Below are positions 1 to 64,000 of a DNA stretch of 64,000 nucleotides, in pieces. The notes beneath the pieces were generated by a model. The model was not told where the DNA came from and searched no databases. It was given only the letters and a program-made list of their open reading frames with translations. The position numbers and the translations under genes were made by a program. Every line of letters begins with the position of its first letter. Position 1 is the stretch's first letter. Source of the stretch: Haliotis rufescens. Lineage: Eukaryota. The stretch is from the NCBI RefSeq assembly GCF_023055435.1, contig NW_025964112.1, forward strand, positions 12,586,001 to 12,650,000, in the 5' to 3' direction.

Positions 1-214
1 CACAACATTCACTAGATTTACGAATCAGTGCAAATTGCCATCAAATTACTACACAGCAGTTATAATGGCAGTGTACAAGTACACACAAGAGTGTAGTAGT
101 ACAATATTCAATGATAATAAATAATATGATGGCAGGGATCAGTTTCAAATACAAATATACAGTGGTTTCATTGTTTAACTGCCACACATTATACACATTA
201 TATTTCGATGTAGG

Positions 215-380
215 CGGGGCGGTCGGGTAGCCTGGTGGTTAAAGCGTTCGCTCGTCACGCCGAAGACCCGGGTTCGATTCCCGACATGGGTACGATGTGT
301 GAAGCCCATTTCTGGTGTGCCCCGCTGTGGGAATTTTGCTGGAATATTGCTAAAAGCGGCGTAAAATCATACTCACTCAC
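215..380 (+). mobile_element. tRNA-derived SINE, family A (~165 bp, (ACTC)n tail)
   Basis: A box TAGCCTGGTGG and B box GGTTCGATTCC; TSD TCGATGTAGG at 205-214 and 381-390; ten copies in the window. Confidence 0.9.
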
Positions 381-1360
381 TCGATGTAGGAGCTCATTTG
401 TCATGCTTGTTCAAAATCGATTGAAATGATTCTGTCTGTAGGATTTATTGGAGAGTATGATACGTACTCTTTGTGCAACAGAGAAATCCTCACTGTGTTG
501 AGAAGTCATTTACTACCAGGTTCATCATACATGTCATGGAATGAGTTAGCAGACAAAACAAATTGAAGTTTGAACGACTTGAATCAAACTCGAGGATTGA
601 CACTTTGTCAGAGCCCACTTGACTTATTTGCAGAATTAATTTATGCTCTGTATGTGAGCAGATTGTATTTACCTTTAATTGTCAACTTTTAGTACAATTA
701 GTAGTTATTTAATATACCCGTGAACTCCCAGAGCTTACCTGACTCCTTGGTGTAGAACTCTGGTGTCAAAAATAGTTTAGACATATCGATTTATCGTTCT
801 TTTTTATTCTATTTTTAAGTAAATATAATTATTATTTTCATACATGATCGATGTTCAGGGTTTGAGATCAAATGTCAACCGAAAGTGATGCACTGTAAAA
901 CATGTGTTTAGATATGTGTTAACATGTGTTAACATATACAAGACATGTTCAGATCTAAAAGGGGTTAGGAATCATAACTGAGCATGAAGTATCCGGAAGA
1001 TACGTTCGGTGATTCTAACGGGTCAACATTTCTGTACTTACCATGTGATAACGTGTCACGGAGCTGTGCTCAAATGATCAGGGGTGTTATAAAACAAGAA
1101 TAAAGTGAAAAAGAAAACTTTGTAATAGGTTCACAGGTTTATCATATAACTAGTAATTGTACTAATAGTGGACAATTAAAGACAAATCCAATCTCTGCTC
1201 ACACAGATCGTAAATTTATTCTATCAGCGCAAATACACAACTAAGTTTTAGCCAAACAAGTGCGTTACAGCTTTAAAGGAGAGCTGCTCAAAACAACACT
1301 TTGACAAGGTACGGACAAGATGTGTAGACGGCAAATTAAGTCGGCTGTGACCAGTTAACA

Positions 1361-1847
1361 GACAGACAGACAGACAGATTGTTTATTTGAGTCTCACCTC
1401 ACAGACATAAATACATAAATACATATAAAAGGACATAAAAGTGAGCCATCCGTTAAGGGTTACGAGAGACTTAAAATGTATCACAGTATGTACAGCATAA
1501 ATATATTGGTGTGAAAGGGGTATGAAAATATACAACCCGTAACTAGCCATATAAAATATTTTTTCTTCGTTGGAGAATTAAAAAGCAGGTTTTGGCTGTA
1601 AAATATACATAGTATTTAAAAAGTACAATAAGTTTATCCGTATTGCATAACTGTAGAAAGTTGGGATAGCTAAAACTCACCTTTTGGTATAAACTTTCAC
1701 GCAAAGCATCGTACACAGGGCAATCAAGTAATAAATGACATTCATCTTCAATACTTTCCTTACACTGAAAACATACTCTTTCATTCAAATTAATATTCGT
1801 ATATCTGCCTGTTTCCAACTTCAGAGGAGCAGTACCTGATCAAAATT
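1361..1847 (-). mobile_element. Non-LTR retrotransposon 3' fragment (RTE-X/CR1-group-like) with (TCTG)n tail
   Basis: ORF 1543-1818 has the C-terminal CCHC motif ERVCFQC..IEDECHLLLDCPVY; AATAAA followed by a TCTG tail; the paralogous site at ~57270 is empty. Confidence 0.85.
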
Positions 1848-2396
1848 CACACCTGAGTCAATTAACTCCACACTCTAATGAGTGAATAGCCTCAGCTCAG
1901 AAACATAAGAGGAAATAAACACCGAGAGCTTATCCCTAAAATGAGTCTACAAAACAGACCATTGTGTCTGAATTTCAACTAGTCTTAATCGACTAAAGAT
2001 TCTGTCACTTTGACTGAACAGGGAAATTCTAAAGTTCCCAATAGTTAGTTATCCACGGATTGCTAGAAAAAACTGAGTATTACAAACCCTAGTAACTAAG
2101 ATTAGTTCAGTACAACCTGACTAAGTCAGAATCTAGATCGACATAGCCCCGAACCCAACTACTGACGAAACCTGAGTTTCGACCGTGACCACTCAAGTAG
2201 TGAGACAATCGTGAACGATTTAACGGAGCCTGGAAGGCCAAGACACCAGATTTTGCAAAGTTTGTAATAATTATATACACTGCGCGCGGTCGTTGGAGGG
2301 GAACATCCTCTCCTGGACCGTAGGAGAATACAACTGACGGGCACACCTAGCTATCGCGTGTTTCTAAACATGGGGAAATGACGAATAGCAAAATAC

Positions 2397-2612
2397 TTAA
2401 TCTACACTGAAGATGTGAGTCCTTTCACATCTCTCTTGACGTGATTTTATGGTCTTCAGTTCTGTTGACATAACAGCTACAGTGCGTTCCAGTCGAAGCA
2501 TAGCGGTGAACACACTATTTAAAACACAGTTCGGTGTGTTGCCCGGTGCTGGGCTGCTGGAGGTAGAGGCAGCAACAACAAACAACGCCAGCGCAAACAT
2601 ACAACGCATCAT
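2397..2612 (-). pseudogene. C1qDC exon 1 (signal peptide plus partial coiled coil), truncated by a deletion that removed the splice donor
   Basis: MMRCMFALALFVVAASTSS..ERCER runs into intron sequence (THIFSVD*); relative to the 58-kb paralog about 57824-58389 is missing; TATA box changed to TATAGAA. Confidence 0.8.
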
Positions 2613-3157
2613 GATCACTGGGAAGGGTAAACGCGATAAAGTAAAAGCTCGGTGTGTTCTATACCCTAGCTTGACAGAAGTGTCAATGTTAATATTGATT
2701 ATCATCCACCAGGCATCATGATCTCATTGTGCATGGTCAGCATCAAAATATGAACAGCTGACGGACCATCTATCAGGTACGGATTTTGTTTTTTCTCCTC
2801 CATGTGAGCGGATATTGGATCGTTCCAAACAACGAGTGTGAGAATATTATTTCATGCCGAAGTCAGCGATGTTCAAGCTGTGTGAGATCGGCCTAAATAT
2901 TCGAGTGTAGTTCCGGCAAACGAGTGATTGACAGCACGAGCATCGAGTCGAATATGATCACATGTAATATTCGACAATGACATTGAAGAAACAAGACATT
3001 GATTCTGATTGGTTGAAAAGAGATACCCGTTTTCCTACTTAAACTTATTTTAAATATAATAAGCCTTTTCTAAAAAAATCAGTGCATATGGATACATCGA
3101 TAACCTACATATAAATCCATTTAAAAAATGGCTGTCCATCATGATCCGAATTGTAGA

Positions 3158-3448
3158 CCGTACTTCCTCTATTAGACGCATCAATAATAAACGCTGGCCT
3201 CGAATACAGGACGGGTCAACGGCTCTCGCAGAAATTAAGTGAGTGAGTGAGTAAGTGAATATGGTTTTACACTGCTTTTCGCAATATTCCATCAATATTC
3301 CGGCGGGGGACACCAGAAATGGGCTTCACACATTGTACCCATGTCGGGAATCGAACTCGGGTCTTCGGCGTGACGAGCGAACGTTTTAACCACTAGGCCA
3401 CCCGACCACCCCTAGAAATTAATAGAGCGCCTAATAGAGGAAATACGG
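3158..3448. mobile_element. pogo/Tigger-like MITE with a nested SINE
   Basis: TIRs CCGTACTTCCTCTATTAGACGC / GCGCCTAATAGAGGAAATACGG; TA on the right flank. Confidence 0.7.
3239..3413 (-). mobile_element. SINE family A
   Basis: Reverse complement of the family A consensus; TSD AGAAATTAA. Confidence 0.9.
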
Positions 3449-3620
3449 TACGTTTGATATCGGATGTTTTCAGCAACGATCGTGACGTCCTAGGCCGTAA
3501 CCCTGATTGGGTCGGGGATGAGATGACAACACTAAACAAATGCTAAATTTTATAACAGATGTATAGTTTTCTCGACTGCTTGTAAAATATTTGACAGTAC
3601 AATCGCTCCAATATTGTTGT

Positions 3621-4270
3621 ACCCCTTCCAAAGTTATGTGATGCTTAAAGTATTATATGAGAATGGAAACGCCAATTGGGCATCGTATGTGAGACAAATG
3701 TTATTTAATAGCGGTTTTGCATATGTGTGGTTATTCCAAGATGTTGATGATAGGAACATGTTTTTATCTGCATTTAGAAGCCCTTAAGAGATATACATTT
3801 CCAATCATGGTACCACAGTTTAGAGTCGTCTACGTTTTTAGTGCATTATGCTTATACAAAATCTCCCCTGCAACCCGAATTATACATAACAGTACTCAGA
3901 GACAAACGATTGGTTAGAGCATTGTGAAAATTTCGAATATCTCAACATGATTCGTAAAAGTTCATAGCTAAATATACCTCATACAGAAACTATATGTAAA
4001 GAATGTGACCTTCATTTAGTAGATGATGAATACCATGTCTTTTTTGTAGGTAAGAAATATATTCACTTGAGAAATACTTTTTTACCTCATTACAGAAATA
4101 TTATAAAGGTAATAATACGTTTGCAAATTTATCTAAATCATGTGATATTAATTTACTACGCTTGATAGCTTTATATATATGTAAATTATTTAAAATGAGA
4201 TCGACAGATGTAACACTCTTGGCATGTGACCTAAAATGTGGCCTGAAATACGAAATAAACTTGATTGATA
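3621..4270 (+). mobile_element. Degenerate LINE 3' fragment, same broad group as the 20-kb LINE
   Basis: Translates to NWASYVRQMLFNSGFAYVWLFQDV and CKECDLHLVDDEYHVFFV; ends AATAAACTTGATTGA. Confidence 0.7.
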
Positions 4271-4294
4271 TATTGCTGTCAGTTTAAACACGAA

Positions 4295-4441
4295 TAAGTG
4301 AGTATGGTTGTACGCCGCTTTAGCAATATTCCAGCAATATCATGGCGGGGGCACCAGAAATGGGCTTCACACATTGTACTCATGTCGGGAATCGAACCCG
4401 TGTCTTCGGCGTGACAAGCGAACGCTTAAACCGACCGCCCC
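4295..4441 (-). mobile_element. SINE family A
   Basis: Reverse complement of family A with a small internal deletion. Confidence 0.85.
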
Positions 4442-5179
4442 AGTGTAAACATGAAGTCACACGTACTGAATATAATTGTCTTTAGAACTACATCATTCGT
4501 AAATAATCGCGATATAAAAAATTATAGAAATTGACTTTCACTTTTGTGAGTTCATCAAAGCATGAACCTTCATAGATTGAGGGCCAAACAGAACATATAT
4601 TCATCCGGTTCCCGATAAAACTTGCTGAGCCAGGGTGCACTTTGGATTTGTGCATAAAAAGTAACGTGGAAAATATCTAAAATAACGTTTTCCTCATGCC
4701 ACCCTTCAGGATACGGGGCGTACCTGACAGCGAGGTGTGCAGCTAAAGGTGTAGCGTTGTTGGGACAATGGATACTGGTCGAATGCTTCATCACCTGGCC
4801 TAAGTGCTTCACACGTTTCTTATTTTTACAAACACCCACTGCACGATCTAATTATTTATGCTGTTTCCCCATGGAGACAGATGTCATTATTTTCGTACAT
4901 TTGTATACTTGCGGAATACACCTGAAATATTGACTTCACATTATGCACCATGGCTGATAAGATCTTTTGAAACAACGAGGTGTTCTAGGTGCATTAATGC
5001 TAAAAGCGCGGACAATCATGCAAATGTGACAGCTGGTTCTACGTGCAACTCTGGACATTTTAGTCTAGACTTTAAACGGGAAATACGTTAAATTGGATGT
5101 ATTAAATTTCGTTGCCATGCCACACAATGCCAACAAAAAGAACATGTAAATCACGAAACTTCACGACAATTCATTGTCC

Positions 5180-5690
5180 AAACAAAAAGAAATCTCGCGA
5201 AACAGTATCGCGATTCATCAGTGAAAATGACTTGAGTCCAGTCCTGGTCTGTCAAATTGACGTGATCTGCAACCCATCCAAATATCTTTGTCTGTGATGT
5301 CTGGTCAGTGGGGTGCGAAGGCCTCCATGACAGGAGACTAGCCCAAAGAAGGCGATTACGCACAGTCTGAGTAGAAACGTCAACGCCACTGCATGGCGTT
5401 CCCCAGGTCATTTCTGAGTGAGATGGCAGTCTCGAAGTGATGACGTCTCGAAGTGATGACGTCTTGTTGCATTCAAGAGAAACCTGTCTCCCCGCTATGT
5501 GTTGGAACGCTGTCGACCCGCTGCATATCGCTGGGTACGTGATCCATACGTCTGGTATCGATTCCTGGTCCTGACCTTCCTGGTCACACTTTGGCTGACA
5601 CAAAAAGACGTTTGCAACGTGACGTTGTGTTCATCCAGTTTCAAGCATTCCCAGGCATCTTCCTAATTCTTTGGTCGTCAAACGATGTCT
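5180..5690 (-). mobile_element. Old Tc1/mariner transposase fragment (N-terminal half)
   Basis: QTVRNRL and WTQVIFTDESRYC (first catalytic Asp motif); frameshifted. Confidence 0.75.
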
Positions 5691-6130
5691 TTGACGCTTA
5701 GGGGCCATAGGTGCATCCAGTTGTTGCAATCCTTAGCAGCCAATGTTGTGCTCTCTGATAATGATTTGCAACGATTCTGACAGGATACATCCAAGCACAG
5801 GTCTGCCTCTCTCCGTTCATCACGAAATTGAGGTCCTATAGGGTTTACCCAGTCTTTATGACCAGGATATTTCAATCTTTATTTGTTGGATGATTTTTTA
5901 TATCATCAAAACTTGATCCTCAGCAAACTTTGGGTAGTATACCCCAGTCCTTTGGTCACATTTATCAACATCACAGGCCAGTAAATGTTTCTCGTGTAGC
6001 TACGATAGCAAATATAATCTATGTCACCATGACCGGCCTACAAAACTAACGGGAAACCGGGTCACTTAGGTTACTGGAGATAAGGATTTGCTTTGTTTAT
6101 CTGTTTGTTTGCTTGTGTGATCTTAATATA

Positions 6131-7615
6131 TACTGAACAACAAAAGTTCCTGTGACATTGAATAAGATTTAATGCGAAGTTATGTTTTTTACCAAATCTG
6201 AAACAATTTCGGTTTACAACAGATAAAAGACTCCTTTAAGTGTGCTAATGGTTTAATTTGCCATACTGACTTCAGAAAATGCGTGATTTCATTTTTAAAA
6301 AATATGAACATGAAAAATGTCAATTTACAAATCAATAGCGTGTGTGTCCAACTCTGGTTGCGATGCAAGCAACACATCTTCGTCTCATGGAATGGACCAG
6401 GCGTCGCACAAAGTCCTTTGGGACATCTGTCCATATCTGCTGGATCATGTTTCGAAGTTCATGGAGTGTCTGTGGAACAGGTGGTTGACGTCGAAGGCAC
6501 CGATCCATCTCATCCCACATGTGCTCGATAAGTGAGCGATCAGGGGAGCGAGCCGACCAGGGGATGGCATTCACGTTGGTTTGTTGAAGAGAATCCTGAA
6601 CAAGTCGAGCAATATGAGGCCGGGCGTTGTCATGTTGAAAGGTAATGCCTGGGGCATGACGACGCAAAAACGGTAGATAAACAGGGCCGATGATCTCGTC
6701 GCGGTGGCGCTGTCCATTGAGATTTCCCTCTACAACTATCAAACGGGTCCTCTGTCTTGCTGTAATCCCACCCCATACCATAACACTGCCGCCCCCGAAC
6801 CGATCTTCTTCCATGACACACTGATTGACGTAACGTTCGCCTCGACGTCGGTACAGTCGAATCCGTCCTTCGCTGTGGCTGAGGTGAATAGAACTTGTCT
6901 CCACTGCATGGCCGTCCAGCGTAGATGCTGTCTGCACCACTGTAGACGTGCTTGACGGTGGTTTCCTGTCAAAAGAGGACTTCTGGGGGGTCTTCTGGCG
7001 ACAATCCCTGCACATCTGAGGCGGCGACGTACAGTTTGTAAAGATATTCGTCGGAGGCCAGGAATACAGTCACTGTTGCTGGCTGGAATCGATTTCGTAG
7101 GTGTGTTGTTCGAATCCAGTTTTCTTGTCGATCATTGGTTACGCGTGGCCTTCCACTCCGAGGATGGTCTTTGACTGCTCCGTCTGTTGCCAACGTTGCC
7201 ATAAGCACCAAATGGTGTTTCTGTGGACGTTAAATTGTCTTGCAACATACGTTGACTCGATCCTGCTTCAAGCATACCAATCACTAGCAGACGCTCATTT
7301 TCGGACAGGCGTGGCATTTCGTAATGTTGAATAATTGCGTAATTTTGTTGTTTTTCTGAGTGGTTGTTGTCAGCACGATGCTAAACAATGCACATGAAAT
7401 CCCGTTAACGCACATGTTTTTATACCCATTCTTGGGTAGTGAAATACATGGGGCTTGCATAAAAGTCAACTTTTGCATGGAATGCACGCTTTTCTGTAGC
7501 AGTTGCGTTTTTGTGACTTGATTCCATACATGTACTACAGTATTGAAAACCAAACTTTACTTGTTTGAAAAATTCACTAAAATATTGGTGTCACCGAAAC
7601 TTTTGTTGTTGAGTA
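6131..7615 (-). mobile_element. Full-length but defective Tc1 (DD34E) DNA transposon
   Basis: 27-bp TIRs TACTGAACAACAAAAGTTCCTGTGACA / TGTCACCGAAACTTTTGTTGTTGAGTA; TA TSD; transposase 7317->6332 in several frames (GRPR, GGGSVMVWG, FQHDNARPH, SPDRSLIEHMW); DESRF motif deleted. Confidence 0.93.
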
Positions 7616-10069
7616 TAATATAAACGGCCTGTTTCATTCAGGTTTCTCGATGGCTGAAACTTGAATGAGTAAAATAATGTAATGGTGTGTAAGTGTTAAT
7701 GCTTCCTGGTGTATTTGGCACTTGTACTGTCTTTTATTCGGGTTAGTTAAGTCTCAACTACAATTTCGTTCTTCACTTTTTCAGTTCGATATAGCCAACT
7801 GGTCTTGAATCGGACGTGTTTTGATCATCAAGGTCATTCGTCCCCACTCGCCCCTTTCCGTAACCTGCAAGAAGACTCGTCCCCCTAAATCCATGTGCGA
7901 AAATACGACAAACCAGAATGCGCGTATAATTTTAAGTTCTTTGTAAAAAAATCCCTCAGAAATAATTTTTGATTTTACATATGTCTTGCATCTCAGAATA
8001 TACCAAAGACATGGTTAAATGTGTTCAATCATACTTTATAATTCCGCACGTCCCGACGTGCTTTAAATTGCATCTGAAATATATATAATATATGGGGAAA
8101 ATGTGAGAACCATTACGCTAAGACGGAACCCGGCCATGAGAAGGGCACGATTCGCTATTCGGCTTGTCCCGGAATAACACGAGTTGGTCACGAATGCATC
8201 AAGGCTCCATCTTTTGGAAATAGGTTACTCTGATGAATGGTATTTTACTCCACTCAACCAGCGACAAAGCTTTGTCTGGATGAACGAGTGACTTCCTTGA
8301 GTCACAACTTTAATAACTCATAAAAAGTGTTAGACCGCAGTAAAGAAAGGTTATTTGGTGCAAGGAACTATCATCTAACGAAGGAACAGTTGTGAGTTGT
8401 GTCACTGTGTCAAATTCAAAGTTTTATGTGATGATGCTGACAGAATAAATTAAATCTGATATAAATGTAATGAGGTGGCATAACAAATTATAGTACATAC
8501 AAATTTCCATTGAAGTGACTCCGCCGTGGTTTTGACGAATCATGATCGGGACGAATATTATATTATATTTCACGCCTAGATCAATGGACCCTGACAAGGG
8601 CGGGTCCAGCATATTTTTTTTTAAATATCTAAATCCTCACTCAGTGAGGGGTGGGGGGATTGTCTACAACTTACTACATTTCGTTTTCAAAAAGGATGCA
8701 AGCCCACTGATATACCATGCCGCAGATCAACATGAATACCCCACTCAGGCACAGTATACTGACTCAGAGCCGACCAGTCCTTATTTTATCCCAGACCCAG
8801 ACAGGGTAACAACAAGTACCATCTTTTAACGTCTTTTAGTATGACGCGTCCAGGGATTCATCCGGTGTAAGCAATGTTTAACCTGGCTGATTGTGTATCA
8901 CTGTATACTTACACCCTGCACCATTATCCGGGCTGTATCACTTACATGTTGTACCCGTGAAGATCCGGGTTAGAAGACGTCTCCAAGCTGTCAAAATAGT
9001 GTTGACTGTCACCTGTAGCAGCACTCATACACTTACTTAGTTTATATATAGGTTAGAGCACGGGAACCGGGTGACCAACAGTTTTAACGATAAGAAACCA
9101 TGTTTCGAGTCCTCTAACCTATTTGAACCATGGCCAACATTCAGAGAACCCTGGTACAAAAATGCTGAAACAGCAGTGTTTTCATAGGCGTATTTCAAAA
9201 CATATTCAAGAACTCTATGCTAAAACTCTGATGCACGTGAAGTATGTTCCCTGGGTCTTTCACACGTGCATCTCGCTCTTTGGCGATTCGGGTTATGAAA
9301 TGCATGTCCCGGGGCTCGTAAACATTTCAGATAGGACCAACTCGAGAATATTTATCAATCAGTTAAATATTACTTGCCCGTCTAGCCTGGCCCATTATGA
9401 GCAAATACAGCCCTGATCAATATAAGAGTAGTTTCTTTCTATCTGTTTATTTATTTAGGGGAACAGCCACCAAATCACACGTACGTATGATGCATAGAAT
9501 AACATTAAAACCTACTGCATAAAGCACATATTTCACGGTTCATGAACGTATAAACTATAAGTCCTGATGTAAGTAAATATATATTTAGTTGTTAATGTTA
9601 TAACATTTCTTCCATGTCGCCGTGACAGACGACTACATTTGTGAGCCTTTCGTGCGGACTTCGCCGGCTCGAATACCGCTGGCGACACACTTTTTTCGTG
9701 AAATTGTTGTGTCATCAAGGGAAACGGTACGGAAAGAAAGAAACTCCGTCACTGCTAAGTGGTGTTTAACTATCGATGTACTCCGGTAGTTAATGCAGGG
9801 TCAAAGACAAAGGAAAAAAGTTTTATTTCCACCACAATGTGCTTGCCAGACAGAGCCAGTTGACATGACTCCACATTTTCCCTTTCTGAGGGGTATGCCA
9901 AACGTACCGTAACAGGTGGCTATTAACAGTGAGAGACGGCCTGCTTCGGGGAACATATATATTTGACATAAATTAGGTGTTTCGTCGTGTCAATTCCTGA
10001 GCCGTTGACGGAATCTAATATCTATTCCTAATTGTGTGTCGCCTCGTAGCATATGAAATTGACTTCACA

Positions 10070-10705
10070 CATTGTCGCATTGTCGCCCTTAAAAAAACAA
10101 GCAAAAAGTGTCAAAACACGATCTTTTGGCCACAATGCGACAACCGACATATTTTGACCTTGAAAAAATGTCGCGTTGTCGTATTGTCGCGTTTTACATA
10201 ATCTTTTTGATTTATCAAAACGCGACATTGCGACAAAGCGACATTTTTTCAAGGTCAAAATATTTAGCGTTGTCGCATTGTCGTCTCATTAAAAAAGTGT
10301 GAAGAAGGCGTTAAAATGCGCAACGATGCGACATTGCGACATTCCAGTGGTCTTTAGTTAGTTCCAATGGTTCTAAAACCAGAGTAGCAATGACAATATG
10401 GTTTGCATTTCTCAAACTGATAATGCGCATGCGCGCCATTAATCGAATAGGGCGACAACGTGACAATGCGACATTATCAAAATGTTGCAATGTCGTAGGT
10501 CGCGTTGTCGCGCATTTTAACGCCTTCTTCACACATTTTGTATGAGGCGACAATACGACAACGCGACATATTTTGACCTTGAAAAATGTCCCATTGTCGC
10601 ATTGTCACAATAAATTGGCTAATTTTGACACCTTTTTGCTTGTTTTTGGAAGGTCGACAAAACGACAATGCGACAACGCGACAATGTCCCTTCTAGTATT
10701 CCACA
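10070..10705. mobile_element. Foldback/MITE built from (GCGACAAT/C) modules with nested inverted repeats
   Basis: 10075-10340 is inverted relative to 10480-10690; second copy at 18735-19400; absent from the paralogous site at ~53590-53640. Confidence 0.8.
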
Positions 10706-10791
10706 GAAAACGTACTTTCCTCTAATACCATAAGAATATAACAATACTGTTTACTGAAACGTTAAAATCACTCTTTCCACTTCTGTGCTCA

Positions 10792-11043
10792 GCCATGAAG
10801 ATCCGGGTTAGAATAGGTGTTCAGCAACCAATGCTTGCCATAAAAGAAGACTATGCTTGTCGTAAGAGGTGACCAACAGGATCGGGTGGTCACGCTCACT
10901 GACTTGGTTGATGCATGTCATCGCATCCCAATTGCGTGGATCGATGCTCATGATGTTAATCACTGGATTGTCTGGTCCAGACCGCCGTCGTATAGCTGCA
11001 AAATTGCTGAGTGCGGCAAACAAACAAACCTCACTCACTCACT
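10792..11043 (+). mobile_element. SINE family B (no tRNA head; GTCGTAAGAGGCGAC Nin-like core; (AAAC)n tail)
   Basis: Matches more than 20 copies or fragments in the window. Confidence 0.85.
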
Positions 11044-11152
11044 ATTATAATAGTATTAATGATCAGAAGTCAGAAAAAACACCTTCATGTGGTATGTTTA
11101 TTCATGTTTGAGCATCAGTGTACACTGCAATGGCATTGGAATGCCAGCTTCA

Positions 11153-11550
11153 TTAATTGACGTGTGTGAGCATTCCTCCATAACTTGAAAATGCCTGTCC
11201 TTTCAACGGAATGGTTGCTGTTGGGCTGTCATAAGCATCCATCCAGACCTGGTCTCCTTGGTTCAAGTGTGTGGTAGTGGTGATGGATGCTACGCCATAT
11301 TGCTTCCAAGTGATATAACCACGAGCAATCACCGAGCTTCCTCTGTAGATGCGGAGAATCATGTGGGCGACAGATGTTACCATCACATTTGCCCAGAAGA
11401 GGTATGTGCCAGAAACGGGGGCCGTGAATATGCCAGTAGCCTTGTTATAAGCATTCCCCTTGTTATATGAGACGGTGTCAAATTTCAAAGGCTTTCCTCC
11501 AATTTGGTTGATGTCTGACGGAAGGGAAACGCTGTACGCCACGTCCGTTC
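11153..11550 (-). CDS. C1qDC gene A, exon 2: globular C1q domain
   Basis: VAYSV..LKFDTVSYNKGNAYNKATGIFTAPVSGTYLF..HLNQGDQVWM..FSSYGGML is typical gC1q; phase-1 AG acceptor at 11552-11551; AATAAA at 11102-11097. Confidence 0.93.
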
Positions 11551-12005
11551 CTTTAGTTTTTAAAAAAATTGAAAATATGTATGTATATATTGCGATGTAG
11601 TATTACCGCTCTATTATTATTAAATTGAATGAAATGATTCTGTCAATAGGATTTACTGGAGATTATGATAGGTACTATTTGTTCAAATGAGTCACCATCG
11701 CTGTGTTAAGAGAAGTCATTTACTGCCAGGTTGACATAACATGGGTTAATTATGTGAATGTGGGAATATAATGATCACTTTTGGAGATGTACCGTAACGA
11801 CATTTCAGATCAGACATTTTCAGATTATCTTTCAGACCTATTCGAAAAAATGAACATTTGAATCAAACGGTTTAGTAACAATGGTTATGCTATGATTGAT
11901 TCATGTACGAACGTTCACCATAGTATCACATGCGTAATAACAAATACTTTAACAATTAGTGTTCAAAAGATAACACAACTGATATGGCTATGTCTAAATC
12001 CAGAG

Positions 12006-12295
12006 GGGGCACGGGTGGCCCAGTCGTCTGAGGCGCCGTGATTCGCTGTGCAGAGTTGCGTCCCTTGGGCACGCCAAAAACCAATGATTGTGGGTTCTAA
12101 TCCCGGTTCACCACGATTGTGTTTCTAGGTTTGTCAGCACCATACCCGTGCTCGTGGGTTTCACCGAAGTGGTAAACGTCTGAGACCTGCATCACTTCGG
12201 GCTTTCCTGTCACATTAAGCTGACACGCCGCGATATTACTGTAATACTGTTAAAAGCGGTGTTAAACCCAACTCACTCACTCACTCACTCACACA
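12006..12295 (+). mobile_element. tRNA-derived SINE family C (V-domain/RUDI-like)
   Basis: B box GGTTCTAATCC; GTGGGTTTC..TTTCCT..CACA core; (ACTC)n tail; TSD CTAAATCCAGAG; truncated copies in each 3618-bp unit and at 51315-51445. Confidence 0.8.
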
Positions 12296-12387
12296 CTAAA
12301 TCCAGAGACCGTTTCTTCGGACGTTATAAAACGTTTATCACAGTCCATACACCGTACATATTAGAAAAGAACTGTGATTTGATGAGG

Positions 12388-12505
12388 AATATAATATACG
12401 TTGTCAACCGATCTTAAGCTTAAGGGGCATATAGGGCAACCCTGACGGCTCGGGGTACATCACACTATATGCCCCGAGTGATCGGTTGACAACTTATATT
12501 ATATT
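12388..12505. repeat. Long imperfect hairpin, probably the end of a non-autonomous DNA element
   Basis: AATATAATATACGTTGTCAACCGATC..GGGGCATATAG versus CTATATGCCCC..GATCGGTTGACAACTTATATTATATT. Confidence 0.6.
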
Positions 12506-13030
12506 TACCGAGTAAAACGTTTTGATTCAGCCATTTTCACAGCTAGCAGACGAGGCAAACCGAATCACTTCCTTTTACCCAATGCATTCGGATAAACGCC
12601 GGTTCATTTCAGGTCAACGATATTTATGCGAGACAAGCAAGTAACCTTAGGTGTGTTCTAAGTGACTTCTCAGGGGGTATATGAGCGGGCGACATGTTGA
12701 TTAATTGCCCGTTCCTTAACCAATCAGAAGCTAGTAGTTTAATGTATGGTGAAACAAGTAGGGTTATCAACCTCTCAAGAACGAGGGTATGGAATTTCCT
12801 CAGTTTATAAATCTTACGATCATGGGAGATAAGTTCGGTGATTCTAACGGGTCAACATTCAGTACTTACCAATCTTCCTTTCACTCCTCTCTTGACGTGA
12901 GTCTATGGCCTTCAGTTTTATTGACATAACAGTTACGGAGCGTTCCAGTAGAAGCATGGCGGTTAACATACTATAAAAAACACTTTCCGATTCTTAACCT
13001 GATGCGACGGACTGGTAAGTCTATACTTAC

Positions 13031-13292
13031 CGAGAGCTCTTGTAATTTTGGCGAGCAGTGCGTCTTTGCCTTGAAGATTAGATGTCATTGATAAAATCTT
13101 CCTTTCACTCCTCTGTTGACGTGATTCTAAGGCCTTCAGTTTTGTTGACATCACAGCTACAGTGCGTTCCAGTCGAAGCATGGCGGTGAACAAAACATGT
13201 AAATTGGTATTTGGTCTGTTGTGTACTGTAGGGCTGCTGGAGGCAGAGGCAGCAACAACAAACAACGCCAGCACAAACATACAACGCATCAT
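13031..13292 (-). CDS. C1qDC gene A, exon 1: signal peptide plus coiled coil (spliced product ~219 aa)
   Basis: MMRCMFVLALFVVAASASS signal peptide; heptad-rich segment; CTC G|GTAAGT phase-1 donor is compatible with the acceptor at 11550. Confidence 0.85.
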
Positions 13293-13336
13293 GATCACTG
13301 GGCTGGGTAAGCGTGATAAAGTTAAAGCTCGGTGTG

Positions 13337-13366
13337 TTTTATACCCTAGCTTGACGGAAGTGTCAA
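13337..13366 (-). promoter_or_regulatory. TATA box (TATAAAA) with adjacent TTGAC-GGAAGT-GTCAA element
   Basis: 45 nt upstream of the ATG; conserved before the exon-1 copies (14571, 23692, 58626 etc.). Confidence 0.65.
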
Positions 13367-13559
13367 TGTAAATATTGATTATCATCCACCAGGCATCATG
13401 ATCTCTTTCTGCGTGGTCAGCATCAAAATATGAACAGCTGGCGGGACATCTATCAGGTACGGATTTTTTTCTCCTCCATCTGAGCTGATATTGGATCTTT
13501 GCAATCAATGAGTGTGAGAATATTATTTAACGCCGCAATCATCGACATACCAGCTGTGT

Positions 13560-13840
13560 TGGATCCGTGTAAGAATAGGTTTTCAGCAACCCATGCTTGC
13601 TGTAAAAGCGACTATGCTTGTCGTAAGAGGCGACTAACGGGATCATGTGGTCAGGTTCGCTGACTTGGTTGATGCAATACATCGTATCCCAATTGCGTGG
13701 ATCGATGCTCATGATGTCATAGTCACTGGATTGTCTGGTCCAGACTCGAGTATTTACAGACTGCTGCCATATAGCTGGAATATTGCTGAGGGCGGCGTTA
13801 AACAACAAACAAACATACATACATACATACATACATACAT
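13560..13840 (+). mobile_element. SINE family B with (CATA)n tail
   Basis: Family consensus; counterpart at the end of every 3618-bp unit and at 58850. Confidence 0.85.
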
Positions 13841-14250
13841 AACTAAATATGAATGAACAATGAATGTGCATAAGAAAAAACAGGATATATAGCCATGTTT
13901 TCGGCCGTGGTGTTATAATAAGTTAACGTTTATCACCAATGTCCATATATGCGTCCCTCGTTAGGTTTTATACCTAACTCAGGAAGCATACAACCCACAT
14001 GTACCCGTCTTGATACTGCTACAACATATATTATTATCTGAGACTTTATGAGGAGTATAAGAAGGAAACATACCTCAGTCTCAAGAACGAGAGTTTATGT
14101 AAGCCACATGTAATTTCCTCAGCTTATAAATTGAACTCTCATTGGAGATGAGTTTTGTGATTCTATCGGGTCAACATTTCTGTAATTAAGTGATCATGTA
14201 ACATTGGTCAGCAGTGCATCTTTGTCCCGTAGAGCGAATTTCATTGATTC

Positions 14251-14526
14251 TTAACCTGATGCGACTAGAGCTCTTGTAATGTTCGCGAGCAGTTCGTCTT
14301 TGCCTTGAAGATTAGATGTCATTGATAACATCTTCCTTTCACTCCTCTGTTGACGTGATTCTATGGCCTTCAGTTTTGTTGACATCATAGCTACAGTGCG
14401 TTCCAGTCGAAGCATGGCGGTGAACAAACCATCTAAATTGGTACTCGGTCTGTTGTGTACTGCAGGGCTACTGGAGGCAGAGGCAGCAACAACAAACAAC
14501 GCCAGCACAAACATACAACGCATCAT
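14251..14526 (-). pseudogene. Orphan C1qDC exon 1 (open 91-aa ORF, no canonical donor, no own gC1q exon)
   Basis: Intact TATA, signal peptide and coiled coil ending RALVASG*; the copy at 59.65 kb has CAA at this stop. Confidence 0.7.
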
Positions 14527-14931
14527 GATCACTGGGCTGGGTAAGCATGGTACAGTAGAAGCCTGGTGTGTTTTATACCCTAGCTTGACGGAAGTGTCAA
14601 TGTTATCATCCGCTTGTTTTACAATTTGGTTCAAAACGTGAAGCATCATTCTCTCATTCTGAGTAGCCAGTAATAAAATATGAACCGCTGACGGGCCATA
14701 TATCACTTCCGATAACATGTCCAATTCCTGACATAGCTTATGCCTTTGACGTCCACAGTATATCAATAGCCAACCTTAATGGTAATGACTATAACTTATA
14801 CGTTGGAAACACAGCACTGATGTTTTATCTTACATTTGAGCATAGGATTCTGAAAATGAGCGAGTGTGAGAATATTGTTCAACGCTACTGTCAGTTATAC
14901 TATTTGCTCTACTCACCACATATTGTATGAC

Positions 14932-15188
14932 ATGAAGACCCGGGGTAGAATAGGTCTTCAGCAACCCATGCTTGCCGTAAAAGGCGACTTTGCTTGTCGT
15001 AAAAGGCGACTAACGGGATCGGGTGGTCAGGCTCGCTGACTTGGTTGATGCATGTCATCGATCCCAATTGCGTGGATCGATGCTCATGATATTGATCACT
15101 GGATTTTCTGGTCCAGACTCGATTATTTACAGACCGCCGTCATATAGCTGGAATATTGCTTAGTGCGGCGTTTAACAACAAACCAACC
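14932..15188 (+). mobile_element. SINE family B
   Basis: Family consensus. Confidence 0.85.
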
Positions 15189-15305
15189 AATACTGTAAGG
15201 GACATTCTCGCGATCTCGCATTTTCGCGATTTCGACCTTTGGAAACGAGGTAAATATGCCCAAAACACGAGAATGCGAGATCGCGAGAATGTCCCTTACA
15301 GTATT
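15189..15305. mobile_element. Miniature inverted-repeat element
   Basis: Perfect 34-bp inverted repeat AATACTGTAAGGGACATTCTCGCGATCTCGCATT. Confidence 0.75.
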
Positions 15306-16439
15306 CCATAATTAACTGACAAAGTCATGCGCACTTTATCTCCCAAACCAGTGGGTGCGTTAGTATTTAGCGTCTCCTCGACAATATGTCGTCAATATGT
15401 TGGCCAAAATCTCGCGTTCTCGCGATCTCAACTTCAAGGATATCTTTCATCTTAACTGAATTCCGTTTGTCCTCATAGAGACTTGTTCTGACAAGAACGG
15501 CCCATCTGTCTATCGAACGGTATGCGGCCTCTATATCTGCTCGTTGTAATTAGAAGAACACCGGCGAATGGTTATGTATATACGAATCGGATCAGCCGTG
15601 TTATGTTCAGTGATATGATGTGGAACAGGTTGAGATGATAAATTTTGAACATATTAATTGACTTATATTTCATTTGCCTACCCATGAGGATACGGTGGAG
15701 AATAGGCCTCCAGATCCCCATACTTGTCGTACTGGACATCTAAAGGGGACCAGACTCTGTGCCGGGATGATGATGTGTTATCCTGCCCGGATGCTGATGA
15801 TCGTTGCTCGTGTTTCCAGTCACTGGATTATCTGGCCCAGGTAATGACTTTGTATAGGCCGCCATAGTATGGCTGGAATACTGCTGATTGCGGAATTGAA
15901 CGTCACTCAATCATTTAATCAGTTAGGCTTCGACAGTGTAGTTTAGATTTCTAATAGACACGTGTTCATTGATCTATTGATCTGTAAGATTTAAGGCGGA
16001 CACTGATCACTAAATATATTTGAAAAGCAAATGGAAGCCATGAATCAATGGCTTCTAAATGCAAACTGAGCAGATAACGAACCGGGAACGATATGTAAAC
16101 TCTAAATATTGCTAGTTGATCTAACCGAATGATATATGATTCTCAATTGTATTTCAAAATAAACACGTTCAATTTTGGAGTTTAATTATTGAATATATGT
16201 ATGGGTCGTGTCATTTTGCTGTGAAAGCAAAGTCACATATATGTGTGATATATGCTCGGGTGTTTGTTAGTGCCAGTGCGTCCTTTCGTCAAACAATACA
16301 CTCTTTAATACTTACTCGGCAATCACACTCGAACTATTGAGGAAGCGACACTAAATACTAATACACCCATAAATGGAGAGAAATGTAGTGCACACGAATT
16401 ATCTTGTATTAGTTGATGATTTCCTTTTATTGTATACTG

Positions 16440-16633
16440 TTTGTTTGTTTGTTTGTTTGTTTCATAAGCTATATGACGGCGGTCTGTAAATAATCGAGTC
16501 TGGACCAGACAATCCAGTGCTGGATATCATGAACGTCGATCCACGCAATTGGGATCGATGACAAGCATCAACCAAGTCAACGGATCTGACCACCCAACCC
16601 CGTTAGTCGCCTTACGGCAAGCATGGGTTGTTC
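16440..16633 (-). mobile_element. SINE family B, 5'-truncated
   Basis: Reverse complement of the consensus; TSD ATTGTATACTG. Confidence 0.85.
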
Positions 16634-18734
16634 ATTGTATACTGACAAAGATACTGCATGATTTTTATTATAACAAGATTGTATTTTAAATCGTTACGAA
16701 TCATTAGCGTAACACGGGGAACTTTAACCCTGTCTTTTATTAAGGCTCAAATGCACCAATTTAAATGTATTAGTGGGTGACATCAAACATGAAAAATCAA
16801 ACAGACAAGCAGCTTTGCAAGAGTCAACAGAAGGATGTAAACGAGGGTGTATGTAAAGGGAAGCAACTCCGGCCGTAATCTAGACTGCCCGAAGTGACGT
16901 AAAAGCAGCTCTGTTGATGTAATTTACAAACAGCCCGTTTTCATTCAGGTTTCTCTATGACTGAAACTTAAATGAATAAAGTAATGTAATGGTGTGTAAG
17001 TGTAAATGCTTCCTGGTGTATTTGGTACCTGTACTGTCTTTTATTCCGGTTAATTAAGTCTCAACTGCAATTCGTCCTTCTCTTTCTCAGTTCGTTATAT
17101 CCAAGTGGTCCTGAGTCGGGCGTGTTTGATCATCAAGGCTCCATCTTTATGGAAATAGGTTACTCTGATGAATGATATTTTACTCTACTCAACAAGCAAC
17201 AAAGCTTTGTTTGGATGAACGCGCGACTTCCTTAAGTCACTACTTTAGTGACTCATAAAAACTGCAGAAAAGAAAAGTTATTTGGTGCAAGGAAATATCA
17301 TCTAACGAAGAAACATTTGTGAGTTGTGTCACTGTGTCAAATTTAAAGTTTTATGTGATGATTTGGACAAAATTAATTAAATCTGATATAAATGTAATGA
17401 GGTGGCATAACAAATTATAGTACATACAAATTTCCATTGAAGTGACTCCGCCGTGGTTTTGACGAATCATAATCGGGACGAATATTATATTATATTTCAC
17501 GCCCAGATCAGTGGATCCTGACAAGAGGGGGCCCCTTTTTTTTGAAATATCTAAATCCTCACTCAGTGAGGGATTGGGGGATTGTCTACAACTTACTACA
17601 TTTTGTTTTCAAAAGGGATGCTAGCCCACTGATATACCATGCCGCAGATCAACATACCCCTCTCAGGCACAGTATACTTGCTCAGAGCCGACCAGTCCTT
17701 ATTTGATCCAAGACCTAGACAGGGTAACAACAAGTACCATCTTTTAACGTCTTTTGGTATGACGCGTCCGGGGATTGATCCGGTGTAAGCAATGTTTAAC
17801 CTGGCTGATTGTGTATCACTGTATACTTTCACCCTGTACCATTATCCGGGCTGTATTACTTACATGTTGTACCCGTGAAGATCCGGGTTAGAGGAGGTCT
17901 CCAAGCTGTCAAAATAGTGTTGACTGTCACATGTAGCAGCACTCATACACTTACTTAGTTTATATATAGGTTAGAGCACGGGGACCGACAGTTTTAACGA
18001 TAAGACATAAGAAATGCATGTCCCGGGGCTCGTAAACATTTCAGATAGAACCAACTCGAGAATATTTATCAATCAGTTAAATATTACTTGCCCGTGTAGC
18101 CGGGCCCATTATGAGCAAATACAGCCCTGATCAATATAAGAGTAGTTTTGAGTACGTATGATGCATAGAATAACATTAAAACCTACTGCATAAAGCACAT
18201 ATTTCAAGGTTCATGTACGTATAAACTGTTAGTCCTGATGTAAGTAAATATTTAGTTGTTAATGTCATAACATTTCTTCCATTTCGCCGTGACAGACGAC
18301 TACATTTGTGAGCCTTTCGTGCGGACTTCGCCGGCTCGAATACCGCTGGTGACACACATTTTTTGTAAAATTGTTCTGTCGTCAAGGGAAACGGTATGGA
18401 AAGAAAGAAACTCCATCACTGCCAATTGGTGTTTAACTAACGATGTACTCCGGTAGTTAATGCAGGGTCAAAGACAAAGGAAAAAAAGATTTATTTCCAT
18501 TACAACGTGCTTGCCAGACAGAGCCAGTTGACATGACTCCACATTTTCCCTTTCTGAGGGGTATGCCAAACGTACCGTAAAAGGTGCCTATAAACAGTGA
18601 GAGACGGCCTGCTTCGGGGAACATGGATATTTGACATAAATTAGGTGTGTCGTCGTGTCAATTCCTGAGCCGTTGACGGAATCTAATATCTATTCCTAAT
18701 TGTGTGTCGCCTCGTAGCATGTGAAATTGACTTT

Positions 18735-19400
18735 ACACATTGTCTCCTTGTCGCCCTTCCAAAAACAAGCAAAAAGTGTCAAAAGTAACCAAAGCGCGAC
18801 ATTGCGACACCACAATCTTTTTATCCACAATGCGACAACGCAACATATTTTGACCTTGAAAAAATGTCGCGTTGTCGCATTGTCGCGCTTTACATCTTCT
18901 TTTTTATTTTACCAAAGCGCGACAATGCAACAATGCGACATTTTTTCAAGGTCAAAATATGTTGCGTTGTCGCATTGTCTTCTCATAAAAAATGTGTGAA
19001 GAAGGCGTTAAAATGTGCGACGATGGGACATCGCGACATTCCAGGGGTCTTAAGTTAGTTCCAATGGTTCTAAAACCAGAGTAGCAATGACAATGTGGTT
19101 TGCATTTCTCAAACTGATAATGCGCATGCGCACCATTAATCGACTAGGGCGACAACGCGACAATGCGACATTATCAAAATGTTGCAATGTCGCATGGTCG
19201 CGTTGTCGCGCATTTTAACGCCTTCTTCACACATTTTGTATGAGGCGACAATACGACAACGCGACATATTTTCACCTTGAAAAATGTCACATTGTCACAT
19301 TGTCGCAATAAATTGGCTAATTTTGACACTTTTTGCTTGTTTTTGGAAGGTCGACAAAACGACAATGCGACAACGCGACAATGTCCCTTCTAGTATTCCA
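18735..19400. mobile_element. Foldback element, duplicate of 10070-10705
   Basis: Collinear identity. Confidence 0.8.
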
Positions 19401-19853
19401 TAGAAAACGTACTTTCCTCTAATACCATAAGAATATAACAATACTGTTTACTGAAACGTTAAAATCACTCTTTCCACTTCTGTGCTCAGCCATGAAGATC
19501 CGGGTTAGAATAGGTGTTCAGCAACCAATGCTTGCCATAAAAGAAGACTATGCTTGTCGTAAGAGGTGACCAACAGGATCGGGTGGTCACGCTCACTGAC
19601 TTGGTTGATGCATGTCATCGCATCACAATTGCGTGGATCGATGCTCATGATGTCAATCACTGGATTGTCTGGTCCAGACCGCCGTCGTATAGCTGCAATA
19701 TTGCTGAGTGCGGCAAACAAACAAACAAACCTCACTCACTCACTATTATAATAGTATTAATGATCAGAAGTCAGAAAAAACACCTTCAAGTGGTATGTTT
19801 ATTTATGTTTGTGCATCAGTGTACACTGCAATGGCATTGGAATGCCAGCTTCA

Positions 19854-22066
19854 TTAATCTACGTGTGTAAGCATTCCTCCATAACTTGAAAATGTGTCTC
19901 CTCTCAGCGGAATGGTTGCTGTTGGGCTGTTATAAGCATCCATCCAGACCTGGTCTCCTTGGTTCAAGTGTGTAGTAGTGGTGATGGATGCTACACCATA
20001 TTGCTGCCCAGTGATATAACCACGAGCAATCATCGAGCTTTCTCTGAAGATGCGGAGATCCATGTCGGCGCTAGATCTTACCATCACATTTGCCAAGAAG
20101 AGGTATGTGCCAGAAACGGGGGCCGTGAATATGCCAGTAGCCTTGTTATAAGCATTCCCCTTGTTATAATTATAGGGGTATTACACTTAGTGATGTATTG
20201 GGTAAAATATTTACTTTTATTCTTAATAAACGGCTTACTATGTTTTGTGACATTTACGATAAGATACCAGAGTCTCAGGCAGGTTTTAGGGCTGGATACA
20301 GCACCGTTGATAATATATTTGTGTTGCAAAGTCTAATACAGAAATACTTATCTAAAGCTAATGGCAGATTTTACTGTTTATTTGTTGATTTTAGAAAAGC
20401 CTTTGATTGTGTAAATAGGAAATTGTTGTGGTATGTCATGTTAAATAAGGGTATACATGGAAAGTTATTTTATGTCATTAAAGATATGTATTTAAAAGTG
20501 AAATCGGCTGTAAAGTTATCAAATAGCACAGCAACTTGCTACTTTGAAACGCTAAGTGGTGTACGCCAAGGCTGCACCCTTAGCCCTATATTGTTCTCTT
20601 TGCTTATTGTTGAATTAGAATCAATGTTGCACTCCTCCGGCGAGAGGGGAATATTTGTGAGTCAAGAATCTCTAGACATTCTGTTGTTACTATATGCCGA
20701 TGATTTGTGCATAATTGATGATACTGTAGTTGGTCTCCAACGAAAACTTAATATCCTTAAATCTTTCTGTACTAAATGGGGTTTAGAAGTTAACCATAGT
20801 AAGACTGAAATTTTAGTTTTCAGAAATGGTGGAAAACTTAGGAGTACTGAGAAATGGAGGTTTGGAGATGTTAATGTTAAAGTATCTACCTATTATAATT
20901 ATCTAGGTTTGTTATTTTCAAATCGGCTGTGTTGGACGACTGGTATCAACTCTCTTGTTCAGAAGGCAAATAAGGCTCTGTTCGTCGTTAAGAAATTACA
21001 GCATTGTTTAAAGAACATACCCGTACATATACTTTTTAAAATATTTGACATTCAAATTAAGCCTGTATTATTATACACTTCAGAAATATGGGGCTATTCA
21101 AAAATTGCAGCTATTGAAAAATTTCAGATTAAATTCTGTAAATTTACTATTGGAATTGGAAGTCATGTTACAAATGTTGCTGCCCTTGGCGAATGTGGTA
21201 GATATGGCTTATTTATTGATTATCACAAGAGATGTATTAAATATTGGTTGAAATTGTTATCTTTACCCAGTTATAGATACCCTAAGCAATGTTATTTAAT
21301 GCTGAAATCTTTAGATGAAGTTAATCGCACTACATGGGTAACTTGTGTCAAAAGACTATTATTCAGTTATGGATTTGGCCACGTGTGGATTTCGCAGGAA
21401 GTTGGTAATGAGAACCTCTTTATTAATGCATTTATTCAAAGGTTAAAAGACTGTAACCAACAGGACTGGTATTGTAAAGTTTGTGAAATACGTAAATTAT
21501 CAATGTATAAGGAATATAAGTCATTGCTAACAGTTGAAAAGTATCTCTGTGAAATCACAAGCCGTCATTATAGACGTATGTTTTGTTTGTTAAGAATTGG
21601 CGAGTTGCCATTGATGGTAAATTTAGGTAGAAGATGCGGTATAGAGTACTGTAATAGGCAGTGCAGATATTGTAATTTACAGGAAATTGAAGATGAGTTT
21701 CATTTTATGCTTGTCTGCCCATGTTACAGATATTTAAGAAATAAGTATTTACCTATTTATTACTCTTCCAATCCTACCTTATTTAAATATAATACTCTAT
21801 TATCTTGTAACCGCACTAGTATTGTAACTAATTGTGTTAAGTATATACTGGAAGCACTTGCAATCCGAAATACTGTCACTTAATACCCTCTGTCATCTGC
21901 CTCATACTGTATTTTTCAATGAGTATTTGTACGTGGGCCTATGGCCTTTATACTGAAATAAAGAATTGAATCCCCTTGTTATATGAGACGGTGTCAAATT
22001 TCAAAGGCTTTCCTCCAATTTGGTTGATGTCTGACGGAAGGGAAACGCTGTACGCCACGTCGGTTG
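19854..22066 (-). pseudogene. C1qDC gene B, exon 2 (gC1q) interrupted by a LINE
   Basis: 22066-21971 encodes TDVAYSVSLPSDINQIGGKPLKFDTVSYNKG; 20168-19854 encodes the remainder with no other disabling change. Confidence 0.92.
20169..21970 (+). mobile_element. Young 5'-truncated non-LTR retrotransposon (RTE-X/CR1-group-like) with an open RT plus C-terminal CCHC frame
   Basis: NYRGITL, QAGFR, FVDFRKAFD, GVRQG, YADD, YLG and CxxC..EDEFHFMLVC motifs; stop at 21883; AATAAAGAATTGAA end; TSD TCCCCTTGTTATA at 20156-20168 and 21971-21983; no endonuclease domain. Confidence 0.95.
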
Positions 22067-23647
22067 CTTTATTGGAAAACAAAAATTGAAAACGTATATG
22101 TATATATTTCGATGTAGGAGTACCACTCTATTATTCAACTTAAATCTTTTGAAAAATGATTGAAATGATTCTGTCAATAGGATTTACTGGAGATTATGAT
22201 AGGTACTATTTGTGCAAAGGAGATACCATCGCTGTGTTGAGAGAAGTCATTCACTGCCAGGTTGACATAACATGGGTTAATTATGTGAATGTGTGAATGT
22301 AATGATTACTATTGGAGATGTACCGTAACGACATTTCAGATTAGACATTTTCAGATTATCTTTCAGACCTATTCGAAAAAAAGAACTTTTGATTCAAACG
22401 GTTTAGTAACAATGGTTATGCTAGGATTGATACATGTATGAACGTTCACCATAGTATCACATGCATAATTACAAATTTTAATACTTTAACAATTAGTGTT
22501 CAAAAGATAACACAATTATTATGGCAATGACTAAATCCAGAGGGGGCACGAGGGGCCTAGTCGTCTGAGGTGTCACGATTCGCTGTGCAGAGTTGCGTCC
22601 CTTGGGCACGCCAGTAAGCTATGATTGTGGGTTCTAATCCCGGTTCACCCCAATTGTGTTTCTAGGTTTGTCAGTACCCGTGCTCGTGGGTTTCACCGAA
22701 GTGGTAAACGTCTGAGACATGCATGACTTCGGGTGTTCCTCCCACATTAAGCCGACACGACGGCTCGGGGTACATAGGGTACATCTCACTATATGCCCCG
22801 AGAGATTAGTTGACAACGAATATATCTCACCGAAATTTATTCATACAGACCCGGAATACATGTCCGAGTAAAACGTTTTGATTCAGCCATTTTCACAGCG
22901 AGCAGACGAGGCAAACCGAATTACTTCCCTTTACCCAATGCATTCGGATAAACACCGGTTCGTTTCAGGTCAACGATATTTATGCGAGGCAAGCAAGTTA
23001 CCTTAGGTGTGTTCCAATTGACTTCTCAGGGTATATGAGCGGGTTACATGTCAATTAATTGCCCGTTCCTTAACTAATCAGAAGCTAGTAGTTTAATGTA
23101 TGATGCGACAAGTAGGGTTTTCTACCTCTCAAGAACGACAGTATGGAATTTCCTCAGTTTATAAATCTCACGATCATGGGAGATAAGTTCGGTGATTCTA
23201 ACGGGTCAACATTTCAGTACTTACCAATCTTCCTTTCACTCCTCTCTTGACGTGAGTCTATGGCCTTCAGTTTTGTTGCCATGACAATTACAGTGCGTTC
23301 CAGTCGAAGCATGGCGGTTAACAAACTATCAAAAACTCTTTCCGATTCTTAACCTGATGCGACGGACTTGTAAGTCTATACTTACCGAGAGCTCTTGTAA
23401 TGTTGGCGAGCAGTGCGTCTTTGCCTTGAAGATTAGATGTCATTGATAAAATCTTCCTTTCACTCCTCTGTTGACGTGATTCCATGGCCTTCAGTTTTGT
23501 TGACATCACAGCTACAGTGCGTTCCAGTCGAAGCATAGCGGTGAACACACTATTTATAACACAGCTCGATGTGTTACCCGACGCTGGGCTGCTGGAGGTA
23601 GAGGCAGCAACAACAAACAACGCCAGCACAAACATACAACGCATCAT
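21948..23647 (-). CDS. Truncated C1qDC cassette 1 (exons 23647-23386 and 22066-21948; ~126 aa)
   Basis: Intact TATA, ATG, donor and acceptor; reads into the antisense LINE as IQFFISV*. Confidence 0.6.
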
Positions 23648-24190
23648 GATCATTGGGCTGGGTAAGCATGGTACAGTAAAAGCTCGGTGTGTTTTATACC
23701 CTAGCCTGACGGAAGTGTCAATGTTAATATTGATTATCATCCACCAGGCATCATGATCTCTTTCTGCGTGGTCAGCATCAAAATATGAACAGCTGGCGGG
23801 CCATCTATCAGGTACGGACTTTTTTTCTCCTCCATGTGAGCTGATATTGGATCTTTGCAATCAATGAGTGTGAGAATATTATTTAACGCCGCAATCATCG
23901 ACATTCCAGCTGTGTTGGATCCGGGTAAGAATCGGTCTTCAGCAACCCATGCTTGCTGTAAAAGCGACTATGCTTGTCTTGTCGTAAAAGGCGACTAACG
24001 GAATCATGTGGTCAGGTTCGCTGACTTGGTTGATGCAATACATCGTATCCCAATTGCGTGGATCGATGCTCATGATGTCACAGTCACTGGATTGTCTGGT
24101 CCAGACTCGAGTATTAACAGACTGCCGTCATATAGCTGGACTATTGCTGAGGGCGGCGTTAAACAACAAACAAACATACATACATATGTA

Positions 24191-25588
24191 TGCACCCTTA
24201 GCCCTATATTGTTCTCTTTGCTTATTGTTGAATTAGAATCAATGTTGCACTCCTCCGGCGAGAGGGGAATATTTGTGAGTCAAGAATCTCTAGACATTCT
24301 GTTGTTACTATATGCCGATGATTTGTGCATAATTGATGATACTGTAGTTGGTCTCCAACGAAAACTTAATATCCTTAAATCTTTCTGTACTAAATGGGGT
24401 TTAGAAGTTAACCATAGTAAGACTGAAATTTTAGTTTTCAGAAATGGTGGAAAACTTAGGAGTACTGAGAAATGGAGGTTTGGAGATGTTAATGTTAAAG
24501 TATCTACCTATTATAATTATCTAGGTTTGTTATTTTCAAATCGGCTGTGTTGGACGACTGGTATCAACTCTCTTGTTCAGAAGGCAAATAAGGCTCTGTT
24601 CGTCGTTAAGAAATTACAGCATTGTTTAAAGAACATACCCGTACATATACTTTTTAAAATATTTGACATTCAAATTAAGCCTGTATTATTATACACTTCA
24701 GAAATATGGGGCTATTCAAAAATTGCAGCTATTGAAAAATTTCAGATTAAATTCTGTAAATTTACTATTGGAATTGGAAGTCATGTTACAAATGTTGCTG
24801 CCCTTGGCGAATGTGGTAGATATGGCTTATTTATTGATTATCACAAGAGATGTATTAAGTATTGGTTGAAATTGTTATCTTTACCCAGTTATAGATACCC
24901 TAAGCAATGTTATTTAATGCTGAAATCTTTAGATGAAGTTAATCGCACTACATGGGTAACTTGTGTCAAAAGACTATTATTCAGTTATGGATTTGGCCAC
25001 GTGTGGATTTCGCAGGAAGTTGGTAATGAGAACCTCTTTATTAATGCATTTATTCAAAGGTTAAAAGACTGTAACCAACAGGACTGGTATTGTAAAGTTT
25101 GTGAAATACGTAAATTATCAATGTATAAGGAATATAAGTCATTGCTAACAGTTGAAAAGTATCTCTGTGAAATCACAAGCCGTCATTATAGACGTATGTT
25201 TTGTTTGTTAAGAATTGGCGAGTTGCCATTGATGGTAAATTTAGGTAGAAGATGCGGTATAGAGTACTGTAATAGGCAGTGCAGATATTGTAATTTACAG
25301 GAAATTGAAGATGAGTTTCATTTTATGCTTGTCTGCCCATGTTACAGATATTTAAGAAATAAGTATTTACCTATTTATTACTCTTCCAATCCTACCTTAT
25401 TTAAATATAATACTATATTATCTTGTAACCGCACTAGTATTGTAACTAATTGTGTTAAGTATATACTGGAAGCACTTGCAATCCGAAATACTGTCACTTA
25501 ATACCCTCTGTCATCTGCCTCATACTGTATTTTTCAATGAGTATTTGTACGTGGGCCTATGGCCTTTATACTGAAATAAAGAATTGAA
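24191..25588 (+). mobile_element. Duplicated LINE 3' part (RT lacks its N-terminal motifs)
   Basis: Near-identical to 20573-21970; begins at CTLSP. Confidence 0.93.
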
Positions 25589-27265
25589 TCCCCTTGTTAT
25601 ATGAGACGGTGTCAAATTTCAAAGGCTTTCCTCCAATTTGGTTGATGTCTGACGGAAGGGAAACGCTGTACGCCACGTCGGTTGCTTTATTGGAAAACAA
25701 AAATTGAAAACGTATATGTATATATTTCGATGTAGGAGTACCACTCTATTATTCAACTTAAATCTTTTGAAAAATGATTGAAATGATTCTGTCAATAGGA
25801 TTTACTGGAGATTATGATAGGTACTATTTGTGCAAAGGAGATACCATCGCTGTGTTGAGAGAAGTCATTCACTGCCAGGTTGACATAACATGGGTTAATT
25901 ATGTGAATGTGTGAATGTAATGATTACTATTGGAGATGTACCGTAACGACATTTCAGATTAGACATTTTCAGATTATCTTTCAGACCTATTCGAAAAAAA
26001 GAACTTTTGAATCAAACGGTTTAGTAACAATGGTTATGCTAGGATTGATACATGTATGAACGTTCACCATAGTATCACATGCATAATTACAAATTTTAAT
26101 ACTTTAACAATTAGTGTTCAAAAGATAACACAATTATTATGGCAATGACTAAATCCAGAGGGGGCACGAGGGGCCTAGTCGTCTGAGGTGTCACGATTCG
26201 CTGTGCAGAGTTGCGTCCCTTGGGCACGCCAGTAAGCTATGATTGTGGGTTCTAATCCCGGTTCACCCCAATTGTGTTTCTAGGTTTGTCAGTACCCGTG
26301 CTCGTGGGTTTCACCGAAGTGGTAAACGTCTGAGACATGCATGACTTCGGGTGTTCCTCCCACATTAAGCCGACACGACGGCTCGGGGTACATAGGGTAC
26401 ATCTCACTATATGCCCCGAGAGATTAGTTGACAACGAATATATCTCACCGACATTTATTCATACAGACCCGGAATACATGTCCGAGTAAAACGTTTTGAT
26501 TCAGCCATTTTCACAGCGAGCAGACGAGGCAAACCGAATTACTTCCCTTTACCCAATGCATTCGGATAAACACCGGTTCGTTTCAGGTCAACGATATTTA
26601 TGCGAGGCAAGCAAGTTACCTTAGGTGTGTTCCAATTGACTTCTCAGGGTATATGAGTGGGTTACATGTCAATTAATTGCCCGTTCCTTAACTAATCAGA
26701 AGCTAGTAGTTTAATGTATGATGCGACAAGTAGGGTTTTCTACCTCTCAAGAACGACAGTATGGAATTTCCTCAGTTTATAAATCTCACGATCATGGGAG
26801 ATAAGTTCGGTGATTCTAACGGGTCAACATTTCAGTACTTACCAATCTTCCTTTCACTCCTCTCTTGACGTGAGTCTATGGCCTTCAGTTTTGTTGCCAT
26901 GACAATTACAGTGCGTTCCAGTCGAAGCATGGCGGTTAACAAACTATCAAAAACTCTTTCCGATTCTTAACCTGATGCGACGGACTTGTAAGTCTATACT
27001 TACCGAGAGCTCTTGTAATGTTGGCGAGCAGTGCGTCTTTGCCTTGAAGATTAGATGTCATTGATAAAATCTTCCTTTCACTCCTCTGTTGACGTGATTC
27101 CATGGCCTTCAGTTTTGTTGACATCACAGCTACAGTGCGTTCCAGTCGAAGCATAGCGGTGAACACACTATTTAAAACACAGCTCGATGTGTTACCCGAC
27201 GCTGGGCTGCTGGAGGTAGAGGCAGCAACAACAAACAACGCCAGCACAAACATACAACGCATCAT
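25566..27265 (-). CDS. Truncated C1qDC cassette 2 (27265-27004, 25684-25566)
   Basis: Copy of cassette 1. Confidence 0.6.
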
Positions 27266-27808
27266 GATCATTGGGCTGGGTAAGCATGGTACAGTAAAAG
27301 CTCGGTGTGTTTTATACCCTAGCCTGACGGAAGTGTCAATGTTAATATTGATTATCATCCACCAGGCATCATGATCTCTTTCTGCGTGGTCAGCATCAAA
27401 ATATGAACAGCTGGCGGGCCATCTATCAGGTACGGACTTTTTTTCTCCTCCATGTGAGCTGATATTGGATCTTTGCAATCAATGAGTGTGAGAATATTAT
27501 TTAACGCCGCAATCATCGACATACCAGCTGTGTTGGATCCGGGTAAGAATCGGTCTTCAGCAACCCATGCTTGCTGTAAAAGCGACTATGCTTGTCTTGT
27601 CGTAAAAGGCGACTAACGGAATCATGTGGTCAGGTTCGCTGACTTGGTTGATGCAATACATCGTATCCCAATTGCGTGGATCGATGCTCATGATGTCACA
27701 GTCACTGGATTGTCTGGTCCAGACTCGAGTATTAACAGACTGCCGTCATATAGCTGGACTATTGCTGAGGGCGGCATTAAACAACAAACAAACATACATA
27801 CATATGTA

Positions 27809-29206
27809 TGCACCCTTAGCCCTATATTGTTCTCTTTGCTTATTGTTGAATTAGAATCAATGTTGCACTCCTCCGGCGAGAGGGGAATATTTGTGAGTCA
27901 AGAATCTCTAGACATTCTGTTGTTACTATATGCCGATGATTTGTGCATAATTGATGATACTGTAGTTGGTCTCCAACGAAAACTTAATATCCTTAAATCT
28001 TTCTGTACTAAATGGGGTTTAGAAGTTAACCATAGTAAGACTGAAATTTTAGTTTTCAGAAATGGTGGAAAACTTAGGAGTACTGAGAAATGGAGGTTTG
28101 GAGATGTTAATGTTAAAGTATCTACCTATTATAATTATCTAGGTTTGTTATTTTCAAATCGGCTGTGTTGGACGACTGGTATCAACTCTCTTGTTCAGAA
28201 GGCAAATAAGGCTCTGTTCGTCGTTAAGAAATTACAGCATTGTTTAAAGAACATACCCGTACATATACTTTTTAAAATATTTGACATTCAAATTAAGCCT
28301 GTATTATTATACACTTCAGAAATATGGGGCTATTCAAAAATTGCAGCTATTGAAAAATTTCAGATTAAATTCTGTAAATTTACTATTGGAATTGGAAGTC
28401 ATGTTACAAATGTTGCTGCCCTTGGCGAATGTGGTAGATATGGCTTATTTATTGATTATCACAAGAGATGTATTAAATATTGGTTGAAATTGTTATCTTT
28501 ACCCAGTTATAGATACCCTAAGCAATGTTATTTAATGCTGAAATCTTTAGATGAAGTTAATCGCACTACATGGGTAACTTGTGTCAAAAGACTATTATTC
28601 AGTTATGGATTTGGCCACGTGTGGATTTCGCAGGAAGTTGGTAATGAGAACCTCTTTATTAATGCATTTATTCAAAGGTTAAAAGACTGTAACCAACAGG
28701 ACTGGTATTGTAAAGTTTGTGAAATACGTAAATTATCAATGTATAAGGAATATAAGTCATTGCTAACAGTTGAAAAGTATCTCTGTGAAATCACAAGCCG
28801 TCATTATAGACGTATGTTTTGTTTGTTAAGAATTGGCGAGTTGCCATTGATGGTAAATTTAGGTAGAAGATGCGGTATAGAGTACTGTAATAGGCAGTGC
28901 AGATATTGTAATTTACAGGAAATTGAAGATGAGTTTCATTTTATGCTTGTCTGCCCATGTTACAGATATTTAAGAAATAAGTATTTACCTATTTATTACT
29001 CTTCCAATCCTACCTTATTTAAATATAATACTCTATTATCTTGTAACCGCACTAGTATTGTAACTAATTGTGTTAAGTATATACTGGAAGCACTTGCAAT
29101 CCGAAATACTGTCACTTAATACCCTCTGTCATCTGCCTCATACTGTATTTTTCAATGAGTATTTGTACGTGGGCCTATGGCCTTTATACTGAAATAAAGA
29201 ATTGAA
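27809..29206 (+). mobile_element. Duplicated LINE 3' part
   Basis: Copy of 20573-21970. Confidence 0.93.
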
Positions 29207-30883
29207 TCCCCTTGTTATATGAGACGGTGTCAAATTTCAAAGGCTTTCCTCCAATTTGGTTGATGTCTGACGGAAGGGAAACGCTGTACGCCACGTCGGT
29301 TGCTTTATTGGAAAACAAAAATTGAAAACGTATATGTATATATTTCGATGTAGGAGTACCACTCTATTATTCAACTTAAATCTTTTGAAAAATGATTGAA
29401 ATGATTCTGTCAATAGGATTTACTGGAGATTATGATAGGTACTATTTGTGCAAAGGAGATACCATCGCTGTGTTGAGAGAAGTCATTCACTGCCAGGTTG
29501 ACATAACATGGGTTAATTATGTGAATGTGTGAATGTAATGATTACTATTGGAGATGTACCGTAACGACATTTCAGATTAGACATTTTCAGATTATCTTTC
29601 AGACCTATTCGAAAAAAAGAACTTTTGAATCAAACGGTTTAGTAACAATGGTTATGCTAGGATTGATACATGTATGAACGTTCACCATAGTATCACATGC
29701 ATAATTACAAATTTTAATACTTTAACAATTAGTGTTCAAAAGATAACACAATTATTATGGCAATGACTAAATCCAGAGGGGGCACGAGGGGCCTAGTCGT
29801 CTGAGGTGTCACGATTCGCTGTGCAGAGTTGCGTCCCTTGGGCACGCCAGTAAGCTATGATTGTGGGTTCTAATCCCGGTTCACCCCAATTGTGTTTCTA
29901 GGTTTGTCAGTACCCGTGCTCGTGGGTTTCACCGAAGTGGTAAACGTCTGAGACATGCATGACTTCGGGTGTTCCTCCCACATTAAGCCGACACGACGGC
30001 TCGGGGTACATAGGGTACATCTCACTATATGCCCCGAGAGATTAGTTGACAACGAATATATCTCACCGACATTTATTCATACAGACCCGGAATACATGTC
30101 CGAGTAAAACGTTTTGATTCAGCCATTTTCACAGCGAGCAGACGAGGCAAACCGAATTACTTCCCTTTACCCAATGCATTCGGATAAACACCGGTTCGTT
30201 TCAGGTCAACGATATTTATGCGAGGCAAGCAAGTTACCTTAGGTGTGTTCCAATTGACTTCTCAGGGTATATGAGTGGGTTACATGTCAATTAATTGCCC
30301 GTTCCTTAACTAATCAGAAGCTAGTAGTTTAATGTATGATGCGACAAGTAGGGTTTTCTACCTCTCAAGAACGACAGTATGGAATTTCCTCAGTTTATAA
30401 ATCTCACGATCATGGGAGATAAGTTCGGTGATTCTAACGGGTCAACATTTCAGTACTTACCAATCTTCCTTTCACTCCTCTCTTGACGTGAGTCTATGGC
30501 CTTCAGTTTTGTTGCCATGACAATTACAGTGCGTTCCAGTCGAAGCATGGCGGTTAACAAACTATCAAAAACTCTTTCCGATTCTTAACCTGATGCGACG
30601 GACTTGTAAGTCTATACTTACCGAGAGCTCTTGTAATGTTGGCGAGCAGTGCGTCTTTGCCTTGAAGATTAGATGTCATTGATAAAATCTTCCTTTCACT
30701 CCTCTGTTGACGTGATTCCATGGCCTTCAGTTTTGTTGACATCACAGCTACAGTGCGTTCCAGTCGAAGCATAGCGGTGAACACACTATTTAAAACACAG
30801 CTCGATGTGTTACCCGACGCTGGGCTGCTGGAGGTAGAGGCAGCAACAACAAACAACGCCAGCACAAACATACAACGCATCAT
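29184..30883 (-). CDS. Truncated C1qDC cassette 3 (30883-30622, 29302-29184)
   Basis: Copy of cassette 1. Confidence 0.6.
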
Positions 30884-31426
30884 GATCATTGGGCTGGGTA
30901 AGCATGGTACAGTAAAAGCTCGGTGTGTTTTATACCCTAGCCTGACGGAAGTGTCAATGTTAATATTGATTATCATCCACCAGGCATCATGATCTCTTTC
31001 TGCGTGGTCAGCATCAAAATATGAACAGCTGGCGGGCCATCTATCAGGTACGGACTTTTTTTCTCCTCCATGTGAGCTGATATTGGATCTTTGCAATCAA
31101 TGAGTGTGAGAATATTATTTAACGCCGCAATCATCGACATACCAGCTGTGTTGGATCCGGGTAAGAATCGGTCTTCAGCAACCCATGCTTGCTGTAAAAG
31201 CGACTATGCTTGTCTTGTCGTAAAAGGCGACTAACGGAATCATGTGGTCAGGTTCGCTGACTTGGTTGATGCAATACATCGTATCCCAATTGCGTGGATC
31301 GATGCTCATGATGTCACAGTCACTGGATTGTCTGGTCCAGACTCGAGTATTAACAGACTGCCGTCATATAGCTGGACTATTGCTGAGGGCGGCATTAAAC
31401 AACAAACAAACATACATACATATGTA

Positions 31427-32824
31427 TGCACCCTTAGCCCTATATTGTTCTCTTTGCTTATTGTTGAATTAGAATCAATGTTGCACTCCTCCGGCGAGAG
31501 GGGAATATTTGTGAGTCAAGAATCTCTAGACATTCTGTTGTTACTATATGCCGATGATTTGTGCATAATTGATGATACTGTAGTTGGTCTCCAACGAAAA
31601 CTTAATATCCTTAAATCTTTCTGTACTAAATGGGGTTTAGAAGTTAACCATAGTAAGACTGAAATTTTAGTTTTCAGAAATGGTGGAAAACTTAGGAGTA
31701 CTGAGAAATGGAGGTTTGGAGATGTTAATGTTAAAGTATCTACCTATTATAATTATCTAGGTTTGTTATTTTCAAATCGGCTGTGTTGGACGACTGGTAT
31801 CAACTCTCTTGTTCAGAAGGCAAATAAGGCTCTGTTCGTCGTTAAGAAATTACAGCATTGTTTAAAGAACATACCCGTACATATACTTTTTAAAATATTT
31901 GACATTCAAATTAAGCCTGTATTATTATACACTTCAGAAATATGGGGCTATTCAAAAATTGCAGCTATTGAAAAATTTCAGATTAAATTCTGTAAATTTA
32001 CTATTGGAATTGGAAGTCATGTTACAAATGTTGCTGCCCTTGGCGAATGTGGTAGATATGGCTTATTTATTGATTATCACAAGAGATGTATTAAATATTG
32101 GTTGAAATTGTTATCTTTACCCAGTTATAGATACCCTAAGCAATGTTATTTAATGCTGAAATCTTTAGATGAAGTTAATCGCACTACATGGGTAACTTGT
32201 GTCAAAAGACTATTATTCAGTTATGGATTTGGCCACGTGTGGATTTCGCAGGAAGTTGGTAATGAGAACCTCTTTATTAATGCATTTATTCAAAGGTTAA
32301 AAGACTGTAACCAACAGGACTGGTATTGTAAAGTTTGTGAAATACGTAAATTATCAATGTATAAGGAATATAAGTCATTGCTAACAGTTGAAAAGTATCT
32401 CTGTGAAATCACAAGCCGTCATTATAGACGTATGTTTTGTTTGTTAAGAATTGGCGAGTTGCCATTGATGGTAAATTTAGGTAGAAGATGCGGTATAGAG
32501 TACTGTAATAGGCAGTGCAGATATTGTAATTTACAGGAAATTGAAGATGAGTTTCATTTTATGCTTGTCTGCCCATGTTACAGATATTTAAGAAATAAGT
32601 ATTTACCTATTTATTACTCTTCCAATCCTACCTTATTTAAATATAATACTCTATTATCTTGTAACCGCACTAGTATTGTAACTAATTGTGTTAAGTATAT
32701 ACTGGAAGCACTTGCAATCCGAAATACTGTCACTTAATACCCTCTGTCATCTGCCTCATACTGTATTTTTCAATGAGTATTTGTACGTGGGCCTATGGCC
32801 TTTATACTGAAATAAAGAATTGAA
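31427..32824 (+). mobile_element. Duplicated LINE 3' part
   Basis: Copy of 20573-21970. Confidence 0.93.
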
Positions 32825-34501
32825 TCCCCTTGTTATATGAGACGGTGTCAAATTTCAAAGGCTTTCCTCCAATTTGGTTGATGTCTGACGGAAGGGAAAC
32901 GCTGTACGCCACGTCGGTTGCTTTATTGGAAAACAAAAATTGAAAACGTATATGTATATATTTCGATGTAGGAGTACCACTCTATTATTCAACTTAAATC
33001 TTTTGAAAAATGATTGAAATGATTCTGTCAATAGGATTTACTGGAGATTATGATAGGTACTATTTGTGCAAAGGAGATACCATCGCTGTGTTGAGAGAAG
33101 TCATTCACTGCCAGGTTGACATAACATGGGTTAATTATGTGAATGTGTGAATGTAATGATTACTATTGGAGATGTACCGTAACGACATTTCAGATTAGAC
33201 ATTTTCAGATTATCTTTCAGACCTATTCGAAAAAAAGAACTTTTGAATCAAACGGTTTAGTAACAATGGTTATGCTAGGATTGATACATGTATGAACGTT
33301 CACCATAGTATCACATGCATAATTACAAATTTTAATACTTTAACAATTAGTGTTCAAAAGATAACACAATTATTATGGCAATGACTAAATCCAGAGGGGG
33401 CACGAGGGGCCTAGTCGTCTGAGGTGTCACGATTCGCTGTGCAGAGTTGCGTCCCTTGGGCACGCCAGTAAGCTATGATTGTGGGTTCTAATCCCGGTTC
33501 ACCCCAATTGTGTTTCTAGGTTTGTCAGTACCCGTGCTCGTGGGTTTCACCGAAGTGGTAAACGTCTGAGACATGCATGACTTCGGGTGTTCCTCCCACA
33601 TTAAGCCGACACGACGGCTCGGGGTACATAGGGTACATCTCACTATATGCCCCGAGAGATTAGTTGACAACGAATATATCTCACCGACATTTATTCATAC
33701 AGACCCGGAATACATGTCCGAGTAAAACGTTTTGATTCAGCCATTTTCACAGCGAGCAGACGAGGCAAACCGAATTACTTCCCTTTACCCAATGCATTCG
33801 GATAAACACCGGTTCGTTTCAGGTCAACGATATTTATGCGAGGCAAGCAAGTTACCTTAGGTGTGTTCCAATTGACTTCTCAGGGTATATGAGTGGGTTA
33901 CATGTCAATTAATTGCCCGTTCCTTAACTAATCAGAAGCTAGTAGTTTAATGTATGATGCGACAAGTAGGGTTTTCTACCTCTCAAGAACGACAGTATGG
34001 AATTTCCTCAGTTTATAAATCTCACGATCATGGGAGATAAGTTCGGTGATTCTAACGGGTCAACATTTCAGTACTTACCAATCTTCCTTTCACTCCTCTC
34101 TTGACGTGAGTCTATGGCCTTCAGTTTTGTTGCCATGACAATTACAGTGCGTTCCAGTCGAAGCATGGCGGTTAACAAACTATCAAAAACTCTTTCCGAT
34201 TCTTAACCTGATGCGACGGACTTGTAAGTCTATACTTACCGAGAGCTCTTGTAATGTTGGCGAGCAGTGCGTCTTTGCCTTGAAGATTAGATGTCATTGA
34301 TAAAATCTTCCTTTCACTCCTCTGTTGACGTGATTCCATGGCCTTCAGTTTTGTTGACATCACAGCTACAGTGCGTTCCAGTCGAAGCATAGCGGTGAAC
34401 ACACTATTTAAAACACAGCTCGATGTGTTACCCGACGCTGGGCTGCTGGAGGTAGAGGCAGCAACAACAAACAACGCCAGCACAAACATACAACGCATCA
34501 T
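32802..34501 (-). CDS. Truncated C1qDC cassette 4 (34501-34240, 32920-32802)
   Basis: Copy of cassette 1. Confidence 0.6.
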
Positions 34502-36548
34502 GATCATTGGGCTGGGTAAGCATGGTACAGTAAAAGCTCGGTGTGTTTTATACCCTAGCCTGACGGAAGTGTCAATGTTAATATTGATTATCATCCACCA
34601 GGCATCATGATCTCTTTCTGCGTGGTCAGCATCAAAATATGAACAGCTGGCGGGCCATCTATCAGGTACGGACTTTTTTTCTCCTCCATGTGAGCTGATA
34701 TTGGATCTTTGCAATCAATGAGTGTGAGAATATTATTTAACGCCGCAATCATCGACATACCAGCTGTGTTGGATCCGGGTAAGAATCGGTCTTCAGCAAC
34801 CCATGCTTGCTGTAAAAGCGACTATGCTTGTCTTGTCGTAAAAGGCGACTAACGGAATCATGTGGTCAGGTTCGCTGACTTGGTTGATGCAATACATCGT
34901 ATCCCAATTGCGTGGATCGATGCTCATGATGTCACAGTCACTGGATTGTCTGGTCCAGACTCGAGTATTAACAGACTGCCGTCATATAGCTGGACTATTG
35001 CTGAGGGCGGCGTTAAACAACAAACAAACATACATACATAATTACAAATAAATGAACAATGAATGTGCATAAGAAAAAAACCCAGTATATATAGCCATGT
35101 TTTCGGCCGTGGTGTTATAATAATTTAACGTTTATCACCAATGTCCATATATGCGTCCCTCATTAGGTTTTATACCATCATGATCACTGGGCTGGGTAAG
35201 CATGGTACAGTAGAAGCCTGGTGTGTTTTATACCCTAGCTTGACGGAAGTGTCAATGTTATCATCCGCTTGTTTTACAATTTGGTTCAAAACTTGAAGCA
35301 TCATTATCTCATTCTGAGTAGCCAGCAATAAAATATGAACCGCTGACGGGCCATATATCACTTCCGATAACATGTCCAATTCCTGACATAGCTTATGATT
35401 TTGGACGTCCACAGTATATCAATAGCCAACCTTAATGGTTATCACTATAACTTATACGTTGGAAACACAGCGCTGATGTTTTATCTTACATTTGTGCATA
35501 GGATTCTGAAAATGAGCGAGTGTGAGAATATTGTTCAACGCCACTGTCAGTTATACTACTTGCTCAACTCACTCAATGTGACCAGTTAAGATCCGGGTTG
35601 GAATAGGTTTTCAGCAACCCATGCTTGTCGTAAAAGGCGACTATGCTTGTCGATAGAGGCGACTAACGGGATCGGATGGTCAGGTTCACTGACTTGGTTG
35701 ATGCAATACATCGTATCCCAATTGCATGGATCGATGCTAAGATGTCAATCACTGAATTGTCGGATTCAGACTCAATTATTTACGGACTGCCGTCATATAG
35801 CTGGATTTTGCTGAGTGCGGCGTTAAACAACAAACAAACAAAGCGTGTCATGTTTTAATAAACCGTCTCCATAATCTTAAGAAATCACTGCTAGACGCGG
35901 AATCCGTTGTACGATTCTGACTATATCATAATCATGTGTTCATAAATAACATTCAAAAAGTGACGATGCCAAATGTTGAAAAGGTGAGCGTATCCTGCCC
36001 CACTGATGGCATCAGTCACAAACACATGCAAAGGCGAAAACGAGAATATATGGTACAAATCAAACCGGGAATTGCATCGGACATCGCCTTTGTCACTGAT
36101 GCCTTAAATTTGGAAATGTCCTGCGCATGTCTGCAATAAAACATTTTGAAAACTTCACCGGGGCCTTGGAAAGTTTAAATCACTCATATTGTCATACAGG
36201 GGTTAGTCACTCTGAATCTCTATGCGTACATCTAAATATCATTAGCTATTTGACCATTATTGAACATACAGGTATTGTTTTTGTACCATTAAATCACTAG
36301 TTGATTTATCCCACGATCGTGTATGTACTGTAGACGTATGTAATAAATGTGTTGTGTCGTTTCTGTCCAATCAGAAAGTATAACCTGCGAAGGCGCAAGG
36401 TTGGGGAACCCCATGTCTTTGATATCTTACACTTGCACATTTGCACATGATCGGCGATACACAAATTATGTATTTTGTTATTGGTTTGTCAAATGCATAT
36501 TGGGAATCTGTGCTTCTCTATCTTTAGTCATATCTTTTATAATTTTCA

Positions 36549-36550
<2 letters not shown>

Positions 36551-36620
<70 letters not shown>
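36551..36620. repeat. (TG)35 microsatellite; same length at 44347-44416, short allele near 61003-61017
   Basis: Direct reading. Confidence 0.98.
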
Positions 36621-36623
<3 letters not shown>

Positions 36624-37013
36624 GGGCGGTTTCTGTATTAGTAAACCTCAAGGATTATTTTTAAACATCATGTTGGGCACTGTGGATCTGAGCATACAGA
36701 ATAGCGCATCAAAACACCTCAAACATTTCTCATGCCACACTGCAGGATATGTGGTATACCTTAGACCTAGGTGTGTAGCACGTGGAAAAGCGATGTCAGA
36801 CAGATATCAAATGTTTCAAATCGCCTGCAACAATCACTTAACACCTCTATCATTGTGACAGATGGTGGGTGTTTATTTCCAATTGATCGCCAGAGATAAT
36901 TACTTGACACCTTTACAATTGTGCATGTACTTGTATGGTAACACAAGTGATTGTTGCATATGTTCACCACACGATTTCATTTTAATGTACTGACGATTCT
37001 CTTTAGTACTGGT

Positions 37014-37184
37014 GGGGGCGGTCGGGTAGCCTATTGGTTAAAGCGTTCGCTCGTCGCGCCGAAGACTCGGGTTCGATTCCCGACATGGGTACACTGTGTG
37101 AAGCCCATTTGTGGTGTCCCCCGCCCTGATATTGCTGGAATATTGCTAAAAGCGGCGTAAAACCGTACTCATACACTCACTCAC
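37014..37184 (+). mobile_element. SINE family A (copies at 44810-44980 and 61402-61571)
   Basis: A and B boxes; TSD GTACTGGT. Confidence 0.9.
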
Positions 37185-37403
37185 TGTTGTACTGGTCCGT
37201 CTGAGTTCGTACATTCGAACATATACTCTTCAATAAAGGAAGGAGATACGCGCAAATAACTTAAAATTTCAGAAAATGTAAGAGAGAAATTAGTGTCTTG
37301 TAACATTACAAACGGTAGGGAAGTGTGACAGTAGATGTTATGACAGCGAACGACCTAGAAAGACGATAGGGGTAAGATGGGAAATGAAAAAATACGTTTT
37401 TTG

Positions 37404-37770
37404 ATCAGTATTGGGTAAACCGCTTCGATTTGTCAAACATTAATTCACTCGACGAGACATACTCCATATGTGTCTCCTAATGGCGATTTAAGGGAATCTG
37501 CCCCACTCCTCTTGCAGCGCCTGCCAAGTTCAGCCAATGTGGTCGACCTCATATCTCCCATCATGTCCCAGGCGTGTTCAATGGGGGAAAGATTTGGGTT
37601 CATTAATGACCATGGCATTCTACGGATGTTGTTTTGTCGGAAGTGACGATTGACGATTCATGCACGGTGAGCACAGGCGTTGTCGCCCTGAAAGACAAAC
37701 GTCGACCTACACGCATTGCAAATGGGACAACAAAAGCGTGTCAGTATGTTGTCCCGAGAGTACTGTCAAT
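37404..37770 (-). mobile_element. Tc1 transposase C-terminal fossil (copies ~45200-45566 and ~61790-62155)
   Basis: Manual translation FQGDNACAHRA*IVNRHFRQNNIRRMPWSLMNPNLSPIEHAWDMMG; not in the ORF track. Confidence 0.8.
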
Positions 37771-38586
37771 AAAAAAATAATCTGTGACGTCATTCTATTA
37801 TTTCAAAGCTCCATTATTTTTCAGGAATGGAGAGTTGTTTGTCAACTGTACATTATCTTGAAGCAACATTTGAATTAATTTCCACTTGGAACAGACGGAA
37901 GTATTGTTTAGATTCATTGACAAGAGAATAATTTCATTTTTTCCGAAAACGTGTCGCCAGCGGGATTCGAACCCGCATCGTTTGTTTTGATAACGTGTAA
38001 TTGTCAACCTCAGCTACGGCGGCACATGAAGGTGTGGTGTGAAATTAACTATTAAATATTTTCATAATTTTGCATAATGCTTAACAGCTCAAAATAATAT
38101 TATATATTTTGTGTTAGAGCAGGTTACCCACAACAATGTTCCTATTTATAGCAATTAAATAAACCTTTTGCGAGAAAAAACAAATAAGGTAATATAAATA
38201 TCCCTTCTTCGTGGCTCTATATTTCATATTATTCCCGTCAGCATGTATTAACAATGTGCAAGCGATAAATACTGGTTTATGGCCCAACGAAATTATGAAG
38301 AGCCGTGTACCATGCATTGTAAATGTCAGCTCGCGACGGAGCTTGGCGCACTTGCAACAGGAGTAGAGAACACATTCCTCGTGCATCACGCAAGGGCGAC
38401 TCACGCAGTAGAAATACAGACAACAAAGAGTTCTGGTTTATTTTTCGAATATTTTCAACAAAAGAATATTTTGTCAAAGTGTAAAAGTAGGGATGAGTTT
38501 TAAGCAGGGGATTATACTCGTAACTCACCATTCCTTAAACATATTTGGCCGCAGCCCCTGCGGGGCCTCTGCTCCATTATTTTGAA

Positions 38587-38748
38587 TGAGTGAGTATGGT
38601 TTTACGCCGCTTTTAGCAATATTCCAGCAATATCACGGCGGGGGACACCAGATATTGGGCTTCACACATTGTGCCCATGTCGGGAATCGAACCCGGGTCT
38701 TCGGCGTGACGAGCGAACGCTTTAACCACAAGGCTACCCGACCGCCCC
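38587..38748 (-). mobile_element. SINE family A (copies at 46383-46544 and 62970-63131)
   Basis: TSD CCATTATTTTGAA. Confidence 0.9.
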
Positions 38749-39222
38749 CCATTATTTTGAAGGAATGGAGAGTTACTCGGACATTGCCCTCCTCGTTACC
38801 CTTCCTTGCACAACATGGAGTGGGGTTCGATCAGTGATAGTGATGCCACCCAGCACCATAACGTACGTTAACCGATCCCGTAGGCTACACATGTTGCAGA
38901 CGCCGCATCGCTAGTTCATACACAAACAATGAATGAAATAAAGTAAATCAAAACTGTATGACTCGAGACGATTGACAGAAATAATATCACACAGAGATTA
39001 ATATACCTTCCTTGAAAGTAAGAGGCGACTACCTGGATCGAGTGGTCAGGCTCGCTGACTTGGTTAATGCATATCGTCGTATCCAAATTGCGTGGATTGA
39101 TGGGCATGATGTCAATCAACGGATTGTCTTGTCCAGACTCGAGTATTAACAGACTGCCGTCATATAGCTGGACTATTGCTGAGGGCGGCATTAAACAACA
39201 AACAAACATACATACATATGTA

Positions 39223-40620
39223 TGCACCCTTAGCCCTATATTGTTCTCTTTGCTTATTGTTGAATTAGAATCAATGTTGCACTCCTCCGGCGAGAGGGGA
39301 ATATTTGTGAGTCAAGAATCTCTAGACATTCTGTTGTTACTATATGCCGATGATTTGTGCATAATTGATGATACTGTAGTTGGTCTCCAACGAAAACTTA
39401 ATATCCTTAAATCTTTCTGTACTAAATGGGGTTTAGAAGTTAACCATAGTAAGACTGAAATTTTAGTTTTCAGAAATGGTGGAAAACTTAGGAGTACTGA
39501 GAAATGGAGGTTTGGAGATGTTAATGTTAAAGTATCTACCTATTATAATTATCTAGGTTTGTTATTTTCAAATCGGCTGTGTTGGACGACTGGTATCAAC
39601 TCTCTTGTTCAGAAGGCAAATAAGGCTCTGTTCGTCGTTAAGAAATTACAGCATTGTTTAAAGAACATACCCGTACATATACTTTTTAAAATATTTGACA
39701 TTCAAATTAAGCCTGTATTATTATACACTTCAGAAATATGGGGCTATTCAAAAATTGCAGCTATTGAAAAATTTCAGATTAAATTCTGTAAATTTACTAT
39801 TGGAATTGGAAGTCATGTTACAAATGTTGCTGCCCTTGGCGAATGTGGTAGATATGGCTTATTTATTGATTATCACAAGAGATGTATTAAATATTGGTTG
39901 AAATTGTTATCTTTACCCAGTTATAGATACCCTAAGCAATGTTATTTAATGCTGAAATCTTTAGATGAAGTTAATCGCACTACATGGGTAACTTGTGTCA
40001 AAAGACTATTATTCAGTTATGGATTTGGCCACGTGTGGATTTCGCAGGAAGTTGGTAATGAGAACCTCTTTATTAATGCATTTATTCAAAGGTTAAAAGA
40101 CTGTAACCAACAGGACTGGTATTGTAAAGTTTGTGAAATACGTAAATTATCAATGTATAAGGAATATAAGTCATTGCTAACAGTTGAAAAGTATCTCTGT
40201 GAAATCACAAGCCGTCATTATAGACGTATGTTTTGTTTGTTAAGAATTGGCGAGTTGCCATTGATGGTAAATTTAGGTAGAAGATGCGGTATAGAGTACT
40301 GTAATAGGCAGTGCAGATATTGTAATTTACAGGAAATTGAAGATGAGTTTCATTTTATGCTTGTCTGCCCATGTTACAGATATTTAAGAAATAAGTATTT
40401 ACCTATTTATTACTCTTCCAATCCTACCTTATTTAAATATAATACTCTATTATCTTGTAACCGCACTAGTATTGTAACTAATTGTGTTAAGTATATACTG
40501 GAAGCACTTGCAATCCGAAATACTGTCACTTAATACCCTCTGTCATCTGCCTCATACTGTATTTTTCAATGAGTATTTGTACGTGGGCCTATGGCCTTTA
40601 TACTGAAATAAAGAATTGAA
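39223..40620 (+). mobile_element. Duplicated LINE 3' part
   Basis: Copy of 31427-32824. Confidence 0.93.
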
Positions 40621-42297
40621 TCCCCTTGTTATATGAGACGGTGTCAAATTTCAAAGGCTTTCCTCCAATTTGGTTGATGTCTGACGGAAGGGAAACGCTG
40701 TACGCCACGTCGGTTGCTTTATTGGAAAACAAAAATTGAAAACGTATATGTATATATTTCGATGTAGGAGTACCACTCTATTATTCAACTTAAATCTTTT
40801 GAAAAATGATTGAAATGATTCTGTCAATAGGATTTACTGGAGATTATGATAGGTACTATTTGTGCAAAGGAGATACCATCGCTGTGTTGAGAGAAGTCAT
40901 TCACTGCCAGGTTGACATAACATGGGTTAATTATGTGAATGTGTGAATGTAATGATTACTATTGGAGATGTACCGTAACGACATTTCAGATTAGACATTT
41001 TCAGATTATCTTTCAGACCTATTCGAAAAAAAGAACTTTTGAATCAAACGGTTTAGTAACAATGGTTATGCTAGGATTGATACATGTATGAACGTTCACC
41101 ATAGTATCACATGCATAATTACAAATTTTAATACTTTAACAATTAGTGTTCAAAAGATAACACAATTATTATGGCAATGACTAAATCCAGAGGGGGCACG
41201 AGGGGCCTAGTCGTCTGAGGTGTCACGATTCGCTGTGCAGAGTTGCGTCCCTTGGGCACGCCAGTAAGCTATGATTGTGGGTTCTAATCCCGGTTCACCC
41301 CAATTGTGTTTCTAGGTTTGTCAGTACCCGTGCTCGTGGGTTTCACCGAAGTGGTAAACGTCTGAGACATGCATGACTTCGGGTGTTCCTCCCACATTAA
41401 GCCGACACGACGGCTCGGGGTACATAGGGTACATCTCACTATATGCCCCGAGAGATTAGTTGACAACGAATATATCTCACCGACATTTATTCATACAGAC
41501 CCGGAATACATGTCCGAGTAAAACGTTTTGATTCAGCCATTTTCACAGCGAGCAGACGAGGCAAACCGAATTACTTCCCTTTACCCAATGCATTCGGATA
41601 AACACCGGTTCGTTTCAGGTCAACGATATTTATGCGAGGCAAGCAAGTTACCTTAGGTGTGTTCCAATTGACTTCTCAGGGTATATGAGTGGGTTACATG
41701 TCAATTAATTGCCCGTTCCTTAACTAATCAGAAGCTAGTAGTTTAATGTATGATGCGACAAGTAGGGTTTTCTACCTCTCAAGAACGACAGTATGGAATT
41801 TCCTCAGTTTATAAATCTCACGATCATGGGAGATAAGTTCGGTGATTCTAACGGGTCAACATTTCAGTACTTACCAATCTTCCTTTCACTCCTCTCTTGA
41901 CGTGAGTCTATGGCCTTCAGTTTTGTTGCCATGACAATTACAGTGCGTTCCAGTCGAAGCATGGCGGTTAACAAACTATCAAAAACTCTTTCCGATTCTT
42001 AACCTGATGCGACGGACTTGTAAGTCTATACTTACCGAGAGCTCTTGTAATGTTGGCGAGCAGTGCGTCTTTGCCTTGAAGATTAGATGTCATTGATAAA
42101 ATCTTCCTTTCACTCCTCTGTTGACGTGATTCCATGGCCTTCAGTTTTGTTGACATCACAGCTACAGTGCGTTCCAGTCGAAGCATAGCGGTGAACACAC
42201 TATTTAAAACACAGCTCGATGTGTTACCCGACGCTGGGCTGCTGGAGGTAGAGGCAGCAACAACAAACAACGCCAGCACAAACATACAACGCATCAT
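40598..42297 (-). CDS. Truncated C1qDC cassette 5 (42297-42036, 40716-40598)
   Basis: Copy of cassette 4 at +7796. Confidence 0.6.
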
Positions 42298-44344
42298 GAT
42301 CATTGGGCTGGGTAAGCATGGTACAGTAAAAGCTCGGTGTGTTTTATACCCTAGCCTGACGGAAGTGTCAATGTTAATATTGATTATCATCCACCAGGCA
42401 TCATGATCTCTTTCTGCGTGGTCAGCATCAAAATATGAACAGCTGGCGGGCCATCTATCAGGTACGGACTTTTTTTCTCCTCCATGTGAGCTGATATTGG
42501 ATCTTTGCAATCAATGAGTGTGAGAATATTATTTAACGCCGCAATCATCGACATACCAGCTGTGTTGGATCCGGGTAAGAATCGGTCTTCAGCAACCCAT
42601 GCTTGCTGTAAAAGCGACTATGCTTGTCTTGTCGTAAAAGGCGACTAACGGAATCATGTGGTCAGGTTCGCTGACTTGGTTGATGCAATACATCGTATCC
42701 CAATTGCGTGGATCGATGCTCATGATGTCACAGTCACTGGATTGTCTGGTCCAGACTCGAGTATTAACAGACTGCCGTCATATAGCTGGACTATTGCTGA
42801 GGGCGGCGTTAAACAACAAACAAACATACATACATAATTACAAATAAATGAACAATGAATGTGCATAAGAAAAAAACCCAGTATATATAGCCATGTTTTC
42901 GGCCGTGGTGTTATAATAATTTAACGTTTATCACCAATGTCCATATATGCGTCCCTCATTAGGTTTTATACCATCATGATCACTGGGCTGGGTAAGCATG
43001 GTACAGTAGAAGCCTGGTGTGTTTTATACCCTAGCTTGACGGAAGTGTCAATGTTATCATCCGCTTGTTTTACAATTTGGTTCAAAACTTGAAGCATCAT
43101 TATCTCATTCTGAGTAGCCAGCAATAAAATATGAACCGCTGACGGGCCATATATCACTTCCGATAACATGTCCAATTCCTGACATAGCTTATGATTTTGG
43201 ACGTCCACAGTATATCAATAGCCAACCTTAATGGTTATCACTATAACTTATACGTTGGAAACACAGCGCTGATGTTTTATCTTACATTTGTGCATAGGAT
43301 TCTGAAAATGAGCGAGTGTGAGAATATTGTTCAACGCCACTGTCAGTTATACTACTTGCTCAACTCACTCAATGTGACCAGTTAAGATCCGGGTTGGAAT
43401 AGGTTTTCAGCAACCCATGCTTGTCGTAAAAGGCGACTATGCTTGTCGATAGAGGCGACTAACGGGATCGGATGGTCAGGTTCACTGACTTGGTTGATGC
43501 AATACATCGTATCCCAATTGCATGGATCGATGCTAAGATGTCAATCACTGAATTGTCGGATTCAGACTCAATTATTTACGGACTGCCGTCATATAGCTGG
43601 ATTTTGCTGAGTGCGGCGTTAAACAACAAACAAACAAAGCGTGTCATGTTTTAATAAACCGTCTCCATAATCTTAAGAAATCACTGCTAGACGCGGAATC
43701 CGTTGTACGATTCTGACTATATCATAATCATGTGTTCATAAATAACATTCAAAAAGTGACGATGCCAAATGTTGAAAAGGTGAGCGTATCCTGCCCCACT
43801 GATGGCATCAGTCACAAACACATGCAAAGGCGAAAACGAGAATATATGGTACAAATCAAACCGGGAATTGCATCGGACATCGCCTTTGTCACTGATGCCT
43901 TAAATTTGGAAATGTCCTGCGCATGTCTGCAATAAAACATTTTGAAAACTTCACCGGGGCCTTGGAAAGTTTAAATCACTCATATTGTCATACAGGGGTT
44001 AGTCACTCTGAATCTCTATGCGTACATCTAAATATCATTAGCTATTTGACCATTATTGAACATACAGGTATTGTTTTTGTACCATTAAATCACTAGTTGA
44101 TTTATCCCACGATCGTGTATGTACTGTAGACGTATGTAATAAATGTGTTGTGTCGTTTCTGTCCAATCAGAAAGTATAACCTGCGAAGGCGCAAGGTTGG
44201 GGAACCCCATGTCTTTGATATCTTACACTTGCACATTTGCACATGATCGGCGATACACAAATTATGTATTTTGTTATTGGTTTGTCAAATGCATATTGGG
44301 AATCTGTGCTTCTCTATCTTTAGTCATATCTTTTATAATTTTCA

Positions 44345-44419
<75 letters not shown>

Positions 44420-47320
44420 GGGCGGTTTCTGTATTAGTAAACCTCAAGGATTATTTTTAAACATCATGTTGGGCACTGTGGATCTGAGCATACAGAATAG
44501 CGCATCAAAACACCTCAAACATTTCTCATGCCACACTGCAGGATATGTGGTATACCTTAGACCTAGGTGTGTAGCACGTGGAAAAGCGATGTCAGACAGA
44601 TATCAAATGTTTCAAATCGCCTGCAACAATCACTTAACACCTCTATCATTGTGACAGATGGTGGGTGTTTATTTCCAATTGATCGCCAGAGATAATTACT
44701 TGACACCTTTACAATTGTGCATGTACTTGTATGGTAACACAAGTGATTGTTGCATATGTTCACCACACGATTTCATTTTAATGTACTGACGATTCTCTTT
44801 AGTACTGGTGGGGGCGGTCGGGTAGCCTATTGGTTAAAGCGTTCGCTCGTCGCGCCGAAGACTCGGGTTCGATTCCCGACATGGGTACACTGTGTGAAGC
44901 CCATTTGTGGTGTCCCCCGCCCTGATATTGCTGGAATATTGCTAAAAGCGGCGTAAAACCGTACTCATACACTCACTCACTGTTGTACTGGTCCGTCTGA
45001 GTTCGTACATTCGAACATATACTCTTCAATAAAGGAAGGAGATACGCGCAAATAACTTAAAATTTCAGAAAATGTAAGAGAGAAATTAGTGTCTTGTAAC
45101 ATTACAAACGGTAGGGAAGTGTGACAGTAGATGTTATGACAGCGAACGACCTAGAAAGACGATAGGGGTAAGATGGGAAATGAAAAAATACGTTTTTTGA
45201 TCAGTATTGGGTAAACCGCTTCGATTTGTCAAACATTAATTCACTCGACGAGACATACTCCATATGTGTCTCCTAATGGCGATTTAAGGGAATCTGCCCC
45301 ACTCCTCTTGCAGCGCCTGCCAAGTTCAGCCAATGTGGTCGACCTCATATCTCCCATCATGTCCCAGGCGTGTTCAATGGGGGAAAGATTTGGGTTCATT
45401 AATGACCATGGCATTCTACGGATGTTGTTTTGTCGGAAGTGACGATTGACGATTCATGCACGGTGAGCACAGGCGTTGTCGCCCTGAAAGACAAACGTCG
45501 ACCTACACGCATTGCAAATGGGACAACAAAAGCGTGTCAGTATGTTGTCCCGAGAGTACTGTCAATAAAAAAATAATCTGTGACGTCATTCTATTATTTC
45601 AAAGCTCCATTATTTTTCAGGAATGGAGAGTTGTTTGTCAACTGTACATTATCTTGAAGCAACATTTGAATTAATTTCCACTTGGAACAGACGGAAGTAT
45701 TGTTTAGATTCATTGACAAGAGAATAATTTCATTTTTTCCGAAAACGTGTCGCCAGCGGGATTCGAACCCGCATCGTTTGTTTTGATAACGTGTAATTGT
45801 CAACCTCAGCTACGGCGGCACATGAAGGTGTGGTGTGAAATTAACTATTAAATATTTTCATAATTTTGCATAATGCTTAACAGCTCAAAATAATATTATA
45901 TATTTTGTGTTAGAGCAGGTTACCCACAACAATGTTCCTATTTATAGCAATTAAATAAACCTTTTGCGAGAAAAAACAAATAAGGTAATATAAATATCCC
46001 TTCTTCGTGGCTCTATATTTCATATTATTCCCGTCAGCATGTATTAACAATGTGCAAGCGATAAATACTGGTTTATGGCCCAACGAAATTATGAAGAGCC
46101 GTGTACCATGCATTGTAAATGTCAGCTCGCGACGGAGCTTGGCGCACTTGCAACAGGAGTAGAGAACACATTCCTCGTGCATCACGCAAGGGCGACTCAC
46201 GCAGTAGAAATACAGACAACAAAGAGTTCTGGTTTATTTTTCGAATATTTTCAACAAAAGAATATTTTGTCAAAGTGTAAAAGTAGGGATGAGTTTTAAG
46301 CAGGGGATTATACTCGTAACTCACCATTCCTTAAACATATTTGGCCGCAGCCCCTGCGGGGCCTCTGCTCCATTATTTTGAATGAGTGAGTATGGTTTTA
46401 CGCCGCTTTTAGCAATATTCCAGCAATATCACGGCGGGGGACACCAGATATTGGGCTTCACACATTGTGCCCATGTCGGGAATCGAACCCGGGTCTTCGG
46501 CGTGACGAGCGAACGCTTTAACCACAAGGCTACCCGACCGCCCCCCATTATTTTGAAGGAATGGAGAGTTACTCGGACATTGCCCTCCTCGTTACCCTTC
46601 CTTGCACAACATGGAGTGGGGTTCGATCAGTGATAGTGATGCCACCCAGCACCATAACGTACGTTAACCGATCCCGTAGGCTACACATGTTGCAGACGCC
46701 GCATCGCTAGTTCATACACAAACAATGAATGAAATAAAGTAAATCAAAACTGTATGACTCGAGACGATTGACAGAAATAATATCACACAGAGATTAATAT
46801 ACCTTCCTTGAAAGTAAGAGGCGACTACCTGGATCGAGTGGTCAGGCTCGCTGACTTGGTTAATGCATATCGTCGTATCCAAATTGCGTGGATTGATGGG
46901 CATGATGTCAATCAACGGATTGTCTGGTCCAGACTCGATTATTTACAGACCGCAGTCATATAGTTGGAATATTGCTGGGTGTGGCGTTAAACAACAAACA
47001 AACAAACAAATGGCTACTCAGCCATCCCTGTACAGTGGAGCATGTAATGCACGTGCACTTACATGTAGTCGAGGTCAGAATGTTTGTGCTCCTGAACTGA
47101 TACGAGATGTACTTGATGCGAGCAGTTTGGGTCGGAAGTATCACTGTTCCCTTAATCTCGGGATTACCGCGGCCCCTACTTATAGACATTGCTAAGGTTT
47201 CCACTGTCCCCACCTGTCAGGATTACCATGGCTTACCACTGTCCATACATACCGGGATAACTATGGATTACAACTGTTCCAACACAAAATGGATTACCAT
47301 CGATAAACACTGTGCCTACA

Positions 47321-47540
47321 GACCCGTGAAGATCCGGGTTAGAATAGGTCTTCAGCAACCCATGCTTGCCGTAAAAGGCGCCTAACGGAATTGGGTGGTC
47401 AGGCTCGCTGACTTGGTTGATGCATGTCATCGATCCCAATTGCGTGGATCGATGCTCATTATGTCAATCACTGGATTGTCTGGTCCATACTCGATTATTT
47501 ACAGACTGCCGTCATATAGCTGGATTATTGCTGAGTGCAA
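47321..47540 (+). mobile_element. SINE family B, single-core variant (paralog at 63899-64000)
   Basis: Starts GACCCGTGAAGATCCGGGTT. Confidence 0.85.
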
Positions 47541-47912
47541 TGGCCTTTAAACATTGAAAACGAAACAATTTCACACTTAATCCTTAACATTTCCCATCTT
47601 TATTTTCAAAGATTAGAATAGAAAACCAATCCGTTGTTTTAGGCTCGTCCATGAATCCATCAACTGAAACCTTCATGTTTATTTCGGATGACGGATTTCC
47701 CAGTCGTTCAAACGCAATTGGCTGTGCAGACTTAGACCACCTGAATATGATGATCGTGGGTTCAAATCATAGATTACCCCTGATTATTATCCTTGGTTTG
47801 TTAAAACCATACCCGTCCTCCTGGTTTTCACCAATGGTGTAAACTACTAATGTCACTTTGGGCTCTCCTCCGATATCAAGCTGACACAAGCATATGTGGA
47901 CATTGCTAATAG

Positions 47913-48179
47913 ACCCGTGAAGGTTCCGGGGTAGAATAGGTCTTCAGCAACCCATACTTGCCGTAAAAGGCGACTAGGCTGGTCGTAAAAGGCGACTAAC
48001 GGGATCGGGGGGTCAGGCTCGCTGACTTAGTTGATACATGTCATCGATCCCAATTGCGTAGATCGATGCTCATGATGTCAATCACTGGATTGTCTGGTCC
48101 AGACTCGATTATTTTACAGACCGCCGTCATATAGCTGGAATATTGCTGAGTACGGCGTTAAACAACAAACAAACAAACA
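47913..48179 (+). mobile_element. SINE family B, full-length reference copy
   Basis: 13-bp TSD ACATTGCTAATAG at 47900-47912 and 48180-48192. Confidence 0.92.
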
Positions 48180-49349
48180 ACATTGCTAATAGGTCAAATT
48201 TGCAACCAAGTTTTTTAAGAGCTGCAATACCTCTACAGGGTTAGCTTCCTTTGCCATGTCGGGATCCGCTGATTTTGGGTTCCAATCGTAGAGTCGTCCT
48301 GATTAAGATCATATGCTGCAAACACCTTTACCCTTATCCTTGATTCTCCACTTTTACATTTCCATTGTATGATGCTAAATACCTAAGCCCATTATCTAAC
48401 AAAACTTCGTCTGGAAAGTGACGTCATCATCTCCATCTCCATCAGCGTTTTAGTAACTTTCCGACGACTTTCTTTCGTACGTGATTGAATTTGATAAGAC
48501 AGCTTTCGAGAGGCGTGTCAATTTGAATTCGACTTTGAGAGCAAAGGTACATGTATGTATGGTCTATCCTCTCGGTAATGGCCTACACATGTACGTCACC
48601 TTGTCCATTCGTCAACCATTAAAGTGATATGCAGTGATAAAAACACTTTAAAACTCACTCTTACTCAAACATATCAGCGACCATCTCAACATATTGACGA
48701 CATATTGTCGAGGAGACGCTAAATACTAACGCACCCACTGGTTTGGGAGATGAAGTGCACATGAATTTGTCAGTTGATTACTTCCATTCATTGTGTAATG
48801 ATCAAGAAGTTTCATCAAGTCCTTGAGATAACACCATTGTCACTGATTAAGGCGCAAATGAACCGAAGGAATGCATTACTGGGTGACATCAAATATGAAA
48901 AATTTAGACACATAAACAATCTGGCTGGAGCCAACGGTGACAATGTGAACAAGAATATACACAAAGGGAAGCAACTCCGACCGATCGAAGTGTCATAAAA
49001 TCGGCTATGTTGACGACATTTACGGACAGGGATCGATGAATGTAATATGAAAATAGGAATGTTTCCCATCGAATACGGGATTTGTCTTTTATTCAGGGAA
49101 GCTATGGCTGAACGCACCAAGGTTAATGCTTGTTTTGTTTTTTTTAAAAGGCGATTTCGAAAACCTTTGTCAAAAGATATCAACTAACGCCGTTTTCAAA
49201 CATATGCAGATCCAAGTAAGGTTGGTGTTTCCTTGGGGCAACTGTTAACGTCTTTATTAAAACAATATTTATTTACGGATGATCCTAGTCATTTCGTCAC
49301 CGACATTTTGTTGACTGTCACGTATAACAAAATTCACCCACTCACTCAG

Positions 49350-50850
49350 TTAAACTCGTCAAGATGGAAATGGGATAGAAGCTCGTCAAGGTTGTCAGGG
49401 TATAAGCTCGTCAAAGTATCTGGATAGAAGCTCGTCACGGTGGATGAGTTAGAAACCCATGAAGGTGGGTAGAAGCTTAACAAGGCGAATGGGCTAGAAG
49501 CTCGTCACAGTGGCGCAGGTGGATGTTTGTCATGGTGGATGGGTTGAAGATCGACAAGGTAGATGAGGTAGAAGCTCGTCATGGTGGATAGGTAGAAGAT
49601 CGACAAGGTAGATGAGCTAGTAGCTCGTCAAGGTGGATGGGCAGAAGTTCGTCAAAGTGGATAAGGTAGAAGCTCGTCAAGGTGGCTAGATAGAAGCTCA
49701 ACAAGGTGAATTGGGTAGAAGCTCGTCACGGTGGATGAGGTAGAGGCTCGTCAAGGTGGATTGGGTAGAAACTCGTCAAGCTGGATTGGGTAGAAACTCT
49801 TCAAGGTTGGTCGGGTAGAAGCTCGACAAGGTGGATGGGGTAGAAACTCGTCACGGTGGATGAGGTAGAAGCTCGTCACGGTGGATGAGGTAGAAACTCG
49901 TCACGGTGGATGAGGTAGAAGCTCGTCACGATGGATGAGGTAGAAGCTCGTCAAGGTGGTTGAGGTAGAAACTCGTCAAGCTGGATTGGGTAGAAACTCT
50001 TCAAGGGTGGTCGCGTAGAAGCTCGTCACGGTGGATGGGGTAGAAACTCGTCAAGCTGGATTGGGTAGAAACTCTTCAAGGGTGGTCGCGTAGAAGCTCG
50101 TCACGGTGGATGGGGTAGAAGCTTGTCAAAGTGGATGGAGTAGAATCTCGTCAAGGTTTATCAGGTAGAAGCTAGATGGGATAGACGCTCAATGAGTTGG
50201 ATGGACAGAAGCTCGTCACAGTGGATGTGGTAGAAGCTCTTCAAACTAGATGGGGTAGAAGCTTGTCATGGTTCGTCGGGTAGAAACTCGCCCAGACGGA
50301 TGTGGTAGAAGCTCGTCAAGGTGGATGGGGTAGAAGCTCGTCAAGGTTGTCGGGGTAGAAGCTCGTCAAGGTTGTCGGGGTAGAAGCTCGTGAAGGTGGA
50401 TGGGGTAGAAGCTCGTCAAGGTGGATGGGGTAGAAGCTCGTCAAGGTGGATGGGGTAGAAGCTCGTCAAGGTGGATGGGGTAGAAGCTCGACAAGGTCGA
50501 TGGGGTAGAAGCTCGTCAAGGTTGCCGGGGTAGAAGCTCGTCAAGGTGGATGGGGTAGAAGCTCGTCAAGGTAAATGAGATAGAAGCTCGTCAAGGTTGT
50601 CGGGGTAGAAGCTCGTCAAGGTGGATGGGGTAGAGGCTCGTCAAGGTGGATGGGGTAGAAGCTCGTCACGGTGGATGGGGTAGAAGCTCGACAAGGTCGA
50701 TGGGGTAGAAGCTCGTCAAGGTTGTCGGGGTAGAAGCTCGTCAAGGTGGATGGGGTAGAAGCTCGTCAAGGTAAATGAGATAGAAGCTCGACAAGGTGAA
50801 TGGGTAAAAGATCGACAAGGTAGATCAAATAGAAGCTCAACAAGATGAAC
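49350..50850. repeat. 25-bp minisatellite/satellite, ~60 copies (GGGGTAGAAGCTCGTCAAGGTGGAT)
   Basis: Period 25 read directly; degenerate edges. Confidence 0.97.
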
Positions 50851-52084
50851 AGGTGTGGTTCAAGCTCGTATCCACACTCAATTACATCAGCCAATGCAAC
50901 CTGACTGGAATAGTGAATAGTAGCTGTTTCCTGGTGGAAATGAACACAACGTCAGAGTTTGCCGCGATGTTTTCGCCTAATGTTTTCAATAAGTTGGCTT
51001 AGTATTTACCATTCATACATATCCCCTGTGGTAGATAATCTGTGTATATTTCCTTTGTCGTCCCAAAGTAAGTAGGCCAGAACGTTCTCAGTGGCTCTGG
51101 TTGCTTTATACTTCTTGTGGACGGCATCAATGTCTTTTGAGATGCTGATGCAGAAACCTATGATCGTGGTTTCTGGGTTTGCCGGGTTTCTAGATGCACT
51201 ATGCGTTATTTCTGGACTAAAGCCGGGCGATGTGTTGTTCGCGACTATTCAAGAGTACCTCCGTAATTCCCATACTTGTAGCACGATTACGACATTCCCA
51301 CGGCCGTTATAGCATTTTGATTCACCAAAGTGGTGAACCTCTGAGATCTGCATCACTTCGGGATTTCCTCCCACATTAAGCTGACACGCCGTGATATGAC
51401 TGGAACACTGTTAAAAAAGGCGCAAAACTCAACTCACTCATCCACTCAAACAGAAGTGTAAACTGTAAATGAATTAGTAGCAAACACACAAAATGGTAAA
51501 CATGTATCAAGAAAAGCTATCAAAGAAAGATTTAAAGATATGGAAACACTATATATTATTAGTTGAGGGATTTTAACTTACAGATATAAGATTGTCAATT
51601 AATTAAACATAAAGACATGAGAATACCTATGTACCTAATTAACTTGTGACTTATATACTGAACTTGCCCAGTGCGACCGGGATGCCTATCTGAAAACGCC
51701 GACCTTTCTGCTCCTAGCACTGTTTGCAGTGTTTCCCGGGTTCAAGAACGGAGGGCGTGCATCATTCAACTGTGACAAAATTCTGGACGTCCTTGATTGC
51801 ACTAACGTATCCACATGAGGCATGTTATGTATTGCTGCTGCTGCAACATATTTGACCCATTGTATTGCCTCTTGTGAGTGTAAACCTCATCTGTGTGTTT
51901 CAATATAATTTGTTTTTTATTCATTGATCTTGCATGGTTATTAAGTCCTGTAAATACCGCTTCTGTGTTAACCTTCGCGTTACAACTTGGGAATCAACTC
52001 AACCACTTTACACATATTCCAGTATCATCAGTTAGGGATTATTTTGTATTAAAGATCCTTTATATATAGATTTTTTTTAAATAG

Positions 52085-52240
52085 TGAGTTTGATTTTACG
52101 CCGCTTTTAGCAACATTCCAGCAATATCACGGCGGGAGACACCAGAAATGGGCTTCACACATTGTACCCATGTCGGGAATCGAACCCGGGTCTTTTGCGT
52201 GACGATCGAACGCTTTAACCACTGGGCTACCCGACCGCCT
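52085..52240 (-). mobile_element. SINE family A
   Basis: Reverse complement of the consensus. Confidence 0.88.
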
Positions 52241-53666
52241 CTTTAAAAAATAGAACCATGTAGAAGTATTCTTTGAGTGCTGAATTAGCTCCAGTACATT
52301 TCATTTTTGTAAATTACATATCGCTTACTTAAGATATTTTCAATTGAAAATCACACTTAATATGTTAAAATCAATTTAGAGGTATGGTTTCCATTGCTAC
52401 TCAGCTTAAATGGTAAGAAGTAAGAAGTCGGATTTACTGATCATATAACACGGCCAAAGTACTGATAGATATATTGCTAGTAGGATACGTGAGTCATTAA
52501 AAGGAATGAATTATAAAACGTCGCTTTATTTTATCTAATTTCAAGTCGTCAATATTCGTTTATCTTGGGAGAGAATGTGAACGAGGAAATAAAACCTAAA
52601 GGGAAGCAACTCCTGTAATACTATTTACACGTACTGAACAAAGTGCCATTCAATCATCTAGGGAGACGAAATGAGCAGCCCTGTTTTTATTGTTTTCTTT
52701 AATTGGAAAAAAGGAGTAATGTATAAGTGTAGGATTACCATTATAGCTGGAAGAATTATGCAATGTAGTAGAAGTGTAGATTTGTCCTGCTGAGATTATC
52801 TTGTCTTTATCCCGGATGGAAATGTCTGAACTGCACCCGGTGCTCGCTATCAACACGGGTCTTTCGAACTCTCTTGACAGCTAAACCTGACACAAACCTT
52901 AAAACAAGTTGCATAGAACCCCGCAATGCTGGAAGTGTTTCCTTGGGGCCGCTGTACGAATCATGTACAGGACGAATATTATATTCCACGCCATGATCAA
53001 TGGACCACGACATGGTTAAGGGACACCACACTGTATTGTGAAATTAGGTACCTCAGACCAAGGTGCGGTCAATATTGAGATCCACTGTAACTAGTATGTA
53101 ATGTGGCTGATTGTGTGTCACGGTATCCTTTCAGCATGGATCGTTATCTGTGCTCTATTATTTACTTGTTGATCCGTGAAGATCCGGGGTAGAATAGGTC
53201 TTCAGCAACCCATGCGTGCCGTAAAAGGCGACTTTGCTTGTCGTTAGAGGCGACCAACGGGATTGGGTGGTCAGGCTCGCTTACTTGGTTGATGCATGTC
53301 ATCGATCCCGATTGCGTGGATCGATGCTCATGTTGTCAATCACCGGAATGTCTGCAACAACACTCATACACATACTCAGTTTTGTAAAGTTTTTAATGTA
53401 AGACACAGCCATTTCTATATTATTCCACTGTTACGGGTGGCTGTTCAGTGAGGGTCCGTCTTCTCGAGGGAACATAGGTATTTGAAACAAATTATCTGTT
53501 CATTGTCATGTCAATTCCTGCGCCGTTTATGGGATCTCATATCTATTCCTTATTGTGTATCGTCTAGTAGCATATGAAACTGACTTGAAGGGTCTTTTAC
53601 ACGTATGAATGAAAACGGCATGACAGTACCGTTTAAACTTGCTTTCCTCTAATGCTAGAACTATAG

Positions 53667-55723
53667 CAGCCTTGTTCCCTGGGTGTGCTGCGCTGGCGCT
53701 AAACTGACCAAGGCAATGACTGCACAATGGCCGCCTCCACAAGACACGCGGACACGCCATGTTTGTACTATAGAAAACTCTAGAACGGGTGGTTAAATTT
53801 TTTTCTTAGCATTTTCATGAATGCTCTTGCAATGTATATGTCATTATTTAAGCTGTTTCGAGACTCGAATGTGGCCGTCACATCGGTGAAATGTAAACAA
53901 TGACATACACCATTTTCAACAGTGATATGTTCGTTAATATTTCGTGTCAGCTCACTGTTATCACGAAATCGTATACATAATACATGGAATTAAACGACCA
54001 CGTCAATGAAGTACCATTGGCATCTTTATTTCAGCAAATTTGATGAAGTAAATGTCGCCGATTATGTGCCGTTTTCTCCCATTGTGAAATGGTGGTTTAT
54101 TGAACGCCCAGTAACCTCAATAATGGTGTTTAATGATAGGGTCTGTCATTGGTTCCGATATTTGGCCTCTGGATTTTATTCACACGAAAAGCCATTTAAT
54201 TTTCATTTGTTTTCTTATTACACAATGAAATTAATCATAAATATATCTAATAATTTTGGATCCATGTGTGTGCTTATTAAAATGTCGGGTCTGAAAGGGA
54301 TAATAAGAAAGAATATGATCATAATTAATTTGGTACTGTCATACGTGATACACATCCATGGGCATTCTATATAATGCAATATAGCCACTGGGGAATCCAT
54401 GTACAGAACAACATAAAGAAGAGTGCTTACCATTATTATTGAAAAATAGTTATGATTATATAATCATCATGTTAGATGAAATATCTGTGTACGAAATTAT
54501 CTACAAATAAACAACTCAATAAAAGTAGTTAAGTTCCATTATTGTTCAAGCAAAGGAAAAAAACAGTATATCATGACGGTAATATATTACATTAAAAGCG
54601 CACATAAATTGTAATATTTGAGGATGAAAGCTGGCGACACATGTATACATGCCACTATTTATTTGTGAACAGTTTAACTAGGGGTGATGATTACCGGTAC
54701 CAATGAAACCTGTCTTGACTATGAGTACCATAGTTTTGGGGGCTTATAATTAAAGCCAGTAACAAAGCATATACTGACATCATTCAGAGCATGATATACA
54801 TGTAGATCTGACAGAAGTAATAAATCACATACATGTAATATGATATCATTTATTCAGCCAGTGGATAAAATGATGCATTGGTTCACTTTCTTATGCTTTA
54901 ACAGTAGTGCTTCCATACCAAGATCAACACACAATCAGTGATGTTGCTTTGAATTCAGGAGAATTCAAACTGAACTTGTTGACCGATTTTGCTTTGTAAA
55001 TTACATACTAACAAGTTCCAAACTGATTATGTCAATTTTTGTTTTTGCTTTTATTCAGGACATCATGTTCATCAGCTTTGCAAGTTTTAAGATTGTTTAA
55101 TCTGTAATTAAAAAAACAAGAAGGAATTTTCTCAGATGTCTGATTGTTGAAAACCCTTTGGAGTTAATGTTGATTGGTCAGTAGATACATGTTAAATTAC
55201 AATTATTTTTAATCTGCTTAAAAGGTATGGTTATTTCTTGCTTGCATGTGTCTTCCTTAGAATGCATCATTTGAAATTTGATAATAAATAATATGTATCA
55301 TCATAACTTGGTGACAACCCCCCTCTCCACGGTATTTCATTGACGTTGTCGTTTAATTCCATGTATTATGTATACGATTTCGTGATAACAGTGAGCTGAC
55401 ACGAAATATTAACACACATATCACTGTTGAAAATGGTGTGCGTGTCATTGTTTACATTTCACCGATGTGACGGCCACTTTCGAGTATCGAAATAATGTTT
55501 TCCTTCACTAAAAGTAACAACGGACGTTATTCTCGTGACATTTACATTGCAAGAGCATTCATGAAAATGCTAAGAAAACATTTTTAACCACCCGTTCTAG
55601 AGTTTTTCTATAGTAAATACATGGCGTGTCCGCCATGTTTGTTCGTGTAGTGGAGGCGGCCATTGTGCAGTCATTGCCTGGGTCAGTGTAGCGCCAGCGC
55701 AGCATACCCAGGGAACCAGGCTG
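53667..55723. mobile_element. Non-autonomous DNA transposon with ~350-bp TIRs (Mutator-like)
   Basis: 53667-54015 is inverted relative to 55331-55723; termini CAGCC..GGCTG; 9-bp TSD GAACTATAG/TAACTATAG; the paralogous site at ~10730 is empty. Confidence 0.85.
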
Positions 55724-55858
55724 TAACTATAGTAATTACTGAAGCGTTAAAACCACACACTCGCTCACTCATTCCACTATTGTGGCATTCTACTTTAAGC
55801 TGACACCCAATGTCTTAACTGCGTTAAATAGAACCTCACTCGCTCACTGCTGTTAGTC

Positions 55859-56095
55859 ACCCGTGAAGATCCGGGTTAGAATAAGACTTCAGCAAACGTA
55901 TGTTTGCCGTAAATGTCACTATGCTGTCGTTAGTGGCGACTAAGGGATCGGGTGGTCAGGCTCGCTGAATCGGTTAATGCATGTCATCGTATCCCAGTTC
56001 TGCAGATCGATGCTCATGATGTAATCACTTGATTATTTACCGACCGCCGTCATATAGCTGGAATATTGCTGAGTGCGACGTTAAACAACAAACAA
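55859..56095 (+). mobile_element. SINE family B, degenerate
   Basis: Family consensus; lies just 3' of the gC1q exon, as in genes A and B. Confidence 0.8.
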
Positions 56096-56194
56096 CATCA
56101 ACACTATTGGTAATCATAAGAGAACAACTTTATGTGATCTTTTTATTCATGTGCGTAAATCAGTGTACGCTGCACGGACATTGGAATCCCAGTT

Positions 56195-56598
56195 TCAGTA
56201 ATCGACATGTGTGATCGTTCCTCCATAACTTGAACATGCTACTCCTCTAATCGGAATGGTTGGTTGGCTTGAGGTAGAATACGCATCCATCCAGGCCTGC
56301 TCTCCTTTGTTCAGATGCGTCGTTGTGGTGATGGATGCTACACCACCTACTTGCCCAACGATATAACCACGACCAATCAACGACCCTTCTCTGAAGATGC
56401 GCAAACCCATGTAGGCAGTCGATTTTACCATTACATTTGCCCAGAAGATATATGTGCCAGACACGGGGGCCGTGAATCTGCCAGTGGCCTTGTTATAAGC
56501 ACCCCCTTGGTTATATAAGACGGTGTCAAATTTGAGGATCCTCAGTCTATTGTGGTTGATATCTGACTGAAGGGATACGCTGTACGCCACGTTGGTTG
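56195..56598 (-). CDS. C1qDC gene C, exon 2: globular C1q domain
   Basis: LKFDTVLYNQGGAYNKATGRFTAPVSGTYIF..HLNKGEQAWM..SSYGG; phase-1 acceptor GAAG|CA; AATAAA at 56147-56142. Confidence 0.92.
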
Positions 56599-58325
56599 CT
56601 TCATGTGAAAAGAAATGAAAATATGTATGTATATATTTCGCTGTGGTCGATTGAAATGATTCTGTCAATAGGATTTACTGGAGATCAGGTACTATTTATG
56701 CAGCGAAGACATCATCAATGTGTTGAGAGAAGTCATTTACTGCTTGGTTGATATATATCATGGCAATGAGTTTGGAATTTAAACACATCCAAGACATGTT
56801 TAGATCTAAAAGGGTTATGGAATTTGTTGACATCATAAACGGAATGCAAAATAAGTGGGGAAATCTACCTCATGGAACAGCCACATGGAACTTCCTCGGG
56901 GCTCTCACGAGAGATAGGTTTGGTGATTCTAACGGGTCAACATTTCTGTACTTACCATGTGATAACGTGTCACGGAGCTGTGCTCCAATGATCAGGGGTG
57001 TTATAAAATAAGAATAAAGTGAAAAAGAAAACGTAGTAAAAGGTTTTCAGGCTTCTCAAATAACTAGTAATTGTACTAATAGTTGACACTTAAAGATAAA
57101 TCCAATCTGCGCCCACGCATCGTAAATTATTTCTATCAGCGCAAATATACAACCAAGTTTTAGCCAAACAAGTGCATTACAGCTATAAAAAGGAGAACAG
57201 CTTAAACAACACTTTGACAAAGTACGGACCAGATGCTTAGACTGCCAATTTAGTCAGCTGCAACCAGTTAACACCTGCGTCAATTAACTCCACACTCTAA
57301 TGAGTGAATAGCCTCGGCTCATTAAAATAAGAGGAAATAAACACCGAGAGCTTATCCCTAAAATGAGTCGCTTAGACTACAAAACAGACCATTGTGTCTG
57401 AAATTCAACTAGTCTTAATCGAATAAAAATTCTGTCACTTTGACTGAACAGGGAAATACTAAAGTTCCTAACAGTTAGTTAATCATGGGAAAGTTGGTTA
57501 TCCACGGATTACTAGAAAAACTGAGTATTACAAAGCCTAGTAACTAAGATTAGTTCAGTACAACCAGACTAAGTCAGAATCTAGATCGACATGGCCCTGA
57601 ACCCACTTACTGGCGAAACCTGAGTTTCGACCATGACCAACGATTTAACGGAGCCTGGAGGGTCAAAACACAAGTTAATTTATACATGTACACTGCGCGC
57701 GGACGTTGGAGGTGAACATCCTCTCCTGGGCCGCCGGGGAATACAACTGATGGGCACACCTAGCTATCGCGTGTTTCTAAAAATGGGAAAATCACGAACT
57801 ACATCTACACTGACGATGTGAGTACCAACATAAAGTGCTGAACATAAGCTATCCAACGGTACCGTTAAAGATTTACAACAAGCTACGTAAATCATTGATG
57901 AGGCAAAAATGACCATAAATACATGAGAAATATCTGAACGTATATATAAATTCCCCTAATGTTTGCAAATCATAATTACCCCCACAAAATATTTTCAATG
58001 CAAGAATATGGTAGCGAACAAATAAGAGATAACAGACGTCCAATCAATACATGGTTTGAGAGGGACATTAGATCACAAAAGAATGAAATAGTCCGGCCAT
58101 TAATTCTGTAACACAAATGATTTGACGCAGTAAGATTGCAACCGCGCGAGTTTGCCGAGCGGTACCGGAAATAAAGACAGCGAACGGAGTGGCACGAGAC
58201 CGTGACATGGGAAAACACGAACTACGGTGGCATAATGTAATATTAGCATGCAATGCATCTTTGTTCCGAAGAGACAATGTCATTGATTCTTGGCATCATG
58301 CAACCAACTGGTTGTCTATACTTAC

Positions 58326-58581
58326 CAAGAGTTCGTGTAATGTTGGCGAGCAGTGCGTCGTTGCCTTGAGGATTATTACATGACATCTTCCTTTCACATC
58401 TCTCTTGACGTGATTTTATGGCCTTCAGTTCTGTTGACATCACAGCTACAGTGCGTTCCAGTCGAAGCATAGCGGTGAACACACTATTTAAAACACAGCT
58501 CGGTGCGTTGCCCGGTGCTGGGCTGCTGGAGGTAGAGGCAGCAACAACAAACAACGCCAGCACAAACATACAACGCATCAT
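58326..58581 (-). CDS. C1qDC gene C, exon 1 (signal peptide plus coiled coil; spliced ~219 aa; alternative ATG at 58587)
   Basis: Signal peptide; CTT G|GTAAGT phase-1 donor; TATAAAA at 58632-58626. Confidence 0.82.
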
Positions 58582-59078
58582 GATCATTGGGCTGGGTAAG
58601 AGTGATAAAGTAAAAGCTCGGTGTGTTTTATACCCTAGCTTGACGGAAGTGTCAATGTAAATATTGATTATCATCCACCAGGCATCATGATCTCTTTCTG
58701 CGTGGTCAGCATCAAAATATGAACAGCTGGCGGGCCATCTATCAGGTACGGATTTTTTCTTCTCCATGTGAGCTGATATTGGATCTTTGCAATCAATGAG
58801 TGTGAGAATATTATTAAACGCCGCAACCATCGACATACCAGCTGTGTTGGATCCGGGTAAGAATAGGTCATCAGCAACCCATGCTTGCTGTAAAAGCGAC
58901 TATGCTTGTCGTAAGAGGCGACTAACGGGATCATGTGGTCAGGTTCGCTGACTTGGTTGATGCAATACATCGTATCCCAATTGCGTGGATCGATGCTCAT
59001 GATGTCACAGTCACTGGATTGTCTGGTCCAGACTCGAGTATTTACAGACTGCCGCCATATAGCTGGAATATTGCTGAG

Positions 59079-59250
59079 NNNNNNNNNNNNNNNNNNNNNN
59101 NNNNNNNNNNNNNNNNNNNNNNNNNNNNNNNNNNNNNNNNNNNNNNNNNNNNNNNNNNNNNNNNNNNNNNNNNNNNNNNNNNNNNNNNNNNNNNNNNNNN
59201 NNNNNNNNNNNNNNNNNNNNNNNNNNNNNNNNNNNNNNNNNNNNNNNNNN
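59079..59250. other. Assembly gap (172 N) within a SINE B tail
   Basis: N run. Confidence 1.
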
Positions 59251-62200
59251 AATGAATGTGCATAAGAAAAAAACCCAGTATATATAGCCATGTTTTCGGC
59301 CGTGGTGTTATAATAAGTTGACGTTTATCACCAATGTCCATATATGCGTCCCTCGTTAGGTTTTATACCTAACTCAGGAAGCATACAACCCACATGTACA
59401 TGTACCCCTCGTGATACTGCTGCAACATATATTATTATCTGAGATTTTTATGAGGAATATAAGAAGGAAATATACCTTAGTCTCAAGAACGAGAGTTTAT
59501 GTAAGCCACATGTAATTTCCTCAGCTTATGAATTGAAGTCTCATGGGAGATGAGTTTTGCGGTTCTATCGGGTCAATATTTCTGCAATAAAGTAATCATG
59601 TAAAATTGACCAGCAGTGTAACTTTGTCCCGTAGAACGGATTTAATTGATTCTTGACCTGATGCGACGAGAGCTCTTGTAATGTTGGCGAGAAGTGCGTC
59701 TTTGCCGTTTAGATAAGATGTCATTGATAACATCTACCTTTCACTCCTCTGTTGACGTGATCCTATGGCCTTCAATTTTGTTGATATCACAGCTACAGTG
59801 CGTTCCAGTCGAAACAGCGGTGAACAAACCATCTAAATTGCTACTCGGTTTTTTGTGTACTGTAGGGCTACTGGAGGCAACAACAAACAACGCCAGCACA
59901 AACATACAACGCATCATGATCACTGGGCGGGGTAAGCATGGTACAGTAGAAGCCCGCTGTGTTTTATACCCTAGCCTGACGGAAGTGTCAGTGTTATCAT
60001 CCGCTTGTTTTACAATTTCGGTTCAAAACTTGAACCATCATTATCTCATTCTGAGTAGCCAGCAATAAAATATGAACCGCTGACGGGCCATATATCACTT
60101 CCGATAACATGTCCAATTCGTGACATAGCTTATGATTTTGGACGTCCACAGTATATCAATAGCCAACCTCAATGGTAATCACTATAACTTATACGTTGGA
60201 AACACAGTACTGATGTTTTATCTTACATTTGTGCATAGGATTCTGAAAATGAGCGAGTGTGAGAATATTGTTCAACGCCACTGTCAGTTATACTACTTGC
60301 TCAACTCACCAGATATTGTATGACATGTGACCAGTGAAGATCCGGGTTGGAATAGGTCTTCAGCAACCCATGCGTGCCGTAAAAGGCGACTATACTTGTC
60401 GATAGAGCGACTAACGGGATTGGATGGTCAGGTTCACTGACTTGGTTGATGCAATACATCGTATCCCAATTGCATGGATCGATGCTCAGATGTCAATCAC
60501 TGGATTGTCGGATTCAGATTCAATTATTTACGGACTGCCGTCATATAGCTGGATTTTGCTGAGAGCGGCGTTTGTCACTGATGCCTTAAATTTGGAAATG
60601 TCCTGCGCATGTCTACAATGAAACATTTTGAAAACTTCAACGGGGCCTTGGAAAGTTTAAATCACTCATATTGTCATACAGGGGTTAGTCACTCTGAATC
60701 TCTATGCGTACATCTAAATATCATTAGCTATTTGACCATTATTGAACATACAGGTATTGTTTTTGTACCATTAAATCACTAGTTGATTTATCCCACGATC
60801 GTGTATGTACTGTAGACGTATGTAATAAATGTGTTGTGTCCAATCAGAAAGTATAACCTGTGAAGGCGCAAGGTTGGGAAAACTCATGTCTTTGATATCG
60901 TACACTTGCACGTTTGCACATGTTTTTGGTTATTAGTTTATCGAATGCACATTGGGAGTCTGTGCTTCTCTATCTTAAGCATATCTTTTATCATTTTCAT
61001 TTTTGTGTGTGTGTGTGAGGGGGCGGTATCTGTATTAGTAAACCTCAAGGATTATTTTTAAACATCATGTGGGGCACTATGGATCTGAGCATACAGAATA
61101 GCGTATCAAAACACCTCAAACATTTCTCATGCCACCCTGCAGGATATCTTACACCTAGGTGTGTAGCACGTGGAAAAGCGATGTCAGACAGATATCAAAT
61201 GTTTCAAATCGACTGCAATAATTACTTCACACCTCTATCATTGTGACAGATGGTGGATGTTTATTTCCACTTGATCGCCAGAGATAATTACTTGACACCT
61301 TTACAATTGTGCATGTACATGTATGGTAACACAAGTGATTGTTGCATATGTTCACCACACGATTTCATTTTAATGTACTGACGATTCTCTTTAGTACTGG
61401 TGGAGGCTGTCGGGTAGCCTAGTGGTTAAAGCGTTCGCTCGTCACGCCGAAGACCCGGATTCGATTCCCGACATGGGTACACTGTGTGAAGCCCATGTGT
61501 GTGTCCCCCGCCCTGATATTGCTGGACTATTGCTAAAAGCGGCGTAAAACCGTACTCATACACTCACTCACTGTTGTACTGGTCCTTCTTAGTTCGTACA
61601 TTCGAACATATACTCTTCAATAAAGGAAGGAGATACGCGCAAATAACTTAAAATTTCAGAAAATGTAAGAGAGAAATTAGTGTCTTGTAACATTACAAAC
61701 GGTAGGGAAGTGTGACAGTAGATGTTATGACAGCGAACGACCTTGAAAGACGATAGGGGTAAGATGGGAAATGAAAAAAAAAGTCTTTTGATCAGTATTG
61801 GGTATACCGCTTCGATTTGTCAAACATTCATTCACTCGACGAGACATACTCCGTATGTGTCTCGCAATGGGGATTTAAGGGAATCTGCCCCACTCCTCTT
61901 GCAGCACCTGCCAAGTTCAGCCAATGTGGTCGACCTCATATCTCCCATCATGTCCCTGACGTGTTCAATGGGGGAAAGATTTGGGTTCATTAATGACCAT
62001 GGCATTCTACGGATGTTGTTTTGTCGGAAGTGACGATTGACGATTCATGCACGGTGAGCACAGGCGTTGTCGCCCTGAAAGACAAACGTCGACCCACACG
62101 CATTGCAAACGGGACAACAAAAGCGTGTCAGTATGTTGTCCCGGGAGTACTGTCCATAAAAAAATAAAATCTGTGACGTCATTCTATTATTTCAAAGCTC

Positions 62201-64000
62201 CATTATTTTTCAGGAATGGAGAGTTGTTTGTCAACTGTACATTATCTTGAAGCAACATTGAATTAATTTCCACTTGGAACAGACGGAAGTATTTTTTAGA
62301 TTCATTGACAAGAGAATAATTTCATTTTTTTCCGAAAACGTGTCCCCAGCGGGATTCGAACCCGCATCGTTTGTTTTGATAACTTGTAATTGTCAACCTC
62401 AGCTACGGCGGCACATGAAGGTATGGTGTGAAATTTACTATTAAATATTTTCATAATTTTGCATAATGCTTAACAGCTCAAAATAATATTATATATTTTG
62501 TGTTAGAGCAGGTTACCTACAACAATGTTCCTATTTATAGCAATTAAATAAACCTTTTGCGAGAAAAAACAAATAAGGTAATATAAATATCCCTTCTTCG
62601 GGGCTCTATATTTCCTATTATTTCCGTCAGCATGTATGAACAATGTACAAGCGATAAATACTGGTTTATGGCCCAACGAAATTATGAAGAGCCGTGTACC
62701 ATGCATTGTAAATGTCAGCTCGCGACGGAGCTTGGCGCACTTGCAACAGCAGTCGAGAACACATTCCTCGTGCATCACGCAAGGGCGACTCACGCAGTAA
62801 AAATACAGACAACAAAGAGTTCTGGTTTATTTTTCTAATATTTTCAACAAAAGAATATTTTGTCAAAGTGTAAAAGTAGGGACGAGTTTTAAGCAGGGGA
62901 TTATACTCGTAACTCACCATTCCTTAAAAATATTGGGCCCCTGCGGCGCCTCTGCTCCATTATTTTGAATGAGTGAATATGGTTTTACGCCGCTTTTAGC
63001 ATTATTCCAGCAATATCACGGCGGGGGACACCAGAAAATGGGCTTCACATATTGTGCCCATGTAGGGAATCGAACCCGGGTCTTCGGCGTGACGAGCGAA
63101 CGCTTTAACCACAAGGCTACCCGACCGCCCCCCATTATTTTGAAGGAATGGAGAGTTACTCGGACATTGCCCTCCTCGTTACCCTTCCTTGCACAACATG
63201 GAGTGGGGTTCGGTCAGTGATAGTGATGCCACCCAGCACCATAACCGATCCCGTAGGCTACACATGTTGCAGACGCCGCATCGCTAGTTCATACACAAAC
63301 AATGAATGAAATAAAGTAAATCAAAACTGTATGACTCAAGACGATTGACAGAAATAATATCACATAGAGATTAATATAACTTCCTTAAAAGTAAGAGGCG
63401 ACTACCTGGATCGGGTGGTCAGGCTCGCTGACTTGGTTAATGCATATCGTCGTATCCAAATTGCGTGAATTGATGGGCATGATGTCAATCAACGGATTGT
63501 CTTGTCCAGACTCGATTATTTACAGACCGCAGTCATATAGTTGGAATATTGCTGAGTGTGGCGTTAAACAACAATCAAACAAACAAATGGCTACTCAGCC
63601 ATCCCTGTACAGTGGAGCATGTAATGCACGTGCACTTACATGTAGTCGAGGTCAGAATGTTTGTGCTCCTGAACTGATACGAGATGTACTTGATGCGAGC
63701 AGTTTGGGTCGGAAGTATCACTGTTCCCTTAATCTCGGGATTACCGCGGCCCCTACTTATAGACATTGCTAAGGATTTCCACTGTCCCCACCTGTCAGGA
63801 TTACCATGGCTTACTACTGTCCATACATACCGGGATAACTAAGGATTACAACTGTTCCAACACAAAATGGATTACCATCGATAAACACTGTGCCTACAGA
63901 CCCGTGAAGATCCGGGTTAGAATAGGTCTTCAGCAACCCATGCTTGCCGTAAAAGGCGCCTAACGGAATTGGGTGGTCAGGCTCGCTGACTTGGTTGATG
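59251..64000. repeat. Diverged paralog of 13855-14930 and 42.85-47.4 kb (upstream flank of the gene unit)
   Basis: Same order of orphan exon, SINEs, TG repeat and Tc1 fossil. Confidence 0.9.
59600..59917 (-). pseudogene. Frameshifted orphan C1qDC exon 1
   Basis: MMRCMFVLALFVVASSS..LDGLFTA followed by a frameshift; paralog of 14251-14526. Confidence 0.8.

What the first reader, a model, noticed from the sequence alone, without database searches (positions are those of the whole stretch)
20573..42836. LINE-decapitated C1qDC gene amplified to five cassettes that could encode a secreted 'headless' stalk protein
Seen: each unit keeps the TATA box, ATG, signal peptide, coiled coil, phase-1 donor and acceptor, and the first ~31 gC1q residues. 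It then reads into the antisense LINE (IQFFISV-TAA, stop at 21948). The antisense LINE also supplies AATAAA about 190 nt downstream (21761-21756). The duplication unit covers this new transcription unit and excludes the rest of the gC1q exon. Known: the stop is in the last exon, so exon-junction-dependent NMD is not expected, and C1qDC proteins oligomerise through their stalks. Inference: a TE-created ~126-aa stalk-only protein at five copies could act as a decoy or dominant-negative tuner of the neighbouring intact C1qDC proteins. It could equally be a neutral amplified pseudogene.
Basis: partly seen in the sequence, partly recalled or inferred. Interest (0 to 1): 0.8.

Follow-up and report, generated by a model that had tools for sequence, protein, structure and literature searches.

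The report
LINE-broken abalone C1q gene, locally amplified
In the red abalone reference genome a young jumping element has split the head-coding exon of a C1q-type gene and the broken front half was then copied five times, but another animal carries the unbroken gene, so this looks like a recent damaged variant, not a new working protein.

Summary
Five near-identical cassettes (99.4-99.9%) each keep the TATA box, ATG, hydrophobic leader, a 61-residue helix, the donor and acceptor, and 29 gC1q residues. Each then reads 7 codons into an antisense LINE and stops at TAA (21950-21948).

The functional reading has no support.
- The window is Haliotis rufescens assembly xgHalRufe1, shown by matching contig and genome sizes.
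- The LINE (20169-21970, + strand) is a 5'-truncated copy of a young family (copies 99.6-99.8% alike). It has a 13-bp target-site duplication.
- The rest of the gC1q exon is still open at 20168-19857.
- An independent DNA run holds the exact empty site, so the insertion is polymorphic.
- The 3618-bp unit arose at a non-homologous junction (SINE tail + TGTA + LINE 20573). The fifth copy came from recombination between two SINEs.
- RefSeq models on this same sequence (adiponectin-like X3/X4, 221 aa) skip the LINE, although no exact cut is GT..AG.
- No contig among the rows shown joined exon 2 to the LINE, but neither RNA-like run is known to carry this allele.
- AATAAA is not beyond chance.

Verdict: a recent null allele with local amplification. 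A decoy role is possible but unlikely (about 5%). I did not fold or search the joined 128-aa product.

The parts
20169..21970 (+). 5'-truncated LINE (non-LTR retrotransposon) inserted in the gC1q exon of gene B. ORF 20198-21883, 561 aa, no poly(A) tail.
   Evidence: RVT_1 E 1.4e-28. Homology to intact paralog gene A breaks at 20168 and resumes at 21971. Other genomic copies are 99.6-99.8% alike, and in the three + strand loci (L014, L017, L018) the flank differs from the window's right after 21970. A 3424-nt contig of run X16 matches exactly 20168-21971 and runs on at both ends.
20156..20168 (.). Left copy of the 13-bp target-site duplication (TATAACAAGGGGA on the minus strand).
   Evidence: Both copies match the single site 11455-11467 of gene A.
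21971..21983 (.). Right copy of the 13-bp target-site duplication.
19857..20168 (-). Remainder of gene B's gC1q exon, cut off by the LINE. Open frame, present once only (next to unit 1).
   Evidence: tblastn 84.8% to gene A exon 2, no stops. Pfam C1q profile 26-126, E 7.5e-14. Matches residues 117-221 of RefSeq P0001 with 1 mismatch in 105.
20573..24190 (-). Cassette 1 (3618-bp unit): 1398 nt of LINE, exon-2 piece, intron, exon 1, promoter, SINE.
24191..27808 (-). Cassette 2.
27809..31426 (-). Cassette 3.
31427..35040 (-). Cassette 4. Its right side runs into the original upstream flank.
39223..42836 (-). Cassette 5, made by the 7796-bp duplication.
23386..23653 (-). Exon 1 of cassette 1: leader, linker and long helix (89 codons plus 1 base). 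Donor G|GTAAGT.
   Evidence: AlphaFold2 single sequence gives helices 2-18 and 28-88, pLDDT about 90 over residues 41-89. Heptad a/d positions are 13 of 17 hydrophobic, against 12 of 44 elsewhere.
21948..22066 (-). Exon-2 piece of cassette 1: 29 gC1q residues, 7 LINE-derived codons (IQFFISV) and TAA.
23692..23698 (-). TATAAAA, 39 nt upstream of the ATG. Kept in all five units and in gene A.
   Evidence: Gene A's copy appears in the ORF read. Promoter activity was not tested.
21756..21761 (-). AATAAA in the antisense LINE, 187 nt after the stop.
   Evidence: Present, but chance-level in this 67% A+T stretch.
23918..24186 (.). Very abundant short interspersed repeat upstream of the promoter. Its 3' tail is the right-hand breakpoint of the tandem unit.
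   Evidence: At least 11 matches of 75-90% elsewhere in the window. Summed contig depth 4e5-1.5e6 in DNA run X5. Junction: tail + TGTA + LINE position 20573.
39018..39222 (.). Hybrid repeat at the joint of the 7796-bp duplication.
   Evidence: In alignment A1 the left two thirds match the repeat at 46814-47008 and its paralog at 63391-63585. The right third matches the cassette-end repeat, including the TGTA junction.
31220..47008 (.). Two copies of the 7796-bp duplication (31220-39212 and 39018-47008, 99.6%).
23226..23324 (-). Pseudo-exon inside the intron: a copy of the helix-coding part of exon 1 with its own GTAAGT.
   Evidence: Also present in gene A at 12871-12969.
11156..13292 (-). Intact neighbour gene A (RefSeq HIP-like isoform X1, P0018).
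   Evidence: Residues 88-219 of P0018 match 11551-11156 at 100%. Exon 1 starts at 13292. Pfam C1q E 7.3e-19.
56198..58587 (-). Intact neighbour gene C (RefSeq C1QTNF7-like isoform X1, P0010).
   Evidence: Residues 1-87 match 58587-58327 and residues 88-221 match 56599-56198, both at 100%.

Best explanation
This is a recent, still polymorphic loss-of-function allele of a red abalone (Haliotis rufescens) secreted C1q gene with a coiled-coil tail (RefSeq 'adiponectin-like'). Local amplification followed the break.

Proposed order of events:
1. A 5'-truncated copy of a currently active LINE family inserted, antisense, into the gC1q exon and made a 13-bp target-site duplication.
2. A non-homologous join formed between the tail of an upstream SINE and LINE position 20573, with 4 filler bases. 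It created a 3618-bp tandem duplication that carries the promoter, exon 1, the intron, 29 gC1q codons and 1.4 kb of LINE.
3. Unequal exchange between units raised the number to four.
4. Recombination between two SINE copies duplicated 7796 bp and gave the fifth.

Shown: the anatomy, the junctions, the youth of the copies, and the empty site in another animal.

Inferred: the cassettes have no evolved function. Whatever they transcribe would be a by-product of five intact promoters. A 128-aa product that lacks about 100 of 127 head positions would be a misfolding-prone fragment, not a tuned regulator.
For: Species and assembly.
- Contig C334 has 65,595,138 bases, the same as the contig that encodes XP_048237935.1.
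- G000 has 1,334,454,214 bases in 615 contigs. This equals the published 1,334,471,355 in 616 scaffolds minus the 17,141-b mitogenome (PMC9709998, passages).

LINE and target-site duplication.
- Searches show the element and its 13-bp duplication.
- The family is young. There were 506 first-look candidates and 40 were scored. Five full-length matches compared base by base are 99.6-99.8% alike.
- A longer copy has a 1062-aa ORF with RVT_1.

Polymorphism.
- DNA run X5 has a 276-nt contig that runs 22194-21971 with 0 mismatches straight into 20155-20104, skipping 1815 nt with 13 ambiguous bases.
- That contig is not broken at 21971.
- X5 carries the units 2-5 letters at 22834, 23557 and 23905.

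Youth.
- The units differ at 10 of 3618 sites.
- The cut-off exon remainder is still open and matches the RefSeq protein with 1 mismatch in 105.

Junctions.

Only here: five 100% copies of 21971-22480 exist in the genome, all in this window.

No truncated model: one search found no relative of 49-156 aa. RefSeq X3/X4 are 221-aa read-across models.
Against: - All five cassettes keep every signal needed for transcription, splicing and translation. Close relatives of the gene are well represented in RNA-like run X16, with contigs at depth 107-730. Transcription of the cassettes is therefore plausible and was not excluded.
- The runs examined may come from animals without the allele, so a missing chimeric contig says little.
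- Only one independent DNA run was laid. The allele's frequency is unknown.
- A contig of X5 starts exactly at 20573, the unit breakpoint (record 16). This could mean the array junction exists in X5.
- Contig depths are not copy numbers, so the copy number in other animals is untested.
- Five-fold amplification of exactly the promoter-bearing part is what a dosage-selected product would also look like.
Confidence: 0.8

Rival explanations
1. The five cassettes are expressed as a secreted stalk-only protein of about 126-128 aa. It co-assembles through its coiled coil with neighbouring C1q proteins and acts as a decoy or dominant-negative tuner.
For: - The frame is open and the TATA, donor and acceptor are identical in 5 of 5 units.
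- The protein has a hydrophobic N-terminal helix and a 61-residue helix with a heptad pattern.
- Coiled-coil tails are proposed to build oligomeric complexes in mollusc C1qDC proteins (PMC6835236, passages).
- The stop lies in the last exon if the transcript ends inside the LINE.
Against: - The insertion is polymorphic, with an empty site in X5.
- The units are about 0.1% apart, with a single coding difference, so nothing shows selection.
- No exon2-to-LINE contig was shown in X15 or X16.
- No short relative is in the protein collection.
- gC1q heads, mostly missing here, drive trimer formation (PMC10672478, passages).
- The AATAAA is chance-level. If transcription of units 2-5 ran on into the next unit, that unit's exon 1 donor could splice downstream of the stop.
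Confidence: 0.05
2. The copy number is partly an assembly artefact. The LINE insertion is real, but the reference animal has fewer units than five.
For: - Units 3 and 4 differ at only 3 sites, two of them at the right edge.
- The amplified stretch (26 kb) is longer than the HiFi read N50 of 15.7 kb (PMC9709998, passages).
Against: - Units carry private marks: unit 1 five, unit 2 two, and a shared derived base in units 2-5.
- The fifth copy has its own hybrid-repeat junction.
- There is no N inside the array. The only N run is 59079-59250.
- HiFi coverage was 50.8-fold.
Confidence: 0.08
3. The cassettes act at the RNA level. Five promoters drive antisense LINE transcripts that feed small-RNA silencing of this active LINE family.
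For: - Each unit places 1.4 kb of an active LINE family antisense behind an intact promoter.
Against: - There is no data. The one small-RNA run laid (X21) placed 0 reads on the stretch, which the tool marks as no test.
- The allele is polymorphic and young.
Confidence: 0.03

Closest known systems
sC1q-like type II C1qDC genes of molluscs (signal peptide, coiled-coil tail, C-terminal gC1q; two exons; tandem clusters), as defined in PMC6835236
   Same: The intact form of gene B and neighbours A and C have this make-up: a leader, a long helix and a Pfam C1q head split over two exons with a phase-1 intron. They sit in a tandem cluster.
   Different: The host is a gastropod. That paper says gastropods have fewer than a dozen C1qDC proteins (passage). 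The five cassettes lack about 100 of 127 head positions, so they are not members as they stand.
Polymorphic LINE insertion alleles that truncate a coding exon (TE-insertion null alleles)
   Same: A 5'-truncated element, a target-site duplication, an exact empty site in another individual, and near-identical source copies elsewhere in the genome.
   Different: Here the broken 5' half, with part of the LINE, was then amplified five-fold by two further rearrangements. The public gene models read across the insertion as if it were an intron.
Gene presence-absence and copy-number variation of immune-type gene families in molluscs (Mytilus pan-genome, PMC7653742)
   Same: A haplotype-specific structural variant in an expanded lectin-like family.
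   Different: I saw only the search listing and the start of the abstract of that paper. It concerns a bivalve and whole-gene presence or absence, not a TE-split gene with amplified fragments.
Dominant-negative short isoforms in the C1q/TNF superfamily (for example the BAFF splice form delta-BAFF; recalled, no call)
   Different: Such isoforms keep most of the trimer-forming head and are conserved products. Here the head is almost wholly missing and the allele is young and polymorphic.

Membership tests
sC1q-like type II C1qDC protein (PMC6835236) | N-terminal signal peptide | tested here: inconclusive
   Residues 2-18 are hydrophobic (helix in the model; sequence). No signal-peptide predictor was available.
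sC1q-like type II C1qDC protein (PMC6835236) | Coiled-coil tail before the head | tested here: met
   Helix 28-88 with pLDDT about 90 over residues 41-89. In the best heptad register 13 of 17 a/d positions are hydrophobic, against 12 of 44 elsewhere. No dedicated coiled-coil program was run.
sC1q-like type II C1qDC protein (PMC6835236) | Complete C-terminal gC1q domain (Pfam PF00386) | tested here: not met
   The cassettes keep 29 head residues, then 7 LINE codons and a stop. The remainder (profile 26-126, E 7.5e-14) lies beyond the LINE and only beside unit 1. The LINE-free allele would meet the feature (P0001).
LINE (non-LTR retrotransposon) insertion | Reverse transcriptase ORF | tested here: met
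   RVT_1 E 1.4e-28 in the inserted copy and E 1.2e-31 in the longer copy L014.
LINE (non-LTR retrotransposon) insertion | Endonuclease domain in full-length copies | tested here: inconclusive
   Exo_endo_phos_2 E 1.3e-4, 22.2 bits, below the curated cut-off of 27.4. The fetched locus may not reach the element's 5' end.
LINE (non-LTR retrotransposon) insertion | Target-site duplication and an empty site elsewhere | tested here: met
   13-bp duplication. Paralog gene A has the single site. Run X5 has the exact empty site of gene B itself.
LINE (non-LTR retrotransposon) insertion | 5' truncation with a shared 3' end among copies | tested here: met
   Other copies continue 5' of 20169 with a common sequence and end at the same 3' base, with different flanks.
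Evolved dominant-negative or decoy isoform | Expressed as a stable mRNA and protein | tested here: inconclusive
   No exon2-to-LINE contig among the rows shown for X15 and X16, and 0 reads from X21. The carrier status of those animals is unknown. No short relative found.
Evolved dominant-negative or decoy isoform | Maintained by selection (fixed or conserved, older than neutral variants) | tested here: not met
   Empty site in X5. Units about 0.1% apart, against 1.37% genome heterozygosity (PMC9709998).
Evolved dominant-negative or decoy isoform | Co-assembles with full-length partners | not testable with these tools
   Joined exon models were not to be folded or searched, and no multimer tool was available.

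The most novel reading that the evidence does not exclude
The array is a newborn gene caught in its first generations. Five promoters would produce a secreted coiled-coil stalk with a LINE-derived tail. It would enter mixed oligomers with the neighbouring HIP-like and C1QTNF7-like proteins and lower their valency. The amplification would then reflect dosage selection on this haplotype in some red abalone populations.
Probability: 0.05. Interest if true: 0.7.

Novelty: new member of a known kind. Interest (0 to 1): 0.3.

Why it matters
As it stands this is an ordinary kind of event, but it is unusually well preserved. Four steps can be read base by base in one haplotype: the LINE hit, a non-homologous tandem duplication, unequal exchange, and SINE-SINE recombination. 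The unbroken allele survives in another animal.

It has two practical consequences.
- The RefSeq proteins XP_048237934.1 and XP_048237935.1 describe an intact 221-aa protein. The reference haplotype cannot make it by any GT..AG splice. Users of this annotation, and short-read mappers facing five identical exon copies, should know this.
- The locus offers a ready marker for structural variation in an immune-type cluster of a species under conservation management.

If the stalk product were real and active, it would be a rare example of a TE-made regulator seen at birth.

Tried and rejected
- Canonical splicing of the LINE. All 14 cuts that remove exactly 1815 nt were listed. None is GT..AG, GC..AG or AT..AC. 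Rejected.
- A sixth, intact copy of gene B elsewhere in the assembly that could explain the RefSeq protein. None exists. Only the five 100% copies were found, plus paralogs of 91% or less.
- An annotated truncated protein. A search with the exon 1 peptide (size range 49-156 aa) gave 1 candidate and no hit. A blank there says little, since the collection seems to hold few abalone transcript products.
- Small RNAs. Run X21 laid 0 reads, which the tool marks as no test.
- tRNA-like heads in the two abundant short repeats (22482-22779 and 23823-24260). ARAGORN found none in 22400-24300.
- Coding content of the extra 4.2 kb in the large duplication (35041-39222). Of the 4 ORFs of at least 90 aa, one is the LINE frame of cassette 5. 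I ran no family search on the other three.
- Copy number in other animals. Contig depths are not copy numbers, so I draw none.
- Earlier notes of this scan. One note on a hairpin at 13014-13031 did not bear on this. A word search found nothing.
- Papers. A search for C1qDC + truncated + retrotransposon gave 3 papers, none on a TE-split C1q gene by title or abstract start. This one search is the whole basis for saying I found no such case in print. The genome paper's supplements could hold annotation or haplotype detail that bears on zygosity.
The 128-aa product was never folded, searched or typed. Exon 1 alone was folded.

Full report
**What is there**

A self-comparison of the window shows a 3618-bp unit repeated four times head to tail (20573-35040) at 99.86-99.9% identity. 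A fifth copy lies at 39223-42836. It belongs to a larger 7796-bp duplication (31220-39212 against 39018-47008, 99.6%). The only N run in the window is 59079-59250, outside the array.

The five units differ at 10 of 3618 columns. Read on the minus strand, each unit holds:
- TATAAAA at 23698-23692.
- An ATG at 23653.
- An 89-codon first exon ending in phase 1 at 23386, with donor G|GTAAGT.
- A 1319-nt intron, with the acceptor placing the next exon at 22066.
- 29 residues that match the start of a gC1q head.
- Seven further codons (IQFFISV) and TAA at 21950-21948.

These signals are letter-identical in 5 of 5 units. The exon 1 coding sequence differs at one base, 23557, giving Ile in unit 1 and Leu in units 2-5.

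**The insertion**

- The plus strand of 20198-21883 is one open frame of 561 aa with a reverse-transcriptase domain (RVT_1, E 1.4e-28).
- The intact paralog gene A fixes the borders. Window 18152-20168 matches 9481-11467, and window 21971-22759 matches 11455-12227. Thirteen bases of gene A (11455-11467) therefore occur on both sides of the insert, as a target-site duplication.
- The element (20169-21970) is 5'-truncated. A search of the whole genome gave 506 first-look candidates, of which 40 were scored, and several matches cover all 1802 bases.
- Five of these were compared base by base. They differ from this copy at 4-8 sites (99.6-99.8%). In the three + strand loci the flank differs from the window's directly after 21970. 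They also continue 5' of 20169 with a shared sequence.
- A longer copy has a 1062-aa frame with RVT_1 and a sub-threshold endonuclease match.
It is still an open frame (Pfam C1q profile 26-126, E 7.5e-14).

**Which genome, and what the public annotation says**

- A search with gene A's head exon returned Haliotis proteins.
- P0001 (XP_048237935.1, adiponectin-like isoform X4, H. rufescens, 221 aa) maps in three pieces on this window. These are exon 1, the exon-2 piece (22067-21972, 100%) and the remainder (20171-19857, 1 mismatch in 105).
- Its cluster mate P0017 (isoform X3) differs only at residue 33, L against I. This is the unit 2-5 against unit 1 difference.
- Contig C334 has 65,595,138 bases, the length of the contig on which these proteins are recorded.
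- G000 has 1,334,454,214 bases in 615 contigs. This equals the published primary assembly size of 1,334,471,355 in 616 scaffolds minus the 17,141-b mitochondrial genome (PMC9709998, passages).

The window is therefore the red abalone reference, and the RefSeq models were built on this very sequence. They read across the LINE. Yet none of the 14 cuts that remove exactly 1815 nt has GT..AG ends, and no sixth copy of the gene exists in the assembly. I infer, without having seen the records, that RNA evidence from LINE-free alleles led the pipeline to model the insert as an intron.

Neighbours A (P0018, HIP-like X1) and C (P0010, C1QTNF7-like X1) map at 100% and are intact.

**Is the insertion fixed?**

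No. One read-laying run was available (runs chosen).
- In DNA run X5 (same species label, another study) a 276-nt contig lies on 22194-21971 with no mismatch. It continues directly at 20155, skipping 1815 nt with 13 ambiguous bases. This is the exact empty site of gene B itself, since the paralogs are at most 91% alike here.
- The contig is not broken at 21971, as it would be if LINE-bearing units were also present in that sample's graph.
- X5 carries the unit 2-5 letters at 22834, 23557 and 23905.
- Against this, another X5 contig begins exactly at 20573, the unit breakpoint. I cannot explain this with certainty.
- Contig depths are not copy numbers, so I make no claim on copy number in X5.

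**Expression**

- Run X16 behaves as RNA. Introns are nearly empty, and a 241-nt contig (depth 730) joins an exon 1 of the short type to exon 2 and on into the remainder without the LINE.
- That contig has 12 mismatches (95%), so it comes from a paralog or a distant allele.
- Two further exon 1 contigs (depth 107-109) are 96-97% alike.
- No contig among the rows shown crosses from exon 2 into the LINE in X15 or X16.
- The small-RNA run X21 laid nothing.

Since these animals may lack the allele, this is absence of evidence only. The exon 1 peptide found no relative of 49-156 aa in the protein collection.

**How the array arose**

- At each unit joint, the tail of an abundant short repeat (23918-24186) is followed by TGTA and then LINE position 20573. 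The original flank reads differently after unit 4 and unit 5. This is a non-homologous join with four filler bases.
- Units 2-5 share one derived base (23040). Unit 1 has three derived private bases in its gene part (22393, 23557, 23905), polarised with paralogs. This suggests a first duplication followed later by expansion.
- The fifth cassette is preceded by a hybrid repeat. Its left part matches the repeat at 46814-47008 and its paralog at 63391-63585. Its right part matches the cassette-end repeat, including the TGTA joint. This is the signature of unequal recombination between two repeat copies.

**The product, if made**

- Folded alone, the exon 1 peptide gives a hydrophobic helix at 2-18, a short linker and one helix at 28-88 with pLDDT about 90 over residues 41-89.
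- In the best heptad register, 13 of 17 a/d positions are hydrophobic against 12 of 44 elsewhere. A coiled-coil stalk is credible.
- The cassette keeps roughly 27 of 127 head profile positions.
- A review states that gC1q heads form the trimers mainly by hydrophobic contacts (PMC10672478, passages).
- AATAAA at 21761-21756 is real but expected by chance. There are 4 in 1375 nt against 2.4 in shuffles, and at least one in 92% of 2000 shuffles.
- If transcripts of units 2-5 are not cut inside the LINE, they would run into the next unit's exon 1 donor. That would place a splice junction after the stop. This is inference only.

**Verdict**

The structure is real and nicely resolved. The best reading (confidence 0.8) is a recent, polymorphic LINE knock-out allele of an abalone coiled-coil C1q gene, whose broken 5' half was amplified by ordinary rearrangements.

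The decoy idea is not excluded, but nothing found here favours it (about 0.05). A partial assembly artefact in copy number remains possible (about 0.08).

The most useful by-product is the finding that the public gene models hide the insertion.

Noticed in passing
window 19857-23653, all five cassettes: RefSeq proteins XP_048237934.1 and XP_048237935.1 (221 aa) are modelled across the 1815-nt LINE insert on this very assembly. No exact cut has canonical splice ends. The reference haplotype as assembled cannot encode them by normal splicing.
   Followed up: partly
window 58327-58587 joined to 22067-21972 and 20171-19857: RefSeq isoform X2 (P0002, XP_048237933.1) joins gene C's first exon to gene B's head exon. 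This runs over more than 36 kb, past gene C's own head exon and all five cassettes. It suggests either long-range cross-gene splicing in the cluster or a modelling artefact.
   Followed up: no
window 23226-23324 (and 12871-12969 in gene A): A copy of the helix-coding part of exon 1 sits inside the intron with its own GTAAGT donor. It is out of frame with the nearest upstream AG. Short-stalk relatives (P0004, P0005) end their first exon at the matching point (..ERKI).
   Followed up: partly
window 14266-14601, 35176-35359, 43052-43155, 59668-60096, 2421-2795: Further orphan or degraded exon-1-like pieces lie upstream of genes A, B and C. The cluster has a longer history of partial duplications.
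   Followed up: no
window 22482-22779 and 23823-24260: Two extremely abundant short interspersed repeats, with summed contig depth of 1e5-1e6 in DNA run X5. ARAGORN finds no tRNA-like head in them.
   Followed up: partly
window 49355-50838: An array of about 59 copies of a 25-bp unit (77% matches), G-rich on the plus strand, between region B and region C.
   Followed up: no
window 8197-15173, 17131-24186 plus 35041-47008, 53100-64000: The window is a threefold segmental repeat (regions A, B and C; 90-96% alike). Each carries one C1q gene plus shared flanks. Paralogs continue upstream on the contig at about 12.56-12.58 Mb.
   Followed up: partly
window 20573 (run X5, record 16): A contig of an independent DNA run starts exactly at the LINE-internal breakpoint of the tandem unit. 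It is unexplained: either the array joint or a LINE variant at that base.
   Followed up: no
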